Positions 1 to 47,690 are shown, counted from the first letter of the stretch. The stretch: 47,690 bases of DNA from Candidatus Omnitrophota bacterium (GCA_017994375.1 JAGOLA010000001.1:1-47690), one strand, 5' to 3'. Made by a program: numbers and translations. The notes: generated from the letters alone by a model not told the origin.

Positions 1-1559
1 GCTATACACACTACTGCTCGGTATTCGTCAATAAGAGCTATCGGACCATGCTTCATTTCTCCGGCAGGGTATCCTTCGGCTGGGATATAAGAGATCTCCT
101 TTAATTTTAGCGCACCTTCTAAAGCTAAAGGATAATTTAAGCCGCGACCTAAAAATAAAAATGAACCAAATTTAGAGAATATTTTGGCAATTTTTTTTAT
201 CCTATCAATACTCTCCAAAGTTCTTTTTTGCATATAGGGCATTTGGCGTAAATCTTTTAAAACTTTGGTGAGCTCTCTATTTTTAATATTACCTTTTATA
301 AAGCCTAGATAAAGAGAAAATAAATAGAGGGCTAATAACTGGGCAGTATAGGCTTTGGTAGAAGCTACTCCGATTTCCGGTCCGGCCAAAGTGGCAATAA
401 TACCGTTACTTTCTTTGAATAAGCTGGAGCCTAAAACATTGCAAATACTTAAAATCGTGGCGCCTTTCTTTTTGGCTTCATCTACCGCAGCCAAAGTATC
501 GGCGGTTTCGCCAGATTGCGAAATAGCTATCAGCAAGTCTTTTTTATCTAAATTCATTCGTCGATAACGAAATTCCGAAGAGGTATCTATCTGGACTTCG
601 ATATCGCAGTTCTTCTCCAAAAAATATTTAGCGCCGTAGCCAGCATGGTAAGCGGTACCACAGGCGGTAATATAAATTTTATTAATTCTTTTTAAAAAAT
701 TTTCGCTGATATTAATAGCCGGAAAGTGTATTTTCCCGCCACGAATATATAAGGAAATTATTTTTTCGGATATTTCCGGCTGCTCAAAAATTTCTTTTAG
801 CATAAAGTGCTCAAAGCCTTTCTTCTGGGCAGCGGCGGCTTCCAAAGTAACTTTTTCTACTTTTAATTTAACCGTTTTCTTTTTAAAATCGAAAATCTCT
901 ACCTTATCTTTATTTATGACCGCTAACTCTTTATCTTTTAAATAAATTACTCGCCTAGTAAAAGGCAACATGGCTGGAATATCGGAAGCTAAAAATTTAC
1001 CCTTCTTGCCTAAACCAATTATCAAAGGACTAGCTTTTCTGGCCACTATAATATCATCTGGCTTAAACAAAGATAATACCCCTAAAGCAAATGAACCGTG
1101 CAACTTCTCCAAAGCCCTAATAACCGCTTCTTCCAAAGATCCTTGGTAGAAACTTTCAATTAAATGAGCTATCACTTCGCTATCGGTTTCACTTACAAAA
1201 CGATGGCCTTTAGTAAGCAATTCTTCTTTTATAGCGTGGAAATTCTCAATTATGCCGTTGTGAACTACGGCTATGTTTTTTTGACAATCAAAGTGAGGGT
1301 GGGCATTTATAGTGGTTGGTCGACCATGAGTAGCCCAACGTGTATGCAGAATCCCGATGGAAACATCTTCTTTAAGTTTATCGTTTAGTTCTTTTTTTAA
1401 TTCCCGGATTTTCCCGGAACGCTTGCGAGAGAAAAACTTCTTATTTTTTATTACCGCTAGCCCGCAAGAATCATATCCCCGATATTCCAAGCGCTCCAGA
1501 CCTTCTATAAGGCTTGCTAGGGGTACTTTTTCTCCGACATATCCAAAAATTCCGCACAT
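1..1559 (-). CDS. glmS: glutamine--fructose-6-phosphate aminotransferase, 3' end cut by window edge
   Basis: Absent from the ORF track because it runs off the window. The reverse strand from ATG at 1559 reads MCGIFGYVGEKVP (Ntn-amidotransferase Cys2 start). In the same frame near the edge it reads ALEGALKLKEISYIPAEGYPAGEMKHGPIALIDE (GlmS SIS-domain motif). The + strand ORFs 355-567, 1164-1388 and 1357-1572 are antisense shadows. Confidence 0.9.
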   Translation of the reverse strand, partial: MCGIFGYVGEKVPLASLIEGLERLEYRGYDSCGLAVIKNKKFFSRKRSGKIRELKKELNDKLKEDVSIGILHTRWATHGRPTTINAHPHFDCQKNIAVVHNGIIENFHAIKEELLTKGHRFVSETDSEVIAHLIESFYQGSLEEAVIRALEKLHGSFALGVLSLFKPDDIIVARKASPLIIGLGKKGKFLASDIPAMLPFTRRVIYLKDKELAVINKDKVEIFDFKKKTVKLKVEKVTLEAAAAQKKGFEHFMLKEIFEQPEISEKIISLYIRGGKIHFPAINISENFLKRINKIYITACGTAYHAGYGAKYFLEKNCDIEVQIDTSSEFRYRRMNLDKKDLLIAISQSGETADTLAAVDEAKKKGATILSICNVLGSSLFKESNGIIATLAGPEIGVASTKAYTAQLLALYLFSLYLGFIKGNIKNRELTKVLKDLRQMPYMQKRTLESIDRIKKIAKIFSKFGSFLFLGRGLNYPLALEGALKLKEISYIPAEGYPAGEMKHGPIALIDEYRAVVCI

Positions 1560-1568
1560 TAGACTACT

Positions 1569-2021
1569 TTAATTTTCTTTCTTGGTATCTTTGGAAGAAA
1601 CAAAGAAATTTTCTACGTTTTGATTAGTAAAATAAATTATTAATACGCCTAGATAAGCTACCTGCAAGATAACAAATCTTATCATGGCCGGCGAAAGAAG
1701 TATAGATAAAAATATTAAAAAAGCCAGGGCAAAAGAAAGATAAACTGTTATTTTTCTAGCCCAATTTTTTTTTAGAATAAGGCCTATGCCGCTAGCTAAA
1801 AACACTAGGGCTATCATAGCTGGTATGATATTGTAAACTTTGAACTGTTCAAAAGTTATGTTTATGGCTAAATTTTTATGCTTAAATAAGGCTAAGACCT
1901 TCTCAAAATCCTGGGGAGTAAGGCTGAGATAATTTATTAGGGCTGCTAAGCCTAAAAAGCAATTAGTAACTCCTAAAATTGTAGACCCGATAAGATTTTT
2001 GTTGGTATTTGGCTCTTTCAT
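1569..2021 (-). CDS. hypothetical integral membrane protein (about 4 hydrophobic segments)
   Basis: 150-aa ORF with several long hydrophobic stretches. It ends 9 nt upstream of the glmS start. No recognisable family motif. Confidence 0.5.
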   Translation of the reverse strand: MKEPNTNKNLIGSTILGVTNCFLGLAALINYLSLTPQDFEKVLALFKHKNLAINITFEQFKVYNIIPAMIALVFLASGIGLILKKNWARKITVYLSFALAFLIFLSILLSPAMIRFVILQVAYLGVLIIYFTNQNVENFFVSSKDTKKEN

Positions 2022-2037
2022 GGTGTGTAAAATAAAA

Positions 2038-2112
2038 CGACCCCAGCCGGATTTGAACCGGCGCCGTCGCCGTGAAAGGGCGATGTCCTAAACCGGGCTA
2101 GACGATGGGGTC
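2038..2112 (-). tRNA. tRNA-Glu (anticodon UUC)
   Basis: The reverse complement folds as GACCCCA-UC-GUCU..GGAC-A-UCGCC-CUUUCAC-GGCGA-CGGC-GCCGG-UUCAAAU-CCGGC-UGGGGUC-G. This is a cloverleaf with a UUC anticodon in a 7-nt loop. CCA is not encoded. Confidence 0.9.
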
Positions 2113-2127
2113 GCAAAAATATTATTT

Positions 2128-2155
2128 ATTTTAGATTAGAAGCTTATTTTGTCAA
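2128..2155 (-). promoter_or_regulatory. sigma70-like promoter candidate for tRNA-Glu
   Basis: On the - strand: TTGACA (2155-2150), 16-nt spacer, TAAAAT (2133-2128), about 15 nt upstream of the tRNA 5' end. Confidence 0.45.
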
Positions 2156-2182
2156 CCTTAGAATAGTAGTTTTTCCTAAGCA

Positions 2183-4624
2183 TTAATCTTCGGGGATTAT
2201 CCTAGCAATAGTAGAAAGTTTGTCGTCTTTATCTAAGTTTATTATCCTTACTCCTTGCGTTGAACGACCGGAGGCACGAATATCACCAACTTTGGTCCGG
2301 ATAAGAACTCCTTTCTCGGTAATACAAACAATTTCATCTTGCGGACTAACTAAAACTAAGGCTCTTACTTCACCTATCTTGTTAGAAAGTTTTATGTTGA
2401 TTACCCCCTTACCACCCCGCGACTGTAAGCGGTACTCTTCAACGGCAGTCCTTTTAGCAAAACCATTTTCGGTAGCAGTAAGGATATAGTTTTCTTCTTT
2501 TTTAATGCTTCCTTTGATCAGCACCATGCTAAGATTATAATCACCTTTAGATAATCTCATCCCTCGCACGCCTTGCGATTGGCGGCCGGTAGGACGGACA
2601 TCTTTTAAGTTAAATCTTATCGATAACCCCTTGATAGTAGCTAAAATTATTTCATCTTTTTCTTCACAAACTCCGGCTCCGACCAAATTGTCTCCTTTTT
2701 CTAAAGTTATGGCAAAAATGCCGCTTTTACGGATATTAGAAAATAAATCTAGAGCTGTCCTTTTAACTATTCCTTGTTGCGTAGCCATAAAAATAAACTT
2801 ATTGCTCTCAAAATCCTGTATCGATAAGATAGCAGTAATTTTTTCTTCATTAGGTAAACTTAAAATATTTACTACTGCCCGGCCTTTAGAGGTCCTTGAG
2901 CCTAAAGGAACCTCGTAGGTTTTTAAGGGGTATACCTTACCTTGGTTAGTAAAGAATAATAACGTATCCCGGCTAGAGGCTACAAAGAGATGCTCTACGA
3001 AATCCTCTTCCGAAGTAGTCATGGCTGTTACGCCCCGGCCACCTCTTTTTTGCTGACGATAAGCGGCTAACGGCATTCTTTTTATATATCCGGACCCGGT
3101 TACGCTTATCACCATATCTTCCTCGATAATTAAATCTTCCGTTTCCAGTTCCTCTTTCTGGGCCACTATTGCGGTTCGGCGAGGATCGGTAAATTTTTGT
3201 TTTATATCGGCCAATTCGTCTTTTATCACCAGTTCCTGTTTTTTTTCCGAAGCTAGTATTGACTTTAATTGTTCGATGGTCTTCAACAACTCCAGATATT
3301 CCTGATCTATCTTTTTCCTCTCTAAAGCACATAATCTCTGCAGTTGCATCTCTAAAATAGCCTGAGCTTGTATTTCAGAAAGTTTAAATTTCTCCATCAA
3401 TGCTATTTTCGCTTCTTGAGGATTTTGGGATTTTTTAATTACTTCGACGACTTTATCTAAAAATTTCAAAGCGATTTTTAATCCTTCTAGGATATGCGCT
3501 CTCTTTTCAGCTTTATCAAGTTCGAATTGGGTCCGGCGCACAATAACTTCCTTACGGAATTGAATATAGTGAGATAAAAACTCTTTGAGGTCAAAAATCT
3601 CTGGCTTACGATTAACAAGGCATAAGAAGATAGCGCCAAAAGTGCTTTCCATGCTAGTGTGTTTATAGAGTTGGTTTAAAACGATGTCGGATTGAACATC
3701 ACGCTTCAATTCCATCACAATTCTCACGCCATCTTTATTGGATTCGTCGCGCAAATCCGATATGCCTTCTATTTTTTTATCATTGATAAGAGTGGCTATT
3801 TGTTCCACTAAGGTAGTTTTATTAAGTTGGTAAGGAATTTCGGTAACGATGATTTGGTTTTTATTTTTTTCATGTTCAATTATTACTTTAGCCCGCAGGG
3901 TAAGCTTTCCCCTGCCGTCTTTATACATCTTGACGATATCTTCTTTGCCGCAGATTAAACCGCCGGTAGGAAAGTCCGGTCCTTTTATATACTTACATAA
4001 ATCCTTTACGGTTGCCTTAGGGTTATCTATCAAATAAATTACGGCGTCGCAAACTTCCTGCAAATTATGCGGAGGAATATTAGTGGCCATACCAACTGCT
4101 ATACCACTAGCTCCATTAATTAGCATGTTAGGTAAAATTGCCGGAAGCACTTCTGGTTCTTCTAAAGAATTATCGAAGGTGGGGAAAAAATTAACGGTTT
4201 TTTTATCTATATCTTGGAGCAAATATTCACTGGGGCGCGCCATCCTGGCTTCGGAATACCGCATTGCTGCCGGCGGGTCGCCATCAATAGAGCCAAAGTT
4301 TCCTTGGCCGTCTACTAAAGGATAACGTAAAGAAAAATCCTGGGCCATTCTCACTAGAGCATCGTAGACGGCGATATCACCGTGTGGATGATATTTACCT
4401 AAAGTTTCTCCGACGATTCGCGCACACTTCTTATAAGGCTGGTTGTACCGCAAATGCAACTCGTGCATAGCATAAAGAATCCTTCTCTGCACCGGTTTAA
4501 GGCCATCTCTTATGTCCGGAAGCGCCCGACCTACAATTACGCTCATCGCGTAAGAGAGGTAGGATTCCTTCATCTCCTCTTCTAAATCCCTAGTAATTAT
4601 TTTTTCTTTATTTTTTTCAATCAT
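2183..4624 (-). CDS. gyrA: DNA gyrase subunit A
   Basis: 813 aa. N-terminal [33 protein letters not shown], and active-site region [11 protein letters not shown]-terminal beta-pinwheel repeats. Sits 2 nt downstream of gyrB. Confidence 0.97.
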
Positions 4625-4626
4625 AA

Positions 4627-6978
<2,352 letters not shown>

Positions 6979-7254
6979 CTAACTACACTCTATTTGTATT
7001 TTATTAATTTGAGGGGAGTTTTTTTGAATTTCTTTAAGCAACTGTTCTTTTTTTAAATTTACGATATAGGCTAGACCGGAAGAGTCCGAGCCTAAAATAA
7101 TCGTATCATCGGTTATTCTTTTTAGCTTAATCTGTGACTGTATGTTTTCATCAAAAAGCTTTTTGGTGATCCGCTCTATTTTTTTTTGGATAAGAAACTC
7201 CCTTTTTTTAATCTCTAAAAAATCGGAAATGATTTGTTTTATATGCGTCGCCAT
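6979..7254 (-). CDS. DUF721-type small protein
   Basis: 91 aa. It occupies the conserved slot between dnaN/recF and gyrB. The central segment RITDDTIILGSDSSGLAYIVNLKKEQLLKEI resembles the DUF721 pattern. Assignment is from context plus a weak motif. Confidence 0.55.
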   Translation of the reverse strand: MATHIKQIISDFLEIKKREFLIQKKIERITKKLFDENIQSQIKLKRITDDTIILGSDSSGLAYIVNLKKEQLLKEIQKNSPQINKIQIECS

Positions 7255-7258
7255 GCAA

Positions 7259-8356
7259 TTATAATTTTACCGGTAAAACTAAATAGGTATAATTTTCTCT
7301 TTTTAAAACAGCTGGTTTGTCAGCGCCGAAAAAAGAAATTGTAACTTTTTCGTCTTCAAGATTTTTTAAGACATCGATGAGATAGTTGGGGTTAAAACCT
7401 ATTTCTAAATGCGAACCGCTATATTGAGCTTCGATTTCTTCTTTGGCTTCGCCTAATTGAGGGGTATTTTTAGAAAAAACTATATTATTTTTTTTCAGTT
7501 CTATCTTCACCCCTTGATAGTCCGAAGTGGAAAGAAGGCTGGCTCTCCTTAGGGCATATAAAAAGTCTCGACGGTCTACAACTAATTTATCTTTGCCTTC
7601 ACTAGGAATGTATTGCTGATAATTAGGGAATTCCCCCTCGGTTGGCCGAGCAATAAAACGCATATTGGCCCAATCAAATTCTATTCTGTTATTTTCGATA
7701 GATAAATACAACTCTTCCTGTTCCTCTTTGATTAATTTTTGTAATTCATTGGCGGCTTTAATGGGAAGAATAAAGGATATTTTAGTTTTTACCTCGGGTT
7801 GATTGGCAGCCAGTTGACTTTCGCTAAAAGCTAATCTCTTACCATCGGTTGCTACAAGATTTATCTTGTTCTCAAATATCTCGAAAAGTATTCCATTTAA
7901 CACGTAATTCACATCCTCCATCCCCACACAAAAAGATGTTAAAGAAAACATTTCTTTTAAATTTTGGGCTTGAATTTTGATAACCGATACTGCTTTATTC
8001 TCTTGCACTACAGGGAAATCTTCGGTATTGAAAGTGTTTATTTTAAATTCAATTTTTCCACACTTTATTAACAAAATGTTTTTATTTTTTTCTAACTCTA
8101 TTTCTTGAGGGGGTAATTCTCTAATAATAGGTGCAAAATTTTTAACTGGGATGACCACTTCTCCTGGTGTTATTACATTAGCTGAGCAGGTCGAAATAAT
8201 AGTTACGTCTAAATCGGTGGAAGTAATTCTGATTTCTTCTTTAGTAGCTTTTATTAATATAGCATTAAGTATTGGGGAGGTTTGTTTCGAAATATTGTAA
8301 CTTAAAGTTTTTTGTAGACAGTTAGCGAGTACTTCTTTATTAATAATAAACTTCAT
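7259..8356 (-). CDS. dnaN: DNA polymerase III beta sliding clamp
   Basis: 365 aa, typical three-domain clamp length, located directly downstream of dnaA. The C-terminal LVLPVKL-type ending is typical of DnaN. Confidence 0.9.
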   Translation of the reverse strand: MKFIINKEVLANCLQKTLSYNISKQTSPILNAILIKATKEEIRITSTDLDVTIISTCSANVITPGEVVIPVKNFAPIIRELPPQEIELEKNKNILLIKCGKIEFKINTFNTEDFPVVQENKAVSVIKIQAQNLKEMFSLTSFCVGMEDVNYVLNGILFEIFENKINLVATDGKRLAFSESQLAANQPEVKTKISFILPIKAANELQKLIKEEQEELYLSIENNRIEFDWANMRFIARPTEGEFPNYQQYIPSEGKDKLVVDRRDFLYALRRASLLSTSDYQGVKIELKKNNIVFSKNTPQLGEAKEEIEAQYSGSHLEIGFNPNYLIDVLKNLEDEKVTISFFGADKPAVLKRENYTYLVLPVKL

Positions 8357-8382
8357 AAATTAGTAGTATTAGTAGTATTAAT

Positions 8383-8391
8383 TGTGTATAA
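8383..8391 (-). promoter_or_regulatory. DnaA box (TTATACACA, fits TTATNCACA) in the dnaA-dnaN spacer
   Basis: The + strand reads TGTGTATAA. It lies in a 101-bp AT-rich spacer that also contains tandem TAGTAGTAT x2 (8361-8378). Confidence 0.4.
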
Positions 8392-8457
8392 GGTGTAAAA
8401 GGCTATATTGTATCAAAACAAAAGGAAAAAATAAATAATATTTTTATAATAAAATGT

Positions 8458-9792
8458 TTAACCACCTTTGATTTCCTGTGTAATACTGTTAATTGAGAAT
8501 TTTAGTTTTTCGTCTTTTTTCAAATCTTGTTCGATTTTTTTATAAGCATATAAAATAGTAGTATGATGTTTAGCGCCGAAAAAACCTCCGATTTCCGGCA
8601 GAGATAATTCGGTCAATTTTCTTATTAAATACATAGCTATTTGGCGGGGTAGAACTAAGTTTTTATTCCTTCCTTTCTTTTTTAAATCCTCCTTATTAAA
8701 ATCGAAGTAATTACTAACTTTTTCTAAAATCAGCTCCGGAGTGGTGCGCCGGTAAATCTCTTTTACCATATCTTTTAAGATATCCTTAGCTAATATTAAA
8801 CTAATCGGCTTATCTTCTATTAAAGAATAAGCAATAATCCTGATTAAAGCTCCCTCCAATTCTCTTATGTTGGTAGTAACATTTCGAGCAATAAAATCAA
8901 TGACTTCTGGGTCTATTTTAACCGGGTCTTTTTCTAATTTTTTTTGTAAAATAGCAACCCTAGTTTCATAATCCGGGGGGTGTATATCTACCACCAATCC
9001 CCAACTGAAGCGCGAAACCAACCTTTCTTCTAAGCGAGGTATTTCTTTAGGTGGCCGATCAGAGGATACGATAATTTGTTTATGATAGTCGTATAAAACA
9101 TTAAAGGTATGGAAAAATTCTTCTTGGGCCGCTTCTTTACCGGCTAAGAATTGGATATCATCGATTAATAAAGCATCGATTTCTCGATATTTCTGGCGAA
9201 ATTTTTCGGTAGAACGATTCCGGATAGAAAGAATAAGTTCGTTAGTAAATTTTTCCGAAGAGGTGTATTTTACTTTAAATTGAGGATTTTCCAAAAGAAT
9301 CCTTTGGGCAGTAGCTTGCATAAGGTGAGTTTTACCCAAACCTACACCACCGTAGATAAAAAGCGGGTTATACGATTTCCCTGGCGCGGTAGCCACAGCT
9401 AAAGAAGCGGCGTGTGCCATGCGGTTAGAAGCCCCAACAATAAAATTTTCGAAAGAGAAACGCGGGTTCAAGCGCAAAGAACTTTGGGGTTCTTCGGCGA
9501 AATTTTTCTGGATAGTTTTAAAAATTTTATTAGTTTTTCGCTGTAGAAGGTTAGGGTTAACACTAAGAGAAACCTCGAAGTTGTTTTGGCCGACCTCTTT
9601 CAAGACTTCCTTTATCTGAGCAAGATAATTACTTTCTACCCAATTTTTGAAAAAACTATCCGGCGCTTCCAAAATGATAGAAAAAGGCCCAGTTTTTTTA
9701 ACGTTTAAAGGAGCAATCCAAGTATCAAAGGAGGTTTCTCCAAGGCTATTTTTTAATTTTTCTTTACAGTTTTGCCACAGAAGGTCTTCCAT
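8458..9792 (-). CDS. dnaA: chromosomal replication initiator protein DnaA
   Basis: AAA+ Walker A GGVGLGKTHL, Walker B LLIDDIQF, C-terminal DNA-binding domain (KHHTTILYAYKKI). The ORF track starts at GTG 9813. I prefer ATG 9792 (MEDLLWQ) because codons 1-7 of the longer form are themselves DnaA boxes. Confidence 0.93.
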   Translation of the reverse strand: MEDLLWQNCKEKLKNSLGETSFDTWIAPLNVKKTGPFSIILEAPDSFFKNWVESNYLAQIKEVLKEVGQNNFEVSLSVNPNLLQRKTNKIFKTIQKNFAEEPQSSLRLNPRFSFENFIVGASNRMAHAASLAVATAPGKSYNPLFIYGGVGLGKTHLMQATAQRILLENPQFKVKYTSSEKFTNELILSIRNRSTEKFRQKYREIDALLIDDIQFLAGKEAAQEEFFHTFNVLYDYHKQIIVSSDRPPKEIPRLEERLVSRFSWGLVVDIHPPDYETRVAILQKKLEKDPVKIDPEVIDFIARNVTTNIRELEGALIRIIAYSLIEDKPISLILAKDILKDMVKEIYRRTTPELILEKVSNYFDFNKEDLKKKGRNKNLVLPRQIAMYLIRKLTELSLPEIGGFFGAKHHTTILYAYKKIEQDLKKDEKLKFSINSITQEIKGG

Positions 9793-9796
9793 TTTG

Positions 9797-9825
9797 TTAT
9801 CCACAATATCCACAATTTATCCACA
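9797..9825 (+). promoter_or_regulatory. three tandem DnaA boxes
   Basis: TTATCCACA (9797-9805), ATATCCACA (9806-9814) and TTATCCACA (9817-9825), all in the same orientation. They begin 5 nt upstream of the dnaA ATG. Candidate autoregulatory or oriC boxes. Confidence 0.8.
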
Positions 9826-9886
9826 GTATTTTGGTAAGAGCAGAATAATTATATCGTAATAATTATGCTTTGCAATATTTTTATAG

Positions 9887-9914
9887 TTGACACCGAAATA
9901 ATATATGTTAAAAT
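9887..9914 (+). promoter_or_regulatory. sigma70-like promoter candidate for rpmH-yidD-yidC
   Basis: TTGACA (9887-9892), 16-nt spacer, TAAAAT (9909-9914) preceded by TGT (extended -10-like). It sits 9 nt upstream of the rpmH ATG, implying a very short leader. Confidence 0.4.
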
Positions 9915-9922
9915 TCCCCTCT

Positions 9923-10060
9923 ATGAAGAAAAACTTCAAAACACCTACAAAATTAAAAGGTAAAAAACGTCATGGATTTCGAAAGCGCCAAAAAACTAAA
10001 AACGGAAGGAAAGTTTTATGGCGAAGGAGAAAAAAAGGGAGAAAAAAGCTCACAGTATGA
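9923..10060 (+). CDS. rpmH: 50S ribosomal protein L34
   Basis: Too short for the ORF track. Hand translation gives [45 protein letters not shown], matching the L34 pattern (..HGFR.R..T.NGR.VL.RRR.KGR..LTV). It is divergent from dnaA, as in most bacteria. Confidence 0.92.
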
Positions 10061-10263
10061 AGAGGTTGGTCATTCTTTTATTAGACATTTACCGCCTCTT
10101 TCCACTAGGGTTTCCTAAGCGCTGTATTTATGTGCCTAGTTGTTCTGAATACGCCCGGCAAGCTTTTGAGCGTTTTTCATTCCGAAAAGCTTTAAAATTA
10201 ACTTGCTTACGAGTTCTGCGTTGCCACCCTTTTTCCCAAGGCGGTTTTGATCCAGTAGAGTAA
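10057..10263 (+). CDS. yidD: membrane protein insertion efficiency factor YidD
   Basis: Motifs [14 protein letters not shown] and GGFDPV. I chose ATG 10057 (MKRLVILLL), which overlaps the rpmH stop as ATGA. The track's 10018 start would overlap rpmH by 43 nt. Confidence 0.88.
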
Positions 10264-10267
10264 TTTT

Positions 10268-11704
10268 ATGGAAAAAAGACTTTTTTTAGTTTTTTTTATT
10301 ATTTTGGCTTTTTCACTGATTTGGGGCCAAATAGTTACTAAATATCTTCCACAACAACCTGCCGGACAATTAGATAAGAATAAATACCCTTCTAGTGAAG
10401 CTATTGAAGAGTCTTCTGCAAAAGAGCCTAAAGAGACGCTCCCAGAAGACAATATAGAAAACACAAACTTACCACAGGTAAGTATAGGTAATTTTATTAT
10501 AACATATTCTCTCCAAGGAGGTTACATAAAAAATATTGCTTATAAAACCACCGATAATATCCTCCCTTTTAGCGATATCGGATTTTTAGACTGCCAAAAA
10601 GATCAATATTTTCAAGCCTCTTTTATTAAAGAAGCTTTAATTTTTCAAGGGCTCAACGGGGTAAAAAAAGAGTTTGTTTTCCAAGAAAATACTCTAGAGA
10701 TAAAACAAACCCCTCTACCAACTTGCCCAGTATTATTATTCTCTAATTATTTGCATTCCAATGGATTAGAGCAAAAATATCAAGATATATTCTATGCTCA
10801 AAATTCTAATATTCAACATTATCCTCTCCAAAAGCTTAAAGAACAGAGTTTAGCCGGGATTGATTTTATTGGCGGCCGTAATCGTTACTATTGTTTATCG
10901 TTACTGCCTGATAACTATAAAGTAGATATAATAAGAGCTAAAAATTCGGCCCAAGTTTATTTGTCCCCTTCTTCTGTAATTCGATTCTATATTGGGCCAC
11001 AAATTGAGGCCGAACTAAAAGCTCATAATCTGCAAAGTATTGTTAATTACGGGTTTTTTGATTCTATTGCTAAGGTAATGATTAAACTCCTCTATTTCCT
11101 TTATTCGCTAACTAAAAATTGGGGTTTAAGTATTATTATTTTTGCTGTTTTTATTTATTTTGTCCTCCATCCTTTTACTGCCAAAAGTACTAAAGCTATG
11201 CGGAAAATGCAAGAAATTCAACCTCAAATGGAAGAGTTAAAGAAAAAACATCAAGACTCCCCGCAAAAATTACAAAAAGAGACTATTGAACTTTATCGCC
11301 AACATAAAATTAACCCCCTGGGAGGGTGTTTGCCATTATTTCTACAATTACCGATCTTTATTTCTCTCTACCAAATCCTCTACCGTTTGGTAGAATTAAA
11401 AGGAGCTAATTTTCTATGGATTCGAGACCTTTCTTCACCCGATCACCTTTTTAAGCTTCCTTTCCCTTCACCTTTAGATTATTTTAATCTTCTTCCGATA
11501 TTGTTAATGATAGTAGGCTTAATCCAGCAAAAAGTGACTACTTCAGCTCATATGTCTGCTGACCAGAGAAGAATGGGCTTATTTTTTGGAGTATTTTTAG
11601 GGGTAATTTTTTATAATTTCCCTTCAGCTTTAGTCCTTTATTGGTTCGTCCAAAATTTACTCACCTTTTTTTATCAGTTGCGTCTCGCCAAAACTAGTCG
11701 ATGA
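10268..11704 (+). CDS. yidC: membrane protein insertase YidC (long, diderm-type periplasmic domain)
   Basis: 478 aa. N-terminal TM, an approximately 250-aa periplasmic domain, then the conserved core NPLGGCLPLFLQLPIFISLY and FPSALVLYWFVQN. Confidence 0.95.
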   Translation: MEKRLFLVFFIILAFSLIWGQIVTKYLPQQPAGQLDKNKYPSSEAIEESSAKEPKETLPEDNIENTNLPQVSIGNFIITYSLQGGYIKNIAYKTTDNILPFSDIGFLDCQKDQYFQASFIKEALIFQGLNGVKKEFVFQENTLEIKQTPLPTCPVLLFSNYLHSNGLEQKYQDIFYAQNSNIQHYPLQKLKEQSLAGIDFIGGRNRYYCLSLLPDNYKVDIIRAKNSAQVYLSPSSVIRFYIGPQIEAELKAHNLQSIVNYGFFDSIAKVMIKLLYFLYSLTKNWGLSIIIFAVFIYFVLHPFTAKSTKAMRKMQEIQPQMEELKKKHQDSPQKLQKETIELYRQHKINPLGGCLPLFLQLPIFISLYQILYRLVELKGANFLWIRDLSSPDHLFKLPFPSPLDYFNLLPILLMIVGLIQQKVTTSAHMSADQRRMGLFFGVFLGVIFYNFPSALVLYWFVQNLLTFFYQLRLAKTSR

Positions 11705-11709
11705 ATTTT

Positions 11710-11733
11710 TATCGTTTCCACGTGGAAACGATA
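11710..11733. promoter_or_regulatory. parS-like palindrome copy 1 (24-bp perfect palindrome)
   Basis: TATCGTTTCCACGTGGAAACGATA, with core GTTTCCACGTGGAAAC at 11714-11729. It starts 6 nt after the yidC stop and is followed by AATATTTTTTT, so it could also act as the yidC terminator hairpin. Confidence 0.6.
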
Positions 11734-11760
11734 AATATTTTTTTAGGTATTTTAAATAGT

Positions 11761-11776
11761 ATTTCCACGTGGAAAC
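11761..11776. promoter_or_regulatory. parS-like palindrome copy 2
   Basis: ATTTCCACGTGGAAAC. The 14-bp perfect palindrome TTTCCACGTGGAAA lies at 11762-11775. Confidence 0.55.
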
Positions 11777-11791
11777 TAAGTTATAGCTACC

Positions 11792-11807
11792 GTTTTCACG
11801 TGGAAAC
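11792..11807. promoter_or_regulatory. parS-like palindrome copy 3 (one half-site variant)
   Basis: GTTTTCACGTGGAAAC. The left half has T in place of C, and the site is followed by GCTATA as in copy 4. Confidence 0.5.
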
Positions 11808-11869
11808 GCTATAGTTGATCAGAGAACCTAATGATTTTAAAGACTTTTTAGGATACTCTGATAAATAAC

Positions 11870-11898
11870 TTGACAGAACAAAGTCTTAAATATAAAAT
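11870..11898 (+). promoter_or_regulatory. sigma70-like promoter candidate for parAB
   Basis: TTGACA (11870-11875), 17-nt spacer, TAAAAT (11893-11898). Confidence 0.5.
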
Positions 11899-11906
11899 AA
11901 TTTCTA

Positions 11907-11922
11907 GTTTCCACGTGGAAAC
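11907..11922. promoter_or_regulatory. parS-like palindrome copy 4, overlapping the predicted parA transcription start
   Basis: GTTTCCACGTGGAAAC, starting 9 nt downstream of the candidate -10 at 11893-11898 and 27 nt upstream of the parA ATG. Confidence 0.6.
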
Positions 11923-11948
11923 GCTATAAAAACAATAAAATAGCAAAA

Positions 11949-12761
11949 ATGGGTAAAATCATCGGTATTTGTAATCAAAAAGGTGGAACTGGGAAAACTA
12001 CTACTGCGATTAATTTAAGTTCTTATCTAGGGTTAGCCAGCAAAAAAACTCTTCTTATCGATATGGATCCACAAGGAAATGCTACTTCAGGGGTAGGATT
12101 TGACGCCGCTGAGAAAAACTCTATTTATGACATTATTAGCGGTAAAGCTGGTTTAACCGATAGTCTTTATCCTACTCTTTGGCCTAATTTAAGTATCATT
12201 CCTTCCAATATTTCTTTAACCGGTGGTGAAGTAGAATTAGTTAATATTGAGAACCGGGAATTAAAGTTAAGAGAAGAATTAATAAAAATAAAAAGCGATT
12301 TTGATTATATTATTATTGATGCTCCGCCATCCTTAGGCCTCTTAACCCTAAATGTTTTAGCAGCATCAGATAGTTTAATTATTCCGATTCAATGTGAATA
12401 TTATGCCTTGGAGGGAGTATCAAAATTAGTTAATACTATCGAATTAGTGGGAGAGAGACTAAATCCCTCTTTAGATATTGAGAGAGTTTTGCTTACTATG
12501 GCTGATTTTCGTACCCGCTTAACCCTACAGGTAGTTGAAGAAGTACGTAAATTTTTCCAGAAAAAAACTTTTAATATCGTTATTCCGCGTAATGTTAAGT
12601 TAGCTGAAGCGCCTAGTTTTGGCAAGCCAATATATTTTTATGACCGTACTTGTATTGGGGCTATGGCTTATTTAACTTTGACTCAAGAATTGTTAGGGCA
12701 AGAAATTATCTTGAAGCAGGATTTATTAAACGATGCTGCATTGGCAGTTAAAAAGCCATAG
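11949..12761 (+). CDS. parA: chromosome partitioning ATPase ParA/Soj
   Basis: Deviant Walker A ICNQKGGTGKTTTAINL, Walker B IIIDAPPSLG. Adjacent to parB and the parS-like sites. Confidence 0.93.
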   Translation: MGKIIGICNQKGGTGKTTTAINLSSYLGLASKKTLLIDMDPQGNATSGVGFDAAEKNSIYDIISGKAGLTDSLYPTLWPNLSIIPSNISLTGGEVELVNIENRELKLREELIKIKSDFDYIIIDAPPSLGLLTLNVLAASDSLIIPIQCEYYALEGVSKLVNTIELVGERLNPSLDIERVLLTMADFRTRLTLQVVEEVRKFFQKKTFNIVIPRNVKLAEAPSFGKPIYFYDRTCIGAMAYLTLTQELLGQEIILKQDLLNDAALAVKKP

Positions 12762-12799
12762 AAATTTAAAAGATAAAATTTTCATTTAGGAGGTTAATA

Positions 12800-13633
12800 A
12801 TGGAAAGAAAAGTTTTAGGCAAAGGTTTAGAAGCACTTATACCTAAAAAGACCACAGCAGTTTTGCCTCGGGAGTTTACTTACTTGGCTTTAGATAAAAT
12901 TCGTCCGGCTAAAAACCAACCGCGTCAGGAAATAAACTCTAAAGAATTGGAGGAGTTAGCCCAGTCGATAAAAGAAAAAGGTTTTATCCAGCCAATAGTA
13001 GTCAGACCTAGCGGTAGCAGCCCTGATAATTACGAAGTCGTAGCTGGCGAAAGAAGATACCAAGCTTCTAAGTCCTTGGGGCTCAAAGAGATACCAACAA
13101 TCATTAAAGATTTAAACGATAAAGACGCTTTTGTGCTAGCTATCATTGAGAATCTGCAGCGCAAAGATTTAAATCCCATAGAAGAAGCCCAAGCTTTTAA
13201 GAGGTTAATTGATGAATTAAAGTTTACCTTAGAAGATATAGCCCAATTTGTCGGTAAAGATAAAAGCACAGTAGTTAATACCTTGCGTTTATTAAAGTTA
13301 CCGGAAAAAATCAGAAGGGCTTTGCAGGAAGGTTTAATTAGCCGTACCCAAGCCAGAACAATATTGAGCGCCGAAAGATTAGAAGCCCAGGAAAAACTTT
13401 TTTACCAGATTTTGCAAGAAGGCCTTTCGGTGAGGGAAATAGAGAAGAAAGCCAGGGCAGTATCACGCAAGAAAAAAACTATTGATCCTTTTGTACTAGA
13501 AATCGAAGAAAGGCTACAGAAAATCTTAGGTACGAAGGCAAAAATTTATCATAAGCGTAGTAACCGCGGTAAAATAATAATAGAGTATTACACTTTAGAC
13601 GATTTAGAAAGAATAATAAAGAAATTTAGATAA
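12800..13633 (+). CDS. parB: chromosome partitioning protein ParB/Spo0J
   Basis: ParB N-domain box GERRYQASKSLG, ENLQR(K)DLNPIEEA, and HTH segment. A strong GGAGG RBS lies 6 nt upstream of the ATG. Confidence 0.93.
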   Translation: MERKVLGKGLEALIPKKTTAVLPREFTYLALDKIRPAKNQPRQEINSKELEELAQSIKEKGFIQPIVVRPSGSSPDNYEVVAGERRYQASKSLGLKEIPTIIKDLNDKDAFVLAIIENLQRKDLNPIEEAQAFKRLIDELKFTLEDIAQFVGKDKSTVVNTLRLLKLPEKIRRALQEGLISRTQARTILSAERLEAQEKLFYQILQEGLSVREIEKKARAVSRKKKTIDPFVLEIEERLQKILGTKAKIYHKRSNRGKIIIEYYTLDDLERIIKKFR

Positions 13634-13660
13634 ATTTCCGATTGTCATTTAAAAAGTTCT

Positions 13661-14446
13661 GTGGAAGCAATTTGTTTTCTTTTTCATGACGTTAAGGGAG
13701 AAAATTTAACCAACTCCAGCGGGTTTGATGGGCCGGGTTCGATTAAGTATAAATTAAGCCTGTTAGAATTTAAAGAGCATTTGAGAGCAATTTCCCAAAC
13801 TGCTAAAATTAGGCCCGCCAGTATATATAATCTCCTGGGGGATAAGATACTAAATCCGACCTTTTTACTTACATTTGACGACGGAGGCCTAAGCAGTTAT
13901 ACTATAATCGCTGATTTATTAGCGGAATTAAATTGGGTCGGCCATTTCTTTATTACTACTGATTATATCAATAAGCCTTCTTTTATGAATGGCCACCAAA
14001 TCCGGGCTTTACGTAGTAAAGGCCATATCGTCGGTACTCATTCTTTGTCACATCCCGAGAGGATGTCTAGTTTGAGCTACGCAGAATTAATAAGCCAGTG
14101 GAACAAAAGTAAAGAAGTTTTGTCGGATGTTCTAGGAGAACCGGTAGAAATTGCTTCGGTGCCGGGAGGATACTATTCTAAAAAGGTGGCTCAAGCTGCC
14201 AGCGCTTGCGGGATTAAAGCCTTGTTTACTTCCGAACCGGTTCGAAAAGGCGTATATGTCGATAATTGTTTAGTTTTAGGCCGTTATAGCATAACCAAAA
14301 ATATGCCAGCCGAAACCAGCGCAGCTTTGATAAAAGGTTTTTTATGGCCGAGGTTTAAGCAATTTGCTTCTTGGAACACAAAAAAAATTTTTAAAATATT
14401 AAGTGGCAGATTTTACTTAAAATTACGGAATTTTTTAGTAAAATAG
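13661..14446 (+). CDS. polysaccharide deacetylase (NodB-homology) family protein
   Basis: LLTFDDGGLSSY (the TFDD metal/catalytic motif) and GTHSLSHP (His motif). GTG start as in the ORF track, so the start is uncertain. Confidence 0.7.
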   Translation: MEAICFLFHDVKGENLTNSSGFDGPGSIKYKLSLLEFKEHLRAISQTAKIRPASIYNLLGDKILNPTFLLTFDDGGLSSYTIIADLLAELNWVGHFFITTDYINKPSFMNGHQIRALRSKGHIVGTHSLSHPERMSSLSYAELISQWNKSKEVLSDVLGEPVEIASVPGGYYSKKVAQAASACGIKALFTSEPVRKGVYVDNCLVLGRYSITKNMPAETSAALIKGFLWPRFKQFASWNTKKIFKILSGRFYLKLRNFLVK

Positions 14447-14476
14447 AAAGCATCATAAAAGATACGGAGGTAAGAA

Positions 14477-14983
14477 ATGAAAGAGCAAGCTACTTTAGTT
14501 ATTATTAAGCCCGATGGCTTAAGAAAGTCTCTTACCGGAAATATATTAAGCCGGCTTGCGGAGACAAAGCTAAAAATAATTGCAGCCAAAGTTCTTAGTG
14601 TTAACGCGGCTTTAGCCAGCAAGCATTACGAACATTTAAAAGATAAACCTTTTTTCCCTCAGTTGCAAAAGTATATTACCGGTCAGCTGCATGGGGAAAA
14701 CAGAGTGATGGCGCTAGTTTATTGGGGGGAAGACGCTATTAATAAAGTGCGTAAAATTTCCGGGGCTACCAATCCTGAAGAGGCTGATCCGGTGAGCATA
14801 CGTGGAGCTTACGGCCGCATTTTAACTGCCGGGTTATTTGAAAATGTCGTCCATGCTTCCAGCAATCCCGAAGAGTCCGAACGCGAGATAAAACTTTGGT
14901 TCGAGCCTGAAGAGATAGTTTATGATTTATATCCCACCGAAGAGACAGTTTTAAATAACATAAAAAAACGGAGATGGAAATGA
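14477..14983 (+). CDS. ndk: nucleoside-diphosphate kinase
   Basis: ATLVIIKPDG, RGAYG, and active-site NVVHASS followed by ESEREIKLWF. About 20 aa longer at the C-terminus than typical Ndk. Confidence 0.85.
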   Translation: MKEQATLVIIKPDGLRKSLTGNILSRLAETKLKIIAAKVLSVNAALASKHYEHLKDKPFFPQLQKYITGQLHGENRVMALVYWGEDAINKVRKISGATNPEEADPVSIRGAYGRILTAGLFENVVHASSNPEESEREIKLWFEPEEIVYDLYPTEETVLNNIKKRRWK

Positions 14984-15759
14984 GGTCAATGACAGCATAT
15001 GCTTCTTGCGATAAAAATAAAAGTTCGCATACCGTTCAAGTCATAATCAGGTCGTTTAACCATAAATATCTGGACGTTTATACCAACAGCTTTTCTCCCG
15101 ATGATATTTTGTTGGAGGAGCTGGCAAAACGGGAAATTAAGAAGAAGATTTACCGCGGGAAAGTAGAAGTTTTTATCTTTTCTTCCAAGCCGTCGGTGGG
15201 AGAAATTTATGTTGATGAAAAGATAGCCGGAAGATATATTTCCCAAATAAAGGCCTTGGCTAAAAAATATAAAGTAAAAGCCGATATAAATATGAGCGAT
15301 ATTTTAAGCCTGCCGCAAGTAGTATCTTGCCAGAAAATCGACAAGGGCCGCCGGGCCTTTATCCTTTCGGTATTAAGGCAAGCTTTAGATAAATTAATAA
15401 AATTTAAAGAAAAAGAAGGAATGGCAATAAAGAGAGAAATTTTAAAGAATTTATCAAGGATACAAAATAATATAAACGAGATCAAACAAAAAACTCTCGA
15501 GATCAGTCGTACCGAGAACGATAAAGAAGATATTGCCGAAGAAATTTCTTTAAGCTCTTTTTATCTTAAGAAGTTAGAAAAGAAGATAAATGTTAACTCG
15601 CCTACAAAAGGTAAGGCTATAGATTTTTTAACCCAAGAAATTTTAAGAGAACTTAACGCTGCCTCCAGCAAGACAAAAAAAAGAATCCCGGCGTTGCTGT
15701 TAGTAGAAACAAAAAATTATTTAGATAGAATCCGGGAACAGGCGCAGAATATCGAATGA
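14980..15759 (+). CDS. yicC: YicC-family stress-induced protein / endoribonuclease
   Basis: N-terminal MRSMTAYA, C-terminal AIDFLTQEILRELNAASSK ... REQAQNIE (YicC N- and C-terminal signatures). Start chosen at ATG 14980, forming an ATGA overlap with the ndk stop. The conserved yicC-gmk-rpoZ order follows. Confidence 0.85.
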   Translation: MRSMTAYASCDKNKSSHTVQVIIRSFNHKYLDVYTNSFSPDDILLEELAKREIKKKIYRGKVEVFIFSSKPSVGEIYVDEKIAGRYISQIKALAKKYKVKADINMSDILSLPQVVSCQKIDKGRRAFILSVLRQALDKLIKFKEKEGMAIKREILKNLSRIQNNINEIKQKTLEISRTENDKEDIAEEISLSSFYLKKLEKKINVNSPTKGKAIDFLTQEILRELNAASSKTKKRIPALLLVETKNYLDRIREQAQNIE

Positions 15760-16325
15760 AAAAAACCGGCGTTTTTATTTTTTCCGGCCCCGGTGGCGTA
15801 GGTAAAACCACTCTGGTAAAAAAACTCTTCGAAAAAAACAATATTCGCCAGCTCTTTATGCAAGGCATAAGCGTAACAACCCGTTTGAAAAGACCACTGG
15901 AGAAAGAAGGAGTCGATTATTTTTTTGTCAATAAAGAAGAATTTTTAAATCTAATAAAGAAAAATTTCTTTTTAGAATATCAACAGGTGTTAGACGATTA
16001 TTACGGAACTCCGAAGTTATTTTTTAATTTAGCTAAAATTAAAAATAAAGGTTTAGTTCTATGCATAGATGTTAAGGGAGGAATGTATTTGAAAAAAAAT
16101 TTAAAAGCTGCTAAAATAACCACTATTTTTATAACAGCTCCTAACCAAAAAGAACTTTATCAACGTATGCAAAAAAGGATAGAAGAACATAAAATCATAA
16201 AAAAGAGGGTTAGCTTGGCGAAAAAGGAGTTGCAATTTTCTAAATATTATGATTATTTAGTAGTAAACAAAAATCTTGAATCCGCCGCGCAAGAATTAGA
16301 GCGGATAATCTTATCCAACCAGTAA
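15756..16325 (+). CDS. gmk: guanylate kinase
   Basis: P-loop FSGPGGVGKTTL. ATGA overlap with yicC. Followed by rpoZ. Confidence 0.88.
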   Translation: MKKTGVFIFSGPGGVGKTTLVKKLFEKNNIRQLFMQGISVTTRLKRPLEKEGVDYFFVNKEEFLNLIKKNFFLEYQQVLDDYYGTPKLFFNLAKIKNKGLVLCIDVKGGMYLKKNLKAAKITTIFITAPNQKELYQRMQKRIEEHKIIKKRVSLAKKELQFSKYYDYLVVNKNLESAAQELERIILSNQ

Positions 16326-16331
16326 TAAAAA

Positions 16332-16544
16332 TTGGAGGAGTTGATGGGAGAAATAGTTTCTTTAGAGAAGCTTTTGACAAAAGTAAGTGAAAGTTCGATT
16401 TATAAATTAGCTGTTTTAGCGGCCAAACGAGCAATTATTTTGGCTGATGGCGAAAAACCTTTAATAGATAAACCTAGCGGGAAAGCTTTGGATAATGCCT
16501 TGCGGGAAATCCAGGAAGGTAAAATAAGGATAAAACAGAGCTAA
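16332..16544 (+). CDS. rpoZ: DNA-directed RNA polymerase subunit omega
   Basis: 70 aa, with SIYKLAVLAAKRAIIL resembling the omega helix motif. Canonical position downstream of gmk. Confidence 0.8.
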   Translation: MEELMGEIVSLEKLLTKVSESSIYKLAVLAAKRAIILADGEKPLIDKPSGKALDNALREIQEGKIRIKQS

Positions 16545-16611
16545 TAGTCTTAATATTTTTTGTTCATTGACAAGATTTTTAAAACCAATAGTTAATCTTG
16601 CTAAGTAATTT

Positions 16612-16683
16612 GGCGGCGTACCCAAGTGGAAAGGGAGAGGTCTGCAAAACCTTTATGCAGCGGTTCAAATCCGCTCGCCGCCT
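16612..16683 (+). tRNA. tRNA-Cys (anticodon GCA)
   Basis: GGCGGCG-UA-CCC..GGG-A-GAGGU-CUGCAAA-ACCUU-UAUGC-AGCGG-UUCAAAU-CCGCU-CGCCGCC-U. It closely resembles Bacillus-type tRNA-Cys. Confidence 0.9.
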
Positions 16684-16744
16684 TAATAAAAGTATTAAGT
16701 TTAGAGTTAGTAGTTCGTAGATGTAAACTAATATGCCGGGGTGT

Positions 16745-16829
16745 TGGAATGGCAGACAAAGCAGACTTAAAATCTGCTGTTTCGTAAGAAGCGTGCGGGT
16801 TCAAGTCCCGCCCCCGGCATTTAATGAGA
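16745..16829 (+). tRNA. tRNA-Leu (anticodon UAA), class II with long variable arm
   Basis: Acceptor GCCGGGG/CCCCGGC, anticodon arm GCAGA-CUUAAAA-UCUGC, long variable arm, T arm GCGGG-UUCAAGU-CCCGC. Confidence 0.9.
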
Positions 16830-17003
16830 CTTGGGCTTTTGCAAGTTTAACCACAGCAAAAGCCCTTAGTCGAATTAATCCTGAGCGAAGCGAAGGATCT
16901 TAATTAATAAAGTAATTTTATTTTTAATCTTAAGGTGCTTCGGTGACGTCACCTCAGCACCGATGAAAAATAAAGAATAACCCTATATAATTACTTTTTC
17001 ATC

Positions 17004-17077
17004 GGGCGATTAGCTCAGTTGGCTAGAGTACTTCCTTGACATGGAAGGGGTCACAGGTTCAAGTCCTGTATCGCCCA
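17004..17077 (+). tRNA. tRNA-Val (anticodon GAC)
   Basis: GGGCGAU-UA-GCUC..GAGU-A-CUUCC-UUGACAU-GGAAG-GGGUC-ACAGG-UUCAAGU-CCUGU-AUCGCCC-A. Confidence 0.9.
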
Positions 17078-17085
17078 TGGTCTTA
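17060..17085 (+). repeat. direct repeat copy 1 (3' end of tRNA-Val plus 8 nt of flank)
   Basis: CAAGTCCTGTATCGCCCATGGTCTTA, identical to 17196-17221. Confidence 0.9.
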
Positions 17086-17195
17086 TGTAGTTACAAGGCG
17101 ATGTGACCTTATAAAAGTAAGAGGTTTTCTGAAAATATTTCTTGTATCAAATAATTACACCTTCGGTGTTCTTCGACTACGTCGAAGATTTGATG

Positions 17196-17221
17196 CAAGT
17201 CCTGTATCGCCCATGGTCTTA
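17196..17221 (+). repeat. direct repeat copy 2 (orphan tRNA-Val 3' fragment, att-like)
   Basis: CAAGTCCTGTATCGCCCATGGTCTTA, identical to 17060-17085 and offset by 136 bp. No complete tRNA can be folded around it. Confidence 0.9.
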
Positions 17222-17259
17222 GATGATAAAGTTTAGCGGATACCGAGTTGTTTTTATAT

Positions 17260-17287
17260 TTGACTTTCGTTAAAATTAATTTACAAT
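17260..17287 (+). promoter_or_regulatory. sigma70-like promoter candidate for tRNA-Asp
   Basis: TTGACT (17260-17265), 16-nt spacer, TACAAT (17282-17287), about 48 nt upstream of the tRNA-Asp 5' end. Confidence 0.35.
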
Positions 17288-17335
17288 AACTTTTCATTTT
17301 CTATACGCTGGACGCTATTTGCTATACGCTATAAC

Positions 17336-17411
17336 GGGGCCGTCGATTAGTCCGGTTTAAGTCCCTTGACTGTCGATCAAGTGACCGTGGGTTCAAATCC
17401 CATCGGCCCCG
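17336..17411 (+). tRNA. tRNA-Asp (anticodon GUC)
   Basis: GGGGCCG-UC-GAUU..AGUC-C-CUUGA-CUGUCGA-UCAAG-UGACC-GUGGG-UUCAAAU-CCCAU-CGGCCCC-G. Confidence 0.88.
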
Positions 17412-17559
17412 TAGTCTTCTTTATGCTGTAGAGGCATAACTTCCAAAACAAAGCCCATCGTCATACCAAAGCCTAATACCTGGTTTTGTAATAATAAAAC
17501 TCTACCGCTAAATAAGGTAATGGTATAATAATAAAAGCTTTACTTTAGCACCAATATTT

Positions 17560-18279
17560 ATGAAAGAAATAAGTAAACTTTATTGGTTTATAAAAAACCT
17601 CTTTCGCTACGCCTTAGTAAATAAAATTCCTCGAAGTTGGGATTTCCAAGGCCCTGAAGATTACTGGAAAAAGATGATACAAGAAGGCGTAAGAGTAGAT
17701 ATTTCCTATCCAAGAATAGTAGAAATATCAGAGCAAATCATAAAAGATAAAAGCCGCGTTTTAGATGTTGGCTGCGGAAGTGGCGCCTTTTTAAAAGCTT
17801 TGAAAAGGAATAAAGATATTTTAGGATTAGGTATTGATTCATCTATCACAGCTATTACTATAGCAAAGAATAATGGCGTCAACGCCAGAATTTTTGACTT
17901 TCTTGCCGGAAACCTCAAAGAACTCGGAGAATTTGATTATGTTACTTGTTTTGAAGTGTTAGAGCATATCCAAAATGCCGAGTATTTCATAAAAAGATTA
18001 GTATCAACTTTTGATAAGGCCCAATTCATTTTCTCTATTCCTAATACTGGCTTTATTTATCACAGGATAAGACTTCTTTTAGGTTGTTTTCCTAAGCAGT
18101 GGGTTATCCACCCTGCCGAGCACATCCGTTTCTGGACCAAAAAAGATTTTAAATTAGTTTTAGAAAATTTAGGATTACAAATTATTAAAATCTATGCTGC
18201 CAGTACCCCAATCTTTTTAAGTAGGAAATATCCCGGACTTTTTTCGGAAAGTCTTATTTTCCATCTCAAGAATTTATAA
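17560..18279 (+). CDS. class I SAM-dependent methyltransferase
   Basis: Motif I VLDVGCGSGAFL and the post-I/II pattern YVTCFEVLEHI. An extended -10-like TGGTATAAT lies at 17521-17529. Confidence 0.75.
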   Translation: MKEISKLYWFIKNLFRYALVNKIPRSWDFQGPEDYWKKMIQEGVRVDISYPRIVEISEQIIKDKSRVLDVGCGSGAFLKALKRNKDILGLGIDSSITAITIAKNNGVNARIFDFLAGNLKELGEFDYVTCFEVLEHIQNAEYFIKRLVSTFDKAQFIFSIPNTGFIYHRIRLLLGCFPKQWVIHPAEHIRFWTKKDFKLVLENLGLQIIKIYAASTPIFLSRKYPGLFSESLIFHLKNL

Positions 18280-18351
18280 AAGGAGCTTTTATCTATCTTG
18301 GATGGGTGTATAATGTTTTATAGAGGTAAATAAAGAAGGAGGGGGGTAGTG

Positions 18352-18795
18352 ATGAAGAAATTTTTATTAGTAATCGGGTTAACGATAGGATTTGTGGCTT
18401 TTGTTTATGCTCAAAATAGCTCTCAAGTTGCCGAACAGGTAGCTACGGAACTACAAAATTCCGGAGTAATTGCTGCCGTAGATGCTGCTAGAATAAAGTC
18501 ATCAGTTAAGACGTTAGTCGATAGCGGCGCAACTAAGGATGAAGCCAAAAATATTGTTGCTCAGGCAGCCCGCCAGGCTAAAATGCAAGGTTTAAAAGGT
18601 AAAGAGTTAGCCGCCCGCGTCCAAGAAGCAGTAAAGACGCGTAAAGCACAATTTGAAGAGGCGAAAAAAATGTTAAAAGAGGACGCCAAGAAGAGAGAAA
18701 AGGAAGTTAAGCAAAAAATGAAAAAAGAGAGCAAACAGCTGAGAGAAAAAACTAGCAAGACAACCAGAGGTTTGAATAAAAGATTGGTAAAATAA
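18352..18795 (+). CDS. secreted Lys/Ala/Glu-rich helical protein, unknown function
   Basis: Signal peptide MKKFLLVIGLTIGFVAFVYA|QN, then low-complexity charged helical sequence. GGAGG RBS at 18338-18342. An alternative GTG start lies at 18349. Confidence 0.55.
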   Translation: MKKFLLVIGLTIGFVAFVYAQNSSQVAEQVATELQNSGVIAAVDAARIKSSVKTLVDSGATKDEAKNIVAQAARQAKMQGLKGKELAARVQEAVKTRKAQFEEAKKMLKEDAKKREKEVKQKMKKESKQLREKTSKTTRGLNKRLVK

Positions 18796-18848
18796 ATTAA
18801 TTTTTAAAAATAAAACACATCGGCCGAGACATACTTTTAGATAGAATC

Positions 18849-18877
18849 AATAGGCTACTCTGCGGGGGTAGCCTATT
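18849..18877 (+). terminator. hairpin, weak intrinsic terminator candidate
   Basis: AATAGGCTAC (18849-18858), 9-nt loop, GTAGCCTATT (18868-18877). Only a short T-run follows, so confidence is low. Confidence 0.3.
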
Positions 18878-19001
18878 TAGGGTAAATCCAGCCTACCTCA
18901 CAAGATCACACTACCGATAACTATTTTAAACTTATCAATAATTAGTAATTATTAGCAATTAATACTTAAATAAGCTTTTTTTTAATTCCTGCTATTATTT
19001 A

Positions 19002-19030
19002 TTGATTTTTTTATTGAGATATGGTAAATT
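19002..19030 (+). promoter_or_regulatory. sigma70-like promoter candidate for the HTH gene
   Basis: TTGATT (19002-19007), 17-nt spacer, TAAATT (19025-19030). GGAGG (19041-19045) follows, 5 nt before ATG 19051. Confidence 0.4.
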
Positions 19031-19050
19031 TAGTATTAGCGGAGGAAATT

Positions 19051-19278
19051 ATGAAGCGAAAAAAAAGCCCTAATAAAAATGCCTTTCGCTCCCAGATCAT
19101 GACCCCTAAAGAAGCAGCTAGCTATCTAGGTCTACACCCCATAACAATTTACCGTTTGGTAAAAAAGGGAGGGGTGCCGGGATTCAAAGTAGGCGGTCAA
19201 TGGCGCTTTAAAAAAGATCTTCTTGACGAGTGGATTGTAAAAAAGACCAACAGCGACAGCAAACAACAATCTCTCTAG
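19051..19278 (+). CDS. excisionase-family (MerR-superfamily) helix-turn-helix DNA-binding protein
   Basis: MTPKEAASYLGLHPITIYRLVKKGGVPGFKVGGQWRFKKDLLDEWI matches the excisionase-type HTH pattern. Start moved to ATG 19051 (GGAGG RBS), since the track start 19021 lies inside the predicted promoter. Confidence 0.75.
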   Translation: MKRKKSPNKNAFRSQIMTPKEAASYLGLHPITIYRLVKKGGVPGFKVGGQWRFKKDLLDEWIVKKTNSDSKQQSL

Positions 19279-19329
19279 TAGAAGGTCGGTTTATCGTTAA
19301 AGTATTTTAAAAAGCCGAAAAATAATAAT

Positions 19330-21165
19330 ATGGGAGCAAAACAAAAGAAACCTCTTCTTTACTTAACCTATCAGAGGTTAAAAGAAATATTTCACCGCAC
19401 CGGCGTAAAACCCAAAAATTTTATTTTACCTTTATTTTTAGGTTTATTAGCCGCGGGCTTTGAAGCTATAAGCGCTGCCCTTTTGATACCTTTGGCCCAA
19501 GCAGTTATCACTATGGATTTTACTTCTTTAAGAGTGCCTTTCTTAACAAGCTTAACTTTTTTAAAACCTTTTCAGAAGTTTATTGACAACGGCGTTTTAG
19601 CTTTTGGGCTAATAGTAGCAGTAGTCTTTTTAGCCGCACTATTAAAAAATGTAATCCAATACCTTTCTTCATTAAGCATTGCTCACCAGCTACGCCGTTT
19701 TAGCAATTCTTTACGCCAGGTTATTTTTGACCGCTACCTTAGTTTCGGAAAATTATTTTTTGACCGCACTAATGCTGGCCATCTAAAGTATATCCTTACT
19801 GGCGGTAACGGCTTAATCATCGAAGAGCTTATGCACTTGCATGCCATATTTTCTACCGCTTTTATGTTTATTGTCTACCTTACTATAATGTTTGCCATTT
19901 CCTGGAAGTTAACCCTTCTTTGCATAGCGGTTTTCCCAATTCTAAATTTCTCTATCCGTTGGTTAATAATAAAAATTCAACAAACTTCTACTCCTTATAT
20001 AAAAGCCCAATTTACCTTGGTAGACCTTTTAAATAATATCCTTTCTTGCCTGCCGTTGGTTAAAGCTTACTCGCGGGAAGAGAGAGAAAAACAGAATTTT
20101 AATAAATCCAGCAATCTATTGCAAGAATGGGAATTTAGCATGGACAAGAAGACACAGCTTACCGAACCTTTCCAGGAAATTATAGTCCATATTGCAGTTT
20201 TAATCATACTTTTACTTATGGCTTTTATGGTAGTAAGAGGAGAGGCTCACCGTCTAAGCAGTTTTTTAGTTTATTTTTATATTCTTCGGCGAGCCGAAAG
20301 AGGATTTGCCATACCTAATAAAATCAAAGCTCTCTTGGCACGGATAAGCGGCCCGGCCGAGGAGCTAGCCGATATTTTTAGCGATAAGGATAAATTTTTT
20401 GTTCCCGGAGGAGACAAACTTTTTAAGGGTTTAAAAGAAAGTATTGATTTTCGTAATTTAAGTTTTTCTTATATCCCCCAAAAGATAGTGTTAAATAATA
20501 TTACTTTCTCTATCAAAAAAGGCGAGATGACTGCGATAGTCGGCCCCAGCGGAGCCGGGAAAAGCACCATTATAAATCTTATAATGCGTTTCTATGATTG
20601 TCCTGTTTCTAGAATTTTTGTAGATAGCGAAGACATCCGGAATTTTAAATTAGAATCTCTAAGACGCCATATTGCTTTAGTTAGCCAAGACACTTTGCTT
20701 TTCAACGACACTTTAAAGGCCAATATAACATACGGCTTTGATCAAGATTTAGACGAAGAAGTTCTTATTACTGCTGCTAAGAAAGCGCGATTATATGATT
20801 TTATCATGGCTTTGCCGGATAAATTTAATACTAGGATAGGAGACAGAGGAGTTCAGCTTTCCGGTGGAGAAAAACAAAGAGTATCCATTATGAGGGCCTT
20901 ATTAAAAAATGCCGAAATATTAATTTTAGACGAAGCCACCAGCTCTTTAGATTCTAGAATCGAACGCTTAATCCAAGAAGCAATCGAAGAAGTTATAAAA
21001 GGTAGGACTACCTTAGTTATAGCACACAGATTATCTACCATTCGTAATACTAATAAGATATTAGTCATAGAAGAAGGAAAGTTAGTAGAGGAAGGAACAT
21101 TGGAGGGTTTGCTCAATAAAAAAGGTAAATTTTATCAATATTGGCAAGAGCAAAAGTTCTATTAA
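19330..21165 (+). CDS. ABC exporter, fused permease-ATPase (MsbA/PglK-type lipid or lipid-linked-oligosaccharide flippase)
   Basis: 611 aa. N-terminal 6-TM exporter domain, Walker A GPSGAGKST, signature LSGGEKQR, Walker B ILILDEATSSLD, H-loop VIAHRLST. Confidence 0.85.
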   Translation: MGAKQKKPLLYLTYQRLKEIFHRTGVKPKNFILPLFLGLLAAGFEAISAALLIPLAQAVITMDFTSLRVPFLTSLTFLKPFQKFIDNGVLAFGLIVAVVFLAALLKNVIQYLSSLSIAHQLRRFSNSLRQVIFDRYLSFGKLFFDRTNAGHLKYILTGGNGLIIEELMHLHAIFSTAFMFIVYLTIMFAISWKLTLLCIAVFPILNFSIRWLIIKIQQTSTPYIKAQFTLVDLLNNILSCLPLVKAYSREEREKQNFNKSSNLLQEWEFSMDKKTQLTEPFQEIIVHIAVLIILLLMAFMVVRGEAHRLSSFLVYFYILRRAERGFAIPNKIKALLARISGPAEELADIFSDKDKFFVPGGDKLFKGLKESIDFRNLSFSYIPQKIVLNNITFSIKKGEMTAIVGPSGAGKSTIINLIMRFYDCPVSRIFVDSEDIRNFKLESLRRHIALVSQDTLLFNDTLKANITYGFDQDLDEEVLITAAKKARLYDFIMALPDKFNTRIGDRGVQLSGGEKQRVSIMRALLKNAEILILDEATSSLDSRIERLIQEAIEEVIKGRTTLVIAHRLSTIRNTNKILVIEEGKLVEEGTLEGLLNKKGKFYQYWQEQKFY

Positions 21166-21184
21166 TGCTGCTTAAAATAAGATT

Positions 21185-21814
21185 ATGGCTGGAAAACAGA
21201 AAGTAATAATTGATTTAGGCTGCGGCTGTAATAAACACCAGGGAGCTATCGGCGTTGACAATATAAAATTAGCCGGGGTTGATATTATACATGACCTTTT
21301 AGATTTTCCTTATCCCTTTAATGATGAAAGCGCCGATGAAGTTATCTTAAGCCATGTTTTAGAACATTTTTATTTAAAAGATATTATTAAAATTTTAGAC
21401 GAAACCGGAAGAATATTAAAAAAAGAGGGAGAATTAACTATTTCTGTCCCCCATGTTTTTTGTAGCGGAGCTTTTATGGATCCCGGCCATAAAAGTTTTT
21501 TTTGTTATGAAACTCTTTACTATTTCACTAAAGAACACACAGCTTATTATAGAAAAGATTTAAAAACTAAATATAACTGGGAGATAAAGAAGCTGTGGAC
21601 TTCGGTAAATTTTTTTAACGATCACTTTGGAAAAATTACTCCTTTAAAAAGAAAAATATCTTCTTTTCTTACCATAATTATGAATTTTATTTTAAGTAAT
21701 ACTACTAGTAAAGTCTTACCGGATATGTTGGTAAAATTCTCTCCCTTTTGGTTAGTTAACATTCACGCAAAGTTACATAAAGTAGAATGTACCGACAAAT
21801 CTACTCAAAGTTGA
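21185..21814 (+). CDS. SAM-dependent methyltransferase (type 11-like)
   Basis: Motif I VIIDLGCGCNK, then EVILSHVLEHF and GRILKKEGEL. Confidence 0.65.
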   Translation: MAGKQKVIIDLGCGCNKHQGAIGVDNIKLAGVDIIHDLLDFPYPFNDESADEVILSHVLEHFYLKDIIKILDETGRILKKEGELTISVPHVFCSGAFMDPGHKSFFCYETLYYFTKEHTAYYRKDLKTKYNWEIKKLWTSVNFFNDHFGKITPLKRKISSFLTIIMNFILSNTTSKVLPDMLVKFSPFWLVNIHAKLHKVECTDKSTQS

Positions 21815-23073
21815 TCCCTTTGGGCTTAAGAAAAGCATTAAGAGGTTTCTTTGCTTTTAAGCCTTGGCAGTTAATTTTTTTACCGTTATACCCTTTGGTT
21901 AGCATTTTAGGTTTTAAAAGAAGAAAGAGAATCATCCCCGATATCGATAAAATTTTGGTTATCAATCTGGGTGCTACAGGCGATAATTTACTTTCTACCC
22001 CAGCTATAAAAGCTTTAAAAGAAAGATTCCCTCAAGCTTCCATTGATATTATGACCGGCAGTTTAACTTCGATGCAGGCTTATCTTAATAATCCAAGGAT
22101 AAGGAGAGTTTTTAGGGTTCAACAATTTCCAACCGCAAGCATCAAATATAAGTTTGCAAAAAAATCAAGAATTATCTTAAGCACCTTAAAAGTTTTTTAT
22201 TATTATCCTACCTTAGTATTAAGCCTGTTATTTAAGAATTATAAATTAGGTATAAATTTTTGTGCCTTTAAAGGAGGGGCTAATTTTTCCGATATTATTA
22301 TGTATCTATGTGGTATACCTAACAGGATAGGCGGTTTTAGCCAGTACCCGGAATTATTAACCGCTAAAAAAGAAAATTTGCACACTTTATCTTGGATAGA
22401 TAGCTATTTAGCGATTGCTTCTTTGGCAGGAGCAGAAACTTTCGATACCGAATTAGAGTTTTTTTTAAGCAATGACGATGAAATTTTTGTCCGGGATTTT
22501 TTAAAAGAAAATAATATCGATGAGCAAAATATCATCTTGGATGTTTCGCCTGGAGCCAATACTTATGTCAATAATAAAAGATGGAATATAGCCAACTTTG
22601 CCGAAGTTATTAATAAACTCAAGGATAATTATAATTTTAACCTTTTATTGTTAGGTTCAAGAGAAGAAGAGCAGTTAATAAGTGATCTTCGAAAGAAATT
22701 AAAAATGAAGGCGGTCTTTTTATTAGGAGCAGAATTATCTAAAGTGGCAGCTTTGTTAAAGAAGAGTGATATTTTATTAACTAATGATAATGCTATTCTT
22801 CATCTTGGCAATGCTGTTGGGGTTAGCCATATTATTTCTGTTTTCGGGCCGACAAATCCTACTAAAATAGTGCCTAAAAATAATCGCAATAAATACCTAG
22901 TTTCTCGCTTAGAATGCGCACCTTGCATTGATATCGATGCTGGGGATGAGTCCAAAAAATGCCCAAGACCCCATGGGCAGGAATGTTTTGATTCCGTAAA
23001 ACCGGATCAAGTTTACAATGAACTAAAGAATTCTTTTTCTCAAGTAACGAAAACTAAAGTCATAAAGAAATGA
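21787..23073 (+). CDS. glycosyltransferase family 9 (heptosyltransferase-like) with N-terminal hydrophobic extension
   Basis: KILVINLGATGDNLLSTPAIKALKERFP is the GT9 N-terminal signature. The C-terminal half has LLTNDNAILHLGNAVG and FGPTNP. An approximately 55-aa extension with a hydrophobic segment precedes the domain. Confidence 0.75.
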   Translation: MYRQIYSKLIPLGLRKALRGFFAFKPWQLIFLPLYPLVSILGFKRRKRIIPDIDKILVINLGATGDNLLSTPAIKALKERFPQASIDIMTGSLTSMQAYLNNPRIRRVFRVQQFPTASIKYKFAKKSRIILSTLKVFYYYPTLVLSLLFKNYKLGINFCAFKGGANFSDIIMYLCGIPNRIGGFSQYPELLTAKKENLHTLSWIDSYLAIASLAGAETFDTELEFFLSNDDEIFVRDFLKENNIDEQNIILDVSPGANTYVNNKRWNIANFAEVINKLKDNYNFNLLLLGSREEEQLISDLRKKLKMKAVFLLGAELSKVAALLKKSDILLTNDNAILHLGNAVGVSHIISVFGPTNPTKIVPKNNRNKYLVSRLECAPCIDIDAGDESKKCPRPHGQECFDSVKPDQVYNELKNSFSQVTKTKVIKK

Positions 23074-24266
23074 AAATTTGTTTTGTAGAAAGAGGCTATC
23101 CCCGCAATAATTATGGCGGAGGAGCCGGAACCTACGTACAGCTTTGTGCCAAAGAGCTTATAAAACTAGGGCATAAGCCTTTTGTGGTTACTAAAAGTTT
23201 GGATAACAAAACCAGAGAATTTAACGATGAAGGAATAATAGTACAAGAAGTAGCCGTAAGAACTTGGCCGTGGTATTTGACTAAAATACCAATTTTAGGA
23301 CCTATCTTGGCAAAATTATTTCAGATAATCGAAGAAGGATTGGCCATCAACAAAAAAATAAAGAATATTCACCGTCAATTTGGCTTAGATATAGTAGAAT
23401 TAGCCGAGACCCCAAATTTTTTATACCCTTTATTTATAAGAATACCTTACGTAGTTCATTTGCACGGAAGTAGTTTTACTTTCAAAAAATACTGCCAAGA
23501 AAAGATACTAGTGGAAGATAAACTGCAGCGATATTTAGAAGGCGTAGTAATTAAAAGAGCCGATACTATTACGTCTCCTTCCGAGTTTTTAAAAGAAGAA
23601 ATTAGTGGAGAATTTAAGATAGGGCCCGATAAAATTAAGGTGATACCTTATCCGATAGACCAAAAACTTCTTTTAATAAAAAAGAAAGAAATCAAAGGCC
23701 CTAAGATTATTTTCTACGCCGGACGATTAGAGAAACGCAAAGGAGTACATATCTTGTTAGAGGCTATTCCGTTAGTAACAGCTAAAGAACCGGCGGTAAA
23801 ATTTTTGTTTTTTGGCAGCAAAGAGGATAAAAATATAAGAGAAAAGATAAAAGCTTACCTTAATGACAGTAATTTAGCGGCCAAGGTTGAATTTTATCCT
23901 TTTACTCCCAAAAATAAATTATTGAATTATTTAGCAGAGGCGGACATTTGCGTAGTTCCGTCATTATGGGATAACTCGCCTAACGTTATTTATGAAGCTA
24001 TGGCCGCCGGTAAAGCCGTAGTTGCCACAGCTGTGGGAGGAATAAAAGAGTTAATAGTAGATAATCAAACCGGAGTATTATTTTCTTCCTATAATAGCAA
24101 AACTTTAGCCGAGAAGATAATTGAGTTGTTAAGCAATAAGGAAAAAAGAGAAAAAATCTCTGCCAAAGCCAAGGAAGAAGCTGCCAGAAGATTTAATGCC
24201 GAGCTAGTAACTCAAGAACGCTTGAAAATATATCAGCATATTTTTTTATGCCAAGAGGAGCAATAG
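23070..24266 (+). CDS. glycosyltransferase family 4
   Basis: GT-B retaining-type EX7E region CVVPSLWDNSPNVIYEAMAAGKAVVATAVGGIKELIVDNQTGVL. ATGA overlap with the upstream gene. Confidence 0.85.
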   Translation: MKICFVERGYPRNNYGGGAGTYVQLCAKELIKLGHKPFVVTKSLDNKTREFNDEGIIVQEVAVRTWPWYLTKIPILGPILAKLFQIIEEGLAINKKIKNIHRQFGLDIVELAETPNFLYPLFIRIPYVVHLHGSSFTFKKYCQEKILVEDKLQRYLEGVVIKRADTITSPSEFLKEEISGEFKIGPDKIKVIPYPIDQKLLLIKKKEIKGPKIIFYAGRLEKRKGVHILLEAIPLVTAKEPAVKFLFFGSKEDKNIREKIKAYLNDSNLAAKVEFYPFTPKNKLLNYLAEADICVVPSLWDNSPNVIYEAMAAGKAVVATAVGGIKELIVDNQTGVLFSSYNSKTLAEKIIELLSNKEKREKISAKAKEEAARRFNAELVTQERLKIYQHIFLCQEEQ

Positions 24267-25030
24267 CCAGAACAATTTATAAAGCTCTTTATAATACCTT
24301 AAGATATTCTTTTGAGGTTAAAAAAGGAGTTGTTTTAGATATCCCGATATTGATGTACCACCAAATTGGTTTAAAACAGCATTCCGAATACCCTTCTATT
24401 TACACCTCTAAAGATAGTTTCGAAAAACAGATGAGAATTTTAAAAGAATCAGGCTATGAAACTATTTATCTTTCAGAATACGCTCAAATTTTGAAGCGGC
24501 CCGGTTCTTCTATCAAGAAAAGAATTGTCATCTGTTTTGACGATGCTTATGAAGGAGTTTATAAATTTGCCTATCCGGTGTTGGCAAAATATAACTTCAA
24601 AGCTGTGGTTTTCATTATAACCGAAAAATTAAAGAAGAAACTCATACCCAGAAGTTTTCCTTTCCTAAGTATTAATCAAATTAAGGAATTGCAGAAGCAT
24701 AATTTTAAAGTAGCCTCACACTCTTATTCTCATGCTGATTTGACAAAAGTTAATAATATAGCTTTAGAACGGGAAATCGGAGAATCTAAAAGAATTTTAG
24801 AAGATATTTTTAGTGCTAAGGTAGAGAGTTTTTCTTATCCGATGAATAAATATAATGCCCAAGTAATAGAAATGGTAAAAAAACACGGTTATACTTGTGC
24901 CTGCACCGATAATTTAGGTTTATATAACTTTAAAGAAGATCTTTTCACCTTAAAAAGGATTGCGATGCTAAATACTATCAGTAAGTTAAAAATTCTTTAT
25001 CGTCTTAGGATAGTCGGTAAAACAGTTTAA
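24248..25030 (+). CDS. polysaccharide deacetylase (NodB-homology) family protein
   Basis: VICFDDAYEGVY (D-D motif) and ASHSYSHADL (His motif). Confidence 0.75.
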   Translation: MPRGAIARTIYKALYNTLRYSFEVKKGVVLDIPILMYHQIGLKQHSEYPSIYTSKDSFEKQMRILKESGYETIYLSEYAQILKRPGSSIKKRIVICFDDAYEGVYKFAYPVLAKYNFKAVVFIITEKLKKKLIPRSFPFLSINQIKELQKHNFKVASHSYSHADLTKVNNIALEREIGESKRILEDIFSAKVESFSYPMNKYNAQVIEMVKKHGYTCACTDNLGLYNFKEDLFTLKRIAMLNTISKLKILYRLRIVGKTV

Positions 25031-25039
25031 AATTAATTT

Positions 25040-25849
25040 ATGTTAGGCGCCAGCGCCTATATCTTAGAGAGTGATATTTTTTGCCGGCAAATAGTTAAAT
25101 TATTCGGCAGCCATAATTTTGGTATAAGAGCCAGAGCATTATATTTTATCGATAGTATAAGAAAATTAAATTTAAGATACAAGACTATTTTAGATGCTGG
25201 TTGTGCCGAAGGTTACCTTAGCTTTTACCTGGCTCATAAATTGAAAGATTCAGAAATCGTAGGAGTTGATATCGATAGTGAAAAAATTAAAAAAGCTAAC
25301 GAAGTAGCAAGACATTTTAACAAGAAAAATTTACAATATTTAGAAAAAGACCTTAACTTTTTAGAGCAACAAAAGATAAAAGCAGATTTTATATACTCCT
25401 TGGATGTTATGATTTATCTTAAAGATGATCAAGGAGTTTTAAGACAATTCTATAAGTGTTTAGACAAAAAAGGTTTATTATTCATACACGTACCGAGAGA
25501 AAGCCCGGTTTTTAATAGGCCCAAACTGTATTTTAGAAGATTTCTTTCTTTTGCTAGTAAGATCAATCTTGAAAAAGAAAATATTTTTGAACAAAAAATA
25601 AGAGCTTGTTATAACCAAAAAGACTTAGAGAATAAAATAATTTCAGCCGGATTCCAAATTATACAAGAGAAAATTACTTTCGGTTGCCTGGGAATGATAG
25701 CTCATACTCTTTTTGAGTCGATAAGAAGTAAATCACGGATTTTCCATTACTTATTACTACCTTTGCTACTTTTTTTGGTTTATTTTGATATACTAATACC
25801 TAAAAAAGAAGGAGCAGGGTTGGCAATTCTTGCCCAAAAACAGAGCTAG
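25040..25849 (+). CDS. SAM-dependent methyltransferase with C-terminal hydrophobic tail
   Basis: Motif I ILDAGCAEGYLSFYLA. The C-terminal segment IFHYLLLPLLLFLVYFDILIP looks membrane-associated. Confidence 0.65.
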   Translation: MLGASAYILESDIFCRQIVKLFGSHNFGIRARALYFIDSIRKLNLRYKTILDAGCAEGYLSFYLAHKLKDSEIVGVDIDSEKIKKANEVARHFNKKNLQYLEKDLNFLEQQKIKADFIYSLDVMIYLKDDQGVLRQFYKCLDKKGLLFIHVPRESPVFNRPKLYFRRFLSFASKINLEKENIFEQKIRACYNQKDLENKIISAGFQIIQEKITFGCLGMIAHTLFESIRSKSRIFHYLLLPLLLFLVYFDILIPKKEGAGLAILAQKQS

Positions 25850-25853
25850 ATTC

Positions 25854-27077
25854 ATGAATATAGTTATAGTTAACCAGTGGTGTTCTTACGAAAATCCCAA
25901 AGGCGGCGTGGGGAAATATAATTATTATTTAGCTAAAGCCTGCCAACAATTAGGGCACAAGGTAGTTATAATAACCTCTCTTCATAAAGGCGAAAAGGTT
26001 TTTGAAAGTTTACCAGAGATAGATACTTATCGAATAAGACAATTAGCTTTTCCTTGGTTTCTGGCCAATAAAACAATTTTAGGTGCCTTCTTAAGATTAT
26101 TAAGGGATCTTTTATATAGCCTTTCGGTACAAAGAATTTTAATCAGGCTCAATAAGAAGCTTAAGATAGATATTGTGGAGTATGCCGAGATAAATTCCGA
26201 AGGATTTATCCATGCTATCTTTGGGCCAAAAGAGGTGCCTTTTGTGGTAAGATGCCACACCCCTTACTATATTCTTAAAGACTATTATCTGCGAGAAGAA
26301 TTTTCCTTTAGCAGTCCTTTACTTTATTGGATGGAGCGGATTTTTATCCGTAAGGCCCTACAACTTACTACCCCCAGCAATAATTTAAAAGCGCTTATTA
26401 TAGATAAGTTCGGCGTTAATGAAAAAAAGATAATAACTATACCCAACTTTATCGATACCGATAAATTTCACCCTCTAAAAAGTTTAGATGATAAAAATAT
26501 CGAAAAAATAAAAATACTCTATGTAGGCAGGTTAGAACGAGCTAAGGGAATATTTGTTTTTGCTGAGGCGATAAAGAGATTAAGGCAGGATTATCCAGGT
26601 AAGATAGAGGCTATATTGGTAGGCGCAGATTGTTTTTCCAGAAATAGGTTCTCACAACGTAAAGTATTAACCTCTCTTTTATCTTCAGAAAAAGATTCAG
26701 AGGCAGTAGTATTTAAAGGAGAAGTTTCGGAGGAAGAATTATTGGGAATTTATAATGAATGCGATATTTTTGTTAATCCTTCTTTGATTTATGAGAGTTT
26801 TTCTTATACTTGCCTGGAAGCAATGTCATGCGCTAAGCCAGTAGTCGCTAGCAATATCGGCGGAATTAGCGAAGTAGTATTAGATAAAGAAACTGGGTTT
26901 TTATTTGCCGCTGGCAACAGTGAAGAATTAGTAGCCAAATTAAAAATATTAATCGCTGATCCTAATAAGCGTAACAAAATGGGTGAGTCCGGTAGAGAGA
27001 GAGCTAAAAATAATTTCTTTTCTTTAGAAGTAGTTAAAAAAAATATCGAGCTTTACCGAAGAATTAGCAATAAATAA
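25854..27077 (+). CDS. glycosyltransferase family 4
   Basis: FVNPSLIYESFSYTCLEAMSCAKPVVASNIGGISEVVLDKETGFLF. Start moved to MNIVIVNQW (25854). The track's 25830 start overlaps the previous gene by 20 nt. Confidence 0.85.
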   Translation: MNIVIVNQWCSYENPKGGVGKYNYYLAKACQQLGHKVVIITSLHKGEKVFESLPEIDTYRIRQLAFPWFLANKTILGAFLRLLRDLLYSLSVQRILIRLNKKLKIDIVEYAEINSEGFIHAIFGPKEVPFVVRCHTPYYILKDYYLREEFSFSSPLLYWMERIFIRKALQLTTPSNNLKALIIDKFGVNEKKIITIPNFIDTDKFHPLKSLDDKNIEKIKILYVGRLERAKGIFVFAEAIKRLRQDYPGKIEAILVGADCFSRNRFSQRKVLTSLLSSEKDSEAVVFKGEVSEEELLGIYNECDIFVNPSLIYESFSYTCLEAMSCAKPVVASNIGGISEVVLDKETGFLFAAGNSEELVAKLKILIADPNKRNKMGESGRERAKNNFFSLEVVKKNIELYRRISNK

Positions 27078-28222
27078 TGAAAATAGCATTGATCACACCT
27101 ACTTACTTGCCTAATAAAGGAGGGGTAGAGACTTTTTTATTAGACTTAGTCGGTTATTTTAATTCTCAAGGTCATAATATTAAGGTAATTACTCAAAAAT
27201 ACCCTCAAAAGTCAAAACCTCAAGAAGATATAAACGGAATAGAGGTTATAAGATTTTTATTTTTTGATCCTAAACTGCCCAGTTTTACTTTAAGAAGCAT
27301 CTTAGCTTATCTTTATACTTTTCTTTTAGCTCCGCTTAATTTAATCCGGTTTTTTATCGCCATAGATAGCTTTAATCCCGACGTTATAAGCTATCATTTT
27401 CCGGGAGCAATTAATTACTTTCTACTTTTTTATTTAAGGTTGCGAAGAAAAAAAATTATTGTCTCTCTTCACGGAGCAGATACTAGAGAGCTACCCTATG
27501 CTTCGAATATTTCTCGGTTTCTTTTGCAGAAAATATTAAAAAAAGCTAATTTTATAACAACTAATTCCCATTTTATCTTAAAAGAAGCAATGTTAATTGA
27601 GAAAAATATTAATCAAAAAGCCAGAGTGATTTATAATGGCATAAAGCAAGATTTTTTAAGCAACCAGAATCCTTATCGCTATAAAGAAAGATATCTATTG
27701 TCTATGGGCCGGTTAATAGCCAAGAAGGGATTTGATATTTTGATCAAAGCTTTTAACGAAGTCCTTAAATTTAGGAACGACATTTCTTTATTTATTGTCG
27801 GAGAGGGGCCGGAAAAAGAAAATTTAGTTCGATTAATTAATAAACTTAATTTAGAAGACAAGATTAAATTATTGCCTTGGTCTAGCCGAGGACAAGTAGC
27901 CCAATATCTAAAAGGATGCCAATTTTTAGTCTTACCTTCCCGTTACGAAGCCTTTGGGATGGTTATTATTGAGTCTTGGTTGGCAGAGAAACCGGTAGTA
28001 ACTAGGTCTTTAGGCGGCCCCCAAGAAATAATTAAAGATGGCATTAATGGTCTTTTAGTTAAAGAAGAAACTGCTCAAGATTTATCTAAAAGTATGATAA
28101 GGTTATTACAAGATAACCAATTATATGATAATCTGGTTAGAAATATTAGAGATATGGCTAAAGAGTTCAGTATAGAGAATACTGGCCGACAATATTTAGA
28201 GGTATTTAAAAGATGCGAATAG
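27077..28222 (+). CDS. glycosyltransferase family 4
   Basis: LVLPSRYEAFGMVIIESWLAEKPVVTRSLGGPQEIIKDGINGLLV. 1-nt overlap with the upstream stop. Confidence 0.85.
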   Translation: MKIALITPTYLPNKGGVETFLLDLVGYFNSQGHNIKVITQKYPQKSKPQEDINGIEVIRFLFFDPKLPSFTLRSILAYLYTFLLAPLNLIRFFIAIDSFNPDVISYHFPGAINYFLLFYLRLRRKKIIVSLHGADTRELPYASNISRFLLQKILKKANFITTNSHFILKEAMLIEKNINQKARVIYNGIKQDFLSNQNPYRYKERYLLSMGRLIAKKGFDILIKAFNEVLKFRNDISLFIVGEGPEKENLVRLINKLNLEDKIKLLPWSSRGQVAQYLKGCQFLVLPSRYEAFGMVIIESWLAEKPVVTRSLGGPQEIIKDGINGLLVKEETAQDLSKSMIRLLQDNQLYDNLVRNIRDMAKEFSIENTGRQYLEVFKRCE

Positions 28223-29319
28223 CTTTTATTAGCCCTTTTATCTATTGGTATAAACGCGGTATAGAAACTTTTACTTTAGGTTTGACCCAAGAATTAGTTA
28301 AAATTAACACCGATATAAATATTACGATATTGGCTTGGCATGGTAAAAATAGCCGCCAGATTCCTTATCTTTCGGATCGTTTAACGTTATCAAAAGTACC
28401 TTATAGCCGTTATTTTCAAGCCAATATCGCTGCTATTTATTATTGGGTAAATTTCTTTAAGAGTAAATACGATATCATAAATATTTTCTTTGCTTGTTAC
28501 GGCGAAGCCAAAGCCCTATCGACTTTATGGTTACTTCGCCGGCAAAAATTTAACATCATATTACAATATCCTTATAGCCAAGTTCCGCATCGCTATCAGG
28601 AATTTAAAAGGTATAATCTTATCGATAAAGCTGATAATATTATTTCAGTCAGTAGATTTGTAGCTGATGATCTAAAGAATTTTTGCGGCCGTGAAAGCAA
28701 AATAATCTATAATGGATTTAATAATTATCCGGTTATCTCCCGGAAAGAAAAAGAAAGTCAGCGCTTTGAAATGGGATTTAAGCCCCAAGATAAAATTTTA
28801 TTAAGTGTAGCGGCTTTAGAAGAAAGAAAAGGGATGTATAAAGTTATTAAAGCTATGCCTCTTCTTAAAAGAAAGTTTTCTAACCTTAAATATATTATTC
28901 TGGGCGAAGGTTCCGATAAAGCTAACTTAGTAAGCCTTATAAATAAAATGGGTTTAGAAAAAGAGGTTTTCTTAAAAGGTGAGACCGATAAGCCCGAACA
29001 ATTTTATGATATCGCCGATGTATTCGTTTTGCTTTCGCGAGGCGAAGCTTTCGGATTAGCGCTTATAGAAGCTATGGGGAAAGGTTTGCCGGTAGTAGTA
29101 GCAAAAGTTCGGCCTTTTGACGAAGTAGTTAATGACAGAACAGGTTTTTTAGTAGACGATAATAATCTTAGCGCAATAGCAGCAACTTTAGAAAAACTCC
29201 TTTCCGATGATATTTTACGCCAAACAATGGGAGAGCAAGCCCGATGCCTAGCAGTAGAAAATTTCACCTGGGGAAAGATAGCCTCTCAATATAGCGAACT
29301 TTTTTATTCACAATTATGA
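28213..29319 (+). CDS. glycosyltransferase family 4
   Basis: FVLLSRGEAFGLALIEAMGKGLPVVVAKVRPFDEVVNDRTGFLV. Confidence 0.82.
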   Translation: MRIAFISPFIYWYKRGIETFTLGLTQELVKINTDINITILAWHGKNSRQIPYLSDRLTLSKVPYSRYFQANIAAIYYWVNFFKSKYDIINIFFACYGEAKALSTLWLLRRQKFNIILQYPYSQVPHRYQEFKRYNLIDKADNIISVSRFVADDLKNFCGRESKIIYNGFNNYPVISRKEKESQRFEMGFKPQDKILLSVAALEERKGMYKVIKAMPLLKRKFSNLKYIILGEGSDKANLVSLINKMGLEKEVFLKGETDKPEQFYDIADVFVLLSRGEAFGLALIEAMGKGLPVVVAKVRPFDEVVNDRTGFLVDDNNLSAIAATLEKLLSDDILRQTMGEQARCLAVENFTWGKIASQYSELFYSQL

Positions 29320-30215
29320 AAGTTTCGGTTTTGATTTGTACTTATAAAAGGCCTAACTTATTAGAAGAGTGTTTACATTCATTAATAGAAGATTCCGAAA
29401 TTTTACCGGATGAAATTGTGATAGTTGACGGAGAAAATGGTCAAATAAAAGATATAATTTACCAGTGGCAGAAAAAATTTTCTCCGATAGTATTAGTTCC
29501 GACCAAGAATATTAATTTAGCAGCAGCCAGAAATAAAGGCTTGCCTTTTTGCAGCGGCGAGGTAATTGCTTTTAGCGATGATGATATTAAGGTAAGTCCT
29601 AACTGGATTAAAAAAATAAGAGAGTTACACAATCATTATCCTGAAATTTCAGCTATAGGAGGAAAAGTAGAAAGCTTAAGCCAGAGATTTCGGGATAGAA
29701 TCGCTGATTTGGTTATCTTTCCAGCCCCTAAAAAACCGCAGCGGGTAGAGACTTTGGCCGGAGCTAATATTAGTTATAAGAAAAACACTATTAAAGAAGT
29801 AGGCTATTTTGATGAAGAATTATTTCGGGGCGAAGATGTGGATTATAATTGGCGGATTTTAAAAAAGGGCGGTAGTATTTACTATGATCCTGAGCTTTTA
29901 GTCTACCATCGCCATCGCAATAGTTGGAGAGGGCTATTTTATCAACTTTTTATGTATGGTAGAGCCTACTATTTAGTGCGCCGCAAATGGGAAGATATCT
30001 ATTGCATCTATCCACGTAAGTTTAATACTTTAAAAGATTTGCTCAAGGTGTTTTATTTCTTCGGCAGCGTAATTTATCAGGCTTTTTTAGATGCTAAAAA
30101 GGTAGATAACGTCTATTTTGGTATTATTGCTTATCCGGTTTTAATAGGATGCCAGTTAGTATGGCGTATAGGTATGATATCACAATATTTAAAAACTAAA
30201 TTTAAGAAGAATTAA
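29316..30215 (+). CDS. glycosyltransferase family 2
   Basis: VSVLICTYKRPNLLEECLHSL, then DGENG, and the FSDDD (DXD-type) motif. Confidence 0.8.
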   Translation: MKVSVLICTYKRPNLLEECLHSLIEDSEILPDEIVIVDGENGQIKDIIYQWQKKFSPIVLVPTKNINLAAARNKGLPFCSGEVIAFSDDDIKVSPNWIKKIRELHNHYPEISAIGGKVESLSQRFRDRIADLVIFPAPKKPQRVETLAGANISYKKNTIKEVGYFDEELFRGEDVDYNWRILKKGGSIYYDPELLVYHRHRNSWRGLFYQLFMYGRAYYLVRRKWEDIYCIYPRKFNTLKDLLKVFYFFGSVIYQAFLDAKKVDNVYFGIIAYPVLIGCQLVWRIGMISQYLKTKFKKN

Positions 30216-30217
30216 CT

Positions 30218-31531
30218 ATGGATTGGATTTTTGCAGTAGTTTGTATTACCGCCGGGCTTATTTTTATCTGGAGCTTAGCAAAGGGTAGAAGACCCTTGAG
30301 CTATTTATTTTATTTTTGGGTAATTTGTTTTAATTTCGGCCCCCGCACCAACGAAATTTTCGGCCTTAATATTTTTTACTTAGAAGGTATTAGCTGGATA
30401 GTCTTTTTTATGTTGTTATTTCGCCTTAATTTTTTTATTTTTCATGAGAAAGGTATTTTCCCTAAATACACTGCTCCTCTTTTCGGCTTGTTCCTCATTG
30501 GGCTTTTGACCGCTGCTACTAACCAGAGGGAGGCAAAGATAATCATTGAAGACTTTAGCCCTTTTTTAAGTTTGATTCCGGTTTTTTGTATAGTTTTTGC
30601 CGGCTTTAAATATCTAGATATAAAAATCGAAAAGATAATCAAGATTTTCATCATCGGAACAGCTATACTTACTGCCGGAGGAGTTTTGTTTTATTTTTTC
30701 CCTCAACTGATAAAAATGTTTCCCGAAGGTTTATTTACCGGTGAATCGGTTTTAATCGATGTCAGCACCATAGAAGTAGAGCTTCAGGAAGGAGTAGTGC
30801 TCAATAGAGGTGGCGGCTCGTTTTGGGGTCAACTTCTCTTAAGCGCTTATTTACTTCTTTTATTATTTCCTATCTATAGCTTAAGGACATACCTAAAAAA
30901 AGGGAGTAAAGGTTGGGGCTGTTTGTTCTTAACAGCAGCAATGATCACTAACATTTTAATAAACGGCCAACGTAGCGTTTGGGCCGGATTTTTACTAGGG
31001 ATTGCTTTATACTCTTTCTTTAAAGGGTTGCGAGGAGTATCGATGGTAATAGCATTTATTTTTATCCTGCACAAGATTCTTCCGCCGGCTTTTCTTTTAA
31101 GGTTTTATTCCTTGTTTAAAGTTAGCGATATAGCTTGGGCCGGAAGAGTAACTAGATATGAGAAGGCTTCAGAGATTATTTCTCAACATCCATTTTTTGG
31201 CCTTGGCTGGGGCGGAAGCGGCTGGGTTCATGATATTGCTTTACAGATGAGTGCTAACTTAGGGCTTATAACTACTTTCATCTTTTTCTTGTGGTTAAGA
31301 AAATTGATTCTTAACGCCTTCCAATTATATAACAATCCTGATCAATCTAAAATTAATAAGGTGTATATACTTTCCTTTGCCGTCAGTATCGTAGCTTTTT
31401 TAGGACCGTTATTAGGCGAATCAGTGATGAATTATCCGCATTTGATGATTCCTTTTTGGAGTTTTTGCGCCATCGTCCATAACTTTAAAGTCAATGCTAT
31501 CAATATAGAAACAGCCGAAAATAAAAATTAA
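30218..31531 (+). CDS. O-antigen ligase-like (Wzy_C domain) polytopic membrane protein
   Basis: About 10-12 TM segments. Loop motif NRGGGSFWGQ, then HPFFGLGWGGSGW and VHDIALQMSANLGLI, resembling the WaaL/PglL/Wzy_C signature (R..G.F.NPN ... GxGxG ... H(N/D)..L). Confidence 0.72.
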   Translation: MDWIFAVVCITAGLIFIWSLAKGRRPLSYLFYFWVICFNFGPRTNEIFGLNIFYLEGISWIVFFMLLFRLNFFIFHEKGIFPKYTAPLFGLFLIGLLTAATNQREAKIIIEDFSPFLSLIPVFCIVFAGFKYLDIKIEKIIKIFIIGTAILTAGGVLFYFFPQLIKMFPEGLFTGESVLIDVSTIEVELQEGVVLNRGGGSFWGQLLLSAYLLLLLFPIYSLRTYLKKGSKGWGCLFLTAAMITNILINGQRSVWAGFLLGIALYSFFKGLRGVSMVIAFIFILHKILPPAFLLRFYSLFKVSDIAWAGRVTRYEKASEIISQHPFFGLGWGGSGWVHDIALQMSANLGLITTFIFFLWLRKLILNAFQLYNNPDQSKINKVYILSFAVSIVAFLGPLLGESVMNYPHLMIPFWSFCAIVHNFKVNAINIETAENKN

Positions 31532-31538
31532 AAATTTT

Positions 31539-32297
31539 GTGATGACAGAAAATAAAATAACCGTTATCGTACCTTGCTATAATAATGAAGATATAATAAA
31601 AGATTGTCTTGAAAGCGTAAAATGGGCTGATGAGCTTTTAGTTTGTGACTCTTTCAGTAAAGATAAGACCTTGGATATAGTCAAGGTTTATACTAACAGG
31701 ATTATTCAGCACGAATATATTAATTCAGCTACCCAAAAAAATTGGGCTATACCACAAGCCAGCAACGAGTGGGTATTAATTGTTGATACTGATGAAAGAA
31801 TAACTGAAGAGTTAAAAGAAGAGATTCTTGGTGTTCTTAAGAGAGAGACAAGCTGCAACGGCTTTAAGATACCGCGTTTTAACTATAGTTTTGGTAAAAG
31901 ATTAAAATACGGAGGTTATTGGCCGGATTATCAGCTAAGGTTGTTTCGAAAAGATAAAGGTAAATACGAGCCTCGGGAAGTCCATGCCGAAGTAGTATTA
32001 GAAGGAGAAGTTGGCTACTTAAATAATCCTATAATCCATCTGCACGATAGGGCATTAAGACAGGTTATCGAGAAGTATTTTGGCAGATATGTAAAGTGGG
32101 AAGCTAAGGAAAGGTTAAAAAGAGAAAAACCTTCGTTATTGAAGTTAATATTTTTACCGCCGGCGATATTTACCCTGCGCTATTTTGTAAAAAAAGGATT
32201 TTTAGACGGCATAAGGGGGTTTATCGCGGCTAGTATCTGGAGCAGCTATACTTTTCTTACCTATTTATATATGTGGCAATGGAGAAAGAAACAATAG
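31539..32297 (+). CDS. glycosyltransferase family 2 (WaaE/KdtX-like core-type)
   Basis: ITVIVPCYNNEDIIKDCLESVKWADELLVCDSFSKDKT and LIVDTDE resemble LPS-core GT2 enzymes. Start is GTG 31539 or ATG 31542. Confidence 0.78.
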   Translation: MMTENKITVIVPCYNNEDIIKDCLESVKWADELLVCDSFSKDKTLDIVKVYTNRIIQHEYINSATQKNWAIPQASNEWVLIVDTDERITEELKEEILGVLKRETSCNGFKIPRFNYSFGKRLKYGGYWPDYQLRLFRKDKGKYEPREVHAEVVLEGEVGYLNNPIIHLHDRALRQVIEKYFGRYVKWEAKERLKREKPSLLKLIFLPPAIFTLRYFVKKGFLDGIRGFIAASIWSSYTFLTYLYMWQWRKKQ

Positions 32298-33475
32298 TTT
32301 TTTTAGAGGAAGGTCAAGGCATTGGCGGAGCCGAAACTGCGCTTATCGGGTTACTTAAATATCTGGACCAGAGCCGTTTTGAGCCCCTGGTTATTATTTC
32401 TAGCCAAAGTAATTTTTATACCGCCCTAGAAGAACTAGGACCGCAGACAAAAATAGTAGTTTTAAACACCCCTTCTTTTGCCTCTACTAGCTGGGAAGTC
32501 GGCAATAAACGAATTCCCAATATTTTTGCCGTTGTCTATAACTTATTGCTTATTATCATTAAAGCTGTCAGAATATCGAATTATTTAGGCGATATAAAAG
32601 TCTCGATTATTCAAACCAATGATATCTATGCTCATATTTACGGCGGTATAGTCGCTAAGATAAAAAAAACATTTTGCATTTGGTGGTTTCAAGACATACC
32701 TTCGAAATCTTTCCTTTTGGGGTTAGGGAGAGTTTTTATAAACCTTCTAGGAGCTATTTTACCTCAGAAAATTATTGCTATTTCACAGGCAGTGGCAGAG
32801 TCCTTTTCTTCGTCGCTTAGAAAGAAGCTGCTTCTAATACCATTAGGAGTGGACCCAGAGCGGTTAGAGAGAGTAGATGCCGAAGCCAAAGTTAAACTTA
32901 AAGAAAACTTAGGCTTTAGTAGCAGTGATGTTATTATTGGGATGACTTCAAGGATAGTCCCTTGGAAAGGACACGAGTTATTTTTAAATTCAGCCAGTTT
33001 ATTATCTAAAGAATATCCTAATTTAAAATTTCTTATAGTCGGAAGCACAACTTTTGGTCGGCCTAGTTATTTAAGTAAGTTAAAAAAATTGTCCGAAAAA
33101 TTAGGCATAAGTAAAAAGGTAATATTTATTGATTTTGTTTATAATATCAAAGAGATGCTAAGCGTCATAGATATTTTAGTGCATGCTTCGATAAGGCCTG
33201 AACCTTTTGGCTTGGATATAATAGAAGCAATGTCTTTAGGAAAAGCCGTGGTGGCTTCCGATATTGGCGCCCCCCGAGAAATTATCGATAATAATAGAGA
33301 CGGTATTTTATTTAAATCTGCTGATTCTATTGCTTTAGCAAGAGCTCTAAAAGAGGTACTAAATTTACCGCAGAAAATTATCGAGTTAGGGCAGGCAGCA
33401 AAAATAAAAGCTAAAGAAAGATACACCGCCGAAAAATTAGCAAGAGCTTTGGAAGATATTTACTTAGCTAAATAA
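32273..33475 (+). CDS. glycosyltransferase family 4
   Basis: LVHASIRPEPFGLDIIEAMSLGKAVVASDIGAPREIIDNNRDGILF. The N-terminal GIGGAETAL is typical of GT4. Confidence 0.85.
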   Translation: MAMEKETIVFLEEGQGIGGAETALIGLLKYLDQSRFEPLVIISSQSNFYTALEELGPQTKIVVLNTPSFASTSWEVGNKRIPNIFAVVYNLLLIIIKAVRISNYLGDIKVSIIQTNDIYAHIYGGIVAKIKKTFCIWWFQDIPSKSFLLGLGRVFINLLGAILPQKIIAISQAVAESFSSSLRKKLLLIPLGVDPERLERVDAEAKVKLKENLGFSSSDVIIGMTSRIVPWKGHELFLNSASLLSKEYPNLKFLIVGSTTFGRPSYLSKLKKLSEKLGISKKVIFIDFVYNIKEMLSVIDILVHASIRPEPFGLDIIEAMSLGKAVVASDIGAPREIIDNNRDGILFKSADSIALARALKEVLNLPQKIIELGQAAKIKAKERYTAEKLARALEDIYLAK

Positions 33476-33489
33476 AGCGAGGCAAAATT

Positions 33490-34494
33490 TTGAAAGAAAA
33501 AATAAGAATCCTTTTTTTACATCAAACCTGGATGGGGTTTGAAGTGCGGGATTATGAGATCCTCAAAAATAATTTTTTCGCTAAAGAATTGCTTATTTAT
33601 AAAGACGTTTTTTTTAAGCTCCCCCAAATTATTAAAGATATTTTGAGTAGCGACTTAGTCTTTTGTTGGTTTGCTTACCGAGTAGCATTGATACCTTTGC
33701 TTATCGCTAAAGTCTTAAGAAAAAAAATTATAGTAGTAATCGGCGGCTGGGAGTGTGCTAGCCAACCGGAAAATGACTACGGAGCTATGAGGCCGGGTTT
33801 TAAATTCTTACTAGCCCGTAGTTTTGTAAGAAGTATAGCTACTTTATCCGATAAAATTATCGCCGTATCTAAATATAATGAACAAGAAATAATAACCAAT
33901 ATCAGACCGTCTTTAGAGAAAATTTCTTTAATATATCTTGGTATCCCAACTGATTGTTGCCAAGGCCAATCTCTACCAAAAGATAATTTAGTACTGACAG
34001 TAGCTAATGTTACAGTCGAGTCGTTTAAAAGAAAAGGCATAGATATTTTTATTAAGGCCGCTAGATTACTTTCAGATACCAAGTTTGTTTTGGCTGGGGA
34101 GATCGATAAAGAGTCCTCTGATTACTTAAGAGATAATTTACCGCAAAATCTTACACTTACTGGTTTTGTCGGCGAAGAACAATTGCATAAGTTATACCAA
34201 CAAGCTAAAGTATATGTTCAGGTATCCTATCATGAGCAGTTCGGGGTAGCTTTGGCCGAAGCTATGGCTCATGGTTGCGTGCCGGTAGTTTCTCAAAGGA
34301 CGGCTTTGCCGGAAGTAGTGGGCAGCAGCGGTTATTATGTACCCTATGCTGATATAGATAGGACCATTGAGGCTATAAAAGAAGCTTTAAGAGACGGTCA
34401 ACGGGGCGAAATTGCCAAGCAACGCATCAAAGAAGAATTTTCTTTAAAGAAAAGGGAAGAATCTTTGGTAAATTTAATTAAAAATTTAGTTTAG
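33490..34494 (+). CDS. glycosyltransferase family 4
   Basis: YVQVSYHEQFGVALAEAMAHGCVPVVSQRTALPEVVGSSGYYV. TTG start per the ORF track, so the start is uncertain. Confidence 0.78.
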   Translation: MKEKIRILFLHQTWMGFEVRDYEILKNNFFAKELLIYKDVFFKLPQIIKDILSSDLVFCWFAYRVALIPLLIAKVLRKKIIVVIGGWECASQPENDYGAMRPGFKFLLARSFVRSIATLSDKIIAVSKYNEQEIITNIRPSLEKISLIYLGIPTDCCQGQSLPKDNLVLTVANVTVESFKRKGIDIFIKAARLLSDTKFVLAGEIDKESSDYLRDNLPQNLTLTGFVGEEQLHKLYQQAKVYVQVSYHEQFGVALAEAMAHGCVPVVSQRTALPEVVGSSGYYVPYADIDRTIEAIKEALRDGQRGEIAKQRIKEEFSLKKREESLVNLIKNLV

Positions 34495-34544
34495 CCGAGA
34501 ATAGGGCTAGGCATAATAAGAGTAATTACAATCAATAATTAATC

Positions 34545-35744
34545 GTGAAAATTGAAGAGAAAAATTTAGCCATTTTTATTAACGCTTACCTTTTTAAATG
34601 GGATAATAATTATTATAGCGATGATAATACAGTTGTTTTTTGTCTTAATATCGCCAAAAAGTTTAAAAGAATAATTATTTTTGCACCGGTATTAAACGGC
34701 GATATTTCGTTAGCCGATAGATTTTATAAGATAAATGGCAATAATTTAAAAGTTATCGCCATACCCAATTATAATGGCAGCACTTATAGCTTAATTTACG
34801 CTGGTTTCAAAGTGATGCCGGCTCTTTATAAAGTTTTAGAATTATTGCAAGACCAAATAGATATTTTGTGGCAGGTCGATTGTCCCAATCCTTTAAATTT
34901 AGTTTTTAATATTTTTTGTAGCGTAAGAAAAATACCAATGGTATTCTTCTTACGCCTGGATGTTATTTCTATTTTGAAAATCAAAAATAGAGGATTTAAA
35001 AGATTTTTCTCTATAATTTTTGCCAAAATTATAGACTGGTTTAATAGAAGATTGTTAGAGAAACATCCGGCTTTTGTAACCGGAGAAAAGTTATATCAAA
35101 GCTACAAGAAAAAGAATAGGTTGGTGTATAAAATTTTTGAGAATTTAATCAGAAAAGAAGAAATCTTAGCTGCTTCCGAAGCTAGAGTGAGAAAAAATAA
35201 CGGCAATTTAGAAATAGTAGGTATTGGCCGGTTAGAAAAGCAGAAGGGATTCGTATATTTGCTAGAGACAGTTCGTTTACTGACCGAGGTTTATTGTATC
35301 AAAGCCCATTTTACGCTTATCGGATCCGGACCGGAAGAGAAAACGTTAAAAGAATATATCCATAAATATAAATTAGAAGATTATGTAGAAATGACAGGAT
35401 TTATAAAGCATGGTGAACTTTTTTCCAGATATTTAGAAAAAGCTGATATTTTAGCACAGCCTTCTTTAGAAGAAGGCGTACCTAAAACTATTTTCGAAGC
35501 TATGGCTTCAGGTATACCAATAATTGCCAGCCGAGTAGGAGGATTACCTTATTTAATTAAAAATGGAGTAAACGGATTATTAGTAAAGCCGGCTAATCCT
35601 GAAGAGTTGGCAGAAGCTATCTTACGTTATAAAAATGACTTTGCTCTTTTTAAGAATATCGCTTTGAATAACTTAAGCTATGTCGATGGCTTTATTTTTG
35701 AAAAACAAAGAGATTTCATTTTAGAAACGATTAAGAATTTATAA
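34545..35744 (+). CDS. glycosyltransferase family 4
   Basis: LAQPSLEEGVPKTIFEAMASGIPIIASRVGGLPYLIKNGVNGLLV. GTG start per the ORF track. Confidence 0.82.
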   Translation: MKIEEKNLAIFINAYLFKWDNNYYSDDNTVVFCLNIAKKFKRIIIFAPVLNGDISLADRFYKINGNNLKVIAIPNYNGSTYSLIYAGFKVMPALYKVLELLQDQIDILWQVDCPNPLNLVFNIFCSVRKIPMVFFLRLDVISILKIKNRGFKRFFSIIFAKIIDWFNRRLLEKHPAFVTGEKLYQSYKKKNRLVYKIFENLIRKEEILAASEARVRKNNGNLEIVGIGRLEKQKGFVYLLETVRLLTEVYCIKAHFTLIGSGPEEKTLKEYIHKYKLEDYVEMTGFIKHGELFSRYLEKADILAQPSLEEGVPKTIFEAMASGIPIIASRVGGLPYLIKNGVNGLLVKPANPEELAEAILRYKNDFALFKNIALNNLSYVDGFIFEKQRDFILETIKNL

Positions 35745-35753
35745 CTATTCTCT

Positions 35754-36770
35754 ATGGAATGTCCTTTTGTTTCCGTAATAATGGCTTGCCGTAACGAAAG
35801 AGATTATATTGCCAAATCTTTAACTTCTTTACTTAAAACAACTTATCCTCTAGATAAATTAGAAATTATCGTTATTGATGGAGAAAGCACTGATGGAACA
35901 AGAGAAGCCTTAGAAGAGATGGCCAGTAAAAATAATATTGTTAAGGTATTAACTAATTCTAAAAAGATTATACCGGCAGCTTTAAATATCGGTATCAAAA
36001 ATTCCCAGGGCGAGATTATCATAAGGGCCGATGCCCACGCCGAATTTTCTTCAGATTATATAAGTAAATGTGTAGAGTATTTGCATAAAACCGATGCTTG
36101 GTGTGTAGGCGGGACGTTAGAGACCGCTTCTTTAGCCGATACTTTGATAGCAAAAGCCATCGTAGCAGTTTTATCATCTCCTTTTGGGGTCGGATTTTCT
36201 TATTTTAGAATAGGTAAAGAACCCCGTTATACAGATACTGTTCCTTTCGGAGCCTTTAGAAAAGAGGTTTTTAATAAAATAGGATTGTATGATGAATGCC
36301 TGGTAAGAAACGAAGATAACGAATTTTCTAGCCGGATAATAAAAAACAAAGGTAAGATATTTATTACCCCCGAAATAAAAAGCACCTATTACGCTCGGAC
36401 TAATTTAAAGAGCTTTCTAGAGAATAGTTATGCCAACGGTCTTTGGAATGCTTTTATCCAAAGATTTTATCCTTATGCTTTTAGATGGCGCCATTTCTTG
36501 CCGTTAGTTTTTTTTATGGGGTGTGTATTAGTTTTTATATCTTTAATCTTAGGGGTAATTTTGAAAGCAACTTACTTATATTCGGTATCTTTAATTTTAG
36601 TCCCTTATTTTTTAGTCAATATCTTATCATCCTTAACCTTTATAAAAAAATTAAAGATGCGATCTTTTATCCTAACTATCGGATTGTATTTTTTATTTCA
36701 TTTTGTCTATGGTTACGGGATTCTTAAGGGTTGGATGCTAGTATTACGAAACTTGCGGCCGCAAGAGTAA
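35754..36770 (+). CDS. glycosyltransferase family 2 with C-terminal transmembrane segments
   Basis: VSVIMACRNERDYIAKSL, VIDGESTDGT, RADAH and NEDNEF (ED motif). Two to three C-terminal TM helices follow. Confidence 0.8.
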   Translation: MECPFVSVIMACRNERDYIAKSLTSLLKTTYPLDKLEIIVIDGESTDGTREALEEMASKNNIVKVLTNSKKIIPAALNIGIKNSQGEIIIRADAHAEFSSDYISKCVEYLHKTDAWCVGGTLETASLADTLIAKAIVAVLSSPFGVGFSYFRIGKEPRYTDTVPFGAFRKEVFNKIGLYDECLVRNEDNEFSSRIIKNKGKIFITPEIKSTYYARTNLKSFLENSYANGLWNAFIQRFYPYAFRWRHFLPLVFFMGCVLVFISLILGVILKATYLYSVSLILVPYFLVNILSSLTFIKKLKMRSFILTIGLYFLFHFVYGYGILKGWMLVLRNLRPQE

Positions 36771-36853
36771 AGCCCTAAGGATTAAACCCTTTTGGATCCT
36801 TGGAGGATTAAAAATTTGTTAAAAAGATAAGGTTTTTTAAAATTGAATTTATT

Positions 36854-36862
36854 TGTTATAAT
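36854..36862 (+). promoter_or_regulatory. extended -10 promoter candidate (TGTTATAAT)
   Basis: This lies in the only sizeable gap (109 bp) inside the glycan locus, 18 nt upstream of the aminotransferase ATG. There is no good -35. Confidence 0.3.
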
Positions 36863-36879
36863 TTTAAGATAAGACAGAA

Positions 36880-38040
36880 ATGAAAAATAATACAATTAGC
36901 TATACTAAGCCCTCTATAGGAGTCGCCGAAAAGAACGAAATTCTAAAAACTATTTCTTCTGATTGGTTAACCGCCGGCCCAAAAGTTAAACTCTTTGAGC
37001 AAAGATTAACTCAATATCTTGGTTGCAAATATATTCAAGTTCTAAATTCATGCACCGCAGCTTTAGATTTAGCCGTATTAGCCTGCGGAATCGGCAATAG
37101 AGACGAAGTCATTACGACTCCCTTTACTTTTTGTGCTACGATAAATTCTATAATACACAGCAAAGCCAAGCCGGTTTTTGCCGATATTAGCAGAGATACT
37201 TTTAATATTGATCCTTTAAGCATCGCCGATAATATTACTAAAAAAACTAAAGCCGTTTTACCTATGCATTATGGCGGTATGCCTTGTGATATGGACCAGA
37301 TATTTAAGATTGCTAAGAAATATAATCTTAAAGTCATCGAAGATGCCGCTCATGCTATCGGTGCCGAATATTACAAAAGAAAAATAGGAACGCTTTCCGA
37401 TGCTACTTGCTTTAGTTTTCATGCTACTAAGAATATCACGACGGCCGAGGGAGGCGCGATTGCTACTAATAATAAAAAAATCATAGAATTTATAAAGAAG
37501 GTTTATTTGCACGGCATAAATCGTGAAAGTTGGCAAAGACATAAAGTAGGGAGTTGGAAATACCGTGTTATTTATCCTGGCTTTAAGACTAATATGAGCG
37601 ATATCTTAGCATCTTTAGGTATACATCAATTAGAGAAAATAGAGGATTTTATTCGAAAAAGAAGACAAATAGCGCAGTTTTATGATAGTTATTTTAAGAA
37701 AGAGCCTTTACTGGACTTACAAAATACTTCTTATACAGTAAAACATGCTCATCATCTTTACCCGATTATATTAAAAACAGAAAGGCTTAAAATAAACCGA
37801 GACCAGTTCATAGAAAAGCTTAAGAAAAGAGGCGTTATGACTTCTGTTCATTTTATACCGGTGTATAAGCATCCTGCTTATAAGTCTTTTATAAAGCCGG
37901 TAGATATCAAGAGATTAAAGAACACCGAATATATCTATAATCGTTTAATATCATTACCAATTTATCCTCTTTTGAGTTTAAAGCAAGCTAGGTATGTAAT
38001 CGAAAGCGTTAAAGATATAATTAAGAAAAACAGAAAATAA
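36880..38040 (+). CDS. DegT/DnrJ/EryC1/StrS-family sugar aminotransferase (PglE/WecE-like)
   Basis: PLP-lysine region SFHATKNITTAEGGAI, plus EDAAHAIGA. Confidence 0.88.
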   Translation: MKNNTISYTKPSIGVAEKNEILKTISSDWLTAGPKVKLFEQRLTQYLGCKYIQVLNSCTAALDLAVLACGIGNRDEVITTPFTFCATINSIIHSKAKPVFADISRDTFNIDPLSIADNITKKTKAVLPMHYGGMPCDMDQIFKIAKKYNLKVIEDAAHAIGAEYYKRKIGTLSDATCFSFHATKNITTAEGGAIATNNKKIIEFIKKVYLHGINRESWQRHKVGSWKYRVIYPGFKTNMSDILASLGIHQLEKIEDFIRKRRQIAQFYDSYFKKEPLLDLQNTSYTVKHAHHLYPIILKTERLKINRDQFIEKLKKRGVMTSVHFIPVYKHPAYKSFIKPVDIKRLKNTEYIYNRLISLPIYPLLSLKQARYVIESVKDIIKKNRK

Positions 38041-38041
38041 G

Positions 38042-38626
38042 TTGATTAAAAGATTTTTTGATATTATTTTTTCGTTAATAGTATTATATTTTAGTCTACC
38101 AATTTTTGTTATTTTTTTCTTTTTGATAAAATTGGATTCTGCGGGGGCTGTTTTCTTTAAACAGAAAAGAATCGGTAAAAACGGAAAAGCCTTTTTAATT
38201 TTTAAATTTCGCACCATGCGGGCAGAGAAAGGCCCTCTTTTAACTACTTCTAAGGACAATAGGATTACTTCTTTAGGGCGGTTTTTACGGAGGATTAATT
38301 TTGACGAACTTCCGCAATTTTGGAATATAGTTAAAGGGCAAATGAGCGTAGTTGGGCCTCGTCCGGAAATCCCGGAGATAGTAGAAAATTTTACCGAAGA
38401 GCAAAAAAAAATACTTAACTTTAAACCCGGCTTTACCTCTTATGCTACTCTTAAATGTTTAAACGAAGAAAAAATATTAGATGATAAAAATTTGATGCAG
38501 CAGTATTATAATGAACAATTACCGTTAAAAATAAAATATGATTTAGAATATTTTTATCATAACAGCAATTTTTTAAATGATTTATTAATAATTTTAAAAA
38601 CAGTAGGTAAGACTTTTTGGTCTTAA
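38042..38626 (+). CDS. small monotopic phosphoglycosyl transferase (bacterial sugar transferase, PglC/WbaP-C-terminal type)
   Basis: KRFFDIIFSLIVL re-entrant helix, FFKQKRIGKNGKAFLIFKFRTM, and DELPQFWNIVKGQMSVVGPRPE. Confidence 0.88.
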   Translation: MIKRFFDIIFSLIVLYFSLPIFVIFFFLIKLDSAGAVFFKQKRIGKNGKAFLIFKFRTMRAEKGPLLTTSKDNRITSLGRFLRRINFDELPQFWNIVKGQMSVVGPRPEIPEIVENFTEEQKKILNFKPGFTSYATLKCLNEEKILDDKNLMQQYYNEQLPLKIKYDLEYFYHNSNFLNDLLIILKTVGKTFWS

Positions 38627-38629
38627 GAT

Positions 38630-40486
38630 ATGGATAAAAGGTTAAAAAAATTAAAAGCTTCTTTAAAAGGGTTATTGTCCGTTAAATATTTTATAGACCT
38701 TGTCTTAATAATTACTAGTTATTGGTTATCTTATTTAGTAAGATTTGAAGGAATAGTTCCGGTCGAAGAAGTTCTTATTTTTAAAGAATCTCTTTTAACC
38801 TTTGTTTTAGGGTTTTTAATTTGTGATTTATTATTCGGGCTTACCAGAAGCATTTGGAGATATACTAGCTTGCAGGACATTGAGAATATCGGGTTTTTCG
38901 TCTTGAGCGGAAGCGGCTTAAGCGTGCTTATCGGTTTGATATTTTTTCCTAAAGAGATAGCCAATGTTCCTAGATCGATATACATAATAAATTTTTTCTT
39001 TCTTTTCTTTGGTATAAGCGGAACCAGGCTTTCTTACCGTATCTTATTTGACCAATGGCGAAAGATTAAGAAAGGCAAAGAGAATGTTTTAATAGTAGGT
39101 GACCAAAACATCGGAGTTTCGTTGCAGCAATCTATTTTGCAAGACCGTACTCATCAGTTTAATATCGTTGGTTTTATTACTTTGGTAAAAAGCCGTATTG
39201 GCAATACCGTAAATGCTACTCCGATAATCGGCTTACCCGAAGATATTCCTAGCATAGCTAAGAACGAAGATATAAAGTGTATTTTTATAGCCTTAGATTC
39301 TGCTTCTAATGAAGAGATGAAGAAAGTAATAAAAATATCTCAAAACACCGGAGTGTTAACCAGGATCAGCCCCAGCATAGTAGATTTAATTAACAGTAAA
39401 TTTTCGCTTAATGATTTACGAGAAGTAAAATTTGAAGACTATCTGGATAGACAGCCAGTTAAATTTGATTTGGATAAATTGAAAGGAGAGTTTTTTGGGA
39501 AAAATATTTTAGTAACCGGTGCCGGCGGTTCTATCGGAGCTAGTTTGTGCGAAGAGTTATTGGTTTTTGAGCCAGCGAGGCTAATAGCGATAGACTTATC
39601 AGAAAATAACCTTTTTGGCGTTTCGCAAAGGTTAACGGAGATAAAAAAGAAAATGCCCGCTAACTCTACTGAGATAATATATAAAATTTTAGATATTAAA
39701 GACCAAGTTTTACTGGGAAAATTTTTAGAAGCTAACTCTGTAGATTATCTGATACATACTGCAGCTTTAAAGCATGTTCCTTTCTGCGAGGAGAACCCGC
39801 AGATGGCGATACAAACTAATCTTTACGGTACTTTAAATCTTCTATTATTAGCTGATAGAGTAAAAATCAAGAAATTTATATATATTTCGACGGATAAAGC
39901 TGTTAATCCAATATCGATAATGGGTGTTACCAAGAGAATTGGAGAATTATTAGTAAAAGATTTTAGCCATAACAAGTCTTCTCAAACAAAATTTATGGCA
40001 GTTAGATTCGGAAATGTCATTGGCAGTTCCGGCAATGTAGTAGAAATATTTACCCATCAACTACAAAAAGGTTTACCGCTTACTATTACCGATTCTCGGA
40101 TGGAACGTTACTTTATGAGTTTAGAAGAAGCTACTAAGCTAATAATGGAAGCTATAGTTATAGGAGGCGAGGGTGAGACTTTTGTTTTGGATATGGGGCG
40201 AGCAGTAAAGATAAGAGACTTAGCCGACGATATTGCTTTATTTTATGGCCGGCAAATCAAAGAAAAAGATATTATCTATATCGGTAAAAGGAAAGCCGAA
40301 AAAATAACCGAGGATTTATTTGGGCTAAACGAAGAAAAAATGCCAACGAGCTTAGGAAGAATTTTTGAAGTCAGAGAAAAAGTACCAACAGAAGGTTTAA
40401 TCGATAAAGTAAAAAAATTATGCCAAGACCTTAATCAGCTTAATGAACGAGAAATAAGAGAAGAGCTTTTTGCTATAATAGAATAA
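38630..40486 (+). CDS. membrane-anchored nucleotide-sugar 4,6-dehydratase (CapD/PglF/WbpM family)
   Basis: N-terminal 4 TM segments, Rossmann motif VTGAGGSIGASLCEEL, STDKAVNP, and FGNVIGSSGNV. Confidence 0.88.
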   Translation: MDKRLKKLKASLKGLLSVKYFIDLVLIITSYWLSYLVRFEGIVPVEEVLIFKESLLTFVLGFLICDLLFGLTRSIWRYTSLQDIENIGFFVLSGSGLSVLIGLIFFPKEIANVPRSIYIINFFFLFFGISGTRLSYRILFDQWRKIKKGKENVLIVGDQNIGVSLQQSILQDRTHQFNIVGFITLVKSRIGNTVNATPIIGLPEDIPSIAKNEDIKCIFIALDSASNEEMKKVIKISQNTGVLTRISPSIVDLINSKFSLNDLREVKFEDYLDRQPVKFDLDKLKGEFFGKNILVTGAGGSIGASLCEELLVFEPARLIAIDLSENNLFGVSQRLTEIKKKMPANSTEIIYKILDIKDQVLLGKFLEANSVDYLIHTAALKHVPFCEENPQMAIQTNLYGTLNLLLLADRVKIKKFIYISTDKAVNPISIMGVTKRIGELLVKDFSHNKSSQTKFMAVRFGNVIGSSGNVVEIFTHQLQKGLPLTITDSRMERYFMSLEEATKLIMEAIVIGGEGETFVLDMGRAVKIRDLADDIALFYGRQIKEKDIIYIGKRKAEKITEDLFGLNEEKMPTSLGRIFEVREKVPTEGLIDKVKKLCQDLNQLNEREIREELFAIIE

Positions 40487-40507
40487 ATAGAAATAATTTA
40501 AATAAAA

Positions 40508-41617
40508 ATGCGCAAACGTAGTCAGAAGATTTTTATTATCGGTGCCGGTCCTATTGGTTGTTATCTCGCCCAACTGTTGAAAAAAAAATCTATACAGCCG
40601 GTTCTTATCGAAGAGCATAAAAAATTAGGCCGGCCAGTTCATTGCGCCGGTTTAATCGGAAAAAAAAGTTTTGAAGAGTCTCAAATACACTTATCGCCAA
40701 AAAGTATAATTAATACTGTCAACGGAGCCAAAATACATTTGAATAATGAAGTAATAACAGTTACCAGGGAAAAAGTCGCTTATGTTATCGATAGAGAAAA
40801 GTTTGACAAGAGCCTGGGTGAAGGGCTAGATGTGCGTTTTAGCACTAAATTCTTAGGCCTAGAAGAAAAAAATCACCACTATATTATTGAGACCGATAAA
40901 GGAGATTTTGAAGCTGATATTGTCATTGGTGCTGACGGAGCTAAATCATTAGTAAGAGATTTTGTAACCGGTAAAAATATCGAGTATTTAACCGGAGTCC
41001 AATTTCGCATGAAATACAAAACCGAATATAAAGACAGAGTGGAAGTGTACATAAAGAGGCCTTATTTTTACTGGATTATTCCCGAACAAGAAGATATCGT
41101 TCGCATCGGAGTTATTTCTAAAACCCCCTATAAAGATTTATTAAAATTTATTAAAGAAAAAAGGATAAAAGGCAAAATTTTAGAGAAATTTGCCGGAATA
41201 GTACCACTCGATCACTTTTCTTCTTTATCTAAAGGCCGGATATTTCTAGTAGGCGATAGTGCTTGCCAGATTAAACCCTTGACTTACGGCGGAGTATATA
41301 TGGGTATGAGAGGAGCGGAAATTTTAGCTAAATGCATAGTAAAAGATAATTTTTCGAATTATTCTTTGTTTTGGAAGAGAAAATTCGGCCGAGAAGTAGC
41401 TATAACTTCTAAGATACGGGAGACTTTGCATAAGCTTAACGATAAAGAAATTTCCAGGATATTTTCTTTCGTTAAAAGCAAAAATAAATTGATAGAAGAA
41501 AAGGGAGATTTTGAGAATCATTCTTTTCTTCTTTGGGAGTTATTACGGCAGCCCGATGTTACCAGAGAGTTATTTCAGATATTATTAAGCGTGACTAGCG
41601 CCCAATTTAGGAAATAA
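40508..41617 (+). CDS. geranylgeranyl reductase-family FAD-dependent oxidoreductase
   Basis: FAD-binding IIGAGPIGCYLA, a conserved Cys context PVHCAGLIG, ADGAKS, and LVGDSACQIKPLTYGGV (GD-type FAD motif). Family-level call only. Confidence 0.6.
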   Translation: MRKRSQKIFIIGAGPIGCYLAQLLKKKSIQPVLIEEHKKLGRPVHCAGLIGKKSFEESQIHLSPKSIINTVNGAKIHLNNEVITVTREKVAYVIDREKFDKSLGEGLDVRFSTKFLGLEEKNHHYIIETDKGDFEADIVIGADGAKSLVRDFVTGKNIEYLTGVQFRMKYKTEYKDRVEVYIKRPYFYWIIPEQEDIVRIGVISKTPYKDLLKFIKEKRIKGKILEKFAGIVPLDHFSSLSKGRIFLVGDSACQIKPLTYGGVYMGMRGAEILAKCIVKDNFSNYSLFWKRKFGREVAITSKIRETLHKLNDKEISRIFSFVKSKNKLIEEKGDFENHSFLLWELLRQPDVTRELFQILLSVTSAQFRK

Positions 41618-41619
41618 AT

Positions 41620-42918
41620 ATGCCTTTGACTTTAAAAAATAGGATAATTGGAATTCTTACCGTATTTACCGTAATAAGCATAGTTGTATTTATTTCTATC
41701 CAGATTTCGCACGAGCTAGAAATGCTAAATAAATACAATACTTACAAAGCGAAAATAGTTTCGACGGTAATAAAAGAGAAATTAGAAAATATTTTAGGTC
41801 TGGAGATTTTAGAAGAGCAAAAAGTAAATTTCTTAGAAAAAACCGTAGAGAATTTAAAAAAATCACGCTCCATAGAAAAAATCTATATCTTTGATGCCCA
41901 AGGCAATATTATTGCTGCCAGTGAAGACTGGCTTAAACAGAGTCAAGCCGAATATAGCGACATTGTAGCTATAGATAAGGCTACAAAGAATAAGTTAGAA
42001 GAGGAAATAATTATTGATAAGAGCCTTAAACAATTTTCACTGTACATTCCCGTAGAAACTGCTGGTCAAATAAAAGTTGTTGCTAAAGTGTTCTTTTCTT
42101 TAGGAGATATCTGGGATGCCTTAAAGCAGATTTATAGAGAAGCAATAATAATCGGGATTTTAATAATAATTATAAATATTTTTATCGGTTTATTTCTTTC
42201 GCGTTTAATTATCGGCCCAATAAAGGTTTTTAACAAAGCTGCCGGAGCGATAGCAGCAGGAAGTCTTGACTTAAGAGTTAAAATTCATACCAATGACGAA
42301 TTGGAGGAGTTAGCCAAAGTTTTCAATTATATGACCGAAGAGTTAATGAAGATGAAAGCTAAAGCCGAAAATGCTAATCCTTTGACTAAATTGCCGGGTA
42401 ATTTAGTAATAATGGAGGAAGTAGAAAAACGTATTAAGGAAGATAAAAAATTTACTGTTATCTACGCCGATTTGGACAATTTTAAAGCCTTTAACGATAA
42501 ATACGGCATCCATAAGGGAGATGAAGCCATAAAATTAACCGGAGATGTTTTTAAAGAGGCAATTAATAATAAAGGAGATAACTCTGATTTTGTCGGCCAC
42601 GAAGGAGGAGATGATTTTATTATTCTTACTACCCCTCAACGAGCGGATGAAGTTGTTGACTATATAATTCATAATTTTGACGAAAAGATACGCCTTTTAT
42701 ATGATAAAGAAGATTTAGAAAGAGGTTATATCGTAGCCCATTCCCGAGAAGGAGAAGTAAAACAGTTTCCGATAATGACTATATCTTTGGCCGGCGTCAC
42801 TAACCAGTATAGACCAATTTCTACCTATAGCGAAGTAACTAATATAGTTGCCGAAGTAAAAAAGAAAGCTAAAGGTAAAAATAAGAGCTGTTTCGTGTTG
42901 GATAAAAGAGAAAAATGA
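41620..42918 (+). CDS. sensor protein: TM, extracytoplasmic domain, TM, HAMP, then GGDEF-type cyclase domain with a GGDDF motif
   Basis: Two TM segments flank an approximately 140-aa domain. HAMP region (IGPIKVFNKAAGAIAAGSLDLRV...DELEELAKVFNYM). Cyclase domain DLDNFKAFNDKYGIHKGDEAI and HEGGDDFIIL (GGDDF encoded at 42604-42618). No RxxD I-site; DNSD is in its place. Confidence 0.8.
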   Translation: MPLTLKNRIIGILTVFTVISIVVFISIQISHELEMLNKYNTYKAKIVSTVIKEKLENILGLEILEEQKVNFLEKTVENLKKSRSIEKIYIFDAQGNIIAASEDWLKQSQAEYSDIVAIDKATKNKLEEEIIIDKSLKQFSLYIPVETAGQIKVVAKVFFSLGDIWDALKQIYREAIIIGILIIIINIFIGLFLSRLIIGPIKVFNKAAGAIAAGSLDLRVKIHTNDELEELAKVFNYMTEELMKMKAKAENANPLTKLPGNLVIMEEVEKRIKEDKKFTVIYADLDNFKAFNDKYGIHKGDEAIKLTGDVFKEAINNKGDNSDFVGHEGGDDFIILTTPQRADEVVDYIIHNFDEKIRLLYDKEDLERGYIVAHSREGEVKQFPIMTISLAGVTNQYRPISTYSEVTNIVAEVKKKAKGKNKSCFVLDKREK

Positions 42919-42929
42919 TTTTGTTGGAT

Positions 42930-43169
42930 TTAATCCGAAAGATTAGTTTCTTCCTCAATTGTACCGAAAGTGGGAATTAAACCGCTAAGAGAAAATTCCT
43001 TATTAAAAAGTGACCCCGTGCTGTCTTCTTTCTTCTCATAAGCTACTGGCGGAGAAGCCGGTATTTTATTTATTTCTGGTGAGGAAAAGGAAGTTGCTAA
43101 AACCGAGCCTACAAAAATAACTCCTCCTATGCATAAAATTACCTTTAAAAGAAGTTTTTTCTTCTTCAT
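42930..43169 (-). CDS. small secreted or membrane-anchored hypothetical protein
   Basis: Start moved to MKKKKLLLKV (ATG 43169), preceded by GGAGG with an 8-nt spacer. It has an N-terminal hydrophobic signal or anchor. This is the only - strand gene right of the origin. Confidence 0.5.
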   Translation of the reverse strand: MKKKKLLLKVILCIGGVIFVGSVLATSFSSPEINKIPASPPVAYEKKEDSTGSLFNKEFSLSGLIPTFGTIEEETNLSD

Positions 43170-43358
43170 TACCTTAGCCTCCAATTTAAAGATACCATAA
43201 AAGAAATGCTTTGTCAATCTAGTGCAACTATTTGTTATTCAGTAGGTTAGTTTAAGCTAGACCTCTAAAATTTATAAATTAATGCCAAATATACTATTCT
43301 GGATAGAATTAGCTGATTTTAAAACGTTTTCAGTATTAAAGAATAAATTTGTTATTTG

Positions 43359-43388
43359 TTGACAAAAACAGTTAAGAGTTATTATAAT
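43359..43388 (+). promoter_or_regulatory. near-consensus sigma70 promoter for the TPR-PilZ-barrel-lipoprotein operon
   Basis: TTGACA (43359-43364), 18-nt spacer, TATAAT (43383-43388), 25 nt upstream of ATG 43414. Confidence 0.5.
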
Positions 43389-43413
43389 ATAAGATAATTT
43401 AACTTTTTTAATA

Positions 43414-45186
43414 ATGGTTAAGAAAATTGCCTCTAAAGCTAGCCTAACCCTGATGCTATCGTTTTTATTAGCGGTAGCCTTTCTCTTTATTTATAACCGT
43501 TATCTTTTGGATAAGTCTTTATCCAACTTAAGAATATCTTTGAAAGTAATAGAAAAAGCCGGTAATTTCGAAGAAGTAAAGAAAATAAAAGATATCCTTA
43601 AAGACACTTTTATCATGGAAATAAGTGCCGGCAATTTCGATTTAGCTAGGGCCGAGAAAGAAGATGTTTCCGGGGGCCCTAAAGCAAGAGGGCTGACAGC
43701 CCAGGATGAAAACAAAATATTTACCGATAAATTATCCATAGCTACAAAACTAGATTATATCGAAGATATAGTTGAAGGTATTTCCGAGCAGAAACAGATC
43801 GAAGACATAAAATATTTTATCGAAGATATTATTGCTCAAAAGATTAAAGAAAAACCCCTTTTTGTTGCTAATTTAGAAAAATTTATTGTCGAATTTTTTC
43901 CCCAACCCCGCCAAGAAAAATTTGATAATTTAAAGAACCAAGTAGAATCATTAAAACAACAGCTTGCTAATTATTCCGGCCGGCAGCTTCAGGAAAAAAT
44001 ACTAGAAATTGCCAGGATGTATTTAAGGATGGGAGAATGGGACGAGAGCCAGACATATTTAAATAAAACTTTGCTATTAGGCTCACAGAATTATTCTGGG
44101 CTTAAAGCCCAATTCTATTTAGCTGTTTTATATAAGCTTAAAGGGAACTATCAGGATTCTTTATTGGTTTTTCAAAAAATAAAAGATATCTTGCCTTTAG
44201 AGTGGAAGATGTTTTCTTATTATCAAGAAGCCGATTCTTTAGCAGCTTTAGGCGATAAGGTAAAGGCAGTAAATGTATTAGAGCAAGCCTTTGATAAAAA
44301 TCCCGATTCTGAAATTTCTCAAGTAGCTAAATTCCGTGCCGCTTATACCTATTTATATGATTTAAACGACCCCGAAAAAGCCCGCCAGGCTTTTAAAGAA
44401 TTAAAAGATAAAATTACAGTAGAAGAAGATAAAGGAAAAACTACCGATCAAAAAGAATTAGAAAAATTAAAAATTTCTTTTTACGCTGCTGAAAAGATTA
44501 TAAAAGATATCTGCAACAAATATAGAGAGGAAGGCTACCAACTTTTAAAACAGGGATATACTAAATTTGATAGCATAAAATATTTGGAAGCTTTAGACAA
44601 GTTCAATTTAGCTTTGAAAGATGATAATCAAGATCCGTTAGCCATTTCTGGGAAAAGCTTAGCGCTTTATTTTATTGGTAAACGCGAAGAGGCAATCCAA
44701 GAGTCAAGAAGAGCTAAGGAAATTTCTCCTAATGATGCTATAGTTCTAGTAAACTTAGGTTTTATATATTATAATGTGGGGATGTTGGAAGAGGCAGTGG
44801 GAGAATACCGCGCCGCCTTAAAAATAAAACCAAATTCAGCCCTTATCAATTACAATTTAGGAACCCTTTATATTTTAAGCGGAGATTTAAATCGCGCCGG
44901 GTTTCATCTTGAGAGGTCTATAGAAATAAACCCTGATTTTGCCTATCCTTTAAATAACCTAGGGTATCTTTCTTGGCTTCAAGGAGGTTATGGCGAAGCC
45001 AAAAGGTGGTTGGAAAAAGCCATTGCTTTTAAAGATGATTACGTAGACGGACGATATAACTTAGCTATTGTATTATTTATTTTAGGAAAATATGATGCCG
45101 CCCAGGAAGAATTCTTAAAAGTAGAAGAGCTATCTCCCGGTTATAAGAAAACCGGCTGGTATTTAAGCGAAATTAAAAAAAAGTAG
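43414..45186 (+). CDS. N-terminally anchored tetratricopeptide-repeat (TPR) protein
   Basis: 590 aa. One N-terminal TM or signal-anchor (LTLMLSFLLAVAFLFIY). There are multiple TPR units, clearest in the C-terminal third (e.g. AIVLVNLGFIYYNVGMLEEAVGEYRAALKIKPN and ALINYNLGTLYILSGDLNRAGFHLERSIEINPD). Confidence 0.8.
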   Translation: MVKKIASKASLTLMLSFLLAVAFLFIYNRYLLDKSLSNLRISLKVIEKAGNFEEVKKIKDILKDTFIMEISAGNFDLARAEKEDVSGGPKARGLTAQDENKIFTDKLSIATKLDYIEDIVEGISEQKQIEDIKYFIEDIIAQKIKEKPLFVANLEKFIVEFFPQPRQEKFDNLKNQVESLKQQLANYSGRQLQEKILEIARMYLRMGEWDESQTYLNKTLLLGSQNYSGLKAQFYLAVLYKLKGNYQDSLLVFQKIKDILPLEWKMFSYYQEADSLAALGDKVKAVNVLEQAFDKNPDSEISQVAKFRAAYTYLYDLNDPEKARQAFKELKDKITVEEDKGKTTDQKELEKLKISFYAAEKIIKDICNKYREEGYQLLKQGYTKFDSIKYLEALDKFNLALKDDNQDPLAISGKSLALYFIGKREEAIQESRRAKEISPNDAIVLVNLGFIYYNVGMLEEAVGEYRAALKIKPNSALINYNLGTLYILSGDLNRAGFHLERSIEINPDFAYPLNNLGYLSWLQGGYGEAKRWLEKAIAFKDDYVDGRYNLAIVLFILGKYDAAQEEFLKVEELSPGYKKTGWYLSEIKKK

Positions 45187-45204
45187 CGGTATTAAACTAA
45201 AACC

Positions 45205-45579
45205 ATGTTAGAAAGATTAAAAAAATTTTTAGGTTGGAATATACCAGAGAAAAGAGTTTTTATCCGGATAAAGTCCCACCATCTAGTAAAGTATAAAATA
45301 ATTGATGATAGCCAAAAAGTCCTTTCTTTTGCCAGAAATATCAGTGCCGGCGGAATTTTATTCTATTCCGAAAAAAAATTACCTTTAAACAGTACAATAG
45401 AGATAAAGATAAATATTCCTCCTAAACCGACACCGCTTAACGTAGTCGGAAAAATAGTAAGAGTACACCCTTTAAAAAAAATCGGTGGTTATGAAATAGG
45501 TTTAGAGTTCGTCCATATTGACGAAGAGGACCGTAATTTAATAGAAAAATTAGTTTTAAGTTCTACTTTAAATTTATAG
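45205..45579 (+). CDS. PilZ-domain protein (predicted c-di-GMP receptor)
   Basis: 124 aa. The RxxxR motif (RVFIR) and the (D/N)xSxxG motif (NISAGG) are both intact and correctly spaced. Confidence 0.82.
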   Translation: MLERLKKFLGWNIPEKRVFIRIKSHHLVKYKIIDDSQKVLSFARNISAGGILFYSEKKLPLNSTIEIKINIPPKPTPLNVVGKIVRVHPLKKIGGYEIGLEFVHIDEEDRNLIEKLVLSSTLNL

Positions 45580-46898
45580 TGGTTAATAAAGGGGTGAATC
45601 TTAATTTAGGGTTGCTGGTTTTTTTTATTATTTTTAGTGCAATATTTTTAACTACCGGGATATTAGCAGGAGCCGAAACAGTTTCTGATGGTACAAAGAT
45701 AACCGATGAAGCAGCACCATTAGAAACAGAGGAATCCATAGAACAACCGGAAGAAACAAAGCCGGCTAAACAGGTAGGCAAAAACCTTTCTGATAAAGCC
45801 GAGAACTATTTACGCCGTATTATCAAGGATTTGATTTTTACTCTTACTATGGAAGAGGAATTTAATGATAATGTTTACGAGAAAAGTACTGATGAAAAAG
45901 CCGCTTTGATTACCAGGGCTAACCTAGGAGTAAATTATGCTCCTGACTTTGATTGGGCAAAAGGGCACGGTAAGATCAGCTTCGAAACTAAAGGTGGGCC
46001 AGTAAGCTATAGTAGTCTTGAGACCGGAGATGAAGAAGAGGATTTTTCATCCAAAGTACTTATTGATTATATGAGAAGAAAATGGTATCTAGGATTGGGT
46101 TATGGGATTACCTCTACCCGGAGTTTAGGTTCAGAAATTTCTACTAGTGCCAGTGATGATACGGCTGAATATTGGAGAGATTCTTACACCATAAAGTTTG
46201 GCACTAATTGGGAAAAAATACCTTGGGAGATTAAGTATACCGAAGAAGATACTTCTTACGACGAAAAGTATCAATCTTCCGATATTTTATCCAAAGATAT
46301 TTCTCTAACTCAGTATTTCAGAGCCTCCCCCAAGACCTATTTTCTTATTAATTATAAACACGAGATAGATGAATACCCCAACAGAGGTTCTATTTCCACT
46401 GGTGGAGAAGCCGATGTATTATCAGCTGGAATAAAGGGAAAAATTTCGTCTAAGGTTACTGGGATAGCAACTTTTGGCCGGCAAATATATGATCCTGACA
46501 GCAGCGAACAAGACAAAGAAACAGATACAGTAGGCATAGAGCTAGATTACGATACTACTCAGCGTCTCAAAACTAACTTAACAGCTACAAAAGGTATAGT
46601 TGCTACCGAATATGCCAGCGAAGATTATGTCACTACCGATAAGATAGGTTTAAGTTTTAATTATTTACCGCCGTTTAGTCCAAAATTAAAATTAGGATTG
46701 AAATTATCTTTTGCTAAAGATGAGTATGAATCAGGGAGAAAAGAGGATACCTATTCTCTTGGGGCCGGCTTTGAACACAGTTTAAGAAAATGGCTTACTC
46801 TTATCGGAGCATATAAATTCACTGAAAGAAAGTCAGATTTAAATACCCAGGAATACCAAAATAATATTATTAGTTTAAAGTTAGTAGCAAAGTTTTAA
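45579..46898 (+). CDS. outer-membrane beta-barrel protein, unknown family
   Basis: Signal peptide ending ILAGA|ETV. An acidic linker is followed by about 350 aa of alternating-hydrophobicity strands with aromatic girdles. The C-terminal LKLVAKF ends in Phe (OMP sorting signature). The GTG start shares 1 nt with the PilZ stop. Confidence 0.7.
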   Translation: MVNKGVNLNLGLLVFFIIFSAIFLTTGILAGAETVSDGTKITDEAAPLETEESIEQPEETKPAKQVGKNLSDKAENYLRRIIKDLIFTLTMEEEFNDNVYEKSTDEKAALITRANLGVNYAPDFDWAKGHGKISFETKGGPVSYSSLETGDEEEDFSSKVLIDYMRRKWYLGLGYGITSTRSLGSEISTSASDDTAEYWRDSYTIKFGTNWEKIPWEIKYTEEDTSYDEKYQSSDILSKDISLTQYFRASPKTYFLINYKHEIDEYPNRGSISTGGEADVLSAGIKGKISSKVTGIATFGRQIYDPDSSEQDKETDTVGIELDYDTTQRLKTNLTATKGIVATEYASEDYVTTDKIGLSFNYLPPFSPKLKLGLKLSFAKDEYESGRKEDTYSLGAGFEHSLRKWLTLIGAYKFTERKSDLNTQEYQNNIISLKLVAKF

Positions 46899-46905
46899 CA
46901 CTATT

Positions 46906-47690
46906 ATGAAGGTACTTTTTTTAATCTTATTTTTTCTTATAGGCTGTTCTTCCCAGGATACAACTTCTACTTTACATGCTAGCTCGCAAGAAACCACAAA
47001 GGCTGTTAGTAAAATCAAAAGAACTAAGAACGTTCTTACTCAAGATAGCCTTAATAAGGAAGCTGAAAAAATATACCAAGAAGCACTTTCTCTTTATAAA
47101 AATAAAGAATATAAATCTGCTCTTGCTAAGTTTAAAACAGTTGAAAAGATTATCCCTGGGTACTTTAAGACAACACACTATATCAATTCTGCTACAAAAA
47201 TAATTACTCGAGAAACTAAGACCGCACGAAAGAAAGCTTTACAAGCCGAAGAAGAGCGCCTGCGTTTAGAGCAAGAGCGTCAATTAGCCGAACAAAAAGC
47301 TCAAGCTGAACGCCAGCGTCAAGAGCAGTTAGAAAAAGAGCGTACTCAAAAAGAAGAAGTCAAAGCTCTTAGCACTAAAGCCATAGCGCTCTACAATCAG
47401 AAAGATTACTCCCAAGCTCAGGAAGTTTTTAATAACATCTTAGCCTTAGATCCCAAGCACTCCCTAGCTAAGGTTTACTTAGAGACGCGTATTCCTCAAC
47501 AACTACAGCAATTAAAAGCCCAAGAAGAACGTGCTAAAGTTGAACAGGAGCGCCTAGCCCAAAAAGCCGAAGAAGAGCGCCTGCGTTTAGAGCAAGAGCG
47601 TCAATTAGCCGAACAAAAAGCTCAAGCTGAACGCCAGCGTCAAGAGCAGTTAGAAAAAGAGCGTACTCAAAAAGAAGAAGTCAAAGCTCT
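46906..47690 (+). CDS. repetitive lipoprotein with TPR-like units and Glu/Arg/Gln-rich coiled-coil segments, 3' end beyond the window
   Basis: Absent from the ORF track because it stays open to the window end. Hand translation gives MKVLFLILFFLIGC|SSQ (lipobox LIGC). TPR-like segments (EAEKIYQEALSLYKNKEYKSALAKF; KAIALYNQKDYSQAQEVFNNILALDP) alternate with EEERLRLEQERQLAEQKAQAERQRQEQLEKERTQKEE. Confidence 0.75.
   Translation, partial: MKVLFLILFFLIGCSSQDTTSTLHASSQETTKAVSKIKRTKNVLTQDSLNKEAEKIYQEALSLYKNKEYKSALAKFKTVEKIIPGYFKTTHYINSATKIITRETKTARKKALQAEEERLRLEQERQLAEQKAQAERQRQEQLEKERTQKEEVKALSTKAIALYNQKDYSQAQEVFNNILALDPKHSLAKVYLETRIPQQLQQLKAQEERAKVEQERLAQKAEEERLRLEQERQLAEQKAQAERQRQEQLEKERTQKEEVKA
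47245..47369 (+). repeat. 125-bp perfect direct repeat, copy 1 (inside the lipoprotein gene)
   Basis: GCCGAAGAAGAGCGCCTGCGTTTAGAGCAAGAGCGTCAATTAGCC...GTCAAAGCTCT is identical to 47566-47690. The offset is 321 bp (107 codons, in frame). Confidence 0.9.
47566..47690 (+). repeat. 125-bp perfect direct repeat, copy 2 (runs into the window end)
   Basis: Identical to 47245-47369 base for base, up to the last base of the window. Confidence 0.9.

What the first reader, a model, noticed from the sequence alone, without database searches (positions are those of the whole stretch)
19330..40486. 21-kb single-direction glycan locus with pgl-like logic: PglF/PglE/PglC-type priming, MsbA/PglK-type ABC flippase, Wzy_C ligase, and no Wzx/Wzy/Wzz or Wzm/Wzt
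Twenty consecutive + strand genes have mostly overlapping or under-20-nt junctions, and only one 109-bp gap (36771-36879). They encode:
- a fused ABC exporter
- 11 glycosyltransferases (7 GT4, 3 GT2, 1 GT9)
- two methyltransferases and a NodB deacetylase
- one Wzy_C/O-antigen-ligase-type membrane protein
- a membrane CapD/PglF-type 4,6-dehydratase, a DegT/PglE-type aminotransferase and a small PglC-type phosphoglycosyl transferase

No Wzx flippase, Wzy polymerase-plus-Wzz pair or Wzm/Wzt two-component transporter is recognisable. That combination predicts a long, non-polymerised oligosaccharide of up to about 12 sugars. It would be built on a polyprenyl carrier starting from a 4-amino-4,6-dideoxy-hexose, flipped by the ABC protein as PglK does in Campylobacter, and transferred en bloc by the Wzy_C protein.

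Wzy_C enzymes include both WaaL (lipid A-core ligase) and PglL/PilO (general O-linked protein oligosaccharyltransferases). The acceptor could therefore be lipid A-core (LOS-like; the GT9 gene favours this) or proteins (a general O-glycosylation system in an uncultivated lineage).
Basis: partly seen in the sequence, partly recalled or inferred. Interest (0 to 1): 0.62.

Follow-up and report, generated by a model that had tools for sequence, protein, structure and literature searches.

The report
ABC-led polysaccharide locus lacking Wzx
This gene run is the sugar-building half of a larger slime or capsule export system in an uncultured Omnitrophota bacterium, and its unusual feature is that an ABC pump, not the usual Wzx flippase, appears to carry the lipid-linked sugar units across the inner membrane.

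Summary
The gene content is real: 19 (not 20) co-directional genes with the stated families, all under purifying selection. A conserved HTH_17 gene at 19021-19278 is the true first gene.

The "no Wzy/Wzz" premise is a window-edge artefact. The window stops at a 100-N scaffold gap. Just beyond it, on the same strand, lie a class-3 OPX, a Wzc-like PCP-2a tyrosine autokinase and a second, strong Wzy_C gene.

In relatives a conserved frame surrounds a hypervariable GT cassette: HTH, ABC, small PGT, FAD reductase, GGDEF, TPR, PilZ, barrel, OPX, PCP, WzyC2, TPR. Each cassette carries its own divergent Wzy_C-like protein and never a Wzx. Two relatives have no Wzx hit anywhere in the genome.

The ABC protein is a distinct, patchy Omnitrophota clade, HepA-like rather than PglK. 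It is separate from the MsbA-like paralogue found in all 41 close relatives searched. lpxC, waaA and a GT9-rich locus lie elsewhere.

Best reading: a c-di-GMP-controlled, Wzy/PCP-2a/OPX-type secreted polysaccharide with an ABC flippase replacing Wzx. The ABC-flippase idea is supported. The non-polymerised, en bloc LOS or O-glycosylation idea is not favoured. This is a new variant of a known kind.

The parts
19021..19278 (+). Small HTH_17 DNA-binding protein (85 aa), 51 nt upstream of the ABC gene. It is the likely locus regulator and the real first gene of the frame.
   Evidence: Pfam HTH_17 at 58.8 bits. It is 57-69% identical and lies upstream of the ABC gene in G009, G002, G012, G056 and G130: directly adjacent in G009 and G002, 0.6-1.8 kb away in the others.
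19330..21165 (+). Fused TMD-NBD ABC half-transporter of the HepA-like Omnitrophota clade. It is the proposed flippase for the polyprenyl-PP-linked repeat unit.
   Evidence: Pfam ABC_membrane plus ABC_tran. NCBIfam scores: HepA_fam 478 > MsbA 390 > PglK 213, all below their cut-offs. Walker A, signature, Walker B and H-loop motifs are intact. The clade is monophyletic (97/99) and distant from the MsbA-like paralogues.
21185..21814 (+). Methyltransferase (tailoring)
   Evidence: Pfam Methyltransf_11; dN/dS 0.09.
21787..23073 (+). GT9-family glycosyltransferase
   Evidence: Pfam Glyco_transf_9 at 73 bits, C-terminal half only. It is one of 10 GT9 hits in the genome.
23070..24266 (+). GT4 glycosyltransferase
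   Evidence: Pfam Glycos_transf_1 plus Glyco_transf_4.
24248..25030 (+). NodB-type polysaccharide deacetylase
   Evidence: Pfam Polysacc_deac_1 at 89.9 bits.
25040..25849 (+). SAM methyltransferase (tailoring)
   Evidence: Pfam Methyltransf_31/12/23.
25830..29319 (+). Three GT4 glycosyltransferases (25830-27077, 27077-28222, 28213-29319)
   Evidence: Pfam Glycos_transf_1 at 124-144 bits.
29316..30215 (+). GT2 glycosyltransferase
   Evidence: Pfam Glycos_transf_2.
30218..31531 (+). WzyC1: a cassette-specific, divergent Wzy_C-family polytopic membrane protein. It is the proposed repeat-unit polymerase.
   Evidence: Pfam Wzy_C at 26-32 bits. hhalign to the WzyC2 family gives 93% probability with shared SR, FGxGxG and HN-x9-G-xx-G motifs. 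Only 5 homologues were found. It has the lowest dN/dS, 0.05.
31539..36770 (+). GT2, GT4, GT4, GT4 and GT2 glycosyltransferases (31539-32297, 32273-33475, 33490-34494, 34545-35744, 35754-36770)
   Evidence: Pfam.
36880..38040 (+). DegT/PseC/PglE-type sugar 4-aminotransferase
   Evidence: Pfam DegT at 391.6 bits. NCBIfam PseC at 378 bits, below its 423.5 cut-off.
38042..38626 (+). Small monotopic phosphoglycosyl transferase (PglC/WcfS-like), the priming enzyme
   Evidence: Pfam Bac_transf at 187 bits. DELPQ and PRP motifs are present.
38630..40486 (+). Membrane-anchored CapD/PglF/WbpM-type UDP-HexNAc 4,6-dehydratase
   Evidence: Pfam Polysacc_synt_2 at 306.6 bits plus CoA_binding_3.
40508..41617 (+). 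Geranylgeranyl-reductase-like FAD protein. It is a conserved frame gene, possibly modifying the polyprenyl carrier.
   Evidence: Pfam FAD_binding_3. It is 53-58% identical in 6 relatives and keeps its place in the frame.
41620..42918 (+). HAMP-GGDEF protein (c-di-GMP input), a frame gene
   Evidence: Pfam HAMP plus GGDEF. It is 52-57% identical in relatives.
43359..43388 (+). Consensus sigma-70-like promoter that starts the export operon
   Evidence: TTGACA-18-TATAAT, 12 of 12 matches. A terminator-like hairpin lies at 43044-43063.
43414..45186 (+). TPR protein of the export operon
   Evidence: Pfam TPR families; syntenic in relatives.
45205..45579 (+). PilZ c-di-GMP receptor
   Evidence: Pfam PilZ at 56 bits; syntenic in relatives.
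45579..46898 (+). Outer-membrane beta-barrel (BBP2_2 / EpsL-like), the presumed partner of the class-3 OPX
   Evidence: Pfam BBP2_2. NCBIfam gives weak TIGR03016 and EpsL matches.
46906..47690 (+). Coiled-coil/TPR lipoprotein, cut by the window end and the scaffold gap. OPX (C112:47897-48976), PCP-2a (49004-50851), WzyC2 (50851-52149), TPR2 (52146-53129) and GDSL (53261-54331) follow outside the window.

Best explanation
The 19 genes are the biosynthetic half of a roughly 35-kb, two-operon system for a secreted or capsular heteropolysaccharide of the Wzy/PCP-2a/OPX type. It runs from window 19021 to about C112:54331. In this system a HepA-like ABC half-transporter takes the place of Wzx.

Proposed steps. 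All are inferred from gene families and context; only the family assignments and the comparative genomics were tested.
1. CapD/PglF and DegT make a UDP-4-amino-4,6-dideoxy-HexNAc.
2. The small PGT puts it on polyprenyl phosphate.
3. Eleven GTs, two methyltransferases and a NodB deacetylase build a large decorated repeat unit in the cytoplasm.
4. The ABC protein flips it. Because the ABC protein does not depend on the cassette, it presumably reads the lipid-PP end, as PglK and Wzk do.
5. The cassette-specific WzyC1 polymerises the units.
6. The Wzc-like PCP-2a, the class-3 OPX and the BBP2 barrel export the polymer.
7. HAMP-GGDEF and PilZ put the system under c-di-GMP control, and the HTH_17 protein regulates transcription.
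8. The conserved WzyC2 (with TPR2), translationally coupled to the PCP, performs a further cassette-independent step. Ligation or anchoring of the polymer, or co-polymerisation, are the candidates. This step is unresolved.
For: Gene families:
- Families of the locus and export genes were assigned by Pfam and NCBIfam.
- OPX, PCP-2a (Walker A and B motifs plus a YSYQYYY tail) and WzyC2 follow on the same contig and strand.

Conserved frame around a variable cassette:
- tblastn synteny shows the frame ABC - variable cassette - PGT - GGR - GGDEF - TPR - PilZ - barrel - OPX - PCP - WzyC2 - TPR2. It is gap-free in G021 and G022. G009 and G005 hold it with small differences (no OPX hit in G009, no TPR2 hit in G005, some frame genes upstream of the ABC gene). 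It is partial in G018 and G008.
- The export module recurs in a 39%-identical marine homologue.
- Within the family, all 9 ABC-positive genomes also have a WzyC2 orthologue.
- Each cassette has one protein of about 11 TM helices. It is Wzy_C by Pfam in 5 of 6 family relatives and in G130.

No Wzx:
- The Wzx HMM gives no hit inside any framed locus, and none at all in G009 (95% complete) or G018.
- The genome's own three Wzx genes sit in other glycan loci.

The ABC protein is not MsbA:
- A better-scoring paralogue lies on C28 (507 against 390 bits).
- An MsbA-like paralogue is present in all 41 close relatives searched.
- The ABC clade is monophyletic and separated from it by 2.1 substitutions per site.

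WzyC1 against WzyC2:
- WzyC1 has 5 homologues. WzyC2 has at least 354 and the ABC protein at least 677.
- G022 and G008 share a cassette Wzy_C at 57% identity while their ABC proteins are 44% identical.

Selection:
- dN/dS is 0.05-0.15 for the 18 genes compared with L033; the ABC gene runs off that locus.
Against: - No step has been tested biochemically.
- Outside the window's class the ABC-led cassette occurs without an adjacent PCP/OPX/WzyC2 module (G130, G056, G124).
- Across the phylum the ABC clade (41 of 251 genomes) is much commoner than WzyC2 orthologues (8 of 251). Five of the seven other WzyC2-positive genomes lack the ABC protein at E<=1e-120. The two halves are therefore separable.
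- Eleven GTs is large for one repeat unit.
- Adjacency to the export genes crosses a 100-N scaffold gap.
- Wzx absence rests on one HMM (PF01943) and on incomplete MAGs. MurJ or another MOP protein could flip the unit.
- Which of the two Wzy_C proteins polymerises cannot be told from sequence. The WzyC2 model merely resembles WaaL, as any family member would.
Confidence: 0.55

Rival explanations
1. This would be a pgl/Wzk-like pathway: a single long glycan of about 12 sugars is built on polyprenyl-PP, flipped by the ABC protein and transferred en bloc by WzyC1, acting as a WaaL- or PglL-type ligase, to lipid A-core or to proteins. The neighbouring PCP/OPX/WzyC2 operon would be a separate or optional add-on.
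For: - ABC-led cassettes with their own Wzy_C and the DegT-PGT-CapD trio exist without an adjacent PCP/OPX module in another class (G130).
- The ABC clade is far more widespread than WzyC2.
- Eleven GTs suit one long glycan.
- Both Wzy_C proteins carry the H-N-x9-G-x-x-G ligase-type motif (the motif definition is from memory).
- lpxC and waaA are present, so lipid A-core exists as an acceptor.
- An exosortase/PEP-CTERM system exists, and WzyC2 weakly matches the 'exosortase-associated O-glycosylation ligase' model.
Against: - WzyC1-type proteins are cassette-specific and hypervariable (5 homologues; no BLAST-level similarity between cassettes). Ligases and O-OTases follow the acceptor and tolerate many glycans.
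- In the family, the ABC gene and the export operon co-occur in 9 of 9 genomes and are syntenic.
- The export operon has no other GT or PGT source in the frame.
- A PCP-2a tyrosine autokinase and an OPX imply a high-molecular-weight polymer.
- The genome has at least four further Wzy_C genes that could be WaaL.
- GT9 genes are common here.
Confidence: 0.2
2. A classical ABC-transporter-dependent, or H. pylori-like processive, pathway. The whole polymer is finished in the cytoplasm, exported by the ABC protein, and passed to PCP/OPX or ligated by a Wzy_C protein.
For: ABC, PCP and OPX occur together. Wzk of H. pylori flips complete O-chains (PMC2841628).
Against: - The transporter is a fused ABCB-type half-transporter, not Wzm/Wzt or KpsMT.
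- The PCP is type 2a with a kinase and a Tyr tail, not PCP-3.
- Two Wzy_C proteins and 11 different GTs point to block assembly of a complex unit, not processive synthesis.
Confidence: 0.1
3. The ABC protein is not part of the glycan pathway. It would be a lipid, drug or peptide exporter that happens to flank the locus. Flipping would be done by an unlinked Wzx, MurJ or unknown protein.
For: - All family scores are below their curated cut-offs.
- The nearest solved structures are generic ABCB exporters.
- The genome has three Wzx genes elsewhere.
Against: - The ABC gene heads the cassette in 10 of the 11 loci examined, across four families (in G097 it sits inside the GT region). An HTH_17 gene lies upstream of it in own, G009, G002, G012, G056 and G130.
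- It co-occurs with the export module inside the family.
- G009 and G018 have no Wzx hit.
- A separate MsbA-like paralogue is present in all 41 close relatives searched.
Confidence: 0.1

Closest known systems
Wzx/Wzy-dependent EPS pathways with PCP-2a, class-3 OPX and a partner beta-barrel (Myxococcus xanthus EPS/BPS/MASC; PMC9603273, PMC12819527)
   Same: - A PGT-primed lipid-linked repeat unit.
- Wzy_C-family polytopic enzymes.
- A Wzc-like tyrosine autokinase co-polymerase.
- A Poly_export+SLBB OPX lacking an outer-membrane-spanning domain, next to a beta-barrel.
   Different: - No Wzx in the locus, and none in the genome for two relatives.
- A conserved ABC half-transporter heads the locus.
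- Two Wzy_C paralogues, one cassette-specific and one conserved.
- PilZ and GGDEF genes are built into the frame.
Helicobacter pylori Wzk and Campylobacter jejuni PglK pathways (PMC2841628, PMC4990322)
   Same: - A fused ABC half-transporter flips a polyprenyl-PP-glycan in the absence of Wzx.
- A Wzy_C-family enzyme acts downstream.
- PglF/E/C-type priming, as in pgl.
   Different: - Those pathways have no polymerase, PCP or OPX, and they ligate to lipid A-core or transfer to protein.
- Here the PglK model scores 213 bits against a cut-off of 1000, lower than the MsbA and HepA models.
- A PCP-2a/OPX module is attached.
Anabaena heterocyst envelope polysaccharide genes (HepA ABC exporter, HepC PGT; HEP island alr2825-alr2841, PMC13555669)
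   Same: - The best-scoring curated model for the ABC protein is HepA_fam_ABC (478 bits).
- The PGT also hits HepC.
- Both are GT-rich envelope-polysaccharide loci led by an ABC exporter whose substrate is undefined.
   Different: - The score is below the equivalog cut-off (725).
- The phylum is different.
- The composition of the HEP island could not be checked here (paper not held).
XrtA/PEP-CTERM-associated EPS loci (NCBIfam TIGR03027, TIGR03018, TIGR03016, TIGR03097 families)
   Same: - The OPX, kinase, barrel and O-antigen-ligase-like proteins all find these models as first or near-first hits.
- The genome has an exosortase module and PEP-CTERM tails.
   Different: - All scores are below their cut-offs.
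- The exosortase is on another contig.
- Those loci are not described as ABC-led.
Hypervariable capsule and O-antigen loci with a conserved frame (Klebsiella/E. coli group 1 cps, Acinetobacter K loci; from general knowledge). Also the 25-kb hypervariable polysaccharide cassette reported in Omnitrophota (bioRxiv 10.64898/2026.06.07.730766).
   Same: Conserved export genes flank a GT cassette that is replaced between lineages and carries its own Wzy. Cassette types are shared across genera.
   Different: In those loci Wzx travels with the cassette. Here the flippase candidate is a frame gene.

Membership tests
PglK/Wzk-type ABC flippase of lipid-linked oligosaccharides | Fused TMD-NBD type IV ABC half-transporter with intact ATPase motifs | tested here: met
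   Pfam ABC_membrane plus ABC_tran. Walker A GPSGAGKS, signature LSGGE, Walker B ILILDE and H-loop AHR are present.
PglK/Wzk-type ABC flippase of lipid-linked oligosaccharides | Sequence membership in the curated PglK model (NF050066, cut-off 1000 bits) | tested here: not met
   212.8 bits, ranking below HepA (478) and MsbA (390).
PglK/Wzk-type ABC flippase of lipid-linked oligosaccharides | Encoded in a polyprenyl-dependent glycan locus that has no Wzx | tested here: met
   no MOP/Wzx gene was found in 11 ABC-led loci.
PglK/Wzk-type ABC flippase of lipid-linked oligosaccharides | Demonstrated flipping of polyprenyl-PP-glycan | not testable with these tools
   Needs complementation of Wzx-deficient E. 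coli K-12 reporters or an in vitro assay.
MsbA (housekeeping lipid A-core flippase) | Score over TIGR02203 cut-off (602), and the best or only such gene in the genome | tested here: not met
   389.8 bits. C28:10503-12320 scores 506.8.
MsbA (housekeeping lipid A-core flippase) | Universal presence in LPS-making relatives | tested here: not met
   The clade is present in 9 of 24 family genomes and 41 of 251 phylum genomes. The MsbA-like paralogue is present in all 41 close relatives searched.
HepA-family ABC transporter (NF045513) | Score over equivalog cut-off (725 bits) | tested here: not met
   477.6 bits. It is the best hit, but below the cut-off.
Wzx/Wzy-dependent polysaccharide pathway | Phosphoglycosyl transferase that primes a polyprenyl carrier | tested here: met
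   Bac_transf at 187 bits; TIGR03025 at 218 bits, below its cut-off.
Wzx/Wzy-dependent polysaccharide pathway | Wzx (MOP/PST) flippase in the locus | tested here: not met
   PF01943 hits only C132, C53 and C77 in the window's genome, and none inside the relatives' loci.
Wzx/Wzy-dependent polysaccharide pathway | Wzy polymerase: a polytopic, repeat-unit-specific protein | tested here: inconclusive
   WzyC1 is a cassette-specific Wzy_C-family protein. Polymerase activity cannot be told apart from ligase activity by sequence.
Wzx/Wzy-dependent polysaccharide pathway | PCP-2a co-polymerase with tyrosine autokinase, plus an OPX | tested here: met
   Wzz+GNVR+AAA_31, TIGR01007 at 162 bits (cut-off 108) and a Tyr-rich tail; Poly_export+SLBB. 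All lie outside the window, at C112:47897-50851.
WaaL O-antigen ligase | Wzy_C fold and motifs | tested here: met
   The WzyC2 model (pLDDT 93) has 7tpg_B WaaL as its top PDB hit, E 4.6e-7, TM 0.59/0.63. WzyC1 is homologous to WzyC2 by hhalign. The feature is shared by the whole family, so it does not discriminate.
WaaL O-antigen ligase | Tracks the acceptor (core), not the donor glycan; conserved between strains with different glycans | tested here: not met
   Not met for WzyC1: 5 homologues, and none in relatives' cassettes. WzyC2 does meet this feature.
PglL/PilO/TfpM O-oligosaccharyltransferase | Match to a curated O-OTase model (TfpM NF058641, cut-off 600) | tested here: not met
   WzyC1 has no NCBIfam hit. 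WzyC2 scores 23 bits. No curated PglL or PilO sequences were available for a tree.
ABC-transporter-dependent capsule/O-antigen pathway (Wzm/Wzt, KpsMT) | Separate ABC-2 permease and NBD, and a PCP-3 without kinase | tested here: not met
   The exporter is fused and of the ABCB type. The PCP carries a kinase domain and a Tyr tail.
XrtA/PEP-CTERM EPS locus | Scores over cut-offs for TIGR03027, TIGR03018, TIGR03016 and TIGR03097 | tested here: not met
   135.6 against 180; 140.2 against 230.7; 42.4 against 90.9; 36.2 against 188.
XrtA/PEP-CTERM EPS locus | Exosortase and PEP-CTERM proteins in the genome | tested here: met
   PF09721 at 196.9 bits on C3. Two PEP-CTERM tails lie on C38. They are not linked to this locus.

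The most novel reading that the evidence does not exclude
Omnitrophota may carry a phylum-wide 'hybrid' assembly scheme. In it a cassette-independent ABCB-type half-transporter has replaced Wzx as the flippase that feeds Wzy-type periplasmic polymerisation and PCP-2a/OPX export. Hypervariable GT cassettes could then be swapped without co-transferring a matching flippase. A conserved Wzy_C-TPR enzyme next to the PCP would add a further ligation or anchoring step.
Probability: 0.4. Interest if true: 0.7.

Novelty: new variant of a known kind. Interest (0 to 1): 0.5.

Why it matters
Textbook schemes keep Wzx/Wzy-dependent and ABC-dependent polysaccharide assembly apart. Wzx specificity is also a known bottleneck when glycan cassettes are moved between hosts.

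A natural, widespread design would bear on both points. Here a relaxed ABC flippase would serve many unrelated cassettes and hand them to a Wzy/PCP-2a/OPX machine. That would blur the classification. It would explain how these small-genome, surface-dependent bacteria diversify their coats, and it would offer a portable flippase for glycoengineering.

The result also corrects the record for this locus. It is most likely a c-di-GMP-controlled secreted polymer, not an LOS or a general O-glycosylation system.

Tried and rejected
1. AlphaFold2 on WzyC1 with its 6-sequence alignment gave pLDDT 41, which is unusable. No fold search was run on it.
2. Sequence searches of WzyC1 and WzyC2 against PDB chains found nothing relevant.
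3. The fold search with the good WzyC2 model gave WaaL and then RodA. That confirms the fold but cannot separate ligase from polymerase, because no Wzy_C-type polymerase structure ranked.
4. A tree against curated WaaL, PglL/PilO and Wzy sets could not be built, as no reference sequences were on hand. NCBIfam models were used instead and gave no membership.
5. Rfam over the window found tRNAs only, with no riboswitch ahead of either operon.
6. Literature searches for an ABC protein replacing Wzx in a Wzy pathway found no described case. The paper on glycosyltransferase genes outside the HEP island (PMC1951851), tried for the hepA context, is not held.
8. The reading 'housekeeping MsbA plus LPS core locus' was rejected. 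A better MsbA-like gene lies on C28, waaA on C58, lpxC on C39 and a four-GT9 cluster on C83.
9. Tight co-occurrence of the ABC protein and WzyC2 holds in the family (9 of 9 genomes) but failed at phylum scale. It is therefore not used as a general rule.

Full report
**Observation.**
- The ORF listing gives 19 consecutive + strand ORFs in 19330-40486.
- The 109-nt gap at 36771-36879 is real. With these start codons there is also a 50-nt gap at 34495-34544.
- A near relative from another sample (L033, a 440-kb ENA contig) has the same 19 genes in the same order. Its products are 77-93% identical. dS is 0.6-1.0 and dN/dS 0.05-0.15 for the 18 genes compared; the ABC gene runs off that locus. These are real, constrained genes.
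- The boundaries are arbitrary, however. An 85-aa HTH_17 gene (19021-19278) lies 51 nt upstream of the ABC gene. It is 57-69% identical upstream of the ABC gene in five other genomes.
- The tight run also continues through a geranylgeranyl-reductase-like FAD protein and a HAMP-GGDEF protein to 42918.

**The window edge.**
- The window is C112:1-47690 of a 79-kb scaffold. It stops exactly at a 100-N gap at 47691-47790.
- After a terminator-like hairpin and a 12/12 consensus promoter at 43359-43388 comes a second + strand operon: TPR, PilZ, a BBP2_2/EpsL-like barrel and a coiled-coil lipoprotein.
- Beyond the gap follow a Poly_export+SLBB OPX (47897-48976) and a Wzz+GNVR+P-loop PCP-2a with Walker A and B motifs and a YSYQYYY tail (49004-50851).
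- Next come a second Wzy_C protein with a strong hit, 70 bits (WzyC2, 50851-52149, sharing its start base with the PCP stop), a TPR protein and a GDSL protein.
- 'No Wzy, no Wzz' is therefore true of the window but not of the locus.

**The rest of the genome** (1.43 Mb, 89% complete).
- Named homologues are all Candidatus Omnitrophota.
- lpxC (C39) and waaA (C58) are present.
- A better MsbA candidate lies on C28: 507 against 390 bits on TIGR02203.
- There are three Wzx-type genes, each inside a different glycan locus: C132 with NeuB, C53 and C77.
- There are six Wzy_C hits and ten GT9 hits. The cassette's GT9 is among the weakest of the ten, and four cluster on C83.
- The locus is thus neither the LPS core locus nor the home of the only MsbA, and its GT9 gene says little about the acceptor.

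**Comparative anatomy.**
- Orthologues of the ABC protein (44-52% identity) occur in 9 of 24 genomes of the same family. An MsbA-like paralogue of about 32% identity occurs in all 41 genomes searched.
- I fetched 20-50 kb around eight of these orthologues and laid the C112 proteins on them. This shows a conserved frame: ABC - [10-22 kb of GT genes with hardly any similarity between genomes] - small PGT - FAD reductase (53-58%) - HAMP-GGDEF (52-57%) - TPR - PilZ - barrel - OPX - PCP-2a (46-48%) - WzyC2 (42-48%) - TPR2.
- The frame is gap-free in G021 and G022. G009 and G005 hold it with small differences (no OPX hit in G009, no TPR2 hit in G005, some frame genes upstream of the ABC gene). In G018 and G008 it is cut by contig ends.
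- This also supports the adjacency across the N gap.
- The same export module surrounds a 39%-identical WzyC2 homologue from a marine sample. In another lineage WzyC2 and the TPR protein are fused.
- Every variable cassette has one protein of 460-480 aa with about 11 TM helices. Pfam calls it a divergent Wzy_C in five of six. None is a Wzx.
- A six-frame search with the Wzx HMM over the nine genomes finds no hit inside any framed locus. It finds none at all in G009 (95% complete) or G018.

**Phylum scale.**
- The ABC clade is present in 41 of 251 genomes (31 of 175 genera).
- It is monophyletic (97/99) and 2.1 substitutions per site away from the MsbA-like paralogues.
- Four loci from other families again start with the ABC gene, or in G097 contain it. 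They hold GT cassettes, a small PGT and Wzy_C-like or unclassifiable polytopic proteins, and they hold no Wzx.
- One of them (G130) has a cassette visibly related to ours, including DegT-PGT-CapD, but no PCP/OPX within 10 kb.
- WzyC2 orthologues are rarer: 8 of 251 genomes, all in one class.
- The ABC-led cassette is therefore the older and wider module. In this family it is coupled to the c-di-GMP/PCP/OPX/WzyC2 operon.

**The two Wzy_C proteins.**
- Profile-profile comparison shows they are homologous: 93% probability over 347 columns, with shared SR, FGxGxG and H-N-x9-G-x-x-G motifs.
- WzyC1 has 5 homologues among 5.8 billion clustered proteins. WzyC2 has at least 354 and the ABC protein at least 677.
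- Within its own cassette type WzyC1 is the most conserved gene (93% identity, dN/dS 0.05).
- G022 and G008 share a cassette Wzy_C at 57% identity, although their ABC proteins are only 44% identical.
- A protein that is unique to a cassette but tightly constrained within it behaves like a repeat-unit polymerase. WaaL and PglL-type enzymes follow the acceptor and tolerate many glycans (general knowledge).
- WzyC2 is cassette-independent, translationally coupled to the PCP, and partnered with (sometimes fused to) a TPR protein.
- Its AF2 model (pLDDT 93) is closest to WaaL 7tpg_B (E 4.6e-7, TM 0.59/0.63) and then to RodA. Any member of the family would give that result, so its role stays open.

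**Mechanism proposed** (inferred, not shown).
1. CapD/PglF and DegT make a UDP-4-amino-4,6-dideoxy-HexNAc. No Pfam acetyltransferase hit occurs among the 19 genes, so the amine may stay free.
2. The small PGT primes polyprenyl phosphate.
3. Eleven GTs, two methyltransferases and the NodB deacetylase build a large decorated unit.
4. The ABC half-transporter, whose ATPase motifs are intact, flips it.
5. WzyC1 polymerises it.
6. PCP-2a, the class-3 OPX and the barrel export it.
7. GGDEF and PilZ gate the process with c-di-GMP, and HTH_17 controls transcription.

That a frame gene rather than a cassette gene supplies the flippase fits a PglK/Wzk-like enzyme that reads the lipid-pyrophosphate end.

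**Rivals.**
It is disfavoured by the cassette-specificity of WzyC1, by the synteny and 9-of-9 co-occurrence with the export operon in the family, and by the lack of any other GT or PGT source for that operon.
- *A classical ABC-dependent pathway.* This is unlikely, because the exporter is a fused ABCB type, the PCP is type 2a with a kinase, and Wzy_C enzymes are present.
- *An unrelated ABC exporter.* This is unlikely given its fixed position and the Wzx-free genomes.

**Comparison with known systems.**
- The export half works like the Myxococcus-type Wzx/Wzy pathways with a class-3 OPX and a barrel (PMC9603273, PMC12819527).
- The flipping step works like H. pylori Wzk or C. jejuni PglK (PMC2841628). 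The protein is not a member of the PglK, MsbA or HepA equivalog families by score.
- The frame-plus-cassette layout is that of capsule K loci. It matches the hypervariable polysaccharide cassettes reported for Omnitrophota (bioRxiv 10.64898/2026.06.07.730766).
- I found no described Wzy/PCP-2a/OPX pathway in which an ABC protein replaces Wzx. I therefore rate this a new variant of a known kind, of moderate interest, resting on genomic inference only.

**Caveats.**
- The genomes are MAGs.
- Wzx absence was tested with one HMM, plus Pfam on proteins picked by a crude hydropathy count.
- The scaffold gap is unresolved.
- The WzyC1 model failed.

Noticed in passing
window 19021-19278: An 85-aa HTH_17 (excisionase/MerR-like) gene lies 51 nt upstream of the ABC gene. 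It is 57-69% identical upstream of the ABC gene in G009, G002, G012, G056 and G130: directly adjacent in G009 and G002, 0.6-1.8 kb away in the others. That makes it more conserved than the ABC protein itself. It sits downstream of a four-tRNA cluster (16612-17412) for which another reader noted a duplicated tRNA-Val 3' end.
   Followed up: partly
window 47691 onward (C112:47691-47790): The window ends at a 100-N scaffold gap inside a repeat-rich coiled-coil lipoprotein gene. Two other 100-N gaps exist in the genome, on C23 and C37.
   Followed up: yes
G000 C3:8394-16113 and C38:6639-10965: A complete exosortase module is present: an XrtA-like exosortase, an EpsI-like protein, a histidine kinase, a sigma-54-type response regulator, a TPR protein, and rpoN nearby. 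Two proteins with PEP-CTERM tails are also present. None of this is linked to the locus.
   Followed up: partly
G000 C132, C53:1-9333, C77:10801-30141, C83:1150-6668: This 1.4-Mb genome holds at least three further glycan loci, each with its own Wzx; one also has NeuB. It has six Wzy_C hits and ten GT9 hits, four of them clustered on C83, which is the likely LPS core locus.
   Followed up: partly
P0166-P0170; L035:2585-4444: WzyC2 homologues occur as Wzy_C::TPR fusions of 619-621 aa directly after the PCP gene. This is a Rosetta-stone link between WzyC2 and the separate TPR2 gene that follows it here.
   Followed up: partly
L037-L039 (G130:C7) and L015-L017 (G021:C4): Some ABC-led cassettes also carry a UbiA prenyltransferase and PMT_2-type GT-C enzymes, which hints at periplasmic glycosylation from polyprenyl-P-sugar donors. 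G130 has a PGT::CapD fusion of 813 aa.
   Followed up: no
window 40508-41617: The geranylgeranyl-reductase-like FAD protein is among the best conserved frame genes (53-58% identity) and keeps its place beside the PGT. This suggests the polyprenyl carrier itself may be modified.
   Followed up: partly
G005:C1 (10276, 260383, 936673): One complete relative carries three full-length paralogues of the ABC clade. Several ABC-led loci can therefore coexist in one genome.
   Followed up: no
C112:49004-50851: In the PCP kinase domain the Walker A' motif reads GADMR rather than DxDxR. Its first Asp is replaced.
   Followed up: no

Follow-up and report, generated by a model that had tools for sequence, protein, structure and literature searches.

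A TPR, PilZ and β-barrel operon in Candidatus Omnitrophota: a probable polysaccharide export cassette with a plausible c-di-GMP link

To which machinery do four closely spaced genes at the end of a 47.7-kb stretch of Candidatus Omnitrophota DNA (the window; 47,690 nt) belong, and does c-di-GMP control it? A sequence-only reading had taken them for a c-di-GMP-gated trans-envelope export apparatus, likened to the export halves of synthase-dependent exopolysaccharide systems and assigned to no named system. Our analysis supports their forming an envelope module that is conserved, has its own promoter and is linked to polysaccharide export. We think it rather probable that, as its promoter-proximal part, they belong to a Wzx/Wzy-type cassette with a composite OPX/β-barrel outer-membrane translocon, and encode the outer-membrane end of an export machine for a sugar polymer (slime or capsule).

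The operon and its four products

The promoter matches the consensus at 12 of 12 positions, and its pattern (TTGACA-18-TATAAT) occurs once in the whole window, against 0.02 sites expected from shuffles (Table 1). The first ATG lies 26 nt further on, leaving a short leader of about 20 nt, and the -10 element lies within an imperfect inverted repeat of 22 nt. The promoter block of about 100 nt is near-identical, with few substitutions, in L003, a relative with proteins 81-91% identical to those of the window, while the remaining intergenic DNA has diverged. The four ORFs are separated by gaps of at most 18 nt, and both the near-consensus promoter and the tight packing described earlier are borne out.

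Table 1. Positions of the operon and its upstream neighbours in the window
Feature	Position	Strand	Basis
Phosphoglycosyl transferase (Bac_transf, 194 aa) and CapD/PglF-like membrane dehydratase (618 aa)	38042..40486	+	Pfam
HAMP-GGDDF membrane sensor, 432 aa	41620..42918	+	HAMP 4.6e-12, GGDEF 4.2e-14 (Pfam)
Small secreted protein, 79 aa	42930..43169	-	ORF and GGAGG ribosome-binding site
Promoter block, conserved	43312..43413	+	TTGACA 43359-43364, spacer 18 nt, TATAAT 43383-43388
TPR protein, 590 aa	43414..45186	+	Many Pfam TPR matches
Stand-alone PilZ, 124 aa	45205..45579	+	Pfam PilZ 5.5e-15
Outer-membrane β-barrel, 439 aa	45579..46898	+	PF10082 above gathering score; 434 aa if GTG 45594
Repeat lipoprotein, N-terminal 261 aa	46906..47690	+	LIGC lipobox; runs off window end

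The TPR protein has a single N-terminal membrane anchor (approximately residues 9-29, a hydrophobic segment with flanking charges), followed by a helical region without a family match (residues 30-190) and two TPR blocks. This agrees with the inner-membrane anchoring first proposed, and the same segment and charges place the TPR domain most likely in the periplasm. Its single-sequence model is all-helical (pLDDT of about 80 at residues 420-580), and its orthologues are full-length at 39-86% identity. The best NCBIfam match is PrsT (TIGR02917; 1.5e-27; 95.9 bits against a cut-off of 312), so that by its family matches the protein looks like a PrsT-like periplasmic scaffold; PgaA and BcsC models match weakly and at the TPR level only, and PilW, Tgl and BamD give weak, sub-threshold NCBIfam matches. 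Because the TPR domain is most likely periplasmic, the once-suggested PilZ-TPR interface is unlikely, and the neighbouring genes need not encode binding partners.

The third product carries a signal peptide, ends in ...VAKF and matches BBP2_2 (PF10082) with 36.2 bits against a gathering score of 23.7. This profile search placed the protein in a barrel family, and its only NCBIfam matches, TIGR03016 (“PEP-CTERM system-associated outer membrane protein”) and EpsL, fall far below their cut-offs. Aligned by hhalign with bona fide TIGR03016 barrels that score above the cut-off, it reaches 95% probability over the N-terminal 90 columns only. Judging from these matches, the protein is kin to the TIGR03016/EpsL barrels that XrtA/PEP-CTERM exopolysaccharide loci encode. 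An AlphaFold (AF2) model built on six sequences has a helix at residues 64-83 and then 18 strands at 85-438, with a pLDDT of 71.8 and a pTM of 0.63, in keeping with the barrel first proposed. A shared base between its start and the PilZ stop had also been reported; GTG 45579 does open the ORF, but it is a mechanical start only, as the 81%-identical orthologue begins five codons later, at the equivalent of GTG 45594.

The lipoprotein has the TPR-like units and charged coiled coils ascribed to it: it matches TPR_2 (Pfam, 4e-10) and repeats, every 107 aa, a module that joins one TPR-like hairpin to a charged coiled coil. At the DNA level, a 127-nt repeat is 100% identical between its copies (47243-47369 and 47564-47690; period 321 nt). 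The window ends in the second copy, leaving the lipoprotein incomplete, and all related contigs likewise break in this repeat, so the sequence 3' of the lipoprotein is not seen in any assembly. Each of its 519 relatives is a long array of the hairpin and coiled-coil module, and no further Pfam domain, OPX domains included, occurs among them. Orthologues follow the barrel in L003 and L007; the lipoprotein is confined to the window's clade, where it fills the slot held by an OPX protein in the other clade.

Could these proteins have a role other than polysaccharide export? The barrel might be a general diffusion porin, or the set might serve outer-membrane biogenesis or accompany a type IV pilus or secretin, with a PilW/Tgl-like TPR protein, the PilZ and a lipoprotein similar to the N-terminal part of Amuc_1098. 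The top TM-scores of the barrel model are to 18-stranded AlgE (0.51/0.55) and OccK porins (about 0.5); Foldseek does not separate AlgE-like exporters from ordinary 18-stranded porins, OccK/OprD-type porins fit as well as AlgE does, and a profile search with the barrel retrieved no solved exporter barrel by sequence. The sub-threshold TPR matches named above and a sub-threshold lipoprotein match to Amuc_1098 (E = 0.012) also point this way. However, all of these matches lie far below curated cut-offs, neither the window nor any related locus contains pilus or secretin genes, and every related barrel with downstream DNA adjoins or shares its locus with an OPX gene. We therefore regard such a role, pilus version included, as very improbable.

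Gene neighbourhoods of related barrels

Orthologous loci were found in other sequences that NCBI names Candidatus Omnitrophota (L004/L009 and L005/L008/L016), with the HAMP-GGDDF sensor, a small divergent ORF, TPR, PilZ and barrel genes in that order. Identity to the window is 54% for the sensor, 39% for TPR, 43% for PilZ and 28% for the barrel. The TPR, PilZ and barrel block is thus kept across these loci, and the PilZ gene lies upstream of and adjacent to the barrel gene in five lineages, which answers the question of conserved linkage that had been raised. The small ORF, divergent between the sensor gene and the operon, keeps its position in both clades: gene calls include it in L002 and L003, and homologues 30-35% identical to it occur in L004 and L016.

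Directly 3' of the barrel, the orthologous loci encode an OPX protein, a PCP, a Wzy_C protein that is a Wzy-like polymerase, and another TPR protein. The PCP (610 aa) combines Wzz, GNVR and tyrosine kinase domains and is Wzc-like. The OPX protein (455 aa) has two Poly_export stretches, three SLBB domains and no lipobox; it has no Wza_C match, i.e., it is without the outer-membrane helix. It passes TIGR03027 (199 bits against a cut-off of 180), ends in ...SLF or ...TLF, and has Myxococcus WzaB (9N9A) as its best solved relative (3.6e-25), with an alignment that runs to the C terminus. In the whole window, tblastn found no OPX or PCP homologue, a point against the Wzx/Wzy-type reading; we infer that these genes are present downstream of it, and the window's barrel is predicted to be the porin partner of an OPX protein. 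More distant BBP2_2 barrels, whose loci contain no PilZ, adjoin a short OPX protein (212 aa) and a PCP in L015, and in L011-L013 are part of bona fide XrtA/PEP-CTERM loci that also encode PrsT, pepcterm_export, ChnLen and TyrKin.

These neighbours bear on the earlier comparison with Alg, Pel, Bcs and Pga systems, in which the four genes would be an export half with its synthase encoded elsewhere. The part lists are alike (TPR, 18-stranded barrel, PilZ and lipoprotein): Alg44-AlgK-AlgE, PelB/C/D/E, BcsA-BcsC and PgaA share a TPR scaffold and a 16-18-stranded porin, the barrel model is structurally similar to AlgE, and a dedicated c-di-GMP receptor (a predicted one here) is encoded in the operon, as in c-di-GMP-controlled synthase systems, of which post-translational control by c-di-GMP is typical (PMC12802240). 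In contrast to those systems, the PilZ is free rather than fused to a synthase or co-polymerase, and the TPR protein and porin are separate polypeptides. As the sequence-only reading had said of the operon, there is no recognisable synthase: no multi-TM, processive, membrane-embedded GT2 enzyme occurs in the window or related loci. The genes immediately 3' of the orthologous barrels, for an OPX protein, a PCP/tyrosine kinase and a Wzy-like protein, are Wzx/Wzy hallmarks and speak against a synthase-dependent export half, as do the barrel and TPR families, which point to PEP-CTERM-type loci, and the weakness of the PgaA and BcsC matches. We consider this reading quite unlikely, and the comparison is not supported.

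Nor is the arrangement without named kin. XrtA/PEP-CTERM loci (PrsT TIGR02917, TIGR03016, pepcterm_export TIGR03027, ChnLen TIGR03007, TyrKin TIGR03018 and EpsL TIGR03014) supply the best family matches of the TPR protein and barrel, the latter sharing the N-terminal strand motif EFNDN[VI]Y...ITR..PG; the relatives' OPX exceeds the TIGR03027 cut-off, and the bona fide loci hold the same kinds of parts. However, the window's proteins score far below the equivalog cut-offs, gene order differs, and no exosortase, PEP-CTERM ATPase or FemAB gene was seen with the cassette. Unlike PrsT, the TPR protein has a membrane anchor, lacks a lipobox and is 300 aa shorter, and PEP-CTERM loci have PrsK/PrsR-type regulation and no PilZ, whereas the window's cassette has one.

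Upstream, the small phosphoglycosyl transferase and the CapD/PglF-like dehydratase are, by family assignment, the initiating enzymes; both families also adjoin the cassette in L005, L008 and L016, and so in both clades. The 21-kb glycan locus upstream encodes an MsbA/HepA/PglK-like ABC transporter and a GT9 enzyme, no Wzx was found in it, and it may make a glycan other than the operon's export substrate.

A conserved, predicted c-di-GMP module

The PilZ carries both c-di-GMP-binding motifs described earlier, RxxxR (R17/R21) and NxSxxG (N45/S47/G50), and they are invariant across both clades in orthologues that are just 40-44% identical. No hydrophobic segment was found in its sequence, and it is predicted to be a cytoplasmic receptor; we infer that it binds c-di-GMP. 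Its gene always follows the TPR gene and precedes the barrel gene, at very short distances.

The upstream sensor is indeed of HAMP-GGDEF type, as had been described, and has two TM segments, but the motif of its GGDEF-type domain reads GGDDF, the Arg preceding it is replaced (HEGGDDF), and translation and alignment to solved diguanylate cyclases show no RxxD I-site. GGDDF is a non-canonical and usually inactive motif, with measurable cyclase activity in one GGDDF enzyme (PMC8835794). The domain may be inactive; were it a cyclase, as its family suggests, the sensor would be a candidate c-di-GMP source. A 54% identical orthologue holds the same position in clade B, and the gene lies upstream of the block in every locus that extends far enough, L007 and L009 being short contigs that end before this position. 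In L016 only, a 7TM HD-GYP protein whose HD and HHExxDGxGYP motifs are intact is encoded downstream of the cassette.

It could be that the module is of Wzx/Wzy type and c-di-GMP does not gate it, the PilZ and GGDDF proteins being degenerate or regulating something else, such as motility, pili or transcription, by way of another partner; their linkage to export genes would in that case reflect co-regulated expression only. The usual inactivity of GGDDF domains, the missing Arg and I-site, the lack of a nameable PilZ target and the absence of PilZ from the more distant barrel loci are in line with this view. Against it stand the invariance of the PilZ binding residues, its constant place in the block, the cyclase-like and HD-GYP genes that flank the cassette in L016, and the one GGDDF domain with measurable activity. 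We hold this view to be unlikely. The proposal of c-di-GMP-gated export thus survives in part: the link to polysaccharide export stands and a c-di-GMP link to it is plausible, but the synthase-type comparison finds no support.

A probable composite translocon and its possible control

The preferred reading, an OPX/β-barrel cassette of the Wzx/Wzy type, has its closest models in Myxococcus xanthus, where EpsY/EpsX, WzaB/WzpB and ExoA/ExoB are translocons composed of a class-3 (D4-less) OPX protein plus an 18-stranded β-barrel, as described for Wzx/Wzy-dependent pathways (PMC9601211, PMC9603273, PMC12819527). In the orthologous loci an 18-stranded barrel likewise stands beside a Wza_C-less OPX protein, followed by PCP/tyrosine kinase and Wzy-like genes, the barrel's likeness resting on the 18-stranded model and on OPX adjacency in relatives. 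WzaB binds WzpB via a C-terminal Phe-Phe (PMC12819527), and the relatives' OPX, closest to WzaB through the C terminus, ends in hydrophobic ...LF. However, WzaB is a 204-aa lipoprotein and the relatives' OPX is neither so short nor lipidated by its sequence; the TPR protein, stand-alone PilZ and GGDDF sensor have not been described for the Myxococcus systems; and the window's clade has the repeat lipoprotein after the barrel, with no OPX seen there.

In the mechanism we propose, the polymer would leave the cell through the 18-stranded porin together with a periplasmic OPX protein that lacks a Wza-type helix. The TPR protein, anchored in the inner membrane with its superhelix in the periplasm, would act as a PrsT-like scaffold linking the inner-membrane machinery to the translocon, and the repeat lipoprotein may be a clade-specific periplasmic scaffold, probably tethered to the outer membrane. 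The HAMP-GGDDF sensor would supply c-di-GMP, which in relatives the HD-GYP phosphodiesterase would remove, and the PilZ would act post-translationally as an on/off switch at a cytoplasmic face of the machinery, with the co-polymerase's tyrosine-kinase domain and the initiating phosphoglycosyl transferase as candidate targets. A small cytoplasmic regulator is known to activate the initiating transferase of a composite-translocon pathway: in M. xanthus, the single-domain response regulator EpsW activates the phosphoglycosyl transferase EpsZ (PMC12802240). By analogy, this pair suggests a plausible mode of action for the PilZ, likewise a small signalling protein of the cytoplasm with a single domain, encoded alongside what is probably such a pathway, although its input would be c-di-GMP binding and not receiver phosphorylation.

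On the preferred reading, the system is a diverged Wzx/Wzy-type one with a kind of translocon already described (2022), and the cassette type is so far known solely from a few uncultured bacteria that carry the annotation Omnitrophota. What is new in it is the local, conserved c-di-GMP module, made up of a cyclase-like sensor, a PilZ that stands alone and an HD-GYP protein, and the operon is unusual mainly for having a c-di-GMP sensor protein built into polysaccharide export machinery.

Organization of the cassette and its relatives

The sequence-only reading had described a promoter followed by four tightly packed genes, and this held up. Four co-directional ORFs, encoding a TPR protein, a PilZ protein, a signal-peptide protein predicted to form an outer-membrane barrel and a lipoprotein, are separated by no more than 18 nt (see table), and a perfect TTGACA-18-TATAAT promoter lies 26 nt 5' of the first of them. 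No other such site occurs in the window, and the number expected from shuffled sequence is 0.02. In L003, a related locus whose proteins are 81-91% identical to those of the window, the promoter together with roughly 100 nt of surrounding DNA is nearly unchanged, with a few substitutions, and the remaining intergenic DNA has diverged. The barrel ORF does overlap the PilZ stop codon, as had been claimed, but the base-sharing GTG is only a mechanical ORF start, and the orthologue begins five codons later. In the operon leader, Rfam models detected neither a riboswitch nor any other kind of RNA element. The conserved block holds an inverted repeat of 22 nt, imperfect and 73% complementary, whose centre falls on the -10 element and the beginning of the leader; it could act as an operator, could form a hairpin in the leader, or could have arisen by chance in AT-rich sequence.

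Features of the window and of related loci
Feature	Locus	Coordinates	Strand	Size	Remarks
Chromosomal origin region	window	1-13633			
tRNA-Glu	window	2037-2113			Rfam
tRNA-Cys (GCA), -Leu (TAA), -Val (GAC), -Asp (GTC)	window	16612-17412		four genes	Rfam
Glycan locus	window	19330-40486		21 kb	
Geranylgeranyl reductase family protein	window	40508-41617			TIGR02032, 174.8 bits (cut-off 158.8)
HAMP-GGDDF sensor	window	41620-42918			
Small secreted protein	window	42930-43169	-	79 aa	strong GGAGG ribosome-binding site
Promoter	window	43359-43388			TTGACA-18-TATAAT
Inverted repeat	window	43365-43409		22 nt	
TPR protein	window	43414-45186	+	590 aa	ORF
PilZ protein	window	45205-45579	+	124 aa	ORF
Signal-peptide protein (predicted barrel)	window	45579-46898	+	439 aa	ORF; ends ...VAKF
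Repeat lipoprotein	window	46906-window end	+	261 aa seen	LIGC lipobox
Direct repeat, two copies	window	47243-47369 and 47564-47690		127 nt	exact
Four-TM protein	L004	2921-3373		150 aa	clade B
Four-TM protein	L008	7145-7597		150 aa	clade B
Four-TM protein	L016	6352-6804		150 aa	clade B
OPX protein	L008 (also L004, L005, L016)	11109-12476		455 aa	two Poly_export stretches, three SLBB domains
7TM (HisKA_7TM) HD-GYP protein	L016	16359-18368		669 aa	HD_5, 1.9e-31; HD and HHENYDGSGYP motifs intact

Related DNA was gathered through exact-protein look-ups and two collection scans, and the loci with this cassette form two clades. Clade A consists of the window, L001/L002, L003 and L007, with the order HAMP-GGDDF sensor, small divergent ORF, TPR protein, PilZ, barrel and repeat lipoprotein. 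Clade B consists of L004/L009 and L005/L008/L016, which NCBI assigns to Candidatus Omnitrophota. Its orthologues stand in the same order and are 54% (sensor), 39% (TPR protein, full length), 43% (PilZ) and 28% (barrel) identical to those of the window; the TPR-PilZ-barrel triplet, whose conservation the sequence-only reading had proposed as a check, is therefore kept in both clades. In clade B the barrel gene is followed in sequence by genes for an OPX protein (for outer-membrane polysaccharide export), a Wzc-like co-polymerase (PCP; 610 aa, Wzz-GNVR-tyrosine-kinase), a 432-aa Wzy_C membrane protein and a second TPR protein. In clade A the lipoprotein gene occupies the slot held by the OPX gene, and no OPX or PCP was found anywhere in the window. 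Genes for a phosphoglycosyl transferase and a CapD-like dehydratase neighbour the cassette in both clades.

Two small proteins also lie at the cassette. The divergently encoded 79-aa secreted protein, between the sensor gene and the operon, has homologues (30-35% identical) at the same position in the clade-B loci L004 and L016, and all of them have an SSPxE motif just past the signal peptide; this protein may belong to the system. An extra clade-B protein with four TM segments, encoded just 5' of the TPR gene, matches no family and lacks a counterpart in clade A.

The predicted barrel and its proposed export partners

The 439-aa protein had been proposed to be an outer-membrane barrel of 16-18 strands, and both modelling and family assignment agree with this. 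An AlphaFold (AF2) model built from six homologues (pLDDT 71.8, pTM 0.63) predicts 18 β-strands at residues 85-438, preceded by a putative periplasmic helix at residues 64-83, and the chain ends in a terminal Phe β-signal. Residues 283-439 match Pfam BBP2_2 (PF10082, putative beta-barrel porin 2) with 36.2 bits (E = 4.2e-9), above the gathering score of 23.7 bits, and in the clade-B orthologue the match (3.3e-13) spans almost the whole model. A Foldseek search of the PDB with the barrel model returned β-barrels generally, with top TM-scores of about 0.5, all to 18-stranded barrels; AlgE (3rbh, 0.51/0.55) was not distinguishable from the OccK/OpdK porins found alongside it. The fold alone therefore does not decide the function of the barrel; family and context do.

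The sole NCBIfam matches of the barrel are TIGR03016, a PEP-CTERM system-associated outer membrane protein family (42.4 bits, cut-off 90.85), and EpsL, TIGR03014 (33.3 bits, cut-off 275). Although these lie below cut-off, homology to the TIGR03016 barrels is supported by profile alignment: hhalign against three barrels that pass TIGR03016 gave 95% probability (E = 2.3e-8) over 90 columns of the N-terminal strands, which in both groups carry an EFNDN[VI]Y...ITR..PG motif. The subfamily is very rare, with only six clusters found among 5.8 billion protein clusters. Distant BBP2_2 barrels adjoin a 212-aa OPX and a PCP in L015, and others lie within the textbook XrtA/PEP-CTERM loci L011-L013, which contain PrsT, EpsB_2, pepcterm_export, ChnLen, TyrKin, ATPase, deacetylase and FemAB; PilZ is absent from these loci. 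The barrel cassette would be in the lineage of PEP-CTERM-type exopolysaccharide loci. Exosortase (EpsH/XrtA), the PEP-CTERM-associated ATPase, FemAB and other markers were not found among window ORFs of at least 100 aa, nor did the scanned ORFs and recorded Pfam matches of L005, L008 and L016 include any XrtA/PEP-CTERM marker.

The clade-B OPX passes TIGR03027 (pepcterm_export, 199 bits, cut-off 180) and has no match to Wza_C, the OPX outer-membrane helix. Such an OPX stands beside the barrel in L004, L005, L008, L009, L016 and also L015. The closest solved relative of the clade-B OPX is the Myxococcus class-3 protein WzaB (9N9A, 3.6e-25), with the alignment extending to the very C terminus, which reads ...PESLF or ...PETLF. 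WzaB binds the porin WzpB through a terminal Phe-Phe (PMC12819527). The clade-B OPX has a type I signal peptide and no lipobox and, as WzaB needs N-terminal lipidation, it may be anchored in another way, with the TPR protein as a possible tether. Composite OPX/β-barrel translocons were reported from Myxococcus in 2022, with the inference that they occur widely (PMC9601211, PMC9603273), and the barrel would be the porin half of such a translocon serving a Wzx/Wzy-dependent pathway. We consider it likely that the cassette is a Wzx/Wzy-type OPX/β-barrel export module.

The sequence-only reading had instead likened the operon to the export halves of synthase-dependent systems (AlgK/AlgE/Alg44, PelB/C/D, BcsC and PgaA) and had found no named system in the arrangement as a whole. 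The kinds of parts do fit this analogy, but the system does not, because there is no processive synthase, the PilZ is free-standing, and the orthologous cassettes have OPX, PCP and Wzy. In the Alg, Pel, Bcs and Pga systems the c-di-GMP receptor is fused or bound to the synthase, whereas here the PilZ is a free protein of 124 aa. No processive membrane-embedded synthase was found in the window, where the GT2 and GT4 proteins are small and have TM segments at the C terminus only or not at all, and none was found in the related loci. A profile of six barrels matched no PgaA, BcsC or AlgE chain among PDB sequences at E values up to 10. A pilus or secretin reading was also rejected, as such genes were found neither in the window nor in the related loci. 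With OPX, PCP and Wzy in the orthologous cassettes, the arrangement can be recognized as one of a known kind, set apart by two unusual features: a putative c-di-GMP module built into it and, in clade A, the repeat lipoprotein. For the export-cassette reading as a whole, our confidence is moderate.

Pfam confirmed the TPR repeats claimed for the 590-aa protein. Its best family match is PrsT (TIGR02917), at 95.9 bits against a cut-off of 312 and over the C-terminal TPR part only. The N-terminus has a hydrophobic anchor of about 20 residues and no lipobox cysteine, whereas PrsT is a lipoprotein. This single hydrophobic segment has three lysines ahead of it, and the flank after it is uncharged overall in clade B, an arrangement more in keeping with an N-in, C-out topology, from which we infer a periplasmic TPR domain. 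A single-sequence structural model was poor at residues 1-170 and gave a generic TPR superhelix only; Foldseek matched it to generic TPR superhelices alone, such as those of OGT and APC/C.

The proposed c-di-GMP module

The c-di-GMP-binding motifs that had been noted in the PilZ protein are intact (R17-x3-R21 and N45-x-S47-xx-G50; Pfam PilZ 5.5e-15), in agreement with the pattern of c-di-GMP-binding PilZ domains, in which RxxxR and [D/N]xSxxG are about 20-30 residues apart. Their residues are invariant in four orthologues, even where overall identity is only 40-44%, and a PDB sequence search with the PilZ protein gave insignificant matches only. We read a c-di-GMP module here because the PilZ motifs are invariant, the position of PilZ is fixed in five lineages, every locus long enough to include that position has the GGDDF sensor gene upstream, and an HD-GYP gene lies downstream in L016, the sole locus that extends far enough. 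There the HD-GYP gene comes next after the cassette, so that the export genes lie between a gene for a cyclase-like protein and one for a phosphodiesterase; a small cupin gene follows the latter.

The neighbouring sensor had been called a HAMP-GGDEF protein. It is present, but its motif is HEGGDDF instead of RxGG[D/E]EF, which departs from the active-cyclase pattern [G/A/S]G[D/E]E[F/Y], and DNSD stands in place of the RxxD I-site. The clade-B orthologue (54% identical) keeps the GGDDF. The Pfam GGDEF match ends at model position 101 of 161, because some 30 aa are inserted behind the motif, and the alignment retains the guanine-specifying Asn and Asp (FKAFND...GD) and the metal-binding Asp. GGDDF proteins are normally deemed inactive, but one such enzyme makes cyclic dinucleotides (PMC8835794). 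The sensor is not a Hypr-GGDEF (cGAMP synthase), as its specificity position is the canonical Asp (GD) and not Ser, so its predicted product would be c-di-GMP rather than cGAMP.

With no hydrophobic segment, the PilZ protein should be cytoplasmic, and if the TPR domain is periplasmic, binding of PilZ to the product of this adjacent gene is unlikely. The cytoplasmic kinase domain of a PCP or the initiating phosphoglycosyl transferase would be the more likely targets. There is precedent in Myxococcus, where the single-domain regulator EpsW activates EpsZ (PMC12802240). That PilZ gates the export machine after translation is a tentative proposal, to which we give a little less than even weight. 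Should PilZ act on something else, the locus would be no more than a divergent representative of a known export system.

The repeat lipoprotein, the glycan locus and wider meaning

The LIGC lipobox, TPR-like units and charged coiled coils ascribed to the lipoprotein are all present. The exact direct repeat in its gene has a period of 321 nt, corresponding to a 107-aa module of one TPR-like hairpin and a charged coiled coil. The window ends inside the second repeat copy, leaving the gene incomplete, and other assemblies of the clade-A locus likewise stop within or just before it. As all assemblies break at this repeat, the gene is probably much longer and has been collapsed or broken in the assemblies. 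The fragment found no homologue in a word-indexed protein collection; an exhaustive search recovered 519 relatives, which are arrays of the same module, 400-2,500 aa long, with no other domain. These results speak against the lipoprotein being the N-terminal extension of an OPX or secretin.

The upstream glycan locus encodes a HepA/MsbA/PglK-like ABC transporter, a GT9, about eight GT4 and three GT2 enzymes, methyltransferases, two deacetylases (including a NodB-type one), a 437-aa Wzy_C-like protein and PglC/PglE/PglF-like proteins. It contains no Wzx flippase, OPX or PCP and is closer in make-up to an ABC-flipped lipid-linked oligosaccharide or LOS pathway than to a classic EPS locus. It is a possible but uncertain source of the exported polymer. 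The geranylgeranyl reductase gene, which lies between the CapD-like and GGDDF genes and is kept in L003, could act for the glycan pathway by saturating its polyprenyl carrier lipid. The first part of the window is a chromosomal origin region. Its minus strand encodes gyrA, gyrB, dnaN and dnaA, its plus strand yidC, parA and parB; GC skew changes sign at about 8-12 kb, and some 35 kb separate the likely oriC from the export cassette. Beyond the tRNAs in the table, no Rfam family reached gathering score in the window.

Post-translational control of Wzx/Wzy-dependent pathways is poorly understood. If the machine is gated by PilZ, c-di-GMP would for the first time be seen to gate such a pathway directly and after translation, through PilZ docking on the PCP kinase domain or the initiating transferase. 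Gating by c-di-GMP has so far been a hallmark of synthase-dependent pathways (PMC12802240). In the fullest form of this proposal, a local c-di-GMP circuit of HAMP-GGDDF cyclase, free PilZ and 7TM HD-GYP phosphodiesterase is hard-wired into a Wzx/Wzy machine with a class-3 OPX/β-barrel translocon, and in clade A the OPX neighbour is supplemented or replaced by a very long, periplasm-spanning TPR/coiled-coil lipoprotein; we regard this complete scheme as rather unlikely. A conserved PilZ gene between the scaffold and porin genes of a cassette that is itself flanked by cyclase-like and HD-GYP genes offers a small set of proteins for the question of direct c-di-GMP gating. The cassette would also extend the range of composite OPX/β-barrel translocons to the Omnitrophota, an uncultured phylum in which cells are mostly ultra-small and possibly depend on hosts (PMC10066038); surface polymers could matter when such cells attach.
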